Source: Dehalococcoidia bacterium (GTDB lineage: Bacteria; Chloroflexota; Dehalococcoidia; GIF9; AB-539-J10). From it: a DNA stretch of 42,602 nt. The stretch covers positions 1 to 42,602 of the forward strand of contig WJOY01000013.1 of assembly GCA_009619075.1 (NCBI GenBank), written 5' to 3'. Each line of letters begins with the position of its first letter. Within the stretch, counting starts at the first letter, position 1. The translations under genes were made by a program, and so were the position numbers. The notes beneath the pieces are model-generated. The model was not told the origin of the DNA, ran no database searches, and saw only the letters and a program-made list of their open reading frames with translations. Positions 1 through 42,602 of the stretch are shown here, piece by piece.

Positions 1-164
1 TGAGCAGCGTGGGCTCATTACTAGCTAAAAAACTTGATTATGTTTTCTTTGATACTGGCCTTATGTATCGCGCCTTTACCTGGAAAGCACTTAAATCAGG
101 CATCTCACCTGATAATGAAAACGAACTTTCTCAGCTAGCTTCACCCATGACAACGGACTCGTAG
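1..164 (+). pseudogene. cmk: Truncated duplicate of the 5' part of cytidylate kinase (left end outside window)
   Basis: Bases 1-140 align ungapped to 8768-8907 with 14 mismatches (9-96 identical). Translates SSVGSLLAKKLDYVFFDTGLMYRAFTWKALKSGISPDNENELSQLA, then unrelated SPMTTDS and TAG at 162-164. Confidence 0.9.
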
Positions 165-1228
165 GAGTGAGAGCATGGAGGTCCGGTACTGTAGAGCATC
201 TTTCCTTCGGTCAAATCAATGATCATTGAGGTGAGCGTCTCCCACTGTTCATAGGGGTTGAGGCGCTCATCACGATGCCGGCAGATGGAATTAGGATAAC
301 CAAAGTGGTCCTTCAATACATCTTTAATGGTATCCCACTCCAGATTTCCTCTTTTTTCTTGAAAAAGCCGAAACGCCCGATGGCTACGGATCACTGTATC
401 CGGCAACGCGCCTTTCCCTGTATCTTTTACTCGGAGATTTGGAGATTGGAAATGGTTAGCATGAGTGAGAATACCGCTCTTTGGGTAAAGGAAGAACACA
501 TCGTCCGGTGTACATTCTACATCAATGACCTCCCCATCACGATGAGCAATCACCATATTCACAGAATTTGGCCCTTCAAAGGTCATGAGCATTTTTATAC
601 AGTCAGGTAAGCTTTCGGAATTAAGGATGCCTCGGAATTTGATCCAAGTGGGCAAACCCAGTCGAAAGGAGTCATTTTCGCATCGAATGTAGCTGGGAAC
701 AACTCCTATTCCCGCAGAGTTAAACCCTTTTTGGCTGATAATGCCCGCTTCAGTGTGCATGATGATATCGGGTTTCTTCTTTTGATTGATTCGCAAAATA
801 AGGCATAAACTCTCTACCCCGGGCTTATAATCCCAATTCATACCCACAAATGTATGTTGGTTTCGGGTCGCTTCAGGGGCTAGAGCATAGACTGTACATC
901 CCCCCGGAGCAGTCCAAGTTGGAATCGGGGGCATGTAAGCATAGCTCAGCTCGTATCTGGCATTCAAGGCGACGATTTCTTCGAATTGCAACCCAGACCC
1001 TTTAGCCACTCCCTTTAGTTCCTCGAGTATTTCAGGATCCAATTTCTCAATATAGGGGATAAACTTTTGGGCATCCTTTAGAATCTGATCTCGCTTCGCA
1101 CCCCCGAAATATTCCCAGAAGTTCATGTAAAAAAGAACATTTTTTTGAATCGCTTCCTTAGCCTGTCTCCCATGCTGAAATCCCAAATCATAAGGGTTAC
1201 CACTTACAGAGATCACAGGAATATTCAT
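131..1228 (-). CDS. Peptidase C45 family Ntn-hydrolase (acyl-CoA:6-APA acyltransferase-like)
   Basis: G-x-QHG N-terminal motif, LNARYE, autoprocessing site G|CT, GMNWD, HANHF, SICRH. Start moved to ATG 1228 behind RBS AAGGAGG. Confidence 0.85.
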   Translation of the reverse strand: MNIPVISVSGNPYDLGFQHGRQAKEAIQKNVLFYMNFWEYFGGAKRDQILKDAQKFIPYIEKLDPEILEELKGVAKGSGLQFEEIVALNARYELSYAYMPPIPTWTAPGGCTVYALAPEATRNQHTFVGMNWDYKPGVESLCLILRINQKKKPDIIMHTEAGIISQKGFNSAGIGVVPSYIRCENDSFRLGLPTWIKFRGILNSESLPDCIKMLMTFEGPNSVNMVIAHRDGEVIDVECTPDDVFFLYPKSGILTHANHFQSPNLRVKDTGKGALPDTVIRSHRAFRLFQEKRGNLEWDTIKDVLKDHFGYPNSICRHRDERLNPYEQWETLTSMIIDLTEGKMLYSTGPPCSHSYESVVMGEAS

Positions 1229-1276
1229 CTTTTTCCCTCCTTTGGTTTTAGCCTTCCACAGCTTTTCCACATGTGC

Positions 1277-2014
1277 TTACTTTTGTTTTCCTCTACCTCC
1301 AAGATATGAGAGCCTTACCTCTTCATTTTCTAATAAGCTTTTGCTTTCGCCTTTGAATTTAATTTTACCCATATCCATTACATATCCGCGATGAGAATTA
1401 GCTAGCGCCCTCACGGCATTTTGCTCCACCAGAAGAATTGTTACGCCTTCTTGATTTATTTCTCTTATCGCTTGGAAAAGGCTATCAACTAATTTAGGGG
1501 CAAGGCCGAACGAAGGTTCGTCTAAAAGCAACAGCTTTGGATTCCCCATCAGGGCCCGGCCGATCGATAACATCTGGCGCTCGCCCCCGCTTAGAGTACC
1601 ACCTTTTTGCGATTTTCTTTCTTCCAAACGAGGGAAGAGATGAAAAACTTTTTCACGTATAGTTTTTATCTTGTCCTTGTCTTGCAGTGTCCAAGCGCCT
1701 AAATCGAGATGTTCTTCCACAGTCATATGTGGAAAAATTGCCTTCCCTTGGGGCACATAAGCTACACCCATCTTCGTGACGATGTGGGGTGCACACCCTG
1801 AAATATCCTTCTCTTGGAAAAATATGTTACCTTTCATAGGTTTCAGAAAACCCATTATAGTGTCCAATAAAGTGGTTTTGCCCACTCCATTGCGGCCTAG
1901 AATAGTGGTTATCTCCCCCTGTTTAGCTTCTATAGATAGCTCGTGCAAGATTTCCTTCTTTCCATATCCTGAGCTTAGCTTCTTTGTCTTGATAATATAG
2001 CCATTTTCTTTCAT
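1277..2014 (-). CDS. livF: Branched-chain amino acid-type ABC transporter ATPase (LivF-like)
   Basis: Walker A GRNGVGKTT, LSGGERQM, LLLDEPSFGLAP, LLVEQN. Start ATG 2014 with RBS GGAGAGG. Confidence 0.9.
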   Translation of the reverse strand: MKENGYIIKTKKLSSGYGKKEILHELSIEAKQGEITTILGRNGVGKTTLLDTIMGFLKPMKGNIFFQEKDISGCAPHIVTKMGVAYVPQGKAIFPHMTVEEHLDLGAWTLQDKDKIKTIREKVFHLFPRLEERKSQKGGTLSGGERQMLSIGRALMGNPKLLLLDEPSFGLAPKLVDSLFQAIREINQEGVTILLVEQNAVRALANSHRGYVMDMGKIKFKGESKSLLENEEVRLSYLGGRGKQK

Positions 2015-2045
2015 GTCTTTCCTCTCCAATGAACAAAATAATACA

Positions 2046-2798
2046 TCAAGCCCCAAAATAGACTCGTATTACTTTTTCGTTGTTTTGAACTTCCTTAGGC
2101 GTTCCTTCTGCTATCTTTTCACCAAAATTCAGGCAAATAACCTTATCACAATGTCCCATTATTACATCCATATCATGCTCGACGATAAAAAACGTTTTTC
2201 CCTTCTGGTCACAAAGATTGTGAATAAGCTCTAGTGCTGCCAGTTGCTCGGTTGGATTGATACCTGCTGCTACTTCATCTAATAGCATCACGTCGGCATC
2301 AAACATTAAGATTCTAACTAACTCAAGAAATTTTTGTTGCCCGGTCGATAGTTCACCGGCATAACTATCCTTTTCAGCAACTAAGCCAGCTAACTCAAGT
2401 AGCTCCAGGGCTTTCTCACCTGCATTTCTTTCTCTTAAATTAGCTGCTGTCATTAGGTTTTCTAGCACAGTCATGTTAGGGAATATTCGGATTACCTGCC
2501 AAGTTCTTCCTATGCCTCTTCGCGCAATTTGATAAGGCTTTAGTTTAGTTATATCTTTGCCTCGAAAGAAAACCTTACCCTTATCTGCCCTAAACTGTCC
2601 TGTGATCACATTAAATAACGTGGTTTTCCCAGCTCCGTTCGGTCCGATTAATCCTGTTATTTTACCTTCTTCTATCCATATTGACACATTGTTTAGGGCT
2701 ACGAGGCTTCCAAACTCTTTGGTTACATTTTGAACTTCGAGCACGTTTTTCCCATCTTTCAGCCTTCCTTCCTCATCTCTATCTACCGAGATCATCAT
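2046..2798 (-). CDS. livG: Branched-chain amino acid-type ABC transporter ATPase (LivG-like)
   Basis: GPNGAGKTTLFN, GIGRTWQ, LLDEVAAG, VEHDM, VYFG C-terminus. Confidence 0.9.
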   Translation of the reverse strand: MMISVDRDEEGRLKDGKNVLEVQNVTKEFGSLVALNNVSIWIEEGKITGLIGPNGAGKTTLFNVITGQFRADKGKVFFRGKDITKLKPYQIARRGIGRTWQVIRIFPNMTVLENLMTAANLRERNAGEKALELLELAGLVAEKDSYAGELSTGQQKFLELVRILMFDADVMLLDEVAAGINPTEQLAALELIHNLCDQKGKTFFIVEHDMDVIMGHCDKVICLNFGEKIAEGTPKEVQNNEKVIRVYFGA

Positions 2799-2833
2799 TA
2801 CACCTCCTTTTGAAAAGTTTTGTTACACCACTG

Positions 2834-3814
2834 CTAAATAGCTCTTGTCCTTGGGAGTATCCCCCTGCTCTTGAACCATGTTATTATTCCACCAGGCAGT
2901 AACAAAACTAGCAGTACGATAACAGCTCCGCAGGCCATAAAGTATGTCTCAGGCAAAACTGACCAAAAAAATTCTTCAACGAAAGTCATTATAACAGCAC
3001 CTACTACCGGCCCCCATAGGGTCCCTATACCTCCAAGCAAAACCATTATTATAGGTAAGCTGTTATACCACGCACTAAATGCCGAAGATGGATCAATATA
3101 ATTCTGAAAGGCGAAAAAGACACTAGCTGCCAGCCCAGCGAAAAAGCCACTTATAGCAAAAGCACTGATTTTTTCTTTTGTCGTATTTATCCCTATTGAA
3201 CCCGCCCCTTCCTCATCTTCCCTAATTGCCAGCAGTTTAGCTCCAAAGCTTGAAGTAATTATCTTATAGGCCACAAAGACAGTTGCTGCACTGATGAAAA
3301 ATGCCGAGTAGTACATCGTCAGGTCACTTACAGGTTGGACAAATTGAAATCCGTAACCGCCATGGGTTAGCGGTATAAGATATTCAGTGGTAGCTAGGAC
3401 TGGTGCCGCTAGTAATAAGCACAACATACCTATGGCAAAGTATGAACCCCTCAGCCTCAGCATAAACGAACCTAAAATAAGAGCACCTATCGAGGCAAAA
3501 ACACCTCCGAGCAACCACCCAACCGGCCACCATATTCCGTGATCGATGATAAGAATCGCACTGGCATAACCACCTATCCCGGCAAACACTGAAAAACCGA
3601 AATTTATATAGCCAGTGAAACCGGTCATAATATTCCAGGCTTCGGCATAGGCTATATATATAAACATTAGAAAAACTACGCTACATAAATATGGACTCAC
3701 TATGCGAGGCAAGGCTATGAGTAATGCTACCACGATAACTGCTATAGCATAGAGCCACAATCTTTTATCTGTTTTGAATTTTTCTGCTAATCTTAGTTTA
3801 TCACTCTTATTCAA
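2834..3814 (-). CDS. livM: Branched-chain amino acid-type ABC permease (LivM-like)
   Basis: WNIMTGFTGYINFG, LRLRGSYFAI, AIREDE, LLGGIGTLWGP; multiple TM segments. Confidence 0.88.
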   Translation of the reverse strand: MNKSDKLRLAEKFKTDKRLWLYAIAVIVVALLIALPRIVSPYLCSVVFLMFIYIAYAEAWNIMTGFTGYINFGFSVFAGIGGYASAILIIDHGIWWPVGWLLGGVFASIGALILGSFMLRLRGSYFAIGMLCLLLAAPVLATTEYLIPLTHGGYGFQFVQPVSDLTMYYSAFFISAATVFVAYKIITSSFGAKLLAIREDEEGAGSIGINTTKEKISAFAISGFFAGLAASVFFAFQNYIDPSSAFSAWYNSLPIIMVLLGGIGTLWGPVVGAVIMTFVEEFFWSVLPETYFMACGAVIVLLVLLLPGGIITWFKSRGILPRTRAI

Positions 3815-3854
3815 GCAGCACTCTCCTTTCTGGAAAATTACGATAACAACTTGC

Positions 3855-4721
3855 TTAGTCCACCCGTTCTACCACTCCCCATAAGCCTTGGGGTCTAAAG
3901 ATAAAAACTGCTATGACCGTTAGGGGCGCAATAACGCCAGCTATCGTTGCCCCCCAATACATGGTCCCCACACTTTCAGCTATGCCTAAAAATACTCCGC
4001 CTAAAAGAGCCCCCGGGAGGCTTCCTAGCCCTCCCAACGCTACCATAGCAAAACATTTCAGGATAAGGATCTGACCAATGGAAGGGTAAATAGCCCATTG
4101 AATGGCAATTAAACCTCCGGCAATGCCAGCCAAAGCCCCTCCCATAGCATAGCTAAGGAGCCTGATTCTATGTATGTTAATGCCACTTATTAAAGCAACG
4201 CGCGGATTTTGTGATGCTGCTCTCAATGCTTTTCCAATTCTTGTCCATTTCAGAGACGCAAAAAGCACACCGGCTATAATGAGAGCAACTACAAAGCATA
4301 TAATCTTATTTACGGAAAGGTAACTACCCAGGAAACCTATTGAACCGGTAGGATAATTAACCGATCTAAACGTGCTGCCAAAAGCAAATTCACTAAAGTT
4401 CCATAAAAAGATTGCAAGGCCGAAGGTTAATACACGGGATAGTAACGGAAATTTACCAACTACTCTAAATATAGCTACTTTGTAAAGAAAGGCTGCAAGG
4501 GCAGCTATAACAAGCATTGCAACGAACGTTGCCCCAATTGGGTTCATCCCTAGCAAAAACCACAGCCAAAAACAGGTAAAAGCACCCAACATGAGAAATT
4601 CACCATGTACCAAGTTAATGATTCTCATTATTCCAAATATCAAGCTTAGCCCCATTGCCCCTAAACCATAAACACTTCCCAACAATATTCCTTCGACAAG
4701 AGCTATAATTAACAGTTCCAT
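3855..4721 (-). CDS. livH: Branched-chain amino acid-type ABC permease (LivH-like)
   Basis: GLSLIFGIMRIINLVHGEF, GKALRA, LGGLGS, FRPQGL. Confidence 0.9.
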   Translation of the reverse strand: MELLIIALVEGILLGSVYGLGAMGLSLIFGIMRIINLVHGEFLMLGAFTCFWLWFLLGMNPIGATFVAMLVIAALAAFLYKVAIFRVVGKFPLLSRVLTFGLAIFLWNFSEFAFGSTFRSVNYPTGSIGFLGSYLSVNKIICFVVALIIAGVLFASLKWTRIGKALRAASQNPRVALISGINIHRIRLLSYAMGGALAGIAGGLIAIQWAIYPSIGQILILKCFAMVALGGLGSLPGALLGGVFLGIAESVGTMYWGATIAGVIAPLTVIAVFIFRPQGLWGVVERVD

Positions 4722-4733
4722 AAACGCACCTCC

Positions 4734-4781
4734 CCTATTAACAAATAAGATTCTGCACGCAGAATCTTATTTGTTAATAGG
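4734..4781. repeat. Perfect 23-bp inverted repeat between binding-protein gene and permease
   Basis: CCTATTAACAAATAAGATTCTGC-AC-GCAGAATCTTATTTGTTAATAGG, abutting the livH RBS; no U-tract. Confidence 0.9.
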
Positions 4782-4850
4782 AACTTGACTTACTTCCTCA
4801 GCTAGCAACGACCCCATTCTATCCCATCATAAGTATATAAGATTACATCT

Positions 4851-6158
4851 TTAGTCCCAGCCGGGGTGTGGCCAGATTGGCTCTGCTGTGGCAAGTTCGT
4901 AAGGATATATAACTTCTTTTACCCAATCGCCTATTATAACTTGACCAGGTGGATACTCGACCCCCACTTTCTTCGGTTGCCATTGAATTAAAAGTCCCTT
5001 GGACGCAGTTTGGAATCCCGAATCCGGTGAATCAAGTGGCAGTACTTTATATGGTCCGTAGACAGTCTCAACCTCCATCTCAAACAAGGTATCTCTAATA
5101 GCTTCCTTATCAATCGCACCGACCTCCTTTACAGCTATCTCCATAAGTTGGCCCGCTAGATAACCAAAAGTGGTGTGGTACTCATGTTTTTCCGGTGGAA
5201 GACCCGCTATCCTATAAGTGGCCTCCAGATATTCCTCGTTGCCTGGTGTATCAAGTATTCCTTCCCAAAGTGACTCACAACACATAGCGTAGCAGGCATC
5301 TCCTACGGCCTCAACATAAGTAGGCGCTCCAGCTCCGACGGTCCAAACAAAAATCCCTGCATCTGCCTTGAGTGCCTGAGCAGCTTTTGTAAGCCCTATT
5401 GAGTCAGGTTCATATCCTCCGATTCCTACGACATCCGGTTTTGCCGCCATAGCTTTAGTTAGAATAGGCGTCCAGTCTGTTATTCCTTTTGGATATGCCT
5501 CACATAATACGACTTCTATTCCCTTCGCTTCCAATTGACCGCGGAAGGAATTCATTAGAGATATCGGAAAGGCTGTGTCCTCATGTATTATGGCTGCAGT
5601 TTTAGCTCCCATTTTAGCAGCTATATCAGCCACTCCCGGGAAGTATTCATCTGTTGGCTGCATCCCTTGGACCATCCATTGTAGATTATTCCCTCCCCAT
5701 ATTCCGGGGTCAGAGGCCCCACATGATGCAGTTGGCATTTCATATCTTTCTACCACGGTAGAAATGGCTTTAGCGATAGCACTACTATAGGGGCCAAAGC
5801 ACAGATCTACTTTGTCTTCTGTAATTAATTTGTGGTATAATTTTACCCCTGTAGCAGGATCACTTTTATCATCGTAAATTATGACTTCTACCGGCCTCCC
5901 ATCTATAAGTCCTGGTTCAGTATGCCCACACCATTCCAAACCCGAACTATAACCTCTTTCATTTACCTGTGTTTGCCATACGAGGAGACCTTCTTTATAT
6001 CGCTCTCCCGTCCATGAATATTTCCCTGTTAGGGCAAGAGAGCAACCTATCTTGATGGGCTCCACCTCCTCCTTAGGTGGTGCACAACCAGGTAGGACAA
6101 ATGCTGCTACCAACACCACAGCCAATCCCAAAACCAATACTAACTTAACCTTCTTCAT
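4851..6158 (-). CDS. ABC substrate-binding lipoprotein, LivK/PBP1 family
   Basis: Signal peptide with lipobox-like LPGC, IKIGCSLALTG, YDDKSDP, GPYSS; heads the liv operon. Confidence 0.88.
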   Translation of the reverse strand: MKKVKLVLVLGLAVVLVAAFVLPGCAPPKEEVEPIKIGCSLALTGKYSWTGERYKEGLLVWQTQVNERGYSSGLEWCGHTEPGLIDGRPVEVIIYDDKSDPATGVKLYHKLITEDKVDLCFGPYSSAIAKAISTVVERYEMPTASCGASDPGIWGGNNLQWMVQGMQPTDEYFPGVADIAAKMGAKTAAIIHEDTAFPISLMNSFRGQLEAKGIEVVLCEAYPKGITDWTPILTKAMAAKPDVVGIGGYEPDSIGLTKAAQALKADAGIFVWTVGAGAPTYVEAVGDACYAMCCESLWEGILDTPGNEEYLEATYRIAGLPPEKHEYHTTFGYLAGQLMEIAVKEVGAIDKEAIRDTLFEMEVETVYGPYKVLPLDSPDSGFQTASKGLLIQWQPKKVGVEYPPGQVIIGDWVKEVIYPYELATAEPIWPHPGWD

Positions 6159-6276
6159 TCTCTTCTCCTTTTACTTTTTATTTAACTTCTTACCTCTTAT
6201 TACATCCCAAACTATCTAACCTATAGGCACCACCTCCTTTGCCACTTTTCCTTATTGCCCTAAGCTAAATTCTGTT

Positions 6277-6336
6277 TATAATATCTGCATCTATAATAAA
6301 ACCACTATAATATCTCTACCTAGAATAATTTGTCAA
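6277..6336 (-). promoter_or_regulatory. Sigma70-type promoter of the liv/C45 operon with three TATAATA direct repeats
   Basis: Minus strand TTGACA (6336-6331), 18 bp, TATTAT (6312-6307). Plus-strand TATAATA(TCT) at 6277, 6292 and 6306. Confidence 0.55.
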
Positions 6337-6349
6337 TACCTCGAAGGCT

Positions 6350-6625
6350 CTATACGGCTCCAAAACTGATAGCCTCGTCTACGCCATCAGAGCCCCAACC
6401 ACAGTAATTAATCCAACCAATCCGATAAGTATGGCAAACGACGGTCCTATTGCTGAGATTACTGACGCTTTAAGTCAGGTTCTAAGTCGACTCTCGGTAA
6501 TACCCATTTGCCTTCCTGTACTGAGTGCTTTAGGCAGGAATATGATTGTCCGCAAGAAAACAACAGCCACGGCCATCTCCCTCACTATCCAGAACCCAAA
6601 TTTATTGGCACTTCTAAATATCCAT
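6350..6625 (-). pseudogene. Degraded DUF5058-family membrane protein, N-terminal fragment
   Basis: Reads MDI / ANKFGFWIVREMAVAVVFLRTIIFLPKALSTGRQMGITESRLRT*LKASVISAIGPSFAILIGLVGLITVVGALMA*TRLSV. The SAIGPS and AW-x-RLS pattern is recalled for DUF5058. Stops at 6475-6477 and 6379-6381, plus a frameshift after the ATG. Confidence 0.7.
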
Positions 6626-6721
6626 TAGCCACTTTCTACCTCTTGACTTGGCATTAATTTGTGCCGTGTTTAATCTTTCAATATTATCTTTCGCAAATCT
6701 CTTGTCTTTCCCTCCAAGTTG

Positions 6722-7918
6722 CTATTTTAGGTAGTTAATTGCAAGAGCAATGTAATACTTAACAGAATCTATAACCTGCGATATTTCTACATATTCATTT
6801 GGCTTGTGGCTACGGCTGGGGTCACCTGGTCCATAAATAATCATTGGGATATATTTTTCCTTTTCGAATGAAACACCATCGGTGTAATAATACACCCCAG
6901 CTGGACCAATTTCTTTGCCAAAAACCTGTTTGTAGGTATTAAAAGCTACTTTGGTGAATTCATCACCCATACTCGTTTCAATTGGTGGGTAATTGTTCAG
7001 AGGTTCTACGTCAATGCGACAGGTCCCATCTTCCTTTCTCATTTTGTCCAAAATTTCATGGATATCAGCCATGACTTTGTCATGTGATATGCCTGGCACC
7101 GTTCTTATATCAACGGTAGCTTCACACTTCTCGGGAAGGACATTAGTATTTCTTCCAGCATGCATAGTTGTTATGCTCATAGAAGGGCTGCTCAGCAAGG
7201 GGTGCTCTTGCACTTGGAACTCATAATGTCGGAAGGTTTCAAAAAATTTGAGCATGTGAAGCAATGCATTAATCCCTTCTTTTGGAAGCCCACCATGGGC
7301 TGTCTTCCCATATGAAGTAAATTTAAGCCAAAAGGCGCCCTTTTCTGCCACGTAGATCTTTCTTTCACTGGCCTCACTAATAGCCAAAGCATCGATGTCA
7401 TCTACTCCATATTTCTTTACATATGCTTTACTTCCATAGCAGTCAACCTCTTCACTGGCAGTGTTTACAAATGTCAGAGTTCCATTCAGCTTAATTCCTG
7501 CTTTCTTCAAAAGACACATTGCCATTATCATAGCAGCATCGCCGGCCTTCATATCACTTGTGCCACGCCCGTACATTAGATCCCCTTCAATCTCCGCCCC
7601 AAATGGATCATGCTCCCAGTTCTGCTTCGTTGCCGGCACTACATCTAAGTGGCCACTGTACACAAGATTTGGTCTCGGTTCAGCTCCGCTTAATTTCGCG
7701 ATGAGGTTCGCCCGATTCACTCCTTCCAGATCATCAATTTGCGGACTAAATCCATACTCTTTAAATTTTTTTCCGACTATTAAGGCTACGTCCTTTTCAT
7801 TTCCTGGTGGATTAGAACTGTTCACCTTAATCAGTTCGGCAAGAAAATCGATAACTTCCTGCTTATTCATTAGACCTACACACTGCCTATATGTATCTTC
7901 ACTCGAATAATTTCCCAT
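6722..7918 (-). CDS. M20 family metallopeptidase (ArgE/DapE-like)
   Basis: SGHLDVVP, GRGTSDMKAG, SEEV, SEAS, AHGG, GPG..SHKPNEYV. Start ATG 7918 with RBS GAAAGGAG. Confidence 0.9.
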   Translation of the reverse strand: MGNYSSEDTYRQCVGLMNKQEVIDFLAELIKVNSSNPPGNEKDVALIVGKKFKEYGFSPQIDDLEGVNRANLIAKLSGAEPRPNLVYSGHLDVVPATKQNWEHDPFGAEIEGDLMYGRGTSDMKAGDAAMIMAMCLLKKAGIKLNGTLTFVNTASEEVDCYGSKAYVKKYGVDDIDALAISEASERKIYVAEKGAFWLKFTSYGKTAHGGLPKEGINALLHMLKFFETFRHYEFQVQEHPLLSSPSMSITTMHAGRNTNVLPEKCEATVDIRTVPGISHDKVMADIHEILDKMRKEDGTCRIDVEPLNNYPPIETSMGDEFTKVAFNTYKQVFGKEIGPAGVYYYTDGVSFEKEKYIPMIIYGPGDPSRSHKPNEYVEISQVIDSVKYYIALAINYLK

Positions 7919-7950
7919 TGTACACACTCCTTTCAACTATCTAAACTCCT

Positions 7951-7987
7951 TATATAGGCCCGCTCAGGTTGAGAGCGAACCTATATA
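7951..7987 (-). terminator. Stem-loop upstream of the M20 gene (intercistronic hairpin or terminator of a lost upstream gene)
   Basis: Minus strand TATATAGGTTCGCTC-TCAACCT-GAGCGGGCCTATATA: 15-bp stem with two G-U pairs. Confidence 0.5.
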
Positions 7988-8014
7988 TCAAAGAGGCCTG
8001 ATATGGGCATTAAT

Positions 8015-8564
8015 TGTACACGTTCATATGATTAGTGACACCCCACCTCCTTTCTTTAAACTGCTGTGATGTGAGGTGTCCCACTGCCTGGTGAGGTCGG
8101 ATAGTATTATACACCTTCTCCCATTTCAGCAAAGCTCGATTCAGCTCCAGTATCTCGAAACTGACATCCGTTACTTCGTAAAACTCCTCGGTGTGTGTCC
8201 TTTGTGCTCTCTCCAGATGGCCATTGAGTTTGAGTGAGTGTGGTGGGCAAGACGAATAACTTAATACCTCTTCGCTGACCCTCCTTCTTAAATGCGTCTT
8301 GAAATTCTGAACTCCCATCTACCTGGATAACCCTGATAGGAAAGGACATTCACTCTAACAGGGTATCAATGAATTCAGAGGCGGTGGCGAGGCTTGCTCT
8401 ACTATGAGCCTCCAGTACATCCCAGCCCAGCCCAGCCTTCTTGGATAGCTTGGGGATGCTCGACAGACGTCTATATCCCGGAATTGTACTATAGACATTC
8501 ATAATACAACCATTATAGCGCCCTTTCATAAGTCATGTGTCACCTATCTATCTGAACAAGATCA
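8015..8564 (-). mobile_element. Internally deleted, inactive IS481-like insertion sequence
   Basis: Transposase remnants: MNVYSTIPGYRRLSSIPKLSKKA (ATG 8502) joined to WDVLEAHSRA..LE*MSFPIRVIQVDGSSEF..GIKLFVLP, frameshift, PHSLKLNGHLERAQRTHTEEFY..YNTIRPHQAVG. Imperfect terminal IRs at 8015-8041 (starts TGT) and 8537-8564. Confidence 0.8.
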
Positions 8565-8721
8565 CTTGTGCCACAGTGGTATGTAGCTGTATTCTAAGTC
8601 TGCTCTGGGGTCTGATAGCTGTTTTTGGTGCAGCTCAATGTTAGCGCTGCAAGCTCACTGCTTGGATATGATTCCTTAAAACTTTAAAAGCCAAACCCAG
8701 GATGATAAGATAGGAAACAAT

Positions 8722-9393
8722 TTGAAGTTGTCGCTAATTGCCATAGATGGCCCGGTAGCAGTAGGCAAGAGCAGTGTGGGCTCATTACTAGCTAAAAAAC
8801 TTGATTATGTTTTCTTTGATACTGGCCTTATGTATCGCGCCTTTACCTGGAAAGCACTTAAATTTGGCATTCCTCCCACCAATGAAAAAGAGCTTTCTCA
8901 ACTAGCTGGTATAACTAAATTTGATTTCGTTTCACACCAAGAAGGATATCTCTTCCCTCTTATTGATGGTGAAGATGTTTCTGCTGAGCTACTTTGCCCC
9001 GAGATAGAGGAGCAAGTTTCCTTGATATCGAAGGTAGCCGGGGTGCGCCAGATGATGGTATCAGAACAGCAGGTGGTAGCCCGGCGAGGGAAAGTGATAA
9101 TGGCAGGCAGAGACATTGGCACGGTGGTTTTACCTTGGGCGGAACTAAAGATTTTCTTGGTTGCTTCTGTCAAAGAGAGAGCTAATCGCAGGTATAAGGA
9201 ATTGCTGGAGCGAGGAGAGAAGGTAGATTACGATGCTACCCTTGCTGACCTCAAGAGACGAGATGGCATTGATACCCACCGCACTATTTCACCACTTAAG
9301 CCTGCTGCCAATGCTATAATCATTGATACAGAAAAACTTAGCCTAAAGCAAGTTGTGGATAAAATATATAATTTGGCGGCCAAACTTAGCTAG
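8722..9393 (+). CDS. cmk: Cytidylate kinase
   Basis: IAIDGPVAVGKSS P-loop, DTGLMYRA, GRDIGTVVLP, RRDGID..R.ISPL. Confidence 0.95.
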   Translation: MKLSLIAIDGPVAVGKSSVGSLLAKKLDYVFFDTGLMYRAFTWKALKFGIPPTNEKELSQLAGITKFDFVSHQEGYLFPLIDGEDVSAELLCPEIEEQVSLISKVAGVRQMMVSEQQVVARRGKVIMAGRDIGTVVLPWAELKIFLVASVKERANRRYKELLERGEKVDYDATLADLKRRDGIDTHRTISPLKPAANAIIIDTEKLSLKQVVDKIYNLAAKLS

Positions 9394-9396
9394 TTA

Positions 9397-9425
9397 GAGA
9401 TTGCCTCGCCTTCGGCTCAGAATGA
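9397..9425 (-). repeat. GTCA/GNA-loop hairpin repeat, single partial unit
   Basis: Reverse complement TCATTCTGAGCCGAAGGCGAGGCAATCTC matches the family at 10769, 11135, 18119 and 35802. Confidence 0.75.
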
Positions 9426-9438
9426 GGGTGTTTAAAAT

Positions 9439-9486
9439 GTAGTGCGAGGCTTTAGCCTCGTGCACGACCCTAAAGGGTCGCACTAC
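9439..9486. repeat. REPIN-like doublet of two inverted GTAG-type REP hairpins
   Basis: GTAG-TGCGAGGC-TTTA-GCCTCGTG followed by CACGACCC-TAAA-GGGTCGCA-CTAC. Confidence 0.8.
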
Positions 9487-9592
9487 GAAAGTTTTTGCGA
9501 GATCAGGTATTAAAGCTGAGTGAGACAATTCTAGTTTCGTATCGGAGGCAAAATTAAGCAGCCTAAATAGCAACAAAGGGGCGGTTACCCAA

Positions 9593-10234
9593 ATGACTCT
9601 ATCTCAAAGGATTGTCTTAGCCATACTCAAACTACTCTCCAGGATTTTCCTTTCCTGGAAAGTCAAGGGGAGGGAGAATATGCCCTTAAATGGCCCGCTC
9701 ATCGTGGTAGCCAATCATGTTCACCTTGTTGATGGCATATTGCTGCAGCTTAGCTTCCCCAGGTGGATTAATTTTATGGCTAAACAGGAGCTTTTTCGCT
9801 ATCCTTTCTTAAGAATCATCTTCCGGTGGGCACAAGCCTTTTCCGTGCCTCGTCGAGGGACAATTAGGGATAAGCGAGAGGCAGTTAAGCAAGCCAAAGA
9901 GATACTAAACAAGGGGCTAGTTCTGGGTATGTTCCCCGAGGGTAAGAGAAACCGCGATGGCAAGCTTTTACCTGGTAAATCAGGTTCGGCTGTAATTGCT
10001 TCACAAACGGGTGTTGCTTTGCTTCCTATTGGCATTATTGGCACAGAGAAGCTTAAAGGGATAAGCTGGCTATGGAAGCGTCCTAGCATAGTCATCAATA
10101 TTGGCCAGCCTTTTGAGCTTCCTTCAAGTGATGGCCGGTTAACCAAATCGCAAACTAAAATGTCCACTGACTTAATGATGAACAAAATCGCTGCCCTTCT
10201 GCCCCTGGAAAACCGAGGATGGTATGGAAATTGA
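9593..10234 (+). CDS. plsC: 1-acyl-sn-glycerol-3-phosphate acyltransferase
   Basis: NHVHLVD (HX4D), FMAKQELF, MFPEGKR. Confidence 0.9.
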   Translation: MTLSQRIVLAILKLLSRIFLSWKVKGRENMPLNGPLIVVANHVHLVDGILLQLSFPRWINFMAKQELFRYPFLRIIFRWAQAFSVPRRGTIRDKREAVKQAKEILNKGLVLGMFPEGKRNRDGKLLPGKSGSAVIASQTGVALLPIGIIGTEKLKGISWLWKRPSIVINIGQPFELPSSDGRLTKSQTKMSTDLMMNKIAALLPLENRGWYGN

Positions 10235-11102
10235 GAAAGCTCGAGAACTTGGCTTATGCTTTGGCGTGAGACGAGCCATCAAACTGTTAAAGGAAGCGGC
10301 AAGCAAATACGGCAATATAGAGACCCTGGGACCAGTAGCGCATAATCAGCAGTTGCTGCAAGCATTGACCAAAGTAGGGATAAAACCGATAGACAACCTA
10401 GAACAGGTTCAAGGCAAAATCCTGGCGGTAACCACCCACGGGGTAAGCCCGCAAGTACTATCTCAAATCGAAGCCCGCCATATCAAATTAGTTGATACTA
10501 CTTGCCCTATAGTTCTCCAGGCTCAAAATGCCACCAAGGAGTTAGCCGATAGTGGCTTTGATGTTATCATCTTCGGGGAGGCAGAGCACCCCGAGGTTAA
10601 AGGATTGCTGGGTTGGGCGGGAAATAAAGGTATCGCTGCTCTTGAGGTAAAACAATTATTAGCTGCTAACAAAACGACGCCATATCGCCTAGGCATCATC
10701 TCTCAAACCACTCAAAGCCACTCTGCCTTCATCGAGTTCATAATACAGCTTATAGCTGCCCTTCCTTCTGTCATTGCGAGCGAAGCGAAGCAATCTCTTA
10801 AGGAAATACGCATCATTAATACCTTATGTCAAGTAATTCAAAAACGCCAGGAAGAGGCTATAAGATTGGCGCAAAAAAACCAGCTTATGATAGTGATCGG
10901 GGGACATGACAGTGCCAATACTAAACGTCTGGCTGAAGCATGCTCACCCCTAGTGGAAACTCATCTGGTGGAAGGAGCAAGTGAGGTGAACCGCTCCTGG
11001 CTTGCAGGTAAACACCATATTGGCATCGTTGCTGGGACATCCACTCCAGATGAGGCTATAGAGGAAGTGGTAGCTAAACTGAAGGCCCTACCGGGGGTTT
11101 AG
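10224..11102 (+). CDS. ispH: 4-hydroxy-3-methylbut-2-enyl diphosphate reductase
   Basis: GLCFGVRRA, THGV, DTTCP, HPEV, SQTT, NTLC, SANT, AGTSTP; three cluster cysteines present. Confidence 0.95.
   Translation: MEIEKARELGLCFGVRRAIKLLKEAASKYGNIETLGPVAHNQQLLQALTKVGIKPIDNLEQVQGKILAVTTHGVSPQVLSQIEARHIKLVDTTCPIVLQAQNATKELADSGFDVIIFGEAEHPEVKGLLGWAGNKGIAALEVKQLLAANKTTPYRLGIISQTTQSHSAFIEFIIQLIAALPSVIASEAKQSLKEIRIINTLCQVIQKRQEEAIRLAQKNQLMIVIGGHDSANTKRLAEACSPLVETHLVEGASEVNRSWLAGKHHIGIVAGTSTPDEAIEEVVAKLKALPGV
10769..10797 (+). repeat. GTCA/GNA hairpin repeat in frame within ispH (VIASEAKQS)
   Basis: TGTCATTGCGAGCGAAGCGAAGCAATCTC; GTC at 10770 is in the ispH frame. Confidence 0.88.
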
Positions 11103-11104
11103 TT

Positions 11105-11165
11105 ATCACCCTAAGCGATTAGGAAGGGTCTCACAGATTCTTCGGCCTACGGCCTCAGAATGACA
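11105..11165. repeat. Inverted pair of GTCA/GNA hairpin repeats between convergent ispH and HIT genes
   Basis: ATCACCCTAAGCGATTAGGAAGGGTCTC followed by AGATTCTTCGGCCTACGGCCTCAGAATGACA. Confidence 0.8.
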
Positions 11166-11180
11166 CACAGCAAAAAATTT

Positions 11181-11528
11181 TTAGCCTAGCTGATCACTCA
11201 GCTTCCTGCCACCAATGAGGTGGAAGTGAAGATGAGGCACCACCTGTCCCCCTTCAGGACCACAATTTATCGCCAAACGATAGCCGCTCTCCGCTATCCC
11301 CTCTTTCTCAGCTAGGTTCCTGGCTAATATTATCAGGCGTCCTATAAGCCCCTGTTGTTGCTCAGTAAGCTCTGTTAAAGATGCGATGTGAGTTTTGGGT
11401 ATGATGATTACATGCTTAGGCGCCTGAGGGTTGATATCCCTGAAAGCTAGGAATTCCTTATCTTGGTAAACAATATCACCGGGTATCTCACCAGCAACAA
11501 TGCGGCAAAAAAGACATCCTTCAGCCAT
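11181..11528 (-). CDS. Histidine triad nucleotide-binding protein (HinT/PKCI-like)
   Basis: CLFCRI, AFRDINPQAPKH, GQVVPHLHFHLIGGR. Confidence 0.95.
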   Translation of the reverse strand: MAEGCLFCRIVAGEIPGDIVYQDKEFLAFRDINPQAPKHVIIIPKTHIASLTELTEQQQGLIGRLIILARNLAEKEGIAESGYRLAINCGPEGGQVVPHLHFHLIGGRKLSDQLG

Positions 11529-11550
11529 GCTTATTTTCTATTAACTTTAT

Positions 11551-11790
11551 CTAGGACAGGCCCATTGAAAGGCAAGTTATCGTTCTGCTAATGCCTGGGA
11601 TGGGATGAATCTTCCCGGTAACCAGATTTCCGATGCCCTCAAGGTCCTGAGCCTCGACTGCGGCAATGATGTCGTAAGGTCCAGTTACAGCATCAGCCGA
11701 TTTTACCCCCTCCACCTTGCCCAGAGCAGTAACGACGTTCTTGGTTTTCCCGACTCCGATCTCGATAAGTACAAAAGCTTTGACTGCCAT
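11551..11790 (-). CDS. Stand-alone Lrp/AsnC ligand-binding (RAM) domain protein
   Basis: KAFVLI, VTGPYDIIA, IPGISRTITC; no HTH. Start ATG 11790 with RBS AGGAGGTG. Confidence 0.85.
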   Translation of the reverse strand: MAVKAFVLIEIGVGKTKNVVTALGKVEGVKSADAVTGPYDIIAAVEAQDLEGIGNLVTGKIHPIPGISRTITCLSMGLS

Positions 11791-11883
11791 ACTCCACCTC
11801 CTTATCAAATTTTAACCCGATATGTCTTTTAGTGCAACCGAAAGATTCTTCCATGATTTCGCTTGCTTCAAATTATTATATAC

Positions 11884-11909
11884 TTTGACTATAATTTTTG
11901 ACTATAATT
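11884..11909 (+). repeat. Exact 13-bp tandem duplication in the divergent lrp/miaB promoter region
   Basis: TTTGACTATAATT x2; each unit contains TTGACT and TATAAT. Confidence 0.85.
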
Positions 11910-11942
11910 GTAGAAAGCTTGCGGGTTAGAGAGCGTTTATTT

Positions 11943-12078
11943 TGTCACCCTGAGCCGAAGCCCTGAGCGCAGAGAAGGGAATAGCGAAGGGTCTAGATTC
12001 TTCGCGGAGCCTGTCCTGAGCGGTGTGAGATTCTTTGCTATGCTCAGAATGACGAGGGGCGAAGGGCTCAGAATGACA
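11943..12078. repeat. Nested cluster of GTCA/GNA hairpin repeats upstream of miaB
   Basis: Forward unit 11943-11994 contains an inner CCCTGAGCGCAGAGAAGGG. Reverse unit 11995-12078 encloses CCTGAGCG...GCGAAGG, which encloses GAGATTCTTTGCTATGCTCAGAATGAC (12027-12053). Confidence 0.85.
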
Positions 12079-12112
12079 GGAGGAGGTTGCTAAATAGCCT
12101 CTGGGCTAAATT

Positions 12113-13408
12113 ATGTCAAAGTATTTTATCTGGACCATCGGCTGCCAGATGAATAAGGCAGAATCGCTGCGGATAGCTAGCTATCTAGATTTCCTCAGCT
12201 ATCAAGTTGCACCCTCCCTCCGGGAAGCTGACTTAGTAGTGCTCAATACCTGTGTCGTGAGGCAGAGTGCCGAGGATAAAGTTTTGGGCACGTTGGGTTT
12301 GTTGAAAGGGCTAAAAAAGGAGCACCCGAATCTCTCTATACTGGTTACTGGCTGTTTTGTTGATTCCAACATCGCAGGATTGAAGAGAAGATTTCCCCAG
12401 GTTGATTTTTTCTTCAAGCCAGGAGCTTACCCCGAGCTAACTAACTGGGCTCAAAAGCAGGGCATTTCTACCGCTGAGCAAGGATTGCTTCGCTACGCTC
12501 GCAATGACACATGGAAGTCTCCTTCTCCTTGCGCCTTTGTCCCCGTCATCCAGGGTTGCAATAAATTTTGTTCTTACTGTATCGTCCCATACAGGAGAGG
12601 TAGAGAGGTAAGTCGTCCTTTAGAAGAAGTAGTTTGTGAAGTCAAAGGGCTGGTGAAGCAAGGAGTAAGGGAGGTAATTTTGCTGGGGCAGAATGTCGAT
12701 TCTTATGGCCACGATTTGCCTGGCAATCCCGATTTGGCTGATTTGTTAACCAAATTAAATAACATTAACGACTTAGCTAGAATTCGCTTTTTGACTAACC
12801 ATCCTAGAGATATAAGCCAAAGTCTCATTGAAGCTATGGCTTTCCTGGACAAAGTTTGCGAACATTTAGAGCTACCTATTCAGTCAGGCGATGATGATAT
12901 ACTGAAGGCTATGAGGCGAGGGTATACTGTGGAGCAATATCGTAAGCTTATCCACGCTATTCGATATCATATCCCTCAAATATCTTTGAGCACTGACATT
13001 ATCGTTGGCTTTCCCGGGGAAACTGAGGAGCAATTTGAGCATACTTATTCTTTGCTAGAAGAAATGCGGTTTGATGTTGTTCACGTGGCCGCTTATTCTC
13101 CTCGCCCTGGCACCATCGCCGGGAGAAAATATGAAGATACTGTTCCCCCAGAAGTTAAGAGGGAAAGATTTAATAAAATTGAACAACTCCAGGCAAATAT
13201 AGCTACTGAACTAAACTCCGCTTACCGAGGCAAGACAATGGAGGTATTAGTGGAAGGTGAGAGGAAAGGAAAGTGGTATGGACGCACCAGAAGTGATAAG
13301 CTAGTATTCTTTGAAAACAAGGATGATTGCACAGGGCAACTGGTGAAAATCAGGATTGAGAAAACAAGCCCTTGGGCACTGCAGGGCAAGGTTGGATATA
13401 ATAGCTAA
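12113..13408 (+). CDS. miaB: tRNA-2-methylthio-N6-dimethylallyladenosine synthase
   Basis: TIGCQMN, LNTCVVR, VTGC, radical SAM CNKFCSYC, TDIIVGFPGET, YSPRPGT, C-terminal TRAM domain. Confidence 0.93.
   Translation: MSKYFIWTIGCQMNKAESLRIASYLDFLSYQVAPSLREADLVVLNTCVVRQSAEDKVLGTLGLLKGLKKEHPNLSILVTGCFVDSNIAGLKRRFPQVDFFFKPGAYPELTNWAQKQGISTAEQGLLRYARNDTWKSPSPCAFVPVIQGCNKFCSYCIVPYRRGREVSRPLEEVVCEVKGLVKQGVREVILLGQNVDSYGHDLPGNPDLADLLTKLNNINDLARIRFLTNHPRDISQSLIEAMAFLDKVCEHLELPIQSGDDDILKAMRRGYTVEQYRKLIHAIRYHIPQISLSTDIIVGFPGETEEQFEHTYSLLEEMRFDVVHVAAYSPRPGTIAGRKYEDTVPPEVKRERFNKIEQLQANIATELNSAYRGKTMEVLVEGERKGKWYGRTRSDKLVFFENKDDCTGQLVKIRIEKTSPWALQGKVGYNS
12482..12509 (-). repeat. GTCA/GNA hairpin repeat in frame within miaB, reverse orientation (GLLRYARNDT)
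   Basis: GGATTGCTTCGCTACGCTCGCAATGACA is the reverse complement of the ispH copy with 2 mismatches in 28. Confidence 0.9.
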
Positions 13409-13426
13409 TTAAAAAGGAGGAATGCA

Positions 13427-13705
13427 ATGGAACAACTTCAAGGCATAGCCCCAATTCTCTTTCTGGTATTGATCTTCGCCGCGATGTATTTCTTTATGAT
13501 TAAACCACAGCGCAAGAGACAGAAAGAACAGCAAGAACTAGTGCAGGAACTGAGAAGGGGAGATAAGGTGGTTACCACTGGCGGAATCTATGGACAAATT
13601 GAAAACCTCAGCCAGGATACTGTAGTTCTGCGGATAGAATCAGGGGCAACAATTAAGGTAGCTAGAATCAGCATAGCCGGCAAACAAGGTAAACAGATAA
13701 GATAG
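13427..13705 (+). CDS. yajC: Preprotein translocase subunit YajC
   Basis: TM helix, YFFMIKPQRKRQKE, GDKVVTTGGIYG. Confidence 0.95.
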   Translation: MEQLQGIAPILFLVLIFAAMYFFMIKPQRKRQKEQQELVQELRRGDKVVTTGGIYGQIENLSQDTVVLRIESGATIKVARISIAGKQGKQIR

Positions 13706-13716
13706 AGAGAGATAAT

Positions 13717-13780
13717 TAGCTCACAGCAGACAGCAGTCAGCAATTAGCTGATAACTGAAGGCTGAAAGCTGATAGCTGAA
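13717..13780. repeat. Inverted array of degenerate heptamers
   Basis: TAGCTCA CAGCAGA CAGCAGT CAGCAAT then TAGCTGA TAACTGA AGGCTGA AAGCTGA TAGCTGA; CAGC cores face GCTG cores. Confidence 0.75.
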
Positions 13781-13782
13781 AG

Positions 13783-14691
13783 GTGAATCCCAAACAAGCT
13801 AAAGAAAGGATAGCTAAGCTAAAAAGGGAGCTTAACGCTATTATCGTAGCTCATAATTACCAGCGCCCCGAAGTGCAGGATATCGCTGACTTTACCGGTG
13901 ATTCTCTTGAGCTAGCGCAGAGATGTGTTGGCGCCGATGCGGAGATAATCGTCTTGTGCGGCGTTCGCTTTATGGCTGAGACAGCAGCTATTCTTAATCC
14001 AGCTTCTACAGTGCTCTTATCTCATCCTGATGCTGGCTGTCCTTTAGCAGACATGATCAATGTTGGGGAGCTAAAGCAATGGAAAGAGAGATACCCCAAA
14101 GCTACTGTGGTGGCTTATGTTAACACTACGGCGGCAATTAAGGCGGAAAGCAATATCTGTTGCACCTCGGCTAACGGGATTGAGGTGGTGACCTCCTGCC
14201 TGGCTAAGGAAATCCTCTTTATCCCTGATCAAAACCTAGGACATTATATTTCCACCAAGACCAACAAAAGAATGATTCTCTATCCCGGCTTCTGTGATAC
14301 TCATGCTAAGGTTACTGCTGAGCAAGTTAGCTTAGCCAAGCAGAGGTATCCCCAGGCCAAAGTTTTGGTTCATCCTGAATGCCGTCCAGAGGTTATAAAT
14401 TTGGCTGATGCTGCTTTAAGCACCTCACAAATGCTTCGCTATGCTAAGTCTTGCAATGAGAAAACTTTCCTCATCGGCACGGAGGAGGGAACATTACATC
14501 CCTTAAGGAAGCAAAATCCGGAAAAGGAATTTTATCTTATCAGCGATGGCTTTATCTGCCCTGATATGAAGAAAACAACTTTAGAAACGGTTATTGAAGC
14601 TATGCAGACAAAAAGCAACGTGGTCATCGTGCCCGAGGAAACAAGAATAAAAGCCAAGCAAGCTATTGATAGGATGCTGGCCATAACCTGA
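13783..14691 (+). CDS. nadA: Quinolinate synthase
   Basis: AHNYQ, GDSLEL, CGVRFMAE, AGCPLA, YVNT, CTSAN, PDQNLG, HPEC, CPDMK. Confidence 0.96.
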   Translation: MNPKQAKERIAKLKRELNAIIVAHNYQRPEVQDIADFTGDSLELAQRCVGADAEIIVLCGVRFMAETAAILNPASTVLLSHPDAGCPLADMINVGELKQWKERYPKATVVAYVNTTAAIKAESNICCTSANGIEVVTSCLAKEILFIPDQNLGHYISTKTNKRMILYPGFCDTHAKVTAEQVSLAKQRYPQAKVLVHPECRPEVINLADAALSTSQMLRYAKSCNEKTFLIGTEEGTLHPLRKQNPEKEFYLISDGFICPDMKKTTLETVIEAMQTKSNVVIVPEETRIKAKQAIDRMLAIT

Positions 14692-14700
14692 AAGGAAAGA

Positions 14701-14740
14701 TCCCCTCTCCCTTCACGGGAGAGGGGAAGGGTGAGGGTGG
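14701..14740. repeat. CCCCTCTCCC/GGGAGAGGGG-type REP hairpin with GGGTGAGGG tail
   Basis: TCCCCTCTCCC-TTCAC-GGGAGAGGGGA (11-bp stem) followed by AGGGTGAGGGTGG. Confidence 0.75.
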
Positions 14741-14783
14741 AAAAAATGTTTAAAAAAATCGTAGCACCAAGGTTTTAGCCTCG

Positions 14784-15686
14784 ATGGAAGAGATTATTGA
14801 CCGTGCTTTAGCTGAAGACCTCGGCAAAGGCGATGTCACTACTGAAGCCTTAATACCAAATGACCAGCAAGGGAGTGCCTCCATTATAGCAAAGGAACAA
14901 GGCATTTTGGCTGGCATCGAAGTAGCTAAGAAGGTATTTCCCAAAGTAGATCCAGGGCTAAGAATGGACGTTTTGCTTGAAGATGGATTCAGGATTAAGG
15001 CGAGTGATGTAATCGCCAGGGTAGAAGGCAAAGTAGCTAATATTCTAAAAGCAGAGAGGGTGGCTTTAAATTTCCTGCAGAGGCTGAGCGGGATTGCCAC
15101 GGAAACAAATCGCTATGTGGAAGCAGTCGAGGGATTGCCAGTGCAAATTATGGATACCAGAAAGACAACCCCTAGCTTAAGGTCGCTGGAGAAATATGCT
15201 GTCAGGGTTGGTGGCGGTGAAAATCACCGTATGAATCTGGGCGATGGCATACTTATTAAAGATAATCATCTGGCAGCTCTTCGTAGCCGTGGATTAAGCC
15301 TCAAGGAAATTATAGCCAAGGCTCGGCAAAATGCGCCTTTGTCATTGCGAGGCATCCCAAGCCGAAGCAATGTCGAAGCAAGGCAAATTCAAATCGAAGT
15401 GGAGGTCAAGACTGTGCCAGAAGCTCTGGACGCTGCTGAGGCTGGGGCAGATGTCGTTATGCTGGACAATATGAGTCTTGGAGATATGCGTCAGGCAGTT
15501 AAGATGATAGGTGGTCGTGCCTTAATTGAAGCCTCTGGAGGAATTACCCTCGATAGAGTTCGTGCTGTGGCTGAAACTGGCGTTGATTTTATCTCAATTG
15601 GCGCCCTTACCCACTCAGTCAAGGCTTTGGATATTAGCCTGGAGCTTGAGCCATCTTCTTCTCTGGGGCAAGGCCATGGGCCCTAA
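14784..15686 (+). CDS. nadC: Nicotinate-nucleotide pyrophosphorylase (carboxylating)
   Basis: ALAEDLG.GDVTT, ERVALNFLQRLSGIAT, DTRKTTP, LIKDNH, MLDNM, EASGG, SIGALTHS. Confidence 0.95.
   Translation: MEEIIDRALAEDLGKGDVTTEALIPNDQQGSASIIAKEQGILAGIEVAKKVFPKVDPGLRMDVLLEDGFRIKASDVIARVEGKVANILKAERVALNFLQRLSGIATETNRYVEAVEGLPVQIMDTRKTTPSLRSLEKYAVRVGGGENHRMNLGDGILIKDNHLAALRSRGLSLKEIIAKARQNAPLSLRGIPSRSNVEARQIQIEVEVKTVPEALDAAEAGADVVMLDNMSLGDMRQAVKMIGGRALIEASGGITLDRVRAVAETGVDFISIGALTHSVKALDISLELEPSSSLGQGHGP
15340..15374 (+). repeat. GTCA hairpin repeat in frame within nadC (LSLRGIPSRSNV)
   Basis: TGTCATTGCGAGGCATCCCAAGCCGAAGCAATGTC between KARQNAP and IQIEVEV; read in a different frame from the ispH copy. 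Confidence 0.8.
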
Positions 15687-16368
15687 GCAAAGAGATATCA
15701 TTTAAAATCCTCTCAGTGCTGCCATCAGTAACTATTTCTCCTTCATCCAGTACCACAGCCCGCTGGCATAGAGCCTTTACCAGCTCTAAATCGTGAGCAG
15801 CAACGATCTTAGTCATTGGCAATTGTCTCAGCAGCTCAATTAACGCCCACTTGCTCTTCGGGTCGAGGTTGCTGGTGGGTTCATCTAAAATTAAAAGCTC
15901 TGGACTTAGGGAAAGAACAGTAGCAATAGCAATCCTTTTCTTTTCACCAATGCTGAGGTGATGGGGAGAACGCTGCTCATACCCAGTCATCCCTACCCAT
16001 TTCAGGGCTTGTTTCACACGCTGCTTAATTTCTAACTCAGAATAGCCCATGTTTAGTGGGCCAAAGGCAACATCATCAAAGACAGTTAAGGAGAAAAGCT
16101 GGTCCTCGGGGTCCTGAAACACCAGACCGACTTTTCTCCTTATTTCCTTCAGGTTCCTTTCCTCGACAGGTAACCCAAATATCTTTACCATACTATTGCC
16201 ACGAAGGATACCATTAAGGTGAAGTAAAAGTGTTGATTTGCCAGCGCCATTAGGACCAATCACTGCCACATTCTCACCAGGATAAACCGCTAAATTAATA
16301 TTTTGGAGTCCTTGGTGCCCATCGGGATAAAAGAAGGAAAGATTTTTAATCTCTATAACTTTATCCAT
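15634..16368 (-). CDS. cbiO: ECF-type Co/Ni transporter ATPase
   Basis: GPNGAGKST, VGLVFQDPEDQLF, DVAFGP, HHLSIGEKKR, LDEPTSNLDP. Confidence 0.9.
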   Translation of the reverse strand: MDKVIEIKNLSFFYPDGHQGLQNINLAVYPGENVAVIGPNGAGKSTLLLHLNGILRGNSMVKIFGLPVEERNLKEIRRKVGLVFQDPEDQLFSLTVFDDVAFGPLNMGYSELEIKQRVKQALKWVGMTGYEQRSPHHLSIGEKKRIAIATVLSLSPELLILDEPTSNLDPKSKWALIELLRQLPMTKIVAAHDLELVKALCQRAVVLDEGEIVTDGSTERILNDISLLRAHGLAPEKKMAQAPG

Positions 16369-16381
16369 AATCCTTTAAAAG

Positions 16382-17146
16382 CTACCAAAAGAGAATACCC
16401 GAGGAGAGAAGAACAAGGCCAAAGGTAACGCCAAAATAAGCATCGATTCTTTTGAAATTTAACTGGTGCAAGCTGCGAACTTCGCCATCAAAGCCCCTAG
16501 CTAACATGGCAGCATAAACCCTTTCGCCTCTCTCATAGCTCCGAATAAACAGAGTGCCAAGCATATTGCCGAGAGTCCTTAACTGACGAAGCCTGCCACC
16601 ACCAAAGTTGCGACTATCCCGCGCCCGCCGCATCCGCATCACCTCATCTACCAGAACGAAAATATAACGATACATAAAAGAAAGTATCAGTATTATTACC
16701 TTGGGTATGCCTAACTGCTTCAAGCCCCTTAGCAAGTCAGCAAACTTTGTTGTCGCAGAAAGTAAAATCAAACTTAAAATACAGAGCCAAGCTTTAATCA
16801 CTACATTTGCTAGAACAAGCAAACCATCGTAAGTCACTGAGACCTGCCACAGCCAGATGTTGTAGCTGCCAGCTACTTCGCCAGGCTTAAAAAATGGGAT
16901 AAAGATGGCAATCAGCAAAACAAAAGGAAAAATTAGCAAAGACCTCTTCAGGACATAAAGGGGCGGTAACCTGGAGATAATGAGTAAAGTAGCAATAAGG
17001 CCGAAGTAAAAGGCAAAAGCTTGACAATTTCTAATTGGTGTTAATACCATGACGAAAGCTAGGCTAGCAATAAACTTGGTTCGTGGGTCAAGCCTATGGA
17101 TTAGACTATCTAAGTCGCTATACTGGTCAATAAAACTATGCTTCAC
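16382..17146 (-). CDS. cbiQ: ECF-type Co/Ni transporter T component
   Basis: IHRLDPRTK, FMYRYIFVL, LFIRSYERGERVYAAMLARGF. Confidence 0.92.
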   Translation of the reverse strand: MKHSFIDQYSDLDSLIHRLDPRTKFIASLAFVMVLTPIRNCQAFAFYFGLIATLLIISRLPPLYVLKRSLLIFPFVLLIAIFIPFFKPGEVAGSYNIWLWQVSVTYDGLLVLANVVIKAWLCILSLILLSATTKFADLLRGLKQLGIPKVIILILSFMYRYIFVLVDEVMRMRRARDSRNFGGGRLRQLRTLGNMLGTLFIRSYERGERVYAAMLARGFDGEVRSLHQLNFKRIDAYFGVTFGLVLLSSGILFW

Positions 17147-17420
17147 CTTTCGTCCTTAATAACTTAGCTAGTCCATAACCAATGCTGAAGAGTATAAGTG
17201 TACCGATTATGCCAGCCAGAATTGTTGCTATAGCTTCGCTCCTTATTCCTGGCATCACATAGTCAGGGATGACCTCAAAAACAGCTTCACGGGCTGTTTC
17301 CATAAATCCCTTGTCCTCAGCTACCCTCTCCAGTCCATCAGGAGAGGAAGAAGCCAAAGGAGATAATAAAGCCAAAACCAAGGCAAAAATCAAAGCACCA
17401 TGCCACCACCTAAATCTCAT
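17136..17420 (-). CDS. PDGLE-domain protein (CbiN/NikN-like accessory subunit)
   Basis: LSPLASSSPDGLERVA, PDY, two TM helices. Confidence 0.88.
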   Translation of the reverse strand: MRFRWWHGALIFALVLALLSPLASSSPDGLERVAEDKGFMETAREAVFEVIPDYVMPGIRSEAIATILAGIIGTLILFSIGYGLAKLLRTKGEA

Positions 17421-17432
17421 GTGTTCCTCCTT

Positions 17433-18071
17433 TTAAGCCTTCTGTATTTCCAGTAGGTCAGCTCTGGTAGCCATGATAAAACTGAGCACCGCGGCAGTTA
17501 TCGCGCCTTCACCAATACCAATAAGGGCATGAACACCTGCCATTGCCGGCAAAGCTACCCCTAGTGGTACTATGCCTGAAATAGCTAGCTCAAAGGCACA
17601 GGCAATAGATGCTATCACCACTGATAACCACGCAGCCAAGCCTCCACTACCTAGTATCCTCTTTCTATGCCCGCCGAAAAGCGAAGCATCACCTCGATGA
17701 ACATAATAACCAATAAAGCTAGCAACAATTCCCATGTTAAAGATATTAGCCCCTAAGGCAAAAAGCCCCCCATCTTGAAAAATCAGGCATTGAACCACCA
17801 GCACACAAGTCATTATTAGCACCCCTGCCCAAGGGCCTAGAAGGATAGCGGCTAAAGCAGCCCCAATAAAATGTCCCGATGTGCCTCCTGCTATGGGGAA
17901 ATTAAGCATCTGAGCAGCAAAGATGAAGGCAGCTAATACACCCATGAGTGGGATTTGCTTCTCCCCCATCTTTTTATTTGTCGCCTTGGCAGCGTGGGCT
18001 ACACAACCGGCAGCTACGACACAGCCAACTGTAGCTACTGGCGCGCTAATAAAACCATCAGGTATATGCAT
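17433..18071 (-). CDS. cbiM: ECF-type Co/Ni transporter S component (CbiM/NikM)
   Basis: Metal-binding N-terminus MHIPDGF, FAAQMLNFP, GGTSGH, DGGLFALGAN, IGIGEG. Confidence 0.92.
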   Translation of the reverse strand: MHIPDGFISAPVATVGCVVAAGCVAHAAKATNKKMGEKQIPLMGVLAAFIFAAQMLNFPIAGGTSGHFIGAALAAILLGPWAGVLIMTCVLVVQCLIFQDGGLFALGANIFNMGIVASFIGYYVHRGDASLFGGHRKRILGSGGLAAWLSVVIASIACAFELAISGIVPLGVALPAMAGVHALIGIGEGAITAAVLSFIMATRADLLEIQKA

Positions 18072-18118
18072 CTAAAACCTCCCTTAAATCATATTTTGTA
18101 AGCGTTCAGCCGCTCATA

Positions 18119-18183
18119 TGTCACCCTGAGCGAAGCGAAGGGCCTCCGAGATTCTTCGGTCGTTACGCTCCCTCAGAATGACA
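18119..18183. repeat. Inverted pair of GTCA/GNA hairpin repeats; supplies the stop codon of the upstream methyltransferase
   Basis: TGTCACCCTGAGCGAAGCGAAGGGCCTCC + GAGATTCTTCGGTCGTTACGCTCCCTCAGAATGACA; TCA at 18173-18175. Confidence 0.88.
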
Positions 18184-18814
18184 CTGGGGGTGACCGGTTA
18201 CGCCAATTTGGTGGACTTCGGACTACTTTCTTAGCGATGACTAAATATCGTTTTGGGCTTTCCTCAAGGTAGGTTATTGTCAAGCCAGTGTGCTTCATTA
18301 GCTCACTTAGCTCAAATTCATCGGGTAAAAGGTCATTGGCAACTACGCTACCAATGGATTGGTGCAGTTGATTGATAGCATCTCGGCTGGCAGTATGACA
18401 GATGACTAACTGGCCATTGCTTTTAAGCACTCTGGCTATCTCCTTTAGCGCTTTAGCTTTGTTGTTGAAATGAGGGAAAACGCTATTGCATATAGCTAAA
18501 TCAATGTAGTTATGCAGCAATGGGATAGCTGCAGCATCTGCTTGAACAAAATCCACAATGGACTGGAATCCCTTGGCTTTAGCCTCATGTAACATCTTTG
18601 CCGAGAGATCTAAGGCTATAATTCTTCCTTCGCCTCCTACTGCCTCAATTAGAAAAGGCAATAGAATGCCTGTGCCACTGCCAATGTCAAGTACATGACT
18701 CCCAAGTTTGATATCTAGCTCCTCGATAATATTGCTGAGGCATTCCAGCCTCTCCGGAGTAACCTCCCTATCCCAATTCGGAACTAACTGGTCAAAGTAA
18801 TCTTGAAGCTGCAT
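18173..18814 (-). CDS. Class I SAM-dependent methyltransferase
   Basis: VLDIGSGTG, ALDLSAKML, QADA, FPHF, EIARVLK.NG. Start ATG 18814 directly after the permease stop. Confidence 0.88.
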   Translation of the reverse strand: MQLQDYFDQLVPNWDREVTPERLECLSNIIEELDIKLGSHVLDIGSGTGILLPFLIEAVGGEGRIIALDLSAKMLHEAKAKGFQSIVDFVQADAAAIPLLHNYIDLAICNSVFPHFNNKAKALKEIARVLKSNGQLVICHTASRDAINQLHQSIGSVVANDLLPDEFELSELMKHTGLTITYLEESPKRYLVIAKKVVRSPPNWRNRSPPVSF

Positions 18815-18816
18815 AG

Positions 18817-19656
18817 CTAACCTGTTAATTGAGCCTGTTGCCATCTTTTCAGCTTCCTCTTAGGAGAGAATGCTGTTGCCAGACCAAAGATGATAGACGA
18901 AGTGATTACAATGGAGGCGCCCGAGGGGAGATCCAGAAAATAGGAGGTAGCCAGTCCAGTCCAGCAAGAGATAATGCCGAAAACCGAGGCGATAAGAAGC
19001 ATGCGCTTTAAACTGTAAGTAAGTTGATAAGCAGCGGCGGCAGGATTAAGAATCAGACTATAGATGAGCAAGCCACCGATGCTTCGCAGTGAAGCAGTGA
19101 TGGTCACCCCGGTGGAAAATAGTATGCCATAGAAAATAAGCGTTGCCGGGATGCCCACGGCTAAGGCTACCTGACGATGGCAAATCACCGCCTGAATCTC
19201 TTTGTAGAAGGCAACCGCCAATCCAGCTATTATAGCTGTCACTAGGGCAAGGAAAATTAAATTTCCTCGGCTGACAGTCAGTATACTGCCCCAGAATAAG
19301 TTTAAGGCTTCGGTTCTGGAGCCAGGTATCATGCCCATGAAAAGGAATGCCAGTCCCAGCATTAAAGAGAAAACAATGCCAATTGAAGTATCAGGGTTAA
19401 GTTCTCCGCGGTCAGCCATAGGTCCAATGATGCCCGCTGAAACTAGGCTAAAAAGCAAAGCTCCAACGAGAGGATTAAATCCCAGCCAGACACCGAGGAG
19501 GGCACCAGCAAAGGCAGCATGGGCAATGCATACCCCGATAAAAGAGAGGTGCATGGTAACTACAAAGACACCCACTATCGAGCAGGTTATGCCACCGCAC
19601 AATCCAGCAAGGATGGCATTTTGCATAAATTGGTACTGTAGAATAGAAAAATCCAT
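18817..19656 (-). CDS. Metal ABC transporter permease (ZnuB/MntB family)
   Basis: FMQNAILAG, IAHAAFAG, LFWGSIL, IGGLLIYSL..PAAAA, DLPSGASIV. Confidence 0.9.
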   Translation of the reverse strand: MDFSILQYQFMQNAILAGLCGGITCSIVGVFVVTMHLSFIGVCIAHAAFAGALLGVWLGFNPLVGALLFSLVSAGIIGPMADRGELNPDTSIGIVFSLMLGLAFLFMGMIPGSRTEALNLFWGSILTVSRGNLIFLALVTAIIAGLAVAFYKEIQAVICHRQVALAVGIPATLIFYGILFSTGVTITASLRSIGGLLIYSLILNPAAAAYQLTYSLKRMLLIASVFGIISCWTGLATSYFLDLPSGASIVITSSIIFGLATAFSPKRKLKRWQQAQLTG

Positions 19657-19661
19657 GTTAT

Positions 19662-20429
19662 TCAGAAAGCAATCTCAGCTTTAGCCGGTATTGAAATAGG
19701 AGCCCCATAAAGTTGGCTTAGTATCTCTTCTTTAAGCATTGACCCCGGGCTACCTTGTTGCCATATTTTGCCTTCTTTCATCAGAATCAGCCGCTGGCAA
19801 ATGGAAGGCAGCGTTCTAAGGTCGTGGGTGACAAATAGAGTAGTCATATGGTATTCCCTATGAATAAGCTGTATCAGGCTCAAGATTTCTCGTTGGGCTT
19901 GTGGGTCTATCGAAGCTGTGGGCTCATCAAGGAGAAAGATTTCGGGCTGTTGAACTAAGGCTCGGGCAATAGCCGCCCTTTGGTATTCGCCTCCTGAGAG
20001 ATGTCCTATGGGGCGTTGGGCTAGCCCAGCTACGCCAACCATATCCAATACTCTATCTACATCCTCCCATTGAGCCTGTGTCGGGCGATGTAATAGACCC
20101 AGGCGGCCATAGCGGCCTACCATCACCGTCTCCCTAACATTGATGGGCAAGCGTGGGTCAATATTCTCAACTTGAGCCACATAACCTATGCGCTTTCTCA
20201 ACTTGATGCCACTTCTTTCATTAACAGGCAATCCTAATACCAAGGCTTGACCTTGAACCAGTTTGCCCAAGCCATTGATAACGGTAAGCAAGGTAGTTTT
20301 GCCGGCACCATTGGGCCCAATGATGCCGATGAATTCCCCTTTTCGTACCTTCAAAGACACCCCTTGTAGAGCTACATCCTCCCGATAGGAAACCACGGCA
20401 TCCTTAATACTGATGACCATGTTATCCAT
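19662..20429 (-). CDS. Metal ABC transporter ATPase (ZnuC family)
   Basis: GPNGAGKTT, IGYVAQ, VMVGRYG, LSGGEYQR, LDEPTASID, VTHDL. Confidence 0.9.
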   Translation of the reverse strand: MDNMVISIKDAVVSYREDVALQGVSLKVRKGEFIGIIGPNGAGKTTLLTVINGLGKLVQGQALVLGLPVNERSGIKLRKRIGYVAQVENIDPRLPINVRETVMVGRYGRLGLLHRPTQAQWEDVDRVLDMVGVAGLAQRPIGHLSGGEYQRAAIARALVQQPEIFLLDEPTASIDPQAQREILSLIQLIHREYHMTTLFVTHDLRTLPSICQRLILMKEGKIWQQGSPGSMLKEEILSQLYGAPISIPAKAEIAF

Positions 20430-21279
20430 GTTGCTGCCTCCACTGAGCTAAAGCTTCGAGAATCAAATCAACATTCTTATCTATCGCCTTCTCCCAAGTT
20501 TCAGTTCCCTCAAAGCCACCAGGAAAGTTGGATATAGTTACCTGTATAGCTCCGATGTCCTGTACCACAGCTTCGCTTGTCGCTGTTCCGCCACTTTGCA
20601 AGTTATCAATGACTAGGGCAACACCGGCTTGTCTGGCCTGATTTATCAGTTTTTCCACTTCCACCACACTTAACTCTTCAGGACGGCCATAAGTAGCTAT
20701 TACGTCAAAGCCAGCCCAGCTTATGAATTCTGCTTGATAATCGGAGCAGATCACTTTCGCTTGGCTCACCTTCCCCTCTTGTAATCTATTCTTTACCTCC
20801 TGACCCTGGGCCAAAATAGCTTGTGTTCTCTCCTCAGCTCTCCTTTGATAATATTCTGAATTTGCTAAATCTATTTCACTCAGAGCTTGAGCAATTTTAT
20901 CTATAGCTTCACTTTGGACTTCAGGCACCATCGGGGCGTCTGGAACATCTATGACTTTGACAATGAGCTCAGGATTGTCAGCAGCCTCAATAAACCCGGT
21001 TATATTTGCCTTATCCTGCTGCCAGTTATGGATGATAAAGGCTTTACTATTAGCTAGTGTCTCAACATCGCTTGGTTTCACGTCATAATGTCCAGGACAC
21101 ATCCCTGGAGGTATAAGATTATGTATTTCCAGTTTGTCACCAGCAATATCCTGTGCAATTCCAGCTATAAGTGAGCTTCCTGCCACGATGTCAGCCGATG
21201 GACGGGAACAGGATAAGGATGCAAGCAAAGCTACGAGAAGATGTGCTGCCAGGACGATTAGTAGAAATTTTCTTTTCAT
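20422..21279 (-). CDS. Metal ABC transporter substrate-binding lipoprotein (ZnuA/TroA-like)
   Basis: Lipobox-like SLSC, LIPPGMCPGHYDVKPSD. Start ATG 21279 with RBS AAGGAGG. Confidence 0.8.
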   Translation of the reverse strand: MKRKFLLIVLAAHLLVALLASLSCSRPSADIVAGSSLIAGIAQDIAGDKLEIHNLIPPGMCPGHYDVKPSDVETLANSKAFIIHNWQQDKANITGFIEAADNPELIVKVIDVPDAPMVPEVQSEAIDKIAQALSEIDLANSEYYQRRAEERTQAILAQGQEVKNRLQEGKVSQAKVICSDYQAEFISWAGFDVIATYGRPEELSVVEVEKLINQARQAGVALVIDNLQSGGTATSEAVVQDIGAIQVTISNFPGGFEGTETWEKAIDKNVDLILEALAQWRQQHG

Positions 21280-21338
21280 AGTCCCTCCTTTCAATATTCC
21301 ATGCAACTGCAATAAGATGCAACAACAGAGCAAAAAAA

Positions 21339-21524
21339 TTAATCCTTTTCCAGTTGCACTCTAGACTTTACGAAATCTACCTGGCGTACCCTACCCTGGA
21401 GAATCCTTCTTTCCCCGAAAAGGGTCTCTACTTCTACTTGCTCACCCTCAATTATCATGTAGGCAATATCCTCCAGAATTGGCTTGTCGCCTTCCGTAGT
21501 TTCATAAACTTTAGCCAGACACAT
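21339..21524 (-). CDS. cooT: CooT family nickel-binding protein
   Basis: 61 aa; N-terminal MC(L)AKVY with Cys2, ILEDI, TLFGE, VDF. Confidence 0.82.
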   Translation of the reverse strand: MCLAKVYETTEGDKPILEDIAYMIIEGEQVEVETLFGERRILQGRVRQVDFVKSRVQLEKD

Positions 21525-21525
21525 C

Positions 21526-21744
21526 TTAATCCTTCTCCTTGCTCTTTGTTAACGCTTGCCGTGCTTTCATTAGATCATTGCTAGCCGCAGCCATCCTTGT
21601 GGCTGCTTCGTGTAGCTGTTGTGCCACCTTAGCGGATAAAGAAGCCGCCTTTTGAGCCCAATCGCAGAACTCCTTCTCATGCTCACGGTTATGCTCAATC
21701 CAGTAATCAAGCAAAATATGCAGTTTTTCTTGAACGTCACTCAT
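21526..21744 (-). CDS. Small helical protein with W-x-x-H-N-x-x-H motif, putative metal binding
   Basis: KLHILLDYWIEHNREHEKEFCDWAQKA; start ATG 21744 right after the Fur stop. Confidence 0.7.
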   Translation of the reverse strand: MSDVQEKLHILLDYWIEHNREHEKEFCDWAQKAASLSAKVAQQLHEAATRMAAASNDLMKARQALTKSKEKD

Positions 21745-21746
21745 AG

Positions 21747-22175
21747 CTAATAAGATTGCCCACCTTTCCGGCGACACTCACTGCACTCTCCTGGAATAGC
21801 TAAATGCCTCAAATCAGCTTCAAACCCGTAATCGTGAAGCAAGGTATCTTTTAGCGGATATAATGCAGATTCGTCTAAATCCGTTATCTTGCCACACCTG
21901 TAGCAAACCAGATGATGGTGATGACCCTTCTCAGCGACATGATAGCGAACACGTCCATCGCCAAAATCGGTTTCAGTAACTAAGTTCAGCTCCTTTAGTA
22001 ACTCCAAGGTGCGATAGACAGTGGAAATGTTGCTATAAGGGTAACGACTATGTAGCTGCTCATAGATCTCTTCAGCGCTAATATGGCCATCAGCTCTATG
22101 GAGGGCTTCGATGACCAGCATGCGCTGCGGAGTTAAACGAAACCCCTTTTCTTGAAGGACTTTGTGACAGCTCAT
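21747..22175 (-). CDS. Fur family metalloregulator (Zur/Nur-like)
   Basis: GFRLTPQR, HISAEEIY, STVYRTL, HHHHLVCYRCG, C-terminal CSEC. Confidence 0.93.
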   Translation of the reverse strand: MSCHKVLQEKGFRLTPQRMLVIEALHRADGHISAEEIYEQLHSRYPYSNISTVYRTLELLKELNLVTETDFGDGRVRYHVAEKGHHHHLVCYRCGKITDLDESALYPLKDTLLHDYGFEADLRHLAIPGECSECRRKGGQSY

Positions 22176-22186
22176 TCCAAGGTAAG

Positions 22187-22232
22187 ATTATAACAGGACA
22201 GGGAAATTATTGCAACAGGTCGCTAATGCAAT
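22187..22232 (-). promoter_or_regulatory. Promoter of the metal operon with a palindrome over the -35
   Basis: Minus strand TTGCAA (22215-22210), 17 bp, TG-T-TATAAT (22192-22187). ATTGCA...TGCAAT inverted repeat at 22209-22232. Confidence 0.65.
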
Positions 22233-22690
22233 TAATTGATTTTTAGCGGTTTTTTGCTCTCTAGCAACAAAGTTACCGGCCCATCATTATGGATCTCTAC
22301 CAGCATATGCTCTTGGAAAATTCCTGTCTCTACTTTAAGGCCGGTGGAGCGAACTTGAGCGACAAAAAAGTCATATAATTCCTTAGCCTTATCTGGTAGA
22401 GCTGCTTCGGTAAAGCTGGGGCGCCTTCCCTTCCCCGAATCAGCCAAAAGAGTAAACTGGCTTACTATCAAAATTTCCCTCTTTGTTTCCAACGCTGACA
22501 GGGCAAATTTATTTCCTCCATCGGAGAAAATGCGCAGGTTGACTATTTTATTTGCCAAGTAGCCAGCACCCTCTTGTGAATCGCCCTTGGCAACGCCAAT
22601 AAAAACCACTAGCCCTGGACCAATTCTGCCCACCACTCTACCGCTGACACTTACTGAAGCACTGGTAACCCGCTGAATTAGCGCTTTCAT
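22232..22690 (-). CDS. dtd: D-aminoacyl-tRNA deacylase
   Basis: MKALIQRV, NLRIF, VSQFTL, GRRPSF, NDGPVT. Confidence 0.96.
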   Translation of the reverse strand: MKALIQRVTSASVSVSGRVVGRIGPGLVVFIGVAKGDSQEGAGYLANKIVNLRIFSDGGNKFALSALETKREILIVSQFTLLADSGKGRRPSFTEAALPDKAKELYDFFVAQVRSTGLKVETGIFQEHMLVEIHNDGPVTLLLESKKPLKIN

Positions 22691-22750
22691 TTTTGCATTT
22701 TTTATTTAAGCATGTTAAATTAAATGTTAAAAGGGATATTATATCCAATC

Positions 22751-22773
22751 AAGTGGGCAAAACCCACTTTTTT
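22751..22773 (+). terminator. Leader hairpin with U-tract upstream of nusA (attenuator-like)
   Basis: AAGTGGG-CAAAA-CCCACTT-TTTT about 30 nt before the nusA ATG. Confidence 0.65.
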
Positions 22774-22802
22774 GTTAGATTTGATTATTAGGTTAGGGAG
22801 AA

Positions 22803-24173
22803 ATGAAGACGGAGTTTATGGCTGCTATTGCTCAACTCTCAGCTGAGAGGAACTTACCTAAAGAAGTGATCTTGGCAGCTTTGGAATCAGCGCTTGTCTC
22901 AGCTTATAAAAAAGACATTTTTACCCGCGAGCAGGATATTTCAGCCAAAATTGATCCCAATACTGGTGATATCAAGGTTTATATTAGAAAAGTTGTGGTT
23001 GAGTCATTTATCGACCCGCATCAAGAGATCTCCTTGGATGATGCTCGAAAAGTGCGGGATAGTATTCAAGTTGGCGAAATAGTGGAAGTGGAATCTACAC
23101 CCAGAGATGCTGGGCGTATTGCTGCTCAAACGGCAAGGCAGGTTGTTTTGCAGCGGTTGCGCGAAGCAGAGCATCGGGTAATCTACGAGCAGTTCGCCGG
23201 TAAGGAAGGCGAGATTGTCAGTGGGACGATTCAATTCATCCAGCCTAAACAAATTTATGTTACCTTGGGCAAGGGAGAGGCTATACTGCCCTTTAGTGAG
23301 CAAGTGCCTAATGAGCGTTACCACGTAGGACAGCAATTTAAATTCTATCTTTTGGAGATAAGTCAAAGCGTTAAAGGGCTTCAAATAATAATTTCTCGCT
23401 CTCATCCGAATTTGCTACGCCGCCTTTTTGAACTAGAAATTCCCGAAATTCACAGTGGCGTTGTAGAACTGAAAGCAATAGCACGCGAAGCCGGACATCG
23501 AAGCAAAGTAGCAGTGTCAACTCACCAAGAAGGCATCGAACCTGTAGGTTGTTGCCTTGGACCTCGAGGCGTCAGGCTACAAAGTATTATTAACGAGCTA
23601 AATGGTGAAAAAATAGACATGATTCAATGGCACGCCGACCCTAAAATATTTATCTCCAATGCCCTCAGTCCAGCCAAAGTGGCAAGTACTGAGCTCAACG
23701 AGGCAGAAAAGACCGCCACTGTAGTCGTTCCTGATAGGCAACTATCCCTAGCCATCGGTAAGGAGGGACAAAATGCCAGGTTAGCAGCAAGACTCTCAGG
23801 TTGGCGAATTGACATTAAGAGCGCCTCTACCGCTGAAGCAGAAAGGATAAGCTTACCGGAGGCTGCTCCTCAAGAGTTAGAAACGATAGCTGGAGAGGGT
23901 GAATTTCCTTTCACCGTGCCAAGCGAACCTCAGGCGGCGGAGCCGGTTAGCGGAGGGGAAGTAAAAGAACTAACCACGCTCTTAGCCAGTGAAGAATTTA
24001 TATTAGCCTCGAAAGCTCCTTCTAAGAGGCCTGAAGAAAAACCGCAACTCCGCTTCGCTGAGGATATTTTACCAAGCAGGGGGAAAAGCATAAAGTTGGA
24101 GAAGGACAAGGTTAAGAGCAAAGGACATAGAAAAAAGAAAGCTCACTTTAAAGAGGATGAACCGGAAGAATAA
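22803..24173 (+). CDS. nusA: Transcription termination/antitermination factor NusA
   Basis: [12 protein letters not shown]1 and KH domains, [37 protein letters not shown]; long acidic/basic tail. Confidence 0.97.
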
Positions 24174-24447
24174 ACATATACCGCAGCGTACTTGCGTTGC
24201 TTGTCGGCAGACAAGGGACAAAAAGGATTTGATTCGCCTGGTATGCACCGACGGTGGAATTGTCGAGGTCGACCCATCTGCCAAGAAGCCAAGCAGAGGT
24301 GCTTATTTATGTCCTCAAAAGGATTGCTGGGAAATAGGGCTGAAAAGAAATCGTTTGGAGTATGCTTTGCGAACAAAGCTTAGTTTCGATAATCGCCAAG
24401 CTTTAATAGAGTATAGCAATAACTTGCCCGGGAGGAGCCGGATTTGA
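24157..24447 (+). CDS. ylxR: YlxR/RnpM family RNA-binding protein
   Basis: PQRTCVACR, LIRLV, RGAYLC; between nusA and infB. Confidence 0.9.
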   Translation: MNRKNKHIPQRTCVACRQTRDKKDLIRLVCTDGGIVEVDPSAKKPSRGAYLCPQKDCWEIGLKRNRLEYALRTKLSFDNRQALIEYSNNLPGRSRI

Positions 24448-26216
24448 GTAATAAAAAAATGCACTCGCTAGCTAATCAAAAGGAAACAAATCATCCAGCT
24501 TTGCCTCAAATCGAGCTTCCACCTTCCATAACTGTAAAACGATTAGCTGATACCTTAAAAGTAGAGCCGGTGAAAGTTATTAAGCAGCTTATGCGCAAAG
24601 GCATCATGGCCAATGTCAACCAGGCTATCGATTTTGATACTGCCACCACGGTAGCCCTAGATTTCGGTTATAGTGCTCGGGAAAAAATAGAGCTTCAAAT
24701 CTTGCCTTCCCTCGAGGGACTAGGAGATAAATTACAAATTCGCTCCCCGGTGATTACTGTAATGGGGCATGTCGACCATGGTAAAACAACCCTTCTTGAT
24801 GCCATCAGGAAAACCAATGTAACTGCTCACGAGGCAGGAGCTATTACCCAACATATTGGCGCTTATCAAACTACAGTGGATGGACGCAAAATCACCTTCC
24901 TAGATACACCCGGGCATGAAGCTTTCACTGCTATGAGAGCCCGTGGAGCACAGGCAACTGATATCGTGGTCTTGGTGGTTGCTGCTGATGATGGCGTTAT
25001 GCCTCAGACTGTGGAAGCTATAGACCATGCTAAAGCTGCCAAAGTGCCTATAGTGGTTGCCATCAATAAGATTGATAAACCTGATGCCAATCCTGAGCGT
25101 GTAAAGCAGCAGCTTACTGATTTAGGCTTAATTATTGAAGAGTGGGGCGGCGATGTTGTTTGTGTTCCCATCTCAGCTAAAAAGGAGCAAGGAATCTCAG
25201 ATTTACTGGAAAACTTATTCCTTGTTGCTGACATATTGGAGCTAAAAGCTGACCCTAATTGTACCGCAGAAGGCGTAGTCATTGAAGCTAAGCTTGATAA
25301 AACTAAAGGCCCCTTAGCTACTCTTCTGGTTCAGAAAGGTACTCTCGAGGTGAGCAATATTGTAGTGGCTGGCAATACTTGGGGCAAAATCAAAGCTATG
25401 TTCAATGATAAAGGAAAAAGGATTAAGAAAGCTGAGCCATCAACCCCAGTGAAGGTTCTTGGCATAAATGGCGTGCCAAGGTCAGGAGAGATCTTCACTG
25501 TAGTTACCGATGAGCATCAAGCACGCAGCACTGGAGACAAATATGCGGCTATGAGAGTTCGTGAACCTTTAAGTTTAAGCACCCTTTCCAGCCAGATAAG
25601 CGCCGGGAAGGTAAAGGAACTCAACGTAATTTTAAAGACGGATGTTCACGGCAGCATAGAACCAATAAAGAACTCCATAGAGCGACTGGGCACGGAAAAG
25701 GCGAGGGCTAAGGTTATACACGCTGCTAGTGGCAGCATTACGGAGAGTGATGTCCTTCTTGCTTCAGCTTCAAAAGGCATTGTTATTGGTTTTAACAGCG
25801 ACCCAGCGCCAGGAGCACAGCAGCTAGCTGAAGCAGAAGGAGTAAGCATCCAGAGGTATGATGTAATTTACCGATTAGAGGAAGACGTGGGTAAAACATT
25901 AAAGGGGATGCTTGAGCCAACTTATGCCGAGGTGCTTGGAGGGCGTGCCGAGGTACGCGCTATATTCACCGCTAGTAAGTATGGCAAAGTAGCCGGTGTT
26001 TATGTTAAGGAAGGCAAAGTGTGGCGAGATGCCAAAGTCAAAGTATTGCGACAAAATAAGGTGGTCTGCGAATCTCGACTCTCCAGTTTAAGGCGTTTTA
26101 AAGAGGGTGTCACTGAGGTAGTTGCTGGTCTTGAATGTGGCATAGGCATGGAAGGCTTCACCGATTTCTATACCGGCGATATTATCGAATTTTATAGAAA
26201 GGAAAGGGTAAGTTAA
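24444..26216 (+). CDS. infB: Translation initiation factor IF-2 (short N-terminus)
   Basis: [45 protein letters not shown]. Confidence 0.97.
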
Positions 26217-26226
26217 GGTAACAAAT

Positions 26227-26282
26227 GGCATTCTGATTGGAGCGAGGTAGAATGACAGAAGGCGAAGGGCTCAGAGCTTACA
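26227..26282. repeat. Decayed nested GTCA hairpin repeat between infB and rbfA
   Basis: AGAATGACAGAAGGCGAAGGGCTCAGAG resembles the right ends of the nested clusters (12047-12078, 35885-35917). Confidence 0.6.
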
Positions 26283-26310
26283 GAGGGTGAAGAATTTATA
26301 GGAGGCTCAA

Positions 26311-26658
26311 ATGTCTAGACGTACGGAACGACTAAACAAAGTCATCAAGCAGGAAATCAGCAGATTGCTTGAGCGTGAGGTTAACGACCCAAGGCTGAGT
26401 AATTCTATCTCTGTAACAGAAGTTTCAGTTTCGCCTGACCTCAAGTATGCTAAAGTATTTGTTAGCATACTGGGGAATGAAACCGATAAAACAGAGATGC
26501 TAGCCGGCTTCAATGCTGCTTCTGGATTCTTACGCAAGAAATTGGCTTCGCATTTAAAGTTGCGATGTGTCCCACAGCTTAGCTTTCATTATGATAATTC
26601 TATTGAGCAGGGGGCAAGGCTGCTCAAATTAATCGAGCAGGCTAGCAACACTAAATAG
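26311..26658 (+). CDS. rbfA: Ribosome-binding factor A
   Basis: RTERL...IKQEIS, DPRL, VSPDLKYAKVFVS, GFLRK, VPQLSFHYDNSIEQG. Confidence 0.95.
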   Translation: MSRRTERLNKVIKQEISRLLEREVNDPRLSNSISVTEVSVSPDLKYAKVFVSILGNETDKTEMLAGFNAASGFLRKKLASHLKLRCVPQLSFHYDNSIEQGARLLKLIEQASNTK

Positions 26659-26690
26659 CTTAGGTTTTTACTAGAAACAGCCCCAGGCTA

Positions 26691-26720
26691 TTGACATTGT
26701 CACCTGTAATAAGCTATGTT
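26691..26720 (+). promoter_or_regulatory. Sigma70-type promoter of the small zinc-ribbon gene
   Basis: TTGACA (26691-26696), 18 bp, TATGTT (26715-26720); RBS AAAGGAGGT downstream. Confidence 0.6.
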
Positions 26721-26758
26721 AGAGATATGCTAGCCAAGCAGAAAGGAGGTAGCTTTTC

Positions 26759-26899
26759 ATGCAAGCATATTGCTTTAAGTGTCGGGCAAAGAGAGATATA
26801 AAAAACCCAACATCCGTCACCCTTAAGAACGGAAAGCCAGCAGTCCGCGGGGTCTGTTCTGTATGCGGGACCAAAGTATTTAGAATTGGCAAGGCTTAA
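26759..26899 (+). CDS. 46-aa basic zinc-ribbon protein, DUF5679-like (absent from ORF track)
   Basis: MQAYCFKCRAKRDIKNPTSVTLKNGKPAVRGVCSVCGTKVFRIGKA; two CxxC pairs, strong RBS, own promoter. Confidence 0.88.
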   Translation: MQAYCFKCRAKRDIKNPTSVTLKNGKPAVRGVCSVCGTKVFRIGKA

Positions 26900-27232
26900 T
26901 CTCCCAGAGTGACATGACTGAGCTAGCAAAGATAATTTTTGTCAACCTCACCGCAAGAAATAACGAATCTTAGCTCAAAATTTGCTGGCGCGGTAATTTA
27001 GCTTAATGCTGCCTATGGTAGCAATAATCAATCCTGATGTTAATAGATTTTTGCTATTATAAGCATCAAAGTTGATTAGAAGTTTAGTTTTGCTTTTAAG
27101 CACTTATAGCTATGTAGCTGTGGGCAGGAGGCATTTATGTGGGTGCTGAGCCTAAAAATCATGTCATGATAGCTACTAAGGTCGCTGCAGCAAGGTGGTT
27201 TCTTTATTTGTCGTAAGGAGGAAAAACGAGCT

Positions 27233-28357
27233 ATGGGAATGATAAATGTAGCCATTATAGGTGTCGGCAATTGTGCTTCTTCATTGGTTCAGGGAGTCTA
27301 CTATTATAAGAATGCTAAAGAAAACGAGTTTGTCCCCGGTTTAATGCACGTCAATCTGGGAGGCTATCATGTAGCTGATATTAACTTCGTAGCTGCGTTT
27401 GATATTGATAAAAATAAAGTGGGTAAAGATCTAGCTAAAGCTATTTACACGCGGCCTAACAATACTATCAAGTTTTGTGATGTGCCTAAAACCGGCGTCA
27501 GAGTCGAGCGTGGTATGACCCATGATGGACTAGGCAAATATCTCTCTCAAATTATCACCAAGGCGCCGGGCCCAACAGCCGATATTGTAGGCATTCTCAA
27601 GGAGACTAAAACCGATGTAGTGCTTAATTATTTACCTGTGGGGAGCGAGGAAGCCACTAAGTGGTATGTAGAGCAGGTGCTAGCAGCCGGCTGTGGCTTT
27701 ATTAATTGCATACCGGTTTTCACTGCCCGTGAGACTTACTGGCAAAACCGATTTGCTGAGCGTGGATTGCCTGTCATTGGTGACGATATCAAATCTCAGG
27801 TTGGGGCTACTATTACACACCGAGTATTGACAAAACTCTTCCGTGACCGCGGTGTTAAGCTGGAGCGGACTTATCAATTGAATTTTGGTGGCAATACCGA
27901 TTTCCTTAATATGCTAGAACGGGAGCGCCTAGAATCTAAGAAGATTTCCAAGACAAATGCTGTTACTTCGCAGTTAGACTATGATATTGGCACTGATAAC
28001 ATCCATGTTGGTCCCAGCGACTATGTTCCCTGGCTGGCCGACCGCAAATTTTGCCACATAAAAATGGAGGGACGCACCTTTGGCGATGTCCCCCTGAATT
28101 TAGAGCTGAAGATGGAGGTATGGGATAGCCCTAATTCAGCTGGTGTGGTTATTGATGCTCTAAGGTGCTGCAAATTGGCTTTAGACCGTGGTCTAAGTGG
28201 AGCTATAGTGGCCCCCTCAGCCTACTTTATGAAATCTCCGCCAATCCAATATTCCGACGATGAAGCCCACCTGAAGACCGAAGCATTTATTACCGGACAG
28301 GAACAGGAAGAGCCCATCTCGTTGCCTGAGCCACAGCTAGTTGAGATTAAGGCGTAA
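27233..28357 (+). CDS. ino1: Myo-inositol-1-phosphate synthase
   Basis: [62 protein letters not shown]. Confidence 0.95.
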
Positions 28358-28471
28358 GCCGCTTTTGCGACAAAGGCACCAACCTCAAACTATGTAGCTT
28401 AAAAAGAAATCAATTATTCCGTTACCTTGCTCGATGGGGCTTAATAAGGTTGATGAAGTGGGTGACCTAAG

Positions 28472-29566
28472 ATGATAACCTTGGTGGTAACAATAGGTTG
28501 TGGCGCAATGGATTCATATTCTCAGAAGCTTGCTGAGAAACTGGATGTCCCCAAAGTCTATACGGATATCTACCAGAGCAGTGCTGAGAAGTTCAATATC
28601 TCCTGGCTCTCACGAGGTGCATTAAAGGCTATCTCAGAGGACTGGAGCTTCGTTAAAAAAATCAGCAAATTAACTGGCATAGTTCATTTGCCAAACCAAC
28701 ACTTGGGGCGCTACGGAAACTTCCTCAAAATACCTTATATCATAACTGTGCATGACCTCATCAGATACTTCGACCTAAAGGGATCTGGAAAATATATTCA
28801 CCGTCCCAACCCTAGGGACAAATTCTACTTGGGCCTTGATTACAAGGGTATCAAAAAGGCGGTGAGAGTAATAGCAGTATCTCAAGCAACAAAAAATGAC
28901 CTGATGCATTACCTTGGAATACCTGATGAGCAAATAAGCGTTGTTTATCTAGGTGTTGACCACACAACTTTCAGACCATCGTCTCAAGCAAGTGAGTCCG
29001 AACATCCTTACATTCTTTTCGTTGGCTCAGAGCATCCCAGAAAGAACTTACCGACTTTACTTAGGGCATTTAAAGGGCTCAAGGAACAACCAAGGTTTAA
29101 GGATTTGAAGCTGGTCAAAGTAGGCAAGGCTGGTGGCAAAGAGGCGGATTTCAGGAGACAGACCATCAAGGTTATAGATTCTCTAAACTTAAATGGAAGG
29201 GTAATATTCACAGAGGTTGTCTCTGAGGAGAGCTTAAGAGCTTATTACTCTAACGCAAAGTGTCTTGTCCTTCCTTCCCTCTATGAAGGTTTTGGTTTCC
29301 CCCCGCTTGAAGCAATGGCCTGTGGCTGCCCAGTGATAACCTCTAATAGCTCCTCACTGCCCGAGGTAGTAGGTGAGGCAGCAATCAAGGTCTCCCCCCA
29401 CGATATTGAGGGGCTGGCAGGGGCTTTGGAGAGGGTTCTCACTGACAAGGAGCTCAGGAAAGGCCTTATTGCCAAGGGAAAAGCACAAGCTGTCAAATTC
29501 TCCTGGGACCAAGCAGCAGAAAAGACTCTCGAGGTTTACAAAGAGGTAGAGGGAAGCTTCAGCTAA
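28472..29566 (+). CDS. Glycosyltransferase family 4 (MtfB/WbpY-like)
   Basis: ITVHDL, IAVSQATKNDL, HPRKNL, PSLYEGFGFPPLEAMACGCPVITSN.SSLPEV, FSW. Confidence 0.9.
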   Translation: MITLVVTIGCGAMDSYSQKLAEKLDVPKVYTDIYQSSAEKFNISWLSRGALKAISEDWSFVKKISKLTGIVHLPNQHLGRYGNFLKIPYIITVHDLIRYFDLKGSGKYIHRPNPRDKFYLGLDYKGIKKAVRVIAVSQATKNDLMHYLGIPDEQISVVYLGVDHTTFRPSSQASESEHPYILFVGSEHPRKNLPTLLRAFKGLKEQPRFKDLKLVKVGKAGGKEADFRRQTIKVIDSLNLNGRVIFTEVVSEESLRAYYSNAKCLVLPSLYEGFGFPPLEAMACGCPVITSNSSSLPEVVGEAAIKVSPHDIEGLAGALERVLTDKELRKGLIAKGKAQAVKFSWDQAAEKTLEVYKEVEGSFS

Positions 29567-30795
29567 ATCCTTTCACTTGGCTTTAAGTAAAAATTTAACT
29601 GATCTTTTATTATGTCTTCCAATTTGTGTGTAACTTTGAATCCCAATTGCTGAATCTTTCGAGTGTCTGAGAGCAATATCGGAACTTCAGCTGGCCTAAA
29701 TTTACCTGGGTCAAATTCTATTGGTATTTTCCCCTTGTCTGTATAGACCCAAATCCCTTTGTCCTCCAAGGCAAATTCTAATTCGTCGGTTAATAATAAT
29801 TCGTCAACCTTAGTTTTCTCAAACCTTAAGCCGAATATTTCGCCATCCTTCCTTTGTAGCGGATCTAGCACAGTTTTTCTGTCAGTTTCGTTCATAGTTT
29901 CGATCTTTTCCACATCCCACCCAGCATTTTGTAAAGTTAATAAAATATAGCTCAGAACAGCGTTTGTTCGTATCGAACCTTGATTATAAACCTCTCCGGC
30001 ATCGCCTTTTTCGGCAAGAAGGCAGTAACCTCTCACAATATCATCTATATGGCTCCAGTCCCTTAAGGCATTCACATTCCCTATCAATATTTTATTGCTT
30101 TCCCCAAGCTTTAATCTCATAACTTGATTTGCTATCACGGAAGTCACAAACATGCTACCACGTCCAGCACCCTCAGTATTGAAACTTCTGGAAACAATGG
30201 CCTTTAAGCCATAAATATTATGGTAGCCTCGCATCAAGTAATCACCTTGCACTTTACTAATAGCATAAGGTGATTGAGGCCTGAGGGGATTTTCCTCACT
30301 TATAGGCAATTCAGGCATTCTTGCTGGTGAAGGAACTATGCATCCATATTTCTTTAATGCTCTGCTATATTGTAGTTGGGATGAGAATGCCAGGCCATAT
30401 TCCTCACTGGAGCCAGCAAAAACCACTATTGGATCGAGATTTTTCAACCTTATGGATTCAAGTAAATTCGCAGTCCCCAGGCTGTTGGTCATCAGAATTG
30501 CTAAGGGGTTTTCGAAAGATGACGGGATAAAAGACTGGGCAGCAAGGTGAAAAACAATGTCAGGTTTGGCGACTTCGAGGGCAGATCCAATATTGGAAAT
30601 ATCGAGTATATCACCCTCAATTACATGAATTTGGTCATAAATTCTCTCATTGGCCAAATTTTTTGGCGTTGATCCATCCGCTCTCCTTCTGAGCAACCCA
30701 AAAACTTCGTTTCCATTATCAAGCAAATATTTTGCCAGCTGACTACCAACAAATCCTGAAATACCTGTAATCAGTGTCCTTTTATTGCTAAACAT
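29563..30795 (-). CDS. gmd: GDP-mannose 4,6-dehydratase-like SDR with two insertions
   Basis: LITGISGFVG, FHLAAQSF, GSSEEYG, PQSPYAISK (YxxxK), RSFN, GN...LRDW, FRPAEV. Confidence 0.8.
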   Translation of the reverse strand: MFSNKRTLITGISGFVGSQLAKYLLDNGNEVFGLLRRRADGSTPKNLANERIYDQIHVIEGDILDISNIGSALEVAKPDIVFHLAAQSFIPSSFENPLAILMTNSLGTANLLESIRLKNLDPIVVFAGSSEEYGLAFSSQLQYSRALKKYGCIVPSPARMPELPISEENPLRPQSPYAISKVQGDYLMRGYHNIYGLKAIVSRSFNTEGAGRGSMFVTSVIANQVMRLKLGESNKILIGNVNALRDWSHIDDIVRGYCLLAEKGDAGEVYNQGSIRTNAVLSYILLTLQNAGWDVEKIETMNETDRKTVLDPLQRKDGEIFGLRFEKTKVDELLLTDELEFALEDKGIWVYTDKGKIPIEFDPGKFRPAEVPILLSDTRKIQQLGFKVTHKLEDIIKDQLNFYLKPSERI

Positions 30796-30942
30796 AAATA
30801 AATCCCCCCTCTTAATATCTATTCTCGCCTACCCATCAAATATCTTAACACAAGCAACTCTTATTTTTAAGCTTTTCCTTGAGTTAATTCCAATCCTGAG
30901 GTATGATGCTATAGGCAAATTTGCTGAAGGGCATAGTTTAAG

Positions 30943-31893
30943 TTGTCCCAGATTTCCCTTTCCACTATGTGGGCTAAAGGTAGATTTGGCAATATGACAG
31001 AATTTGTCATTAAAGCCAAGGAATTGGGCTTTACCCATGTTGAAGCAAGCGCCTCTGTTTCTCCACTAGCCCTTACTGAACTTATCAAGACTTCAGTCCC
31101 TATTTCAAGCATTCATTCTCCTTGTCCAGCTGTCTTATCCTCTAAAGGCATCCCAGTAGCTAACCTGTCTCTAAGTTCTATAGAAAAAAGTGAACGAGAG
31201 GAGGCGGTTGATTTCGCTAAGAAAACGATAGACCTTGCCTCAAAAGTAGGCGCTACCGCAGTCATTATCCATATAGGGGAAATGCCGATTAACCTTGGTT
31301 TAGAAGATAAGTTACGTCAGCTTTATAAACAGCATCTTGCCCAAACCAAGGAATATAGCCGGGTTAAAGAACAGCTCGTTTATCAACGTGTTTCCAAAGT
31401 CTCCCCTTTTCTTGAAGCAGCGCGGGAAAGCCTTACAGAACTTAGCAGATACAGCCAAGGAAAGGGGATAATGCTAGGGCTTGAGACAAGGTTCTATTTT
31501 CATGAGATACCAAATATAGATGAGATGGAGGAGTTACTTAAAGAGACAAAAGGAAGACGGGTTGGTTACTGGCATGATGTAGGGCATGCTGAAGTTCAGC
31601 AGCGGCTGGGATTTGCTTCACACGAAGAATGGCTTTCAAGGTTCGAAAACAGGATGATTGGCGTGCATTTACACGACGTTCTTGGCATCTCCGATCATCG
31701 TCCCCCAGGAAAGGGGGATGTGAATTGGGATATGGTGGCTAAGCATCTACCTCGCGCCCCTCGCCAAATAAAGAGTGGTGAAGAGTGGGCGATCCTCGAT
31801 AGGGTGATAAGAGTTTGTGAAATTGCTGAATGGAATGGGGAGAGGCAAATTCAAGGAGTAGTTACCTTCCTGCAAGGCAAGGGGATACTATAA
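30943..31893 (+). CDS. Xylose isomerase-like TIM barrel protein (sugar phosphate isomerase/epimerase family)
   Basis: SIHSP, IIHIG, GLETR..HEIP, WHDVGHA, GVHLHD..GISDH.PPG.G. Confidence 0.85.
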   Translation: MSQISLSTMWAKGRFGNMTEFVIKAKELGFTHVEASASVSPLALTELIKTSVPISSIHSPCPAVLSSKGIPVANLSLSSIEKSEREEAVDFAKKTIDLASKVGATAVIIHIGEMPINLGLEDKLRQLYKQHLAQTKEYSRVKEQLVYQRVSKVSPFLEAARESLTELSRYSQGKGIMLGLETRFYFHEIPNIDEMEELLKETKGRRVGYWHDVGHAEVQQRLGFASHEEWLSRFENRMIGVHLHDVLGISDHRPPGKGDVNWDMVAKHLPRAPRQIKSGEEWAILDRVIRVCEIAEWNGERQIQGVVTFLQGKGIL

Positions 31894-31904
31894 AAGGGAA
31901 CTAG

Positions 31905-32489
31905 GTGGCAAATTTAGTAGAGATTCGAGCGGCTATAGCTTCCCGCATTACTAATCCCTTAGTTGGGATTTTGAGCAAAAGCAGGCTAAAACCCAATACC
32001 CTCACCTTTATTGAGTTGGCCATAAGCCTCGGTGCCGCTTACGCCATTGTCATCGGCTACTTCCTTCTTGGTGGAGCTTTGGTTTTGGTCTCCGGGCTAT
32101 TTGATCTCCTCGATGGGGCACTGGCTCGCTTTACCAAGCAAAGTACAAAGTTTGGCGCTATTCTAGATTCAACGATTGACCGCCTTTCTGAAGCAGCAAT
32201 ATTTTGCGGTCTTTTAGTTTGGTATATGCCAAAAGTAGCCACTCTAGAAATTGTGCTCATTTTTGCCGCTCTAATTGGCTCTTTCCTTGTTAGCTATATA
32301 AGAGCCAGGGCAGAAGGACTAGGTTTGGAATGTCAAGTTGGTTTGTTTACCAGAGCTGAAAGGGTTATAGTATTAGCAGTAGGTTTGCTGGTAAACCAAG
32401 TTTTTATTGCTTTATGGGTTTTGGTAGTCTTTGTTTATATCACTATAGCTCAAAGGCTGCTTCATCTGCATGAAGCAAACAAAAGTTAG
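31905..32489 (+). CDS. CDP-alcohol phosphatidyltransferase, probably phosphatidylinositol(-phosphate) synthase
   Basis: PNTLT, DLLDGALAR...GAILDSTIDR signature, SYIRARAE, RAER; near ino1. Confidence 0.85.
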   Translation: MANLVEIRAAIASRITNPLVGILSKSRLKPNTLTFIELAISLGAAYAIVIGYFLLGGALVLVSGLFDLLDGALARFTKQSTKFGAILDSTIDRLSEAAIFCGLLVWYMPKVATLEIVLIFAALIGSFLVSYIRARAEGLGLECQVGLFTRAERVIVLAVGLLVNQVFIALWVLVVFVYITIAQRLLHLHEANKS

Positions 32490-32500
32490 GGGGTAATTAA

Positions 32501-33790
32501 ATGCCAGTTATAGCTGTTGTAGGAGGTCAGTGGGGTGACGAGGGGAAAGGAAAGGTAATTGATTCCCTGGCCGAGAAAGCTAAGGTAGTGGCGCGTTTCT
32601 CAGGGGGTGACAATGCCGGCCACACAGTTATTAACCCCTATGGCGAGTTCAGGATGCATCTTGTACCCTCCGGTATTTTTTACCCAGGGGTAACTTGCAT
32701 TATCGGCAATGGCGTGGTTATTAACCCGGCAGTACTCCTTGATGAAATAGCCAACCTCAAGAAGCACGGTGTAGATATAAGTCATCTCATCATCAGTGAC
32801 CGTGCCCATCTCATCATGCCTTATCACACCCTTCTCGATGGACTGGAAGAGGAAAGGCGTGGTAAAGGGGCTTTAGGAACTACCCGTAGAGGAGTTGGCC
32901 CTGCCTTTACTGATAAAGTTGCTCGTATGGGAATCCGCACCGGGGACTTATCAAACAAGGATTTATTTCACAGCAAGCTAAGCTCAATCCTCGAATTTAA
33001 GAATGCCATTCTTACAAAGGTATACGGGCATTCGCCTCTGTTACTAGAAGAAATCTTTGAGCAATATTGCCGTTATGGGGAGCAACTGGCTCCACTTATT
33101 CAGGAAACTAACTCCATAATTCGCCAATCTTTAGCCAGAGGAGAGCTACTTTTTTTAGAGAGTGCCCAAGGGACTTTGCTTGACCCCGACTTTGGCACTT
33201 ATCCTTATGTAACTTCTTCTTCGCCATTAGCCGGCGGAGGCTCTATTGGGGCCGGCATAAGCCCAATGGCATTTGATCGCATTATCGGTGTATTTAAAGC
33301 TTACATCACTAGAGTTGGCAGTGGACCCATGCCCACTGAGCTAAAGGACGAGGTTGGCAAACTCATACGTGAGAAAGGTCATGAATATGGTGCTACGACA
33401 GGGAGGCCGCGGAGGTGCGGTTGGTTTGATGCCGTGGCTGGCCGCTTCGCTACTCAGGTAAATGGTTTTAGTGACATAGCTTTAACCCACCTTGATATTT
33501 TTGATGGTTTTTCTTCCATCAAAATATGCACGGCCTATAAATTTGATAACAAGATTCTAGACTCTTTCCCGAGCGATATAGCTATACTAGAGAAATGCCA
33601 ACCTGTATATGAAGAACTCTCTGGTTGGCAAGAGTCAATAAGGGAAATCCGTAATTTTGACCAGCTACCATTGGAGGCCCGCCGCTACATCAACCGGCTT
33701 GAGGAGCTCCTCTCCTGCTCTATTAGCTTTATCGCCGTAGGATCAAGGAGAGAGCAAACGATAAGGGTGAGACCTATTCTCCCTGGGTAA
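32501..33790 (+). CDS. purA: Adenylosuccinate synthetase
   Basis: GGQWGDEGKGK, GGDNAGHT, GTYPYVTSS, TRVGSGP, YGATTGRPRRCGW. Confidence 0.97.
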   Translation: MPVIAVVGGQWGDEGKGKVIDSLAEKAKVVARFSGGDNAGHTVINPYGEFRMHLVPSGIFYPGVTCIIGNGVVINPAVLLDEIANLKKHGVDISHLIISDRAHLIMPYHTLLDGLEEERRGKGALGTTRRGVGPAFTDKVARMGIRTGDLSNKDLFHSKLSSILEFKNAILTKVYGHSPLLLEEIFEQYCRYGEQLAPLIQETNSIIRQSLARGELLFLESAQGTLLDPDFGTYPYVTSSSPLAGGGSIGAGISPMAFDRIIGVFKAYITRVGSGPMPTELKDEVGKLIREKGHEYGATTGRPRRCGWFDAVAGRFATQVNGFSDIALTHLDIFDGFSSIKICTAYKFDNKILDSFPSDIAILEKCQPVYEELSGWQESIREIRNFDQLPLEARRYINRLEELLSCSISFIAVGSRREQTIRVRPILPG

Positions 33791-34688
33791 CCCTGGTGGG
33801 TAAAGGTAAGTCAATTTTATAGTTTTTTAATGCTGCTTTAACAATCTCGGCCGATTTTTCGTCAGGTTCAATCAAAGGCAAGCGCGGTTTGCCCACTGGA
33901 AAACCTAAGTAATTCAGAGCATATTTAACGGGCATAGGATTGGTAACAACAAATAAGGCATTTATCAGAGGCAATAAATGGCGGTGAATGCTAGCTGCCT
34001 CCTGAGTTTCACCGTTAAGAAATTTCTCCATCATGTCTTTTATTTGGATTCCTACTAAATGTGAAGCGACACTGACCACACCATAACCACCCAAAGTAAG
34101 AATAGGCAAGGTATCACTATCATTGCCACTGTAAACTAAAAAGTCATCCTTGGCTCCCTGTATAATCTCAGCTATTTGGCCAAGGTTACCACTAGCTTCC
34201 TTCACACCAATGATATTGTCTATGTGGCTTAGCTTGATTACTGTATCAGCAGCAAGATTAGTGCCTGTGCGTGATGGTACGTTGTAGAGAATACAAGGCA
34301 AAGTTGTGGCTTGGGCAATGGCATTAAAATGCTCAAATAAGCCTTGCTGGGGGGGCCGATTATAATAAGGCACTACTAATACGCAAGCATCAACTCCAAC
34401 CTTCTCTGCTTCTTTAGTCAGCTCCTGACTCTCTCTAGTGTTGTAAGTGCCAGTCCCAGCCACTATTGTTCCACGGTTAGCTATCGCTGACTTGACTTCA
34501 GTAAAAAGACGGAGCTTCTCTTCGAAGTTAAGAGTAGGGGATTCTCCCGTAGTGCCAGAGAGCACCAGACCATCACTACCAGAATTAAGCAAAGCTTGAG
34601 CTAGATTCCTGGCCTGCTGATAATCAACTTTGCCCTGACTATCAAAGGGTGTAACCATAGCTGTTAATAAGCGGCCTGGCTTGTCCAT
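33774..34688 (-). CDS. dapA: 4-hydroxy-tetrahydrodipicolinate synthase
   Basis: GTTGESPTL, PYYNRP, LYNVPSRTG, GVKEASG, SGND, TNPMPVK. Confidence 0.96.
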   Translation of the reverse strand: MDKPGRLLTAMVTPFDSQGKVDYQQARNLAQALLNSGSDGLVLSGTTGESPTLNFEEKLRLFTEVKSAIANRGTIVAGTGTYNTRESQELTKEAEKVGVDACVLVVPYYNRPPQQGLFEHFNAIAQATTLPCILYNVPSRTGTNLAADTVIKLSHIDNIIGVKEASGNLGQIAEIIQGAKDDFLVYSGNDSDTLPILTLGGYGVVSVASHLVGIQIKDMMEKFLNGETQEAASIHRHLLPLINALFVVTNPMPVKYALNYLGFPVGKPRLPLIEPDEKSAEIVKAALKNYKIDLPLPTRVTQGE

Positions 34689-34694
34689 TTTAGG

Positions 34695-35765
34695 CTATCC
34701 CTCCTTTGTCGGATAAGAAGCACGGGAGTGCCTCCCCCTCTTCTTGCGCCCTATCCAGCCCCTTCTTATCCCTTCCTCTGCAATCTGTATAGCATTCAGC
34801 GCTGCCCCTTTACGTAAATTATCAGCTACTACCCACATAACTAATCCATTGGGGTGAGAAATATCCTTTCTGATTCTACCCACAAATACGTGATTTGAAC
34901 CACTAGCTGCCCAAGGTAGGGGGTAGAAGCTAACGCTAGGATCATCAAGAACCCTGACTCCAGGTGCTTGAGCCAAAATTTTCCTTGCCTCTTCCGGAGT
35001 GATAGGTGAAGTAAATTCCACATTCACCGCTTCACTATGCCCGAAGTAAACAGGGACTCGGACGCAGGTTGCCGAGATAGCCATATCCTCAGCATGCATT
35101 ATCTTCCGCGTCTCTTCCACCATTTTCTGTTCTTCTTTAGTATAGCCATTATCCAAAAAGACATCGGTTTCTGGTAACAGATTAAAAGCTATTTGATGGG
35201 AATAGACATGAGGACAAACACGACGCCCCTCTAAAACCAGCTTTATTTGGCTTGTTAGTTCCTTTAAAGCATCAGCACCGCTGTCTGATACCGATTGATA
35301 AGTGCTTACGATGATTCGTTTTATAGGATTAACCTTGTGTAAGGGATAAAGAGCTACTACCATTTGGATTGTAGAACAATTTGGGTTGGCGATTATCCCC
35401 TTGTGCCATTCGATATCCTCAGGATTTACTTCAGGAACCACCAAAGGAACCAAGGGGGCCATTCTAAAAGCAGCGCTATTATCAATAACCACCGCTCCAG
35501 CCTCAGCAGCCAGAGGTGACAGGCGGCGGCTAACATCAGCGCTAGCGGAAAAAAGAGCGATATCAACATTACGAAATATCTCCGGCGTCGCTTCCTCAAC
35601 CTCGATTTTCTGGCGATTAGAAAAAAAGACTTTTATGTCTGAAGAGCGTTCGGGAGCAAGTAGTCGGATCGAAGCTGCAGGGAAATTCCGCTGCTCAAGC
35701 ACCTTGATAAATTCTCGCTCAACAAGCCCAGTGTCACCAACAATAGCTACGTTGAAACCTTCCAT
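34695..35765 (-). CDS. asd: Aspartate-semialdehyde dehydrogenase with atypical nucleotide-binding motifs
   Basis: IDNSAAFRM, VPEVN, IANPNCSTIQ, ATCVRVPV..GHSE, ADNLRKGAALNA. Start ATG 35765; the ORF-track extension runs through a repeat. Confidence 0.9.
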   Translation of the reverse strand: MEGFNVAIVGDTGLVEREFIKVLEQRNFPAASIRLLAPERSSDIKVFFSNRQKIEVEEATPEIFRNVDIALFSASADVSRRLSPLAAEAGAVVIDNSAAFRMAPLVPLVVPEVNPEDIEWHKGIIANPNCSTIQMVVALYPLHKVNPIKRIIVSTYQSVSDSGADALKELTSQIKLVLEGRRVCPHVYSHQIAFNLLPETDVFLDNGYTKEEQKMVEETRKIMHAEDMAISATCVRVPVYFGHSEAVNVEFTSPITPEEARKILAQAPGVRVLDDPSVSFYPLPWAASGSNHVFVGRIRKDISHPNGLVMWVVADNLRKGAALNAIQIAEEGIRRGWIGRKKRGRHSRASYPTKEG

Positions 35766-35801
35766 GCTCTTTCCTCGCAACAGTTCACCCCCCTCAAAAA
35801 T

Positions 35802-35917
35802 ATCATTCTGCGCGCAAGCGAAGAATCTCAAGACCCTTCGCGGAGTTTACCCTGAGCGAGATTCTTCGGTCGCTTCGCTCCCTCAGAATGACAGGAAGCG
35901 AAGGGCTCAGGGTGACA
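35802..35917. repeat. Three-level nested cluster of GTCA/GNA hairpin repeats between dapB and asd
   Basis: Unit 35802-35829; outer AGACCCTTCGC...GCTCAGGGTGACA (35831-35917); middle CCCTGAGCG^AAGCGAAGGG; inner unit 35858-35893. Confidence 0.88.
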
Positions 35918-35927
35918 ATAAAGAACC

Positions 35928-36725
35928 CTACAGCTTCAGTAAGGCCTCCAATCCATAAATTAACCTTTTGTGCTTTGCAACCTCTCTGATTGCCAAAATA
36001 ACGCCGGGCATATAAGCTTCTCGACTTATAGCCTCATGGCGTAAGCTCAAGGTCTGGCCTATCCCGCTAAAGATAACTTCTTGTCCCGCCATAAATCCTG
36101 GCAACCTCAGGCTATGGATAGCTACACCCTCTATTTGCCCCCCCCTGACGCTGCTAACTACTTCTCTCTCGGTTTTAGGGCAGATGAAAGGTTTGCCACG
36201 GGCTTGTAGCATAGCTTTTGCTGTAGCCATAGCAGTTCCCGAAGGGGCATCAATTTTCTTATCATGGTGCATTTCTACGATCTCAGCATAATCGAAAAAA
36301 TTGGCAGCAACCTTTGCCAAATGCATCAAGAGCACTGCTCCTAAGGAAAAATTAGGTGCCACCACAGCACCAACGTTATTGGCTCGACATAGCTGCTCAA
36401 TCTCCTTCAGATTTTCCTCAGAAAGTCCTGTGGTACCTATAACCATGTTAACTCCTTGCTTAACAGCGATGCGAGCGGCTGCTATGGAAGCTGCAGCATT
36501 GGTAAAATCTACTAATACGGCAGGATTGCAACTCTTCAAAAGAGAGCCTAAATCAGAGGAAAATGGTATCAGCTCTGAAGTCTCCGGTAAAGGAAGATAC
36601 TGCTGAGTTACTTTCTCCTCCACAGCGCCAACTATCTCTAACCCGAGCTCATTGAGCACAGCTTTAGTCACCTCCCGCCCCATCTTGCCTAAAGCTCCAT
36701 TGATAACTATTCTTATGGCTTCCAT
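35928..36725 (-). CDS. dapB: 4-hydroxy-tetrahydrodipicolinate reductase
   Basis: GALGKMG, VDFT, IGTTG, APNFSLG, EMHHDKKIDAPSGTA, HSLRLPG. Confidence 0.96.
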   Translation of the reverse strand: MEAIRIVINGALGKMGREVTKAVLNELGLEIVGAVEEKVTQQYLPLPETSELIPFSSDLGSLLKSCNPAVLVDFTNAAASIAAARIAVKQGVNMVIGTTGLSEENLKEIEQLCRANNVGAVVAPNFSLGAVLLMHLAKVAANFFDYAEIVEMHHDKKIDAPSGTAMATAKAMLQARGKPFICPKTEREVVSSVRGGQIEGVAIHSLRLPGFMAGQEVIFSGIGQTLSLRHEAISREAYMPGVILAIREVAKHKRLIYGLEALLKL

Positions 36726-36753
36726 GTGTCACTCCTTAACATGCCGATATAGG

Positions 36754-38955
36754 TTATTTATTATAATCGGAATAGCGACCGCCCTTATTAGGCGAATGAG
36801 TATGATGATAGTTTGGCTGCCTCTGCCAACGATGTTCAGAGGCTAAGGAATCCTTCACTTTAGCACCGGGTATGCGAGAAAATCCTTCAACCACTGCTTT
36901 ACGTGATAAGTTTATCCTGCCTAACTCGTCAATCCCAATGACTTTGACCATTATCTCATCACCAACTCTAACCACGTCTTCAACTTTAGCTACATGATAA
37001 TCAGCAAGCTCACTGATATGGACTAGGCCTTCCTTGCCCGGGAAGATTTCTACCATGGCGCCAAAGTTCAGCAGCCTCGTTACTCTTCCAGTATAAATAT
37101 CCCCTGGTTTCGCTTCCTGGGTTAAATCTTCTATCATTTTGATCGCCTTTTGGACTGCCTCCTCACTGGGGGAGCCAACAATAACCGTGCCATCACTCCT
37201 TACGTCTATAGTTGTTTTGGTCTCCTCCGTAATGGATCTTATGGTTCTACCTCCAGGGCCAATAACATTGCCAATCTTGCTTGCAGCAATAGTTATCTCA
37301 TGTATCCTGGGAGCGTAGGGGCTAATTCCGGGGCGGCTAGTACTGATAGTTTGTGCCATCTTGTCCAATATCTCCAAGCGAGCCTGGCGAGCTTGGGTTA
37401 GGGATTCAGCTAGAATTTTGGAGTCCACACCAGCAACTTTAATATCAAGCTGCAAGGCCGTAATTCCCCTAGATGTGCCAGCAACTTTAAAATCCATGTC
37501 ACCACAGGCATCTTCTATACCCTCAATATCAGTTAGGATAACATGCTCCCCATTCTCCCCGGTGACCAGCCCCATAGCTATTCCAGCTACTGGTGCCTTG
37601 ATAGGTACGCCAGCATCCATTAATGAAAGGGTTGAACCGCAGGTACTGGCCATAGATGTGCTCCCATTAGAGCTAAGCACTTCGGAAACCAAACGAACAG
37701 TGTAAGGGAAATCCTCTTCCGAAGGTAGTATTGGCCTAATAGCCCGCTCCCCTAGAGCGCCATGCCCAATTTCGCGCCTCCCTGGCGACCCTGCTCGTTT
37801 TACCTCGCCCGAGGAGAACGGAGGAAAATTATAATGGTGCATGAAGCGTTTGGTTTCTGCCAAGCCTAAACCATCCAATAACTGCTCCTGTCTTGCCGAC
37901 CCCAGGGTGGTGATAGTCAAAGTTTGTGTTCCTCCCCGGGCGAATAGACCCGAGCCGTGAGCACGAGGTAGAAGGCCAACTTCACAGTGGATAGGGCGAA
38001 TTTCATCAGCCCGTCGGCCATCCACATGCCGTTTTCCCTGCAAAATCCTCTTCCTTATCTCTGCTTTAAGCCGGGCTTCAAAGGCAAAATCCACCTCTTC
38101 CTCGGAGAAAGAGTCAATTAACTTCTGTTTCGCTTCATCCCTAAGCGATGCTAAAACTTGCTCTCGCCCTAATTTTCCTGGTTGCCCTAGAGCTTCGTTC
38201 AGCTTGTCACCAAGCAAAGTAGAGATATGAGCTGAGAGTTCAGGAGCAACCTCTCTAGCTTTGACTTCCACTTTGGGTTTGCCATAAGCTTGCTGCAGCT
38301 CCTCCTGGAGTTTAATAATCTCTTGGTTAGCTTCATGCCCAAATTCGATTGCTTCAAGCGCTAAGCTCTCAGAGGCCTCTTTGGCGCCTGCCTCCACCAT
38401 CACTATATCTTGCCTAGTGCTAGCGACAGCTACATCGAGCAAACAGTTTTCAATTTGGGGCAAAGTGGGATTTAGAACCAAATTATCATCTATGTAGCCA
38501 ATATGCACTGCTGATACCGGACCTGAAAATGGAATATCAGATATAGTTAAGGCTGCTGAGGCACCGATAAGGGCGCAAATATCAGGGTCATTTTCCTTGT
38601 CGACGGAGAGCACCGTAGCTATAACTTGTAGCTCGTGGTTAAATTCCTTGAGAAGAAGTGGTCTTAAGCATCGATCGATAAACCGGCAGGTTATAATTGC
38701 TCCCTCAGTGGGGCGTCCTTCTCGCCTGAAGAAACTACCTGGTATTTTACCCGCTGCGTACAGTTTTTCTTCATAGTCCACTGTTAGGGGCACGAAGCCC
38801 ATCCTCTCTGTAGGCTCATTGGCAGCACAGGCAGTGACCAACACCACTGTATCCCCATAACGGACAACGACAGCACCATTCGCCTGCTGTGCGAGTTTCC
38901 CTATTTCGATGGTAAGTATTCGACCGGCTATTGTGCGCTCAAAAATTTGAGACAT
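36754..38955 (-). CDS. pnp: Polyribonucleotide nucleotidyltransferase
   Basis: AGKIPGSFFRREGRP, RAHGSGLF.RG, HHYNFPPFS, RREIGHG, GDMDFKVAG, KH and S1 domains. Confidence 0.97.
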   Translation of the reverse strand: MSQIFERTIAGRILTIEIGKLAQQANGAVVVRYGDTVVLVTACAANEPTERMGFVPLTVDYEEKLYAAGKIPGSFFRREGRPTEGAIITCRFIDRCLRPLLLKEFNHELQVIATVLSVDKENDPDICALIGASAALTISDIPFSGPVSAVHIGYIDDNLVLNPTLPQIENCLLDVAVASTRQDIVMVEAGAKEASESLALEAIEFGHEANQEIIKLQEELQQAYGKPKVEVKAREVAPELSAHISTLLGDKLNEALGQPGKLGREQVLASLRDEAKQKLIDSFSEEEVDFAFEARLKAEIRKRILQGKRHVDGRRADEIRPIHCEVGLLPRAHGSGLFARGGTQTLTITTLGSARQEQLLDGLGLAETKRFMHHYNFPPFSSGEVKRAGSPGRREIGHGALGERAIRPILPSEEDFPYTVRLVSEVLSSNGSTSMASTCGSTLSLMDAGVPIKAPVAGIAMGLVTGENGEHVILTDIEGIEDACGDMDFKVAGTSRGITALQLDIKVAGVDSKILAESLTQARQARLEILDKMAQTISTSRPGISPYAPRIHEITIAASKIGNVIGPGGRTIRSITEETKTTIDVRSDGTVIVGSPSEEAVQKAIKMIEDLTQEAKPGDIYTGRVTRLLNFGAMVEIFPGKEGLVHISELADYHVAKVEDVVRVGDEIMVKVIGIDELGRINLSRKAVVEGFSRIPGAKVKDSLASEHRWQRQPNYHHTHSPNKGGRYSDYNK

Positions 38956-38956
38956 A

Positions 38957-39223
38957 TTATTTCCTCAAACCTAATCTGGCGGTAAGTGAGTAATATCGTT
39001 CCGGGTCTGTCTTATTAAGGTACTTCAGTAGTCGTCTGCGCTGCCCTAGCAGTTTAAGAAGAGCATGGCGCGAGTGTTGGTCGTGGGAATGCGCCTTGAG
39101 GTGTTCCATTAATTGCTTTACCCTTTCAGTAAGCAATGCCACCTGAACTTCAACCGACCCAGTATCATCCTCACTAAGCCTAAATTGTGTAAAAATATCG
39201 CCTTTCTTTTCTTTTTCTAGCAT
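38957..39223 (-). CDS. rpsO: 30S ribosomal protein S15
   Basis: DTGSVEVQVALLT, HL..H..D.HSR..LLKL.G.RRRLL.YL, LGLRK. Start ATG 39223 with RBS GAGGGG. Confidence 0.96.
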   Translation of the reverse strand: MLEKEKKGDIFTQFRLSEDDTGSVEVQVALLTERVKQLMEHLKAHSHDQHSRHALLKLLGQRRRLLKYLNKTDPERYYSLTARLGLRK

Positions 39224-39359
39224 ATAACCCCTCAATCTAATATAATATGGCACATTATATCACAGCAGGAAAATCCCTGTATAGGATGAGGTAAGATAGT
39301 AGTATCCTCCTCACCTGCCCTTTTTTTAAGAAGTAAAGACTATCAAGTATACCAATAAA

Positions 39360-39388
39360 TTGACCAAAAAATTATAACAGTCTATAAT
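39360..39388 (+). promoter_or_regulatory. Sigma70-type promoter of the purF operon
   Basis: TTGACC (39360-39365), 17 bp, TATAAT (39383-39388), 20 nt before the purF ATG. Confidence 0.75.
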
Positions 39389-39408
39389 TTGCCACGAAGG
39401 CACCCTCA

Positions 39409-40821
39409 ATGCATGAGAGTTGCGGCATCTTTGGAGTTTATGCTCACAGAATAGACATAGCTCGTCTCATCTTCTTTGGACTTTTTGCTCTCCAGCACCG
39501 CGGTCAAGAAAGCGCTGGCATCGCTGTCAGCAATGGTAGTGAAATAAAAATACACACTAAAATGGGGTTGGTTTCCCAGGCGTTCACAGAAAGTGACCTT
39601 GCTCAACTCAAAGGATATATCGGCATCGGGCATAACCGCTACTCTACTGCAGGCTCAAGCAAACCAGCCAATGCCCAACCTATTATAGCGAAATCAGAAG
39701 GGTTGACCCTTGCTTTAGCGCATAATGGTAATATTCTCAATGCCAAGTTACTCCGTGACGAGCTCCACGTGGATGGCTATAGCTTCCATACCTCCTCTGA
39801 TTCCGAAGTCATCGCCAACCTAATTTTGGCCTCTCCTGGCAAAAGCTGGGAGGAAAGAATTAGACACGCTATGTACCGCCTCCAAGGAGCTTATTCGCTG
39901 GTAATCATGACCCAGAATAAGCTCATTGGGGTTCGTGACCCTATGGGTGTTCGCCCACTCTGTTTGGGAACTGTTGATAACGGCTGGGTAATCGCCTCGG
40001 AAAGCTGTGCCCTAGACCACATAGGCGCCCAGTTCACCAAGGAAATCAAACCTGGGGAAATTGTGGTTATCAATGCCGATGGAGTAAAGAGTTTTAAGGG
40101 CAAGAATGATAAAAAGGCTTTATGCATTTTCGAATATATCTATTTCGCCCGCCCTGACAGCATCATCCAAGGTAAACTGCTTTACCCAGCAAGACAAGCC
40201 ATGGGTGAAATATTAGCTCAAGAATACCCTGTTGAGGCTGATCTGGTCATGGGTATTCCCGACTCAGCTACTGCTGCTGGCATTGGCTATTCTCATGTTT
40301 CAGGCATCCCCTATTGTGAAGGCTTACTTAAGAACCGCTATGTGGGACGCACCTTTATTGAGCCTGATCAAAGGCTGAGAGAGCTTGGCGTTCAGTTAAA
40401 ATTCAATCCCCTCTCCCGGATAATCTCTGGAAAACGATTGGTGGTCGTTGATGACAGTATCGTTCGCGGTACCACCACCCCTCGGGTAGTCAATTTACTA
40501 AGGAAAGCCGGTGCTAAAGAGGTGCATCTTCGTATTTGTGCTCCACCTATTCGCCATCCCTGCTTCTTGGGTGTGGATATGGCCACCGAATGGGAACTCA
40601 TCGCTGCCAGAAAGACTACCCCGGAAATCAGGGATTACCTCTGTGCTGACTCGCTTGGTTACCTTAGCCTCGACGGCTTGATTCGAGCTGTTGATCTGCC
40701 CAGAGAGATTTTTTGCCTGGCTTGCTTCACTGGAGACTATCCCATTCCAGTGCAGATGGGAATGGATAAGCTAGCCCTGGAAACGATGCCCGAAGAGGAA
40801 CCCATTGGAAGCCAGAAGTAA
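39409..40821 (+). CDS. purF: Amidophosphoribosyltransferase
   Basis: ESCGIFG, LQHRGQESAG, GHNRYST, CIFEYIYFARPDS, VDDSIVRGTT, CLACFTG. Confidence 0.97.
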   Translation: MHESCGIFGVYAHRIDIARLIFFGLFALQHRGQESAGIAVSNGSEIKIHTKMGLVSQAFTESDLAQLKGYIGIGHNRYSTAGSSKPANAQPIIAKSEGLTLALAHNGNILNAKLLRDELHVDGYSFHTSSDSEVIANLILASPGKSWEERIRHAMYRLQGAYSLVIMTQNKLIGVRDPMGVRPLCLGTVDNGWVIASESCALDHIGAQFTKEIKPGEIVVINADGVKSFKGKNDKKALCIFEYIYFARPDSIIQGKLLYPARQAMGEILAQEYPVEADLVMGIPDSATAAGIGYSHVSGIPYCEGLLKNRYVGRTFIEPDQRLRELGVQLKFNPLSRIISGKRLVVVDDSIVRGTTTPRVVNLLRKAGAKEVHLRICAPPIRHPCFLGVDMATEWELIAARKTTPEIRDYLCADSLGYLSLDGLIRAVDLPREIFCLACFTGDYPIPVQMGMDKLALETMPEEEPIGSQK

Positions 40822-41827
40822 GCAAACCTATGCTCTCGCTGGCGTCAATATTGAGGCAGCCGATAAGATAAAAAAAATAATCGCCAGGCAAGCTCAATCC
40901 ACCTTTCGCCCTCAAGTCCTCAATTTTGGCTCCTTCGGCAGTATGTTTCAAATTAAAGGATATGATGAGCCTGTTTTAGTCTCCAGTGTAGATGGAGTAG
41001 GCACTAAGCTCAAGATCGCTTCGCTCTTAGATAAGAATGATACTGTGGGCATTGATATCGTTAACCATTGTGTTAACGACATTCTCTGCTGTGGTGCCGA
41101 GCCACTTTTCTTCCTCGACTATATTGCTATGGGTAAACTCGTGCCCCAGCAAATAGAGGCTATTATTACAGGCATAGCTCAAGCTTGTCAGGAAATTGGC
41201 TGCTCCTTAATCGGCGGTGAAACTGCTGAGATGCCCGGCATTTATTCCCAAGGGAGCTATGATTTGGTTGGCTTTATTGTTGGAGTGGTAGAAAAGGCAA
41301 GTATTATTGATGGCAGTCCCATAAATGCAGGCGATGTAATTCTTGGCTTGCCATCCTCTGGCTTACATACCAACGGCTACTCGTTAGTGCGAAGAGTTTT
41401 TAGAATAGATGATAACCCCTCCTGCCTAAATAACTTCTATCCCGAGCTGGGAAAAACATTAGGCGAGGAATTGCTCCAAGTCCACCGCTGCTATTATCCT
41501 GAGCTTAAACCGATCTTATCCTTAATTAAAGGTTTAGCTCATGTTACCGGTGGGGGGGTTATGGGAAATGTGCCCCGCATTCTACCTGAAGGCCTTGTTG
41601 CTCATCTTCATAAAGGCTCCTGGAATATACCCCCTATCTTCAAACTTATTCAGAAGCAGGGAGATATTGAGGAGGCAGAAATGTATCGCGTGTTCAACAT
41701 GGGAATAGGCATGACCATTGTGTGCTCACCACAACAAGTAACTAAATTGACTGCTGTTTTACCTCAAGCTAAGGTTATTGGTGAGGTTGTTAAAACGCAG
41801 GAGAGACAAAGAGTAATTATACGTTAA
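40805..41827 (+). CDS. purM: Phosphoribosylformylglycinamidine cyclo-ligase
   Basis: TYALAGVNI, VDGVGTK, NHCVND, FFLDY, GGETAEMP, SSGLHTNGYSL, HVTGGG, VFNMGIG. Confidence 0.96.
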   Translation: MEARSKQTYALAGVNIEAADKIKKIIARQAQSTFRPQVLNFGSFGSMFQIKGYDEPVLVSSVDGVGTKLKIASLLDKNDTVGIDIVNHCVNDILCCGAEPLFFLDYIAMGKLVPQQIEAIITGIAQACQEIGCSLIGGETAEMPGIYSQGSYDLVGFIVGVVEKASIIDGSPINAGDVILGLPSSGLHTNGYSLVRRVFRIDDNPSCLNNFYPELGKTLGEELLQVHRCYYPELKPILSLIKGLAHVTGGGVMGNVPRILPEGLVAHLHKGSWNIPPIFKLIQKQGDIEEAEMYRVFNMGIGMTIVCSPQQVTKLTAVLPQAKVIGEVVKTQERQRVIIR

Positions 41828-41863
41828 GAGGCTGAGTAATTCTTTCGAGAGGAGTGTGGGACT

Positions 41864-42304
41864 ATGAATAAGTTAAGAAAACGGGACAAAATGGTAGTAA
41901 TTCTGCTTTTGATTGCAAGCCTTGTATGCCTTGTGGTAGGTTTCCAATCTTTCCATTCAGCAAGAACATACTCCTGCAAAGCGTACGAGGCGATCGGGGA
42001 AGAATTAGACCACGAATGGGAGCTGCAAAATGAGGTTTCCGAACAGATCGCGTATCAAAAATCACACCCCGAAGATACCGCCCTCTCCCGTGTCAACTTT
42101 TTATCCATCATCCTGGCAGAAGAAGCATGCCGCCTATCCCAAATGAAGATTTTAGTGAATCAATCGGCATCAACAACAAATTTTGCTAAGGCAGCCTTTC
42201 TACTAGCTATAGTAGGCTGGCTCGGGGCGGTCACAGGATGGTTGTACGCTTTCAGAAAGACGAATGTTAAAAAATTGACATCTGCAAACAAAAGCAAAGG
42301 GTAA
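41864..42304 (+). CDS. Hypothetical protein with two hydrophobic helices
   Basis: 146-aa ORF with RBS GAGGAG; hydrophobic segments near both ends; no recognised motif. Confidence 0.65.
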   Translation: MNKLRKRDKMVVILLLIASLVCLVVGFQSFHSARTYSCKAYEAIGEELDHEWELQNEVSEQIAYQKSHPEDTALSRVNFLSIILAEEACRLSQMKILVNQSASTTNFAKAAFLLAIVGWLGAVTGWLYAFRKTNVKKLTSANKSKG

Positions 42305-42325
42305 TAATAAATTGAAGGGGGGATT

Positions 42326-42602
42326 ATGCGTGCCATTATAAGCGTTTCAAATAAGTCAGGCGTAGCTGATTTCGCTCGAGGTTTGCAGGAGCTAGGCGTC
42401 GAGATTTTCAGCACCGGCGGCACTAAGAAGTCACTGGAAGGGGCTGGGATAAAAGTCCACAGTATTTCGGAGCTTACCGGATTCCCCGAAATCCTTGATG
42501 GCAGGGTGAAGACGCTTCACCCTGCGGTTCATGGTGGCATTCTGGCAAGGCGCGACTTACCTCAACACTTAGCTGAGCTGGCTAAAAACCACATCGAAAC
42601 TA
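42326..42602 (+). CDS. purH: Bifunctional AICAR transformylase/IMP cyclohydrolase, 5' part (runs off window)
   Basis: [42 protein letters not shown]. Confidence 0.95.

Follow-up and report, generated by a model that had tools for sequence, protein, structure and literature searches.

Introduction

Bacterial REP sequences that carry a CGTC or TGTC tag form a superfamily that includes the Neisseria dRS3 and Rickettsia RPE-4 and RPE-6 repeats; in the published description their stems span 8–9 bp, their loops 4–5 nt and a CCA tail follows (Di Nocera, De Gregorio & Rocco, 2013; PMC3733652). A system of the kind considered here, in which such hairpins (NTS/SRM repeats) are read by a dedicated nuclease, has already been published (Chenal et al, 2025, Nat Commun; PMC11893778). 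Experiments in that paper, on the homologous CGTC-tagged repeats of Neisseria and Wolbachia, showed that the single-domain GIY-YIG protein SsnA (94 aa) binds and cleaves the tagged strand only when it is single-stranded DNA; dsDNA, RNA and the reverse strand are not substrates, and the RNA form is not bound by Neisseria meningitidis SsnA. Mutating the three nucleotides upstream affected cutting, mutating the C after the palindrome affected binding, and N. meningitidis SsnA lost its activity when the stem was given another sequence with the hairpin preserved. The only member of the class Dehalococcoidia found in the supplement, Dehalococcoides mccartyi, is marked there as lacking ssnA (PMC11893778).

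In REP/REPIN-RAYT and IS200/IS605 systems a 5′ tetranucleotide plus hairpin is likewise recognized on one strand as ssDNA, and an enzyme gene lying between inverted copies is accompanied by many non-autonomous satellites. Rickettsia palindromic elements, reportedly described by Ogata et al in 2000, are said to be inserted in frame in protein genes. Mini-hairpins of the d(GCGAAGC) type with GNA loops, and tandem sheared G·A pairs, are known in DNA.

A GA-rich family of tagged hairpins

The window analysed here is a 42,602-nt stretch of a Dehalococcoidia draft genome in which a dispersed family of GTCA-led hairpins had been predicted. Its unit reads TGTC-A-[4-nt stem]-GA-[mini-hairpin, mostly with a GNA triloop]-GA(A)-[stem′]-T-CTC. 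At least 11 instances of the tagged half-site GTCAYYSYGAG were counted in the window, where 0.13 would be expected, and none of 100 shuffles contained 11 or more. Within the window, covariance model R1 gave 8 matches with E ≤ 0.01 and one more just above that cutoff (E = 0.012); across the genome it returned at least 112, with 150 of 1,086 candidates scored. A pattern for the full unit matched the genome 45 times and its reversed control 0 times, and altogether the 0.94-Mb draft holds at least 112–124 units. The shared architecture that the original prediction had described was thereby borne out, and the family extends far beyond the window.

The stems fall into the covarying classes ATTCT, ATTGC and ACCCT. 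Among 47 simple units, collected by a search that did not require complementarity (3 in the reversed control), 34 had perfectly complementary stems (TTGC/GCAA in 17, TTCT/AGAA in 13, CCCT/AGGG in 3 and TCCT/AGGA in 1) and none of these 34 paired across classes, in agreement with the covariation originally proposed. Within the window alignment, 97% of cells were paired and both sides had changed at 2 pairs. The GA/GA internal loop, the GNA apical loops and the second GA/GA tier, first noticed in the window, were found genome-wide in the set of 124 units: 38 consist of 5 bp, GA/GA(A), 2 bp and a triloop, and at least 20 have the second tier. The triloops comprise 40 GNA (20 GAA, 8 GTA, 7 GGA, 5 GCA), in which G and A are fixed and the middle base is free, and 12 ANA. 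The commonest apical element is GC-GNA-GC, with the outer G·A tier in a Y-GA-R context; both recall the d(GCGAAGC) hairpins and sheared G·A pairs known in DNA, although those are properties of oligonucleotides and the units are a genetic element. Nearest-neighbour folding as DNA or RNA returned the expected fold at a stability no better than that of shuffled sequences (z −1.0 to +1.3), with programs that do not model GNA mini-hairpins or sheared G·A pairs. The complement of the GA/GA tiers would read TC/TC, such that the features needed for folding lie only on the tagged strand, which suggests that the active form of the unit is single-stranded DNA of that strand.

The ends of the unit are sharply conserved, with TGTC in 96 and CGTC in 9 of 124 units on the 5′ side and C-T-C after the stem, and it is at these positions that mutations affect SsnA most strongly. 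Like the published NTS/SRM repeats, the units are directional hairpins with (C/T)GTC upstream, a stem starting A-T and a C just after it, present in hundreds of copies per genome. Unlike the continuous 8–9-bp helix described for those repeats, they combine 5 bp with tandem G·A tiers and a GNA mini-hairpin of 2 bp; none of the 124 units matches the degenerate search sequence published for SRM, and its 3 matches in the genome are at chance level (2–5 in simulated genomes). Because the activity of N. meningitidis SsnA depends on stem sequence, recognition of so different a stem by that enzyme cannot be assumed. With the CGTC/TGTC REP superfamily, as it is described in print, the units share the tag (sometimes CCTC), the A-T stem start, a short unpaired tail, inverted pairs, copies within genes and the absence of a RAYT link. 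On the text description they are set apart by the GA/GA-interrupted stem, 3-nt loop and CTC tail, and the ACCCT class violates the A-T rule at its second position. The unit recurs as exact 25/26-mers in Bradyrhizobium, Micavibrio and Sphingomonas and across many other phyla; these three genera are also named for the superfamily, and Supplementary Data 4 of Chenal et al (PMC11893778) places two of them, Bradyrhizobium and Micavibrio, among the SRM-rich bacteria that have an ssnA homolog.

Copies in the window and their variation between congeners

Some units form intergenic clusters and others are read in frame within ispH, miaB and nadC (Table 1), and the genes that carry them include some essential ones. 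Each of the nine positions listed in the original prediction proved to be a copy or a derivative of one.

Table 1. Hairpin units and host genes in the window (strand: +, forward; −, reverse;., unassigned).
Feature	Position	Strand	Details
Degenerate hybrid unit, 3′ of cmk	9397..9428	−	Tag CCTC; 5′ stem ATTCT; GCC-GAA-GGC mini-hairpin; 3′ stem GCAAT
ispH (LytB), hosts 10769 unit	10224..11102	+	Pfam PF02401, 250 bits, residues 3–287
Clean ATTGC-class unit, in frame in ispH	10769..10797	+	Peptide VIASEAKQS
Tail-facing pair in ispH-hit spacer	11104..11165		11104–11132 (+), degenerate ACCCT unit, ATC replaces GTC; 11134–11165 (−), ATTCT unit, GGCC-GTA-GGCC hairpin
Nested ACCCT-class unit	11943..11995	+	Second CCCT...AGGG hairpin within loop; nested helices in predicted fold
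Minus-strand cluster	11995..12080	−	3′ remnant; full ATTCT unit (12027–12054); 5′ half-unit (12058–12080)
miaB-type methylthiotransferase, hosts 12481 unit	12113..13408	+	Pfam UPF0004, Radical_SAM, TRAM
Clean ATTGC-class unit, antisense and in frame in miaB	12481..12509	−	Peptide LLRYARNDT
nadC, hosts 15340 unit	14784..15686	+	Pfam QRPTase_N, QRPTase_C
ATTGC-class unit with longer inner hairpin, in frame in nadC	15340..15375	+	Part of 14-codon insert
Tail-facing pair	18119..18183		18119–18146 (+), ACCCT unit, clean apart from one A·C closing mismatch; 18148–18183 (−), two-tier ATTCT unit
Collapsed inverted pair (26227–26257) and remnants	26227..26290	.	Covariance model R1 E = 0.57
Cluster	35801..35917	.	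35801–35829 (+), degenerate ATTCT unit, ATC replaces GTC; minus remnant; 35858–35893 (−), two-tier ATTCT unit; ACCCT 5′ half-unit (−) ending 35917

Copies at 11134–11165, 11995–12080, 18148–18183 and 35831–35917, all on the minus strand, had not been listed before. Model R1 missed the 9397 unit, whose half-site has one mismatch, and the nadC unit.

Among the coding copies, the Pfam LYTB match covers the ispH unit, the QRPTase_C match spans the nadC unit, and the miaB unit falls in the linker that joins the UPF0004 domain to Radical_SAM. In carrying short palindromes translated in frame within essential genes, the family is like the Rickettsia palindromic elements, a likeness drawn without sequence comparison; most of those are longer and belong to another lineage. 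Genome-wide, crude ORFs contain about 46% of the units, 39 of them deep inside, unlike the 2% of NTS reported inside genes of N. meningitidis (PMC11893778).

Comparison with four congeners (G001–G004) and the outgroup G008 showed that positions vary between relatives, as expected of the mobile units originally proposed and not of fixed terminators. One case is the 14-codon insert of nadC, a gain present in this genome (G000) and G003 and absent from G001, G004 and G008; five further sites vary between congeners. The ispH unit is carried by all four congeners and missing from G008 (27-nt difference). In miaB, G002 has 27 nt more in the loop and G001 a degenerate 5′ half. At the ispH-hit spacer G004 has the pair, G002 lacks it and G003 carries a different 590-bp insert, and the 18119 pair is missing, together with the adjoining 2.5 kb of cobalt-transporter genes, from the syntenic site of G003. 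G001 and G002 retain an intact inverted pair at 26227, where the window is 35 nt shorter, and at the 35801 cluster G002 is the shorter by 79 nt. The polymorphic sites showed neither a readable target-site duplication nor a clean insertion boundary.

Orientation in intergenic DNA is independent of transcription (20 co-oriented versus 14 anti-oriented units in tandem gene contexts). Relative to local GC skew, 72 of 124 units shared an orientation, a bias that is not significant (p = 0.09), and thus a lagging-strand signature was not seen.

A small nuclease gene among the units in related genomes

An Ssn-like gene, encoding 95 aa with PF01541 (63 bits) as the only domain, is present in 106 of 301 genomes of the class. 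At the best 30 loci, taken from 30 genomes, strict GA-type units were counted within 250 nt of the gene, and 22 loci had them (13 on both sides, 9 on one side, 8 on neither). Unit density was 60 in 14,337 bp near the gene (4.18/kb) and 2 in 56,700 bp lying beyond 400 nt from it (0.04/kb), a difference of about 100-fold. Counting genomes irrespective of phylogeny, the gene occurs in 54 of 83 genomes with at least 10 units versus 52 of 218 others (odds ratio 5.9); the 29 unit-rich genomes without it include G009, which is 98% complete. A small single-domain GIY-YIG gene bracketed by repeats is also the arrangement published for Ssn systems. Of the enzymes that the original prediction had put forward as flanked by inverted pairs, the small GIY-YIG nuclease is upheld by this association. 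The other, HUH/RAYT, is a poor match, since the RAYT gene of this genome has GTAG-tagged REPs of its own on its flanks. Compared with REP/RAYT and IS200/IS605 systems, both the enzyme fold (GIY-YIG, not HUH tyrosine) and the tag (TGTC, not GTAG) are different.

Unlike Ssn systems that have their gene, this genome (68% complete) yielded no intact nuclease gene: at E ≤ 1 none was found in it or in G001, G002 and G004. Congener G003 carries a 5′-truncated remnant (residues 24–95, 69% identity) with a reverse unit directly after it. Since no such gene was found in this genome or in three of four congeners, recognition here is an inference.

Discussion

We consider it probable that the units are a GA-rich variant of the CGTC/TGTC-tagged NTS/SRM hairpins, acting as ssDNA with an Ssn-type nuclease as partner and with the solo units as its satellites. 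The tagged strand alone would fold into a 5-bp stem, one or two tandem G·A mismatch tiers and a GNA-capped mini-hairpin. By homology, a small single-domain GIY-YIG nuclease of Ssn type would bind the hairpin and the C directly after it, and nick the ssDNA a few nucleotides 5′ of the GTC tag. Elsewhere in the class its gene lies between units like a miniature insertion sequence, and the far commoner solo units would be non-autonomous satellites that may have colonized intergenic DNA and also, provided that length and frame permit, surface-tolerant segments of essential genes. The earlier proposal, an element that an enzyme encoded elsewhere recognizes as folded ssDNA, is thus supported by the homologous CGTC hairpins, for which ssDNA-only recognition by Ssn was established in other systems, and by the gene–unit association in the class; GA-type units may then be Ssn substrates, and Ssn activity may be what copies them. 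They would represent an unusual variant of the published Ssn repeats, and their ssDNA reading an activity published in 2025. In this genus the nuclease gene appears decayed or unassembled, and consequently the copies in the window may be orphans.

A more general form of that last point, that hairpin repeats in this lineage have no dedicated enzyme and are maintained and rearranged by host processes (replication slippage at stable hairpins, template switching and recombination between copies), seems unlikely. It accords with the failure to find an Ssn-like gene in four of five genus genomes and its truncation in the fifth, with congener differences that resemble deletions or collapses between neighbouring units (35 nt at 26227, 79 nt at 35830), and with tagless nested modules that expand within loops. 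However, slippage does not explain the nadC copy, a tagged unit gained cleanly at a new position, and units in the class are enriched roughly 100-fold around the gene; moreover, the genus assemblies are 68–95% complete and repeat-flanked genes assemble poorly.

There is less to be said for units acting as RNA, whether as transcribed G·A hairpins that end or stabilize transcripts or as protein binding sites, as is thought for many classical REPs and was argued for many REPs by Di Nocera et al (2013; PMC3733652). Tandem G·A pairs and GNA loops occur in RNA too, RNA fold prediction gives the identical structure, and numerous copies are found immediately 3′ of genes (within 150 nt, 25 co-oriented and 14 anti-oriented). 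Yet both orientations are common in intergenic DNA and within genes, Rfam gave no matches at gathering thresholds, the hairpin is followed by CTC and not by a T-run, the published N. meningitidis enzyme leaves the RNA form unbound, and the units associate with the nuclease gene, not with transcript ends. We therefore regard an RNA role as improbable.

Mobilization by the RAYT of this genome (an HUH Y1 transposase; PF01797, 57.7 bits, C42:4724–5044), in the manner of GTAG-type REPINs, whose 5′ tetranucleotide and hairpin are also read as ssDNA, is highly improbable and was rejected: the account of Di Nocera et al (PMC3733652) gives no dedicated transposase found for CGTC repeats, PF01797 was found in only 6 of 31 relatives and in none of the unit-rich G008, G015 and G018, and the RAYT gene is flanked not by TGTC units but by GTAG-tagged hairpin doublets of a different family.

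Results

A dispersed family of tagged hairpins

The feature is real, the original prediction was right in kind, and a system of this sort is already in print. The window is the entire contig C15 of a draft genome that comprises 935,948 bases in 47 contigs (about 45% G+C, 68% complete). A unit or a derivative of one was found at all nine places where copies had been claimed. An initial search pattern was too narrow (1 match versus 0.16 expected) and was superseded by wider patterns and by the tagged half-site GTCAYYSYGAG, of which the window contains 11 against an expectation of 0.13; none of 100 shuffles reached this number. A strict scan of the genome located 124 units whose 5-bp stems are perfect and belong to one of three classes, ATTCT, ATTGC or ACCCT. 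ATTGC-class units were also present in G026 and others, detected with a pattern whose tail, SM, misses the common GCAATCT ending and therefore undercounts them.

The genome-wide count that had been proposed as a check was performed with a covariance model trained on 14 units from relatives; an alignment (A1) that put a one-base length difference between the classes in the wrong place was kept out of model building. The model identified at least 112 places in the draft genome at E≤0.01 (150 of 1086 candidates were scored). Within the window it returned eight hits at this threshold and one further at 0.012; the units at 9397 and 15340 were not recovered, and the one at 26227 only barely.

Positions of the features discussed (window coordinates unless another contig is named; G001-G004 are congeners of the draft genome G000)
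Position	Strand	Feature	Remarks
8010-8349	minus	two overlapping ORFs	peptides resemble integrase/transposase core pieces
9397	minus	unit	degenerate; CCTC tag
9421-9570		second repeat family, about 145 nt	GTAG...CTAC-bounded double hairpin with conserved tail
11078-11182		site syntenic to locus L006 (G003:C14) 2298-2890	unit pair in window, 590-bp insert in G003, nothing in G002
11104		unit	degenerate
11104-11165		spacer pair	missing from G002; another insert in its place in G003
11943-11995		untagged module within loop of longer unit	also on G000 contigs C1, C12, C17, C20, C23, C28 and C42
12481	minus	unit
15340		unit
15661-18225		four cobalt ECF-transporter-like genes and unit pair 18119-18183	missing at syntenic site of G003 and G001
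26227		inverted pair	collapsed in window; intact in G001 and G002
35801		unit	degenerate
G000:C42:4724-5044		RAYT gene	flanked by GTAG hairpin doublets

Conservation of the strict units ends sharply on both sides of the palindrome. The upstream tag was TGTC in 96 of the 124 units and CGTC in nine, and the downstream tail was CTC in 72; information content was T1.2 G1.6 T1.7 C1.4 upstream and C1.5 T1.3 C0.6 downstream, with none farther out. The commonest form (38/124) has an outer stem of 5 bp, then GA facing GA or GAA, an inner stem of 2 bp and a triloop of 3 nt. A second GA/GA tier was present in at least 20 units, and others carried an entire hairpin within the loop. The apical loops were GNA triloops with a free middle base in 40 units, as had been proposed, and ANA in 12. 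A stem beginning with A-T is true of the ATTCT and ATTGC classes; ACCCT breaks the second position.

Covariation of the stems, also part of the original prediction, was borne out by a search for simple units that imposed no complementarity. Here, 47 units were found versus 3 in a reversed control, and 34 of the 47 had perfectly matched stems of four types, with no pairing of 5' and 3' halves across classes. In the window alignment, which is small and fitted to the model, 97% of cells are paired, and at two pairs both sides vary; another alignment (A2) had been selected for perfect stems and thus provides no test of covariation. Folding energies of the units did not exceed those of shuffles, as DNA or as RNA, and did not discriminate between the two, because the energy models give no credit to G.A pairs or GNA loops.

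The untagged module found within the loops of longer units is about 27 nt long and consists of a CCCT...AGGG hairpin preceded by GAGCCGAAG.

Relation to the published Ssn system

REPs tagged with CGTC or TGTC were defined by Di Nocera et al (2013; PMC3733652), who found no transposase for them. Chenal et al (2025; PMC11893778) describe SsnA, a 94-aa single-domain GIY-YIG protein whose gene is flanked by CGTC-tagged hairpins, both in Neisseria (where they are called NTS and form a subset of dRS3) and in other bacteria (SRM). SsnA binds and cuts the tagged strand solely as ssDNA. Cutting depends most on the three bases that precede the palindrome, and binding on the C after it; for four other Ssn/motif pairs, too, the tagged strand was shown to be bound and cleaved as ssDNA only. 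In a 2026 preprint mentioning SsnA, the repeats serve as a benchmark only.

The units described here share with SRM/NTS a directional hairpin with a conserved GTC upstream and a C right after the palindrome, and their conserved positions are those that matter for SsnA cutting and binding (PMC11893778). However, none of the 124 units matched the published degenerate SRM search sequence, which gave 3 matches in the genome versus 2-5 in simulated genomes; by the method of that paper, the genome would count as SRM-free. The tags of the CGTC/TGTC REP superfamily (CGTC, TGTC, CCTC) are the same as those of the units, whereas its stem of 8-9 bp and loop of 4-5 nt differ from the 5 bp, GA/GA(A), 2 bp and 3-nt loop found here. 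A short unpaired tail with consensus CCA is also part of the superfamily description; the units have a tail, which reads CTC and agrees with CCA in its first C only.

Exact 25/26-mers of the unit were found across many phyla, in at least 128 reference-genome stretches that include Bradyrhizobium, Micavibrio and Sphingomonas. In Supplementary Data 4 of PMC11893778, Bradyrhizobium and Micavibrio are marked as SRM-rich with an ssnA homolog, and Dehalococcoides mccartyi, the sole member of the class found on searching the supplement, is marked as being without one. A literature search with 11-mers of the unit returned primer and vector hits only.

Ssn-like genes in Dehalococcoidia

Small GIY-YIG nucleases had been named as one candidate for the enzyme, and genes of this type are indeed bracketed by units in relatives. 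Hits to PF01541 in 31 relatives were mostly UvrC, together with several genes of about 95 codons lying between TGTC units. PF01541 was the sole Pfam domain of the 95-aa Ssn-like protein, its nearest solved relatives were the UPF0213 proteins 1zg2 (E=1.6e-4) and 1ywl (E=4e-3), and an NCBIfam search gave only a sub-threshold hit to a group I intron endonuclease. As a query the protein matched 106 of 301 class genomes at E≤1e-8, often several times per genome.

Around the best 30 loci (from 30 genomes, some interrupted by contig ends), strict GA-type units lay within 250 nt on both sides in 13, on one side in nine and on neither in eight. Near these genes there were 60 units in 14.3 kb (4.18/kb) versus 2 in 56.7 kb farther out (0.04/kb). 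The gene was present in 54 of 83 genomes with at least ten units of the non-ATTGC classes versus 52 of the remaining 218, a tally that ignores relatedness and includes one unpublished genome (G265). In a poorly resolved tree of 33 Ssn-like proteins, seven of eight genes flanked by ATTCT, ACCCT or ATTCC units fell into one weakly supported group (88/69) and all 16 ATTGC-flanked genes lay outside it, a hint that nuclease sub-lineages are matched to stem classes.

Some genomes held many Ssn-like matches: G038 had 17, of which several contained internal stops, and G282 had nine. This suggests past or present mobility of the gene.

Within the genus, a search of the draft genome (68% complete) and of the congeners G001, G002 and G004 gave no Ssn-like gene at E≤1, and G003 held only a 5'-truncated remnant with a reverse unit directly after it. 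Elsewhere in the class, 29 unit-rich genomes were without the gene. It is quite possible that the units of this genus are orphans, a state compatible with recognition by an Ssn-type enzyme. Genes flanked by unit pairs were also collected from the draft genome itself, and no gene was singled out because the units are too dense.

Genomic placement, gain and loss

A crude gene call based on ORFs places 57 of the 124 units in ORFs, and the overall share is about 30-45%. Deep inside long ORFs there were 39 units (30 sense, 9 antisense); in tandem intergenic contexts, 20 pointed the same way as the flanking genes and 14 the opposite way. The sense excess within genes may reflect tolerance of the encoded peptides. 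In a test for replication-strand bias, unit orientation was not significantly associated with local GC skew. Three window units are translated in frame, in ispH, nadC and miaB: the Pfam LYTB and QRPTase_C matches continue through the units inserted in ispH and nadC, respectively, and the miaB unit is located in the linker between two domains.

Presence and absence at several sites among congeners supports the claim that the units are mobile rather than fixed. In nadC, the unit belongs to a 14-codon insert that the draft genome shares with G003 and that is missing from G001, G004 and the outgroup genus (G008), indicating that it is a gain. The ispH unit was found in all four congeners examined and not in the outgroup, and two unit clusters differ among congeners by 35 and 79 bases. 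The loop of the miaB unit in G002 contains 27 extra bases. Target-site duplications were sought at the polymorphic sites and none were found. In public sequencing runs, all of them in the form of contigs, the units coincide with spikes of summed depth and with places where contigs break or cross-join; this is expected for repeats and is not evidence for or against excision, and stretches without cover carry no information.

Several further differences were observed at these loci. The 27 bases gained in the G002 miaB unit are the untagged CCCT...AGGG module. One degenerate 5' half, in which a TAGCTAC-containing string replaces the stem and the 3' half is intact, occurs in both the G002 ispH unit (L004/L007) and the G001 miaB unit (L003). 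Where the cobalt ECF-transporter-like genes are missing, nadC directly abuts a methyltransferase gene. The 590-bp insert of G003 is bordered by A-rich repeats and carries a small four-helix-bundle gene, which we take to be of the 23S rRNA intervening-sequence type.

Discussion

The proposal of an ssDNA-level element read by an enzyme encoded elsewhere agrees in kind with the activity of SsnA and is almost identical to the findings of Chenal et al (2025; PMC11893778). A mechanism was deduced from sequence alone that was shown at the bench only in 2025, suggesting that strand-asymmetric features, for example G.A tiers and GNA loops, can be used to recognise ssDNA-level elements. What is new here is a GA/GNA variant outside the published motif, a heavy load of in-frame units in essential genes and an apparent orphan state in the genus.

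A tentative and, in our judgement, rather doubtful extension is that the GA/GNA units constitute a separate Ssn recognition class. Such enzymes would read a non-Watson-Crick DNA fold, in which a GNA mini-hairpin caps tandem sheared G.A tiers, instead of a plain helix, and different nuclease sub-lineages would be matched to different stem classes. Nicking on exposed ssDNA would drive the copying of tagged units to new sites, some of them in coding DNA, and orphan units like those of this genus would be what remains once the nuclease is lost.

Alternatively, single copies may possibly have a role as RNA. In the window Rfam gave no matches at gathering thresholds, and a tRNA scan found nothing. 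An RNA role would leave unexplained the presence of units in both orientations, their lack of a T-run and the link to a nuclease.

These results extend the Ssn/hairpin system to uncultured sediment Dehalococcoidia. Since the published SRM search motif misses the whole GA-type branch, the reported spread of the system is underestimated. Every nuclease-hairpin pair added to the system is a candidate for site-specific cutting of ssDNA, and at loci with flanked Ssn-like genes, such as L032, L196 and L203, the probable sites come attached. The gene in L032 is flanked by ATTGC units and that in L196 by ATTCT/ACCCT units. For annotation, units split assemblies at repeat positions and lengthen enzymes, IspH and NadC among them, by 9-14 residues.

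RAYT as mobiliser of the TGTC units, the other candidate that had been put forward, was rejected: the RAYT gene on contig C42 is not flanked by TGTC units, and its own flanks are a different, GTAG-tagged hairpin family. In GTAG REP/REPIN systems the GTAG-tagged units flank the RAYT gene, whereas the units here are tagged TGTC and do not. RAYT is rare among the relatives. The second repeat family of the window has tens of copies in congeners with stems that differ between copies, and is probably the GTAG REPIN family of this RAYT gene.

Follow-up and report, generated by a model that had tools for sequence, protein, structure and literature searches.

REPINs are short hairpin repeats which are often arranged as inverted doublets. 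The CGTC/TGTC superfamily of REPs, comprising families CGTC-1 to CGTC-4, was described by Di Nocera, De Gregorio and Rocco (2013, BMC Genomics 14:522, PMC3733652), the published CGTC form possessing a stem of 8-9 bp, a loop of 4-5 nt and a 3-nt tail that is mostly CCA, with loops of other lengths being noted by the same authors for CGTC-1 of Bradyrhizobium. According to that article, the units occur predominantly as inverted (HH) dimers, the superfamily includes intragenic units as well as the Rickettsia elements RPE-4 and RPE-6 (equivalent to CGTC-4 and CGTC-1), families are described in Bradyrhizobium and in Sphingomonas/Sphingobium species, and CGTC repeats are listed for five phyla, among which Chloroflexi does not feature (PMC3733652). 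The RPEs of Rickettsia (Ogata et al. 2000, 2002, as summarised in PMC10969869) are in turn presented as palindromic repeats that are located in frame in genes and translated.

In the current study, a DNA stretch of 42,602 nucleotides from an uncultured Dehalococcoidia bacterium (contig WJOY01000013.1, hereafter the window) was analysed. The findings support the view that segments of ispH, miaB and nadC are copies of a repeat that entered these genes in frame, at positions corresponding to loops or linkers of core enzymes that remain intact, and that the element, a hairpin tagged with TGTC, belongs to the CGTC/TGTC superfamily of REPs. The features concerned are listed in Table 1.

Table 1. Host genes and hairpin repeats of the window.
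Feature	Position	Strand	Details
ispH (4-hydroxy-3-methylbut-2-enyl diphosphate reductase)	10224..11102	+	292 aa, intact; TIGR00216 222.9 bits (cut-off 187.85)
TGTC-tagged TTGC hairpin in ispH	10769..10797	+	Net insertion of 24 nt (10770-10793), V183-Q190 (VIASEAKQ)
Intergenic inverted doublet, degenerate CCCT-type + TTCT hairpin	11104..11167	.	Just 3' of ispH stop
Nested ('Russian doll') CCCT/TTCT array, upstream of miaB	11940..12085	.	Hairpins 11944-11992 (+), 11997-12053 (-), 11997-12077 (-)
miaB (tRNA methylthiotransferase)	12113..13408	+	431 aa, intact; TIGR01574 423.8 bits (cut-off 355.3)
TTGC hairpin in miaB	12482..12509	- (opposite to gene)	G124-T133 (GLLRYARNDT), inter-domain linker between UPF0004 and Radical_SAM
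nadC (quinolinate phosphoribosyltransferase)	14784..15686	+	300 aa, intact; TIGR00078 319.2 bits (cut-off 198.4)
nadC 42-nt insertion	15339..15380	+	L186-A199 (LSLRGIPSRSNVEA); TTGC hairpin 15341-15371, 13-nt inner part
Intergenic inverted doublet, CCCT-type + TTCT hairpin	18119..18183	.	TGTCA tags at outer ends
Nested array, TTCT hairpin within CCCT hairpin	35828..35917	.	35833-35916 (-) encloses 35861-35892 (-)

A pattern search of the window located the exact 26-mer GTCATTGCGAGCGAAGCGAAGCAATC on the forward strand at 10770-10795, within ispH, and its reverse complement, with one mismatch, at 12483-12508 within miaB, while none of 100 shuffled windows contained a match to this core (mean 0.00). 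The looser pattern CATTGCGAG..GAAGCAAT added the nadC copy at 15343-15371, giving three matches where 0.00 were expected. The ispH and miaB copies are 91% identical across 35 nt and the nadC copy represents a longer-loop variant of their core. Read in three different frames, the element yields the peptides VIASEAKQS in IspH, GLLRYARNDT in MiaB (where the element is read from its other strand) and LSLRGIPSRSNV in NadC. The initial annotation had proposed that one element lies in frame in three enzymes and is read in three frames, which is borne out by these matches relative to the shuffles. Elsewhere in the genome, a further 27 copies of the 26-mer are present, some of them intergenic, and these are identical or near-identical to the in-gene DNA.

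All three host genes were called intact and score above their NCBIfam cut-offs (TIGR00216, TIGR01574 and TIGR00078), in agreement with the proposal that their frames are kept. The Pfam domain LYTB spans residues 3-287 of IspH, in which Cys12, Cys94 and Cys202 are unchanged across 30 orthologues; MiaB possesses the domains UPF0004 (3-101), Radical_SAM (144-315) and TRAM (370-427), and NadC the domains QRPTase_N (17-102) and QRPTase_C (104-287). The host genes are under purifying selection, with identities at codon positions 1, 2 and 3 of 85.3, 92.2 and 68.6% for miaB (source genome G000 versus G018) and of 95.7, 94.6 and 87.1% for nadC (G000 versus G003).

Each enzyme was aligned with 29 relatives (30 rows). 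A clean insert of 8 aa was observed in IspH in four of the 30 rows, all belonging to the source genus (g1), other inserts occur at the same site in two rows, and 24 rows have none; the 14-aa insert of NadC is present in five rows and absent from 25. Similar segments of equal length in the orthologues would have pointed away from insertion, and the 24 IspH and 25 NadC rows speak against such segments. In MiaB, the hairpin-derived linker is found in seven of the 30 rows (L001-L006 and L012). A clean insert relative to distant homologues, which had been anticipated for all three enzymes, was obtained for IspH and NadC and had to be rejected for MiaB, as linker length varies and the linker of the solved Bacteroides uniformis enzyme is longer than that found here. 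This variability, together with the fact that the MiaB and NadC segments are common to more than one genus, could be taken to indicate that the segments are ancestral to the enzymes and were lost in most relatives, their likeness to the repeat being coincidental or secondary. That reading is close to refuted: the rows without the segment include every row from the order's other families, the solved structures of Aquifex IspH (3DNF) and Thermus thermophilus NadC (1X1O) display a gap at the insert, in the latter case of exactly 14 residues, and the DNA matches the other genomic copies of the 26-mer, intergenic ones included.

Mapping of the inserts on AF2 models substantiated the notion that the sites are loops or linkers. 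Residues 181-190 of IspH (insert 183-190) have a pLDDT of 60 compared to a model mean of 92, this block being placed between helix 166-185 and strand 194-198. In the NadC model (mean 88), residues 190-200, which immediately precede strand 204-208, have pLDDT values of less than 50; the MiaB copy is located between two Pfam domains. The repeat copies are predicted to add short floppy loops to IspH, MiaB and NadC.

From the TGTC tag, the repeat unit continues with an outer stem of 5 bp, an internal loop rich in GA and a small inner hairpin (GC-GAA-GC), and it closes with a CTC tail. The outer stem is ATTGC/GCAAT in the three window genes, and ATTCT/AGAAT or ACCCT/AGGGT versions occur elsewhere in the genome. 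Among the 130 strict hairpins identified in the 0.94 Mb genome (2.8 in shuffles), GTCA is preceded by T in 116 cases and by C in 11, and 77 hairpins have a CTC tail. The TTGC and TTCT variants (114/130) open their stem with A-T followed by T-A, and the CCCT variant with A-T followed by C-G. The units are 24-92 nt in length (modes 24-25 and 32 nt), the short form having a 3-nt GAA (GNA) loop and longer forms having loops of 7 nt or entire nested hairpins. The 5' arms are predominantly found with their own 3' arms (TTGC, 40 cognate versus 8 and 0; TTCT, 74 versus 13 and 2; CCCT, 14 versus 0 and 2). When folded as RNA, the nadC copy is predicted to be stable (-13.5 kcal/mol, z -3.2). The original term 'palindromic' is generous for the short ispH and miaB copies, in which a 2-bp inner stem lies within an outer stem of 5 bp and whose folding energies (-5.2 and -3.6 kcal/mol) do not surpass those of shuffles (z +0.67 and +0.38, respectively). 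Since these copies lack predicted stability, it is the covariation of the arms within the family, and not energy, that justifies the label of hairpin repeat.

Of these hairpins, 36 are situated within 28 long ORFs with known protein domains, and each of the 25 hairpin-bearing ORFs outside the window has Pfam domains (PheT, AroC, PurC, Mfd, SecA, PolA, IleS and others). Counting confirmed genes, 28% of hairpins are in-gene; with the coding density crudely estimated at 87%, this represents a depletion. The in-gene hairpins comprise 18 TTGC, 16 TTCT, one CCCT and one TCCT variant, and TTGC is enriched in genes (18/40, compared to 16/74 for TTCT and 1/14 for CCCT). The proposal that all coding copies are of the TTGC type therefore holds within the window (3/3), but not genome-wide, where half of the 36 are of other types. 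The TTGC variant is open in five of six frames and the CTGAG variants in four of six; coding copies regularly use four of the six frames and a fifth once, whereas the frame containing the TGA of the tag is used by 0/36.

Given the intact frames and the conserved host genes, the inserts are probably translated. It is highly improbable that RNA-level excision or ribosomal bypass eliminates them before translation or in its course, leaving the finished enzymes free of the additional residues. In-gene hairpins could in principle promote bypass, and no positive evidence for removal was encountered; the inserts measure 24-42 nt and without exception preserve the frame, and an Rfam search of the window matched no family, intron families included. 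Frame-keeping and avoidance of the stop-containing frame are predicted by selection on a translated sequence, and would be needless if the inserts were removed.

Between genes, the copies of the window are arranged either as inverted doublets or in nested form (11104-11167, 18119-18183 and 35828-35917), and the doublet at 18119-18183 is predicted to be stable as RNA (-25.3 kcal/mol, z -3.0). The three final codons of ispH and its stop are supplied by the doublet at 11104-11167; a stretch of 92 nt (11090-11181) is present in G004, absent from G002, which has an empty site, and replaced in G003 by a different sequence of 578 nt. Polymorphism within the genus extends to the in-gene copies, as the nadC insert is absent from the same-genus genomes G001, G002 and G004, whose flanks are nearly identical, indicating that turnover is recent. 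The filled and empty nadC alleles also differ in the 13 nt downstream, a flank that is common to other genera, and one cut-and-paste event is therefore not a sufficient explanation. In G002, a second hairpin is nested in frame within the miaB copy (+27 nt). The missing nadC insert, this nested hairpin and the absence of the ispH doublet from G002 lend some support to the earlier description of the repeat as an active source of new peptide segments. Gene trees did not separate one origin from several.

Nucleotide conservation between genera must also be considered. The NadC insert is 90-95% identical among three genera (38-40/42 nt), and the 26-nt core in miaB is identical at 25/26 positions between G000 and G013, which belong to two genera and agree at all eight third positions within the LLRY.RND codons, whereas third codon positions between the genera are 48-56% identical. 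At least 120 stretches, drawn from many phyla, moreover contain the exact 26-mer. The conservation of the NadC and MiaB copies counts against pure neutrality and, together with the spread across many phyla, would be expected if the in-gene hairpins were functional nucleic-acid elements selected as DNA or mRNA (a binding site, or a signal for mRNA stability or pausing), the peptide being a by-product. We consider this unlikely, as the arms have decayed in an intact host gene in the ispH copy of G002 and the miaB copies of G001 and G018, three genomes of the same genus can do without the nadC insert and the predicted stability of the short copies does not exceed that of shuffles. The comparisons are furthermore few and were picked after the data were seen, and the same pattern could arise through allele transfer or conversion from other TTGC-type copies, which number 37-84 per genome.

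As regards mobility, TTGC hairpins are present in 31 of 41 related genomes and PF01797 (Y1 transposase) in seven of the 41, with no match to PF01797 in G009 (84 copies) or G013 (71 copies). The single RAYT of the source genome (G000:C42:4724-5044; NF047646 101.2 bits, cut-off 80) is flanked by the GTAG-preceded hairpins GGCGGGGTTTATCCCCGCC and GGTCGGGGACAAGCCCCGACC and by no TGTC hairpins. Within the scope of the PF01797 search, the repeats have no dedicated Y1/RAYT transposase travelling with them.

Taken as a whole, the best explanation, to which we assign a probability of roughly 0.82, is that the inserts are copies of a non-autonomous REP of the CGTC/TGTC class, tolerated as translated, near-neutral passengers. 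The repeat would spread through the genome without a link to a Y1/RAYT transposase, the majority of copies landing intergenically, in inverted doublets or in nested arrays. Copies landing in genes would persist only where their length is a multiple of three, the frame is free of stops and the site is a surface loop or inter-domain linker, and would then lengthen the enzyme by 8-14 residues, largely hydrophilic (VIASEAKQ, LLRYARND, LSLRG..RSN), that it tolerates. Such inserts would be near-neutral passengers rather than adaptive modules, and may be gained, exchanged or lost among close relatives, some decaying through point mutation.

The element was further compared with described systems. GTAG REPs and the REPIN-RAYT system share with the present element the character of short hairpin repeats, and the source genome also contains a RAYT with its own GTAG-type REPs; the tag here is TGTC and not GTAG, however, and a repeat of another kind flanks the RAYT, such that the TGTC hairpins display neither the GTAG tag nor a cognate RAYT. 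The RPEs of Rickettsia, as summarised in PMC10969869, resemble it as selfish palindromic repeats that occupy in-frame positions in housekeeping genes unrelated to one another, within a small genome, their extra translated segments being thought to be placed where the fold tolerates them. They differ in size, being, in their original description, about 150 bp and encoding a conserved peptide of tens of residues, compared to 24-60 nt and 8-20 residues here, and in their host, an obligate intracellular alphaproteobacterium as opposed to a free-living Dehalococcoidia of the sediment or groundwater type. By its description, RPE-1 (approximately 100-150 bp with a conserved peptide) is thus set apart from units of 24-92 nt, and shares with them the in-frame location, seen here in 28 genes.

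The closest relatives are the CGTC/TGTC REPs, as characterised in PMC3733652, with which the element shares an unpaired terminal TGTC/CGTC tag (variants TGTC/CCTC being allowed), a stem opening with A-T and T-A in the TTGC and TTCT variants, units within genes for known proteins, a patchy presence among relatives and the lack of a dedicated transposase, which applies here to PF01797. A short tail is present, and inverted doublets are seen among the intergenic copies of the window. The exact 26-mer, with a CGTC tag and CCA tail, also occurs in Bradyrhizobium, Sphingomonadales and others; among 137 copies from other phyla, 95 have the CGTC tag, 38 have T before GTCA and 88 have the CCA tail (last core C plus CA). 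In contrast to the published form, the continuous stem ends after 5 bp, where a GA/GAA internal loop separates it from an inner stem of 2-4 bp, so that 8-9 bp is reached only by counting the interrupted helix; copies in the source genome do not have the 4-5 nt loop, their tail is CTC in 77/130 where the published one is mostly CCA, the hairpins are nested in each other's loops, and the host phylum, Chloroflexota, lies outside the five listed. The phenomenon itself cannot be regarded as unreported, because intragenic CGTC/TGTC REPs were published in 2013 (PMC3733652), and with Chloroflexi not among the phyla listed there only the lineage is new. Insertion into genes is a known behaviour of this class of repeat, which is encountered here at an unusually high density and in a new phylum.

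The 26-mer core of the TTGC-type repeat, a TGTC-tagged hairpin element, lies within both ispH and miaB, and no match to it was obtained in 100 dinucleotide-preserving shuffles of the window. A looser pattern, CATTGCGAG-N(4-30)-GAAGCAAT, located a third copy in nadC (three matches versus 0.00 expected). The ispH and miaB copies are 91% alike across 35 nt, so that on the tag side the similarity extends a few bases past the core. The three copies were confirmed to be read in three different frames, as the initial annotation had claimed, and an example of a predicted peptide spanning an insert junction is ..ALPSVIASEAKQSLK.. (coordinates of all features are collected in the table). A search of the whole window against Rfam at gathering thresholds gave no matches. 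Nearest-neighbour energies showed the nadC copy to be clearly structured (-13.5 kcal/mol, z -3.2), while the two short copies, those of ispH and miaB, form weak structures and fold no better than shuffled sequence, for which reason hairpin stability was dropped as support for these two copies.

Repeat copies, host genes and other repeats in the window and in its genome (G000; C, contig; L, locus)
Feature	Location	Strand	Remarks
ispH	10224-11102		ORF above the curated NCBIfam cut-off as IspH
ispH copy	10770-10795	+	26-mer GTCATTGCGAGCGAAGCGAAGCAATC; read as VIASEAKQS
miaB	12113-13408		ORF above the curated NCBIfam cut-off as MiaB
miaB copy	12483-12508		reverse complement of the 26-mer, one mismatch; read as GLLRYARNDT, from the element's other strand
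nadC	14784-15686		ORF above the curated NCBIfam cut-off as NadC
nadC copy	15343-15371		looser pattern; read as LSLRGIPSRSNV
Intergenic copies (inverted doublets or nested arrays)	11104-11167, 11940-12085, 18119-18183, 35828-35917		doublet 18119-18183 clearly structured (z -3.0); doublet 11104-11167 weaker (z -1.8)
Direct repeat, 139 nt	2-140, 8769-8907		91% identical, copies 8.8 kb apart
Palindrome, 48 nt	9439-9486		GTAG at its start; its two 29-nt arms overlap and are 86% complementary; just upstream of an acyltransferase-like ORF
Low-complexity repeat	13706-13790		GCTGA-like units (..gctgataactgaaggctgaaagctgatagctgaaagg..), between yajC and nadA
Third hairpin family	14688-14713, 23271-23296, 23892-23913		core CCTCTCCC..GGGAGAGG
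Perfect 18-nt palindrome	L236 2041-2070		related to the third hairpin family; adjoins the RAYT gene
RAYT	G000:C42:4724-5044 (L236 1426-1893)	-	NF047646
Chorismate synthase	G000:C12:8597-9922 (L214)		78 residues beyond the matched part of the Pfam profile
PurC	G000:C16:25333-26400 (L217)		55 residues beyond the matched part of the Pfam profile
CobU	G000:C18:17250-17879 (L222)		29 residues beyond the matched part of the Pfam profile

Orthologues were collected from 40 related genomes and the window's own, and the 30 best loci were aligned for each protein. In IspH, eight extra residues between ..AALPS and SLKEIRIINTLC are present in four of the 30 rows, all from the window's genus (G000, G002, G003 and G004), and are lacking in the 24 rows from other genera; the remaining two rows, L046 (genome G016) and L054 (G017), carry unrelated inserts at the same point. 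The nearest empty-site orthologue available for a filled/empty comparison of ispH is only 73% identical in protein. In NadC, 14 extra residues stand ahead of the IEVEV strand in 5/30 rows, namely those of G000, G003 and one genome from each of three other genera, the other 25 being without them. The MiaB element occupies a linker of variable length, which is hairpin-derived in seven of 30 rows, representing five genomes of the genus together with G018, in which the arms have decayed, and G013, in which they are intact; the net gain relative to the nearest insert-free orthologues is only about five residues. Three further MiaB rows (L011, L013 and L014) have other inserts, and the linker of L014, from G009, includes a stretch, read as LSADSFQTRASARKD, that resembles the low-complexity repeat of GCTGA-like units between yajC and nadA. 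Across other genera, unrelated inserts of 8-20 residues occupy exactly the same IspH loop and the same MiaB linker, and as judged from these alignments both sites are recurrent landing places.

Comparison with solved structures gave a 12-residue gap at the IspH insert site in the Aquifex protein (3DNF), and at the NadC site the Thermus protein (1X1O) shows a gap whose length is exactly 14 residues; the linker is longer in the solved MiaB structure of B. uniformis, and no gap is therefore seen there. In AlphaFold2 models built from the 30-sequence alignments, IspH (mean pLDDT 92) has a single internal block of low confidence, residues 181-190 (pLDDT 60), and the insert V183-Q190 falls between helix 166-185 and strand 194-198, which leads to the invariant Cys202. 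The NadC model (mean pLDDT 87.9) drops below 50 at residues 190-200, within the insert L186-A199 and just ahead of strand 204-208, and the MiaB element (residues 124-133) separates the UPF0004 (3-101) and Radical_SAM (144-315) domains. Identity at codon positions 1/2/3 is 95.7/94.6/87.1% for NadC between G000 and G003 and 85.3/92.2/68.6% for MiaB between G000 and G018, a pattern indicating that the host genes remain under purifying selection. From the insertions themselves, their position in the proteins and the selection on the host genes, we infer that the inserts are translated.

These copies belong to a repeat family. A structural scan (GTCA-N4-GA followed by an inner part and by GA(A)-complement of N4-T) of the genome (936 kb in 47 contigs, 68% complete) retrieved 130 hairpins versus 2.8 in shuffled sequence, chiefly of stem classes TTCT (74 copies), TTGC (40) and CCCT (14). 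Heads occur with their own tails (40 versus 8 and 0 for TTGC; 74 versus 13 and 2 for TTCT; 14 versus 0 and 2 for CCCT), so the arms co-vary, which supports the hairpin as the conserved feature. The base ahead of GTCA is T in 116/130, giving the TGTC tag, the tail is CTC in 77/130, the inner part reads GAG-CGAAGC-GAAG or a longer version thereof, and many units are nested in the loops of others. Within the 14 nt ahead of each hairpin, examined genome-wide, the sequence is pyrimidine-rich, and TTCC lies no more than 10 nt away in 22 of 129 cases (9 of the 36 hairpins in genes) as against 3.4% at other, unrelated GTCA sites. Insert-free IspH orthologues already possess CTTCCT at the site. This upstream sequence hints at a target preference or could be an extension of the element.

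Requiring a long ORF with at least 40 codons on either side of the hairpin, 36 of the 130 hairpins lie within 28 long ORFs, and each of the 25 that lie outside the window has Pfam domains. Among them are PheT, chorismate synthase (AroC), AroK-AroB, PurC, HisG, an aconitase-family protein, CobU, Mfd (three hairpins), SecA, a second MiaB-like enzyme (two), PolA, PGI, adenine deaminase, MnmA, HypD, dihydroorotase, CarA, PyrK, IleS and RuvX. The extra residues of AroC, PurC and CobU (table), along with nested hairpins in the first two, suggest that a single enzyme can gain tens of residues through repeated insertions. In-gene copies had been thought restricted to the TTGC variant; genome-wide this is an enrichment and no rule, as 18/40 TTGC copies are in genes compared to 16/74 of TTCT and 1/14 of CCCT. 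Part of this enrichment stems from stop codons, since GTCATTCTGAG and GTCACCCTGAG carry a TGA in one forward frame that GTCATTGCGAG lacks. All variants have a TGA, derived from the tag, in one reverse frame, and that closed frame is never used among the 36 coding copies, which are distributed over forward frames 0/1/2 (10/10/7 copies) and reverse frames 2/1 (8/1). Hairpins are under-represented in genes (28% of them fall in confirmed genes and 45% in a crude ORF-based set, versus a crude coding density of 87%), which fits selective removal of most genic insertions.

Turnover within the genus bears signs of being recent, which lends some support to the suggestion of an active source. G000 and G003 have the nadC insert; G001, G002 and G004 lack it, and their empty alleles have flanking DNA almost identical to that of G000. 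Besides the 42-nt insert, the 13 nt that follow it also distinguish filled from empty alleles (RQIQ versus KRLK), and this changed flank is common to the three other genera with the insert. The miaB copy of G002 harbours a further CCCT-type hairpin nested inside it (+27 nt, in frame), and the doublet 3' of ispH, which provides the last three codons and the stop of that gene, is missing in G002, and in G003 another sequence takes its place. Arms have decayed in ispH of G002 and in miaB of G001 and G018. TTGC-type copy number ranges from 0 to 84 across 41 related genomes, of which 31 carry one copy or more; a control with the pattern reversed found nothing in these genomes.

In comparisons across genera in which synonymous sites have reached saturation (48-56% identity at third positions), the insert of NadC keeps 90-95% identity and the core of MiaB 25 of 26 positions. 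This conservation and the shared nadC flank would be explained by any one of three processes: selection acting on the nucleotide sequence, allele transfer in short patches, or conversion by other copies. The decayed copies and the dispensable nadC insert argue for any such constraint being weak. In quick ML trees with insert columns removed, the nadC and miaB inserts need four and three changes, respectively, on the best tree, and well-supported branches force only one, so that one and several origins are not separated. A bolder reading, which we regard as improbable (a probability of roughly 0.15), is that TGTC hairpins are more than tolerated passengers: hairpin-targeted copying or short-patch conversion, independent of a transposase, would write and rewrite a hairpin sequence that some conserved host factor recognises across many bacterial phyla. 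It would accommodate the near constancy of in-gene nucleotide sequence between such genera, the filled nadC allele (insert and 13-nt flank) beside empty ones in near-identical backgrounds and in three other genera, and the arrival of new units within the loops of earlier units and downstream of CTTCC-like, pyrimidine-rich sequence.

The genome encodes one RAYT (101.2 bits versus a cut-off of 80). GTAG-tagged hairpins, GGCGGGGTTTATCCCCGCC and GGTCGGGGACAAGCCCCGACC, lie to either side of it, and their sequence is unlike that of the TGTC hairpins. Y1 transposase genes occur in only 7/41 relatives and were not found in G009 and G013, which have 84 and 71 hairpins and are 98-99% complete. On the basis of these flanking repeats and the co-occurrence data, the RAYT was rejected as the mobilising enzyme of the TGTC hairpins. 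RAYT and GTAG hairpins make up another REP system, separate from the first, within this small genome, and the 48-nt palindrome of the window (table) looks like a GTAG-type REP doublet. How CGTC REPs move without a transposase is an old question, and a Y1/RAYT route now looks unlikely in this order, in line with the statement of Di Nocera et al. 2013 (PMC3733652) that no dedicated transposase accompanies CGTC REPs.

Small selfish hairpin repeats that are translated would supply essential enzymes with new loops at low cost, and would also confound annotation and alignment. Here the process operates at high density in a streamlined free-living lineage, with inserts in no fewer than 28 domain-bearing genes of a genome that is 0.94 Mb long and 68% complete. 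Close relatives differ in having the filled or the empty allele, which yields natural with/without pairs for IspH, MiaB and NadC; with these, the neutrality of the inserts could be judged.

The observation is confirmed, and its interpretation as in-frame repeat insertions in loops of core enzymes holds in substance. The supposition that the phenomenon is undescribed is not borne out, since this class of element and its occurrence inside genes have both been published. A full-text search, including a 22-nt piece and with subscription journals outside its scope, found no print description of the element in this lineage. Di Nocera et al. (PMC3733652) define a superfamily of CGTC-tagged REPs, the tag often being TGTC, with stems that open with A-T pairs, short tails (mostly CCA), a mostly inverted dimeric arrangement, no associated transposase and units within genes for known proteins; Rickettsia RPE-6 and RPE-4 correspond to CGTC-1 and CGTC-4. 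The exact 26-mer was found in at least 120 stretches of a species-level genome collection, the hosts among the matches listed including Bradyrhizobium, Sphingomonadales, Deltaproteobacteria, Planctomycetota, Chloroflexota, Bacteroidota, a Calothrix, Legionellales, Coxiellaceae, Rickettsiales and Omnitrophota. Of the 137 copies that occur in the loci listed, C stands ahead in 95 and T in 38, CA follows directly in 88 (yielding the CCA tail), and 37 lie in long open frames, of which GC-rich genomes hold many spurious ones. Based on these tags and CCA tails across hosts, the TTGC unit belongs to the published class. Copies of this genome depart from its written definition in their interrupted 5-bp stem, GAA loop and CTC tail. 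As the window's relatives are Dehalococcoidia MAGs and the paper's phylum list for CGTC repeats comprises Proteobacteria, Chlorobi, Bacteroidetes, Spirochaetes and Thermotogae, the phylum appears new for the class, and the CGTC/TGTC REPs are thereby extended to Chloroflexota.
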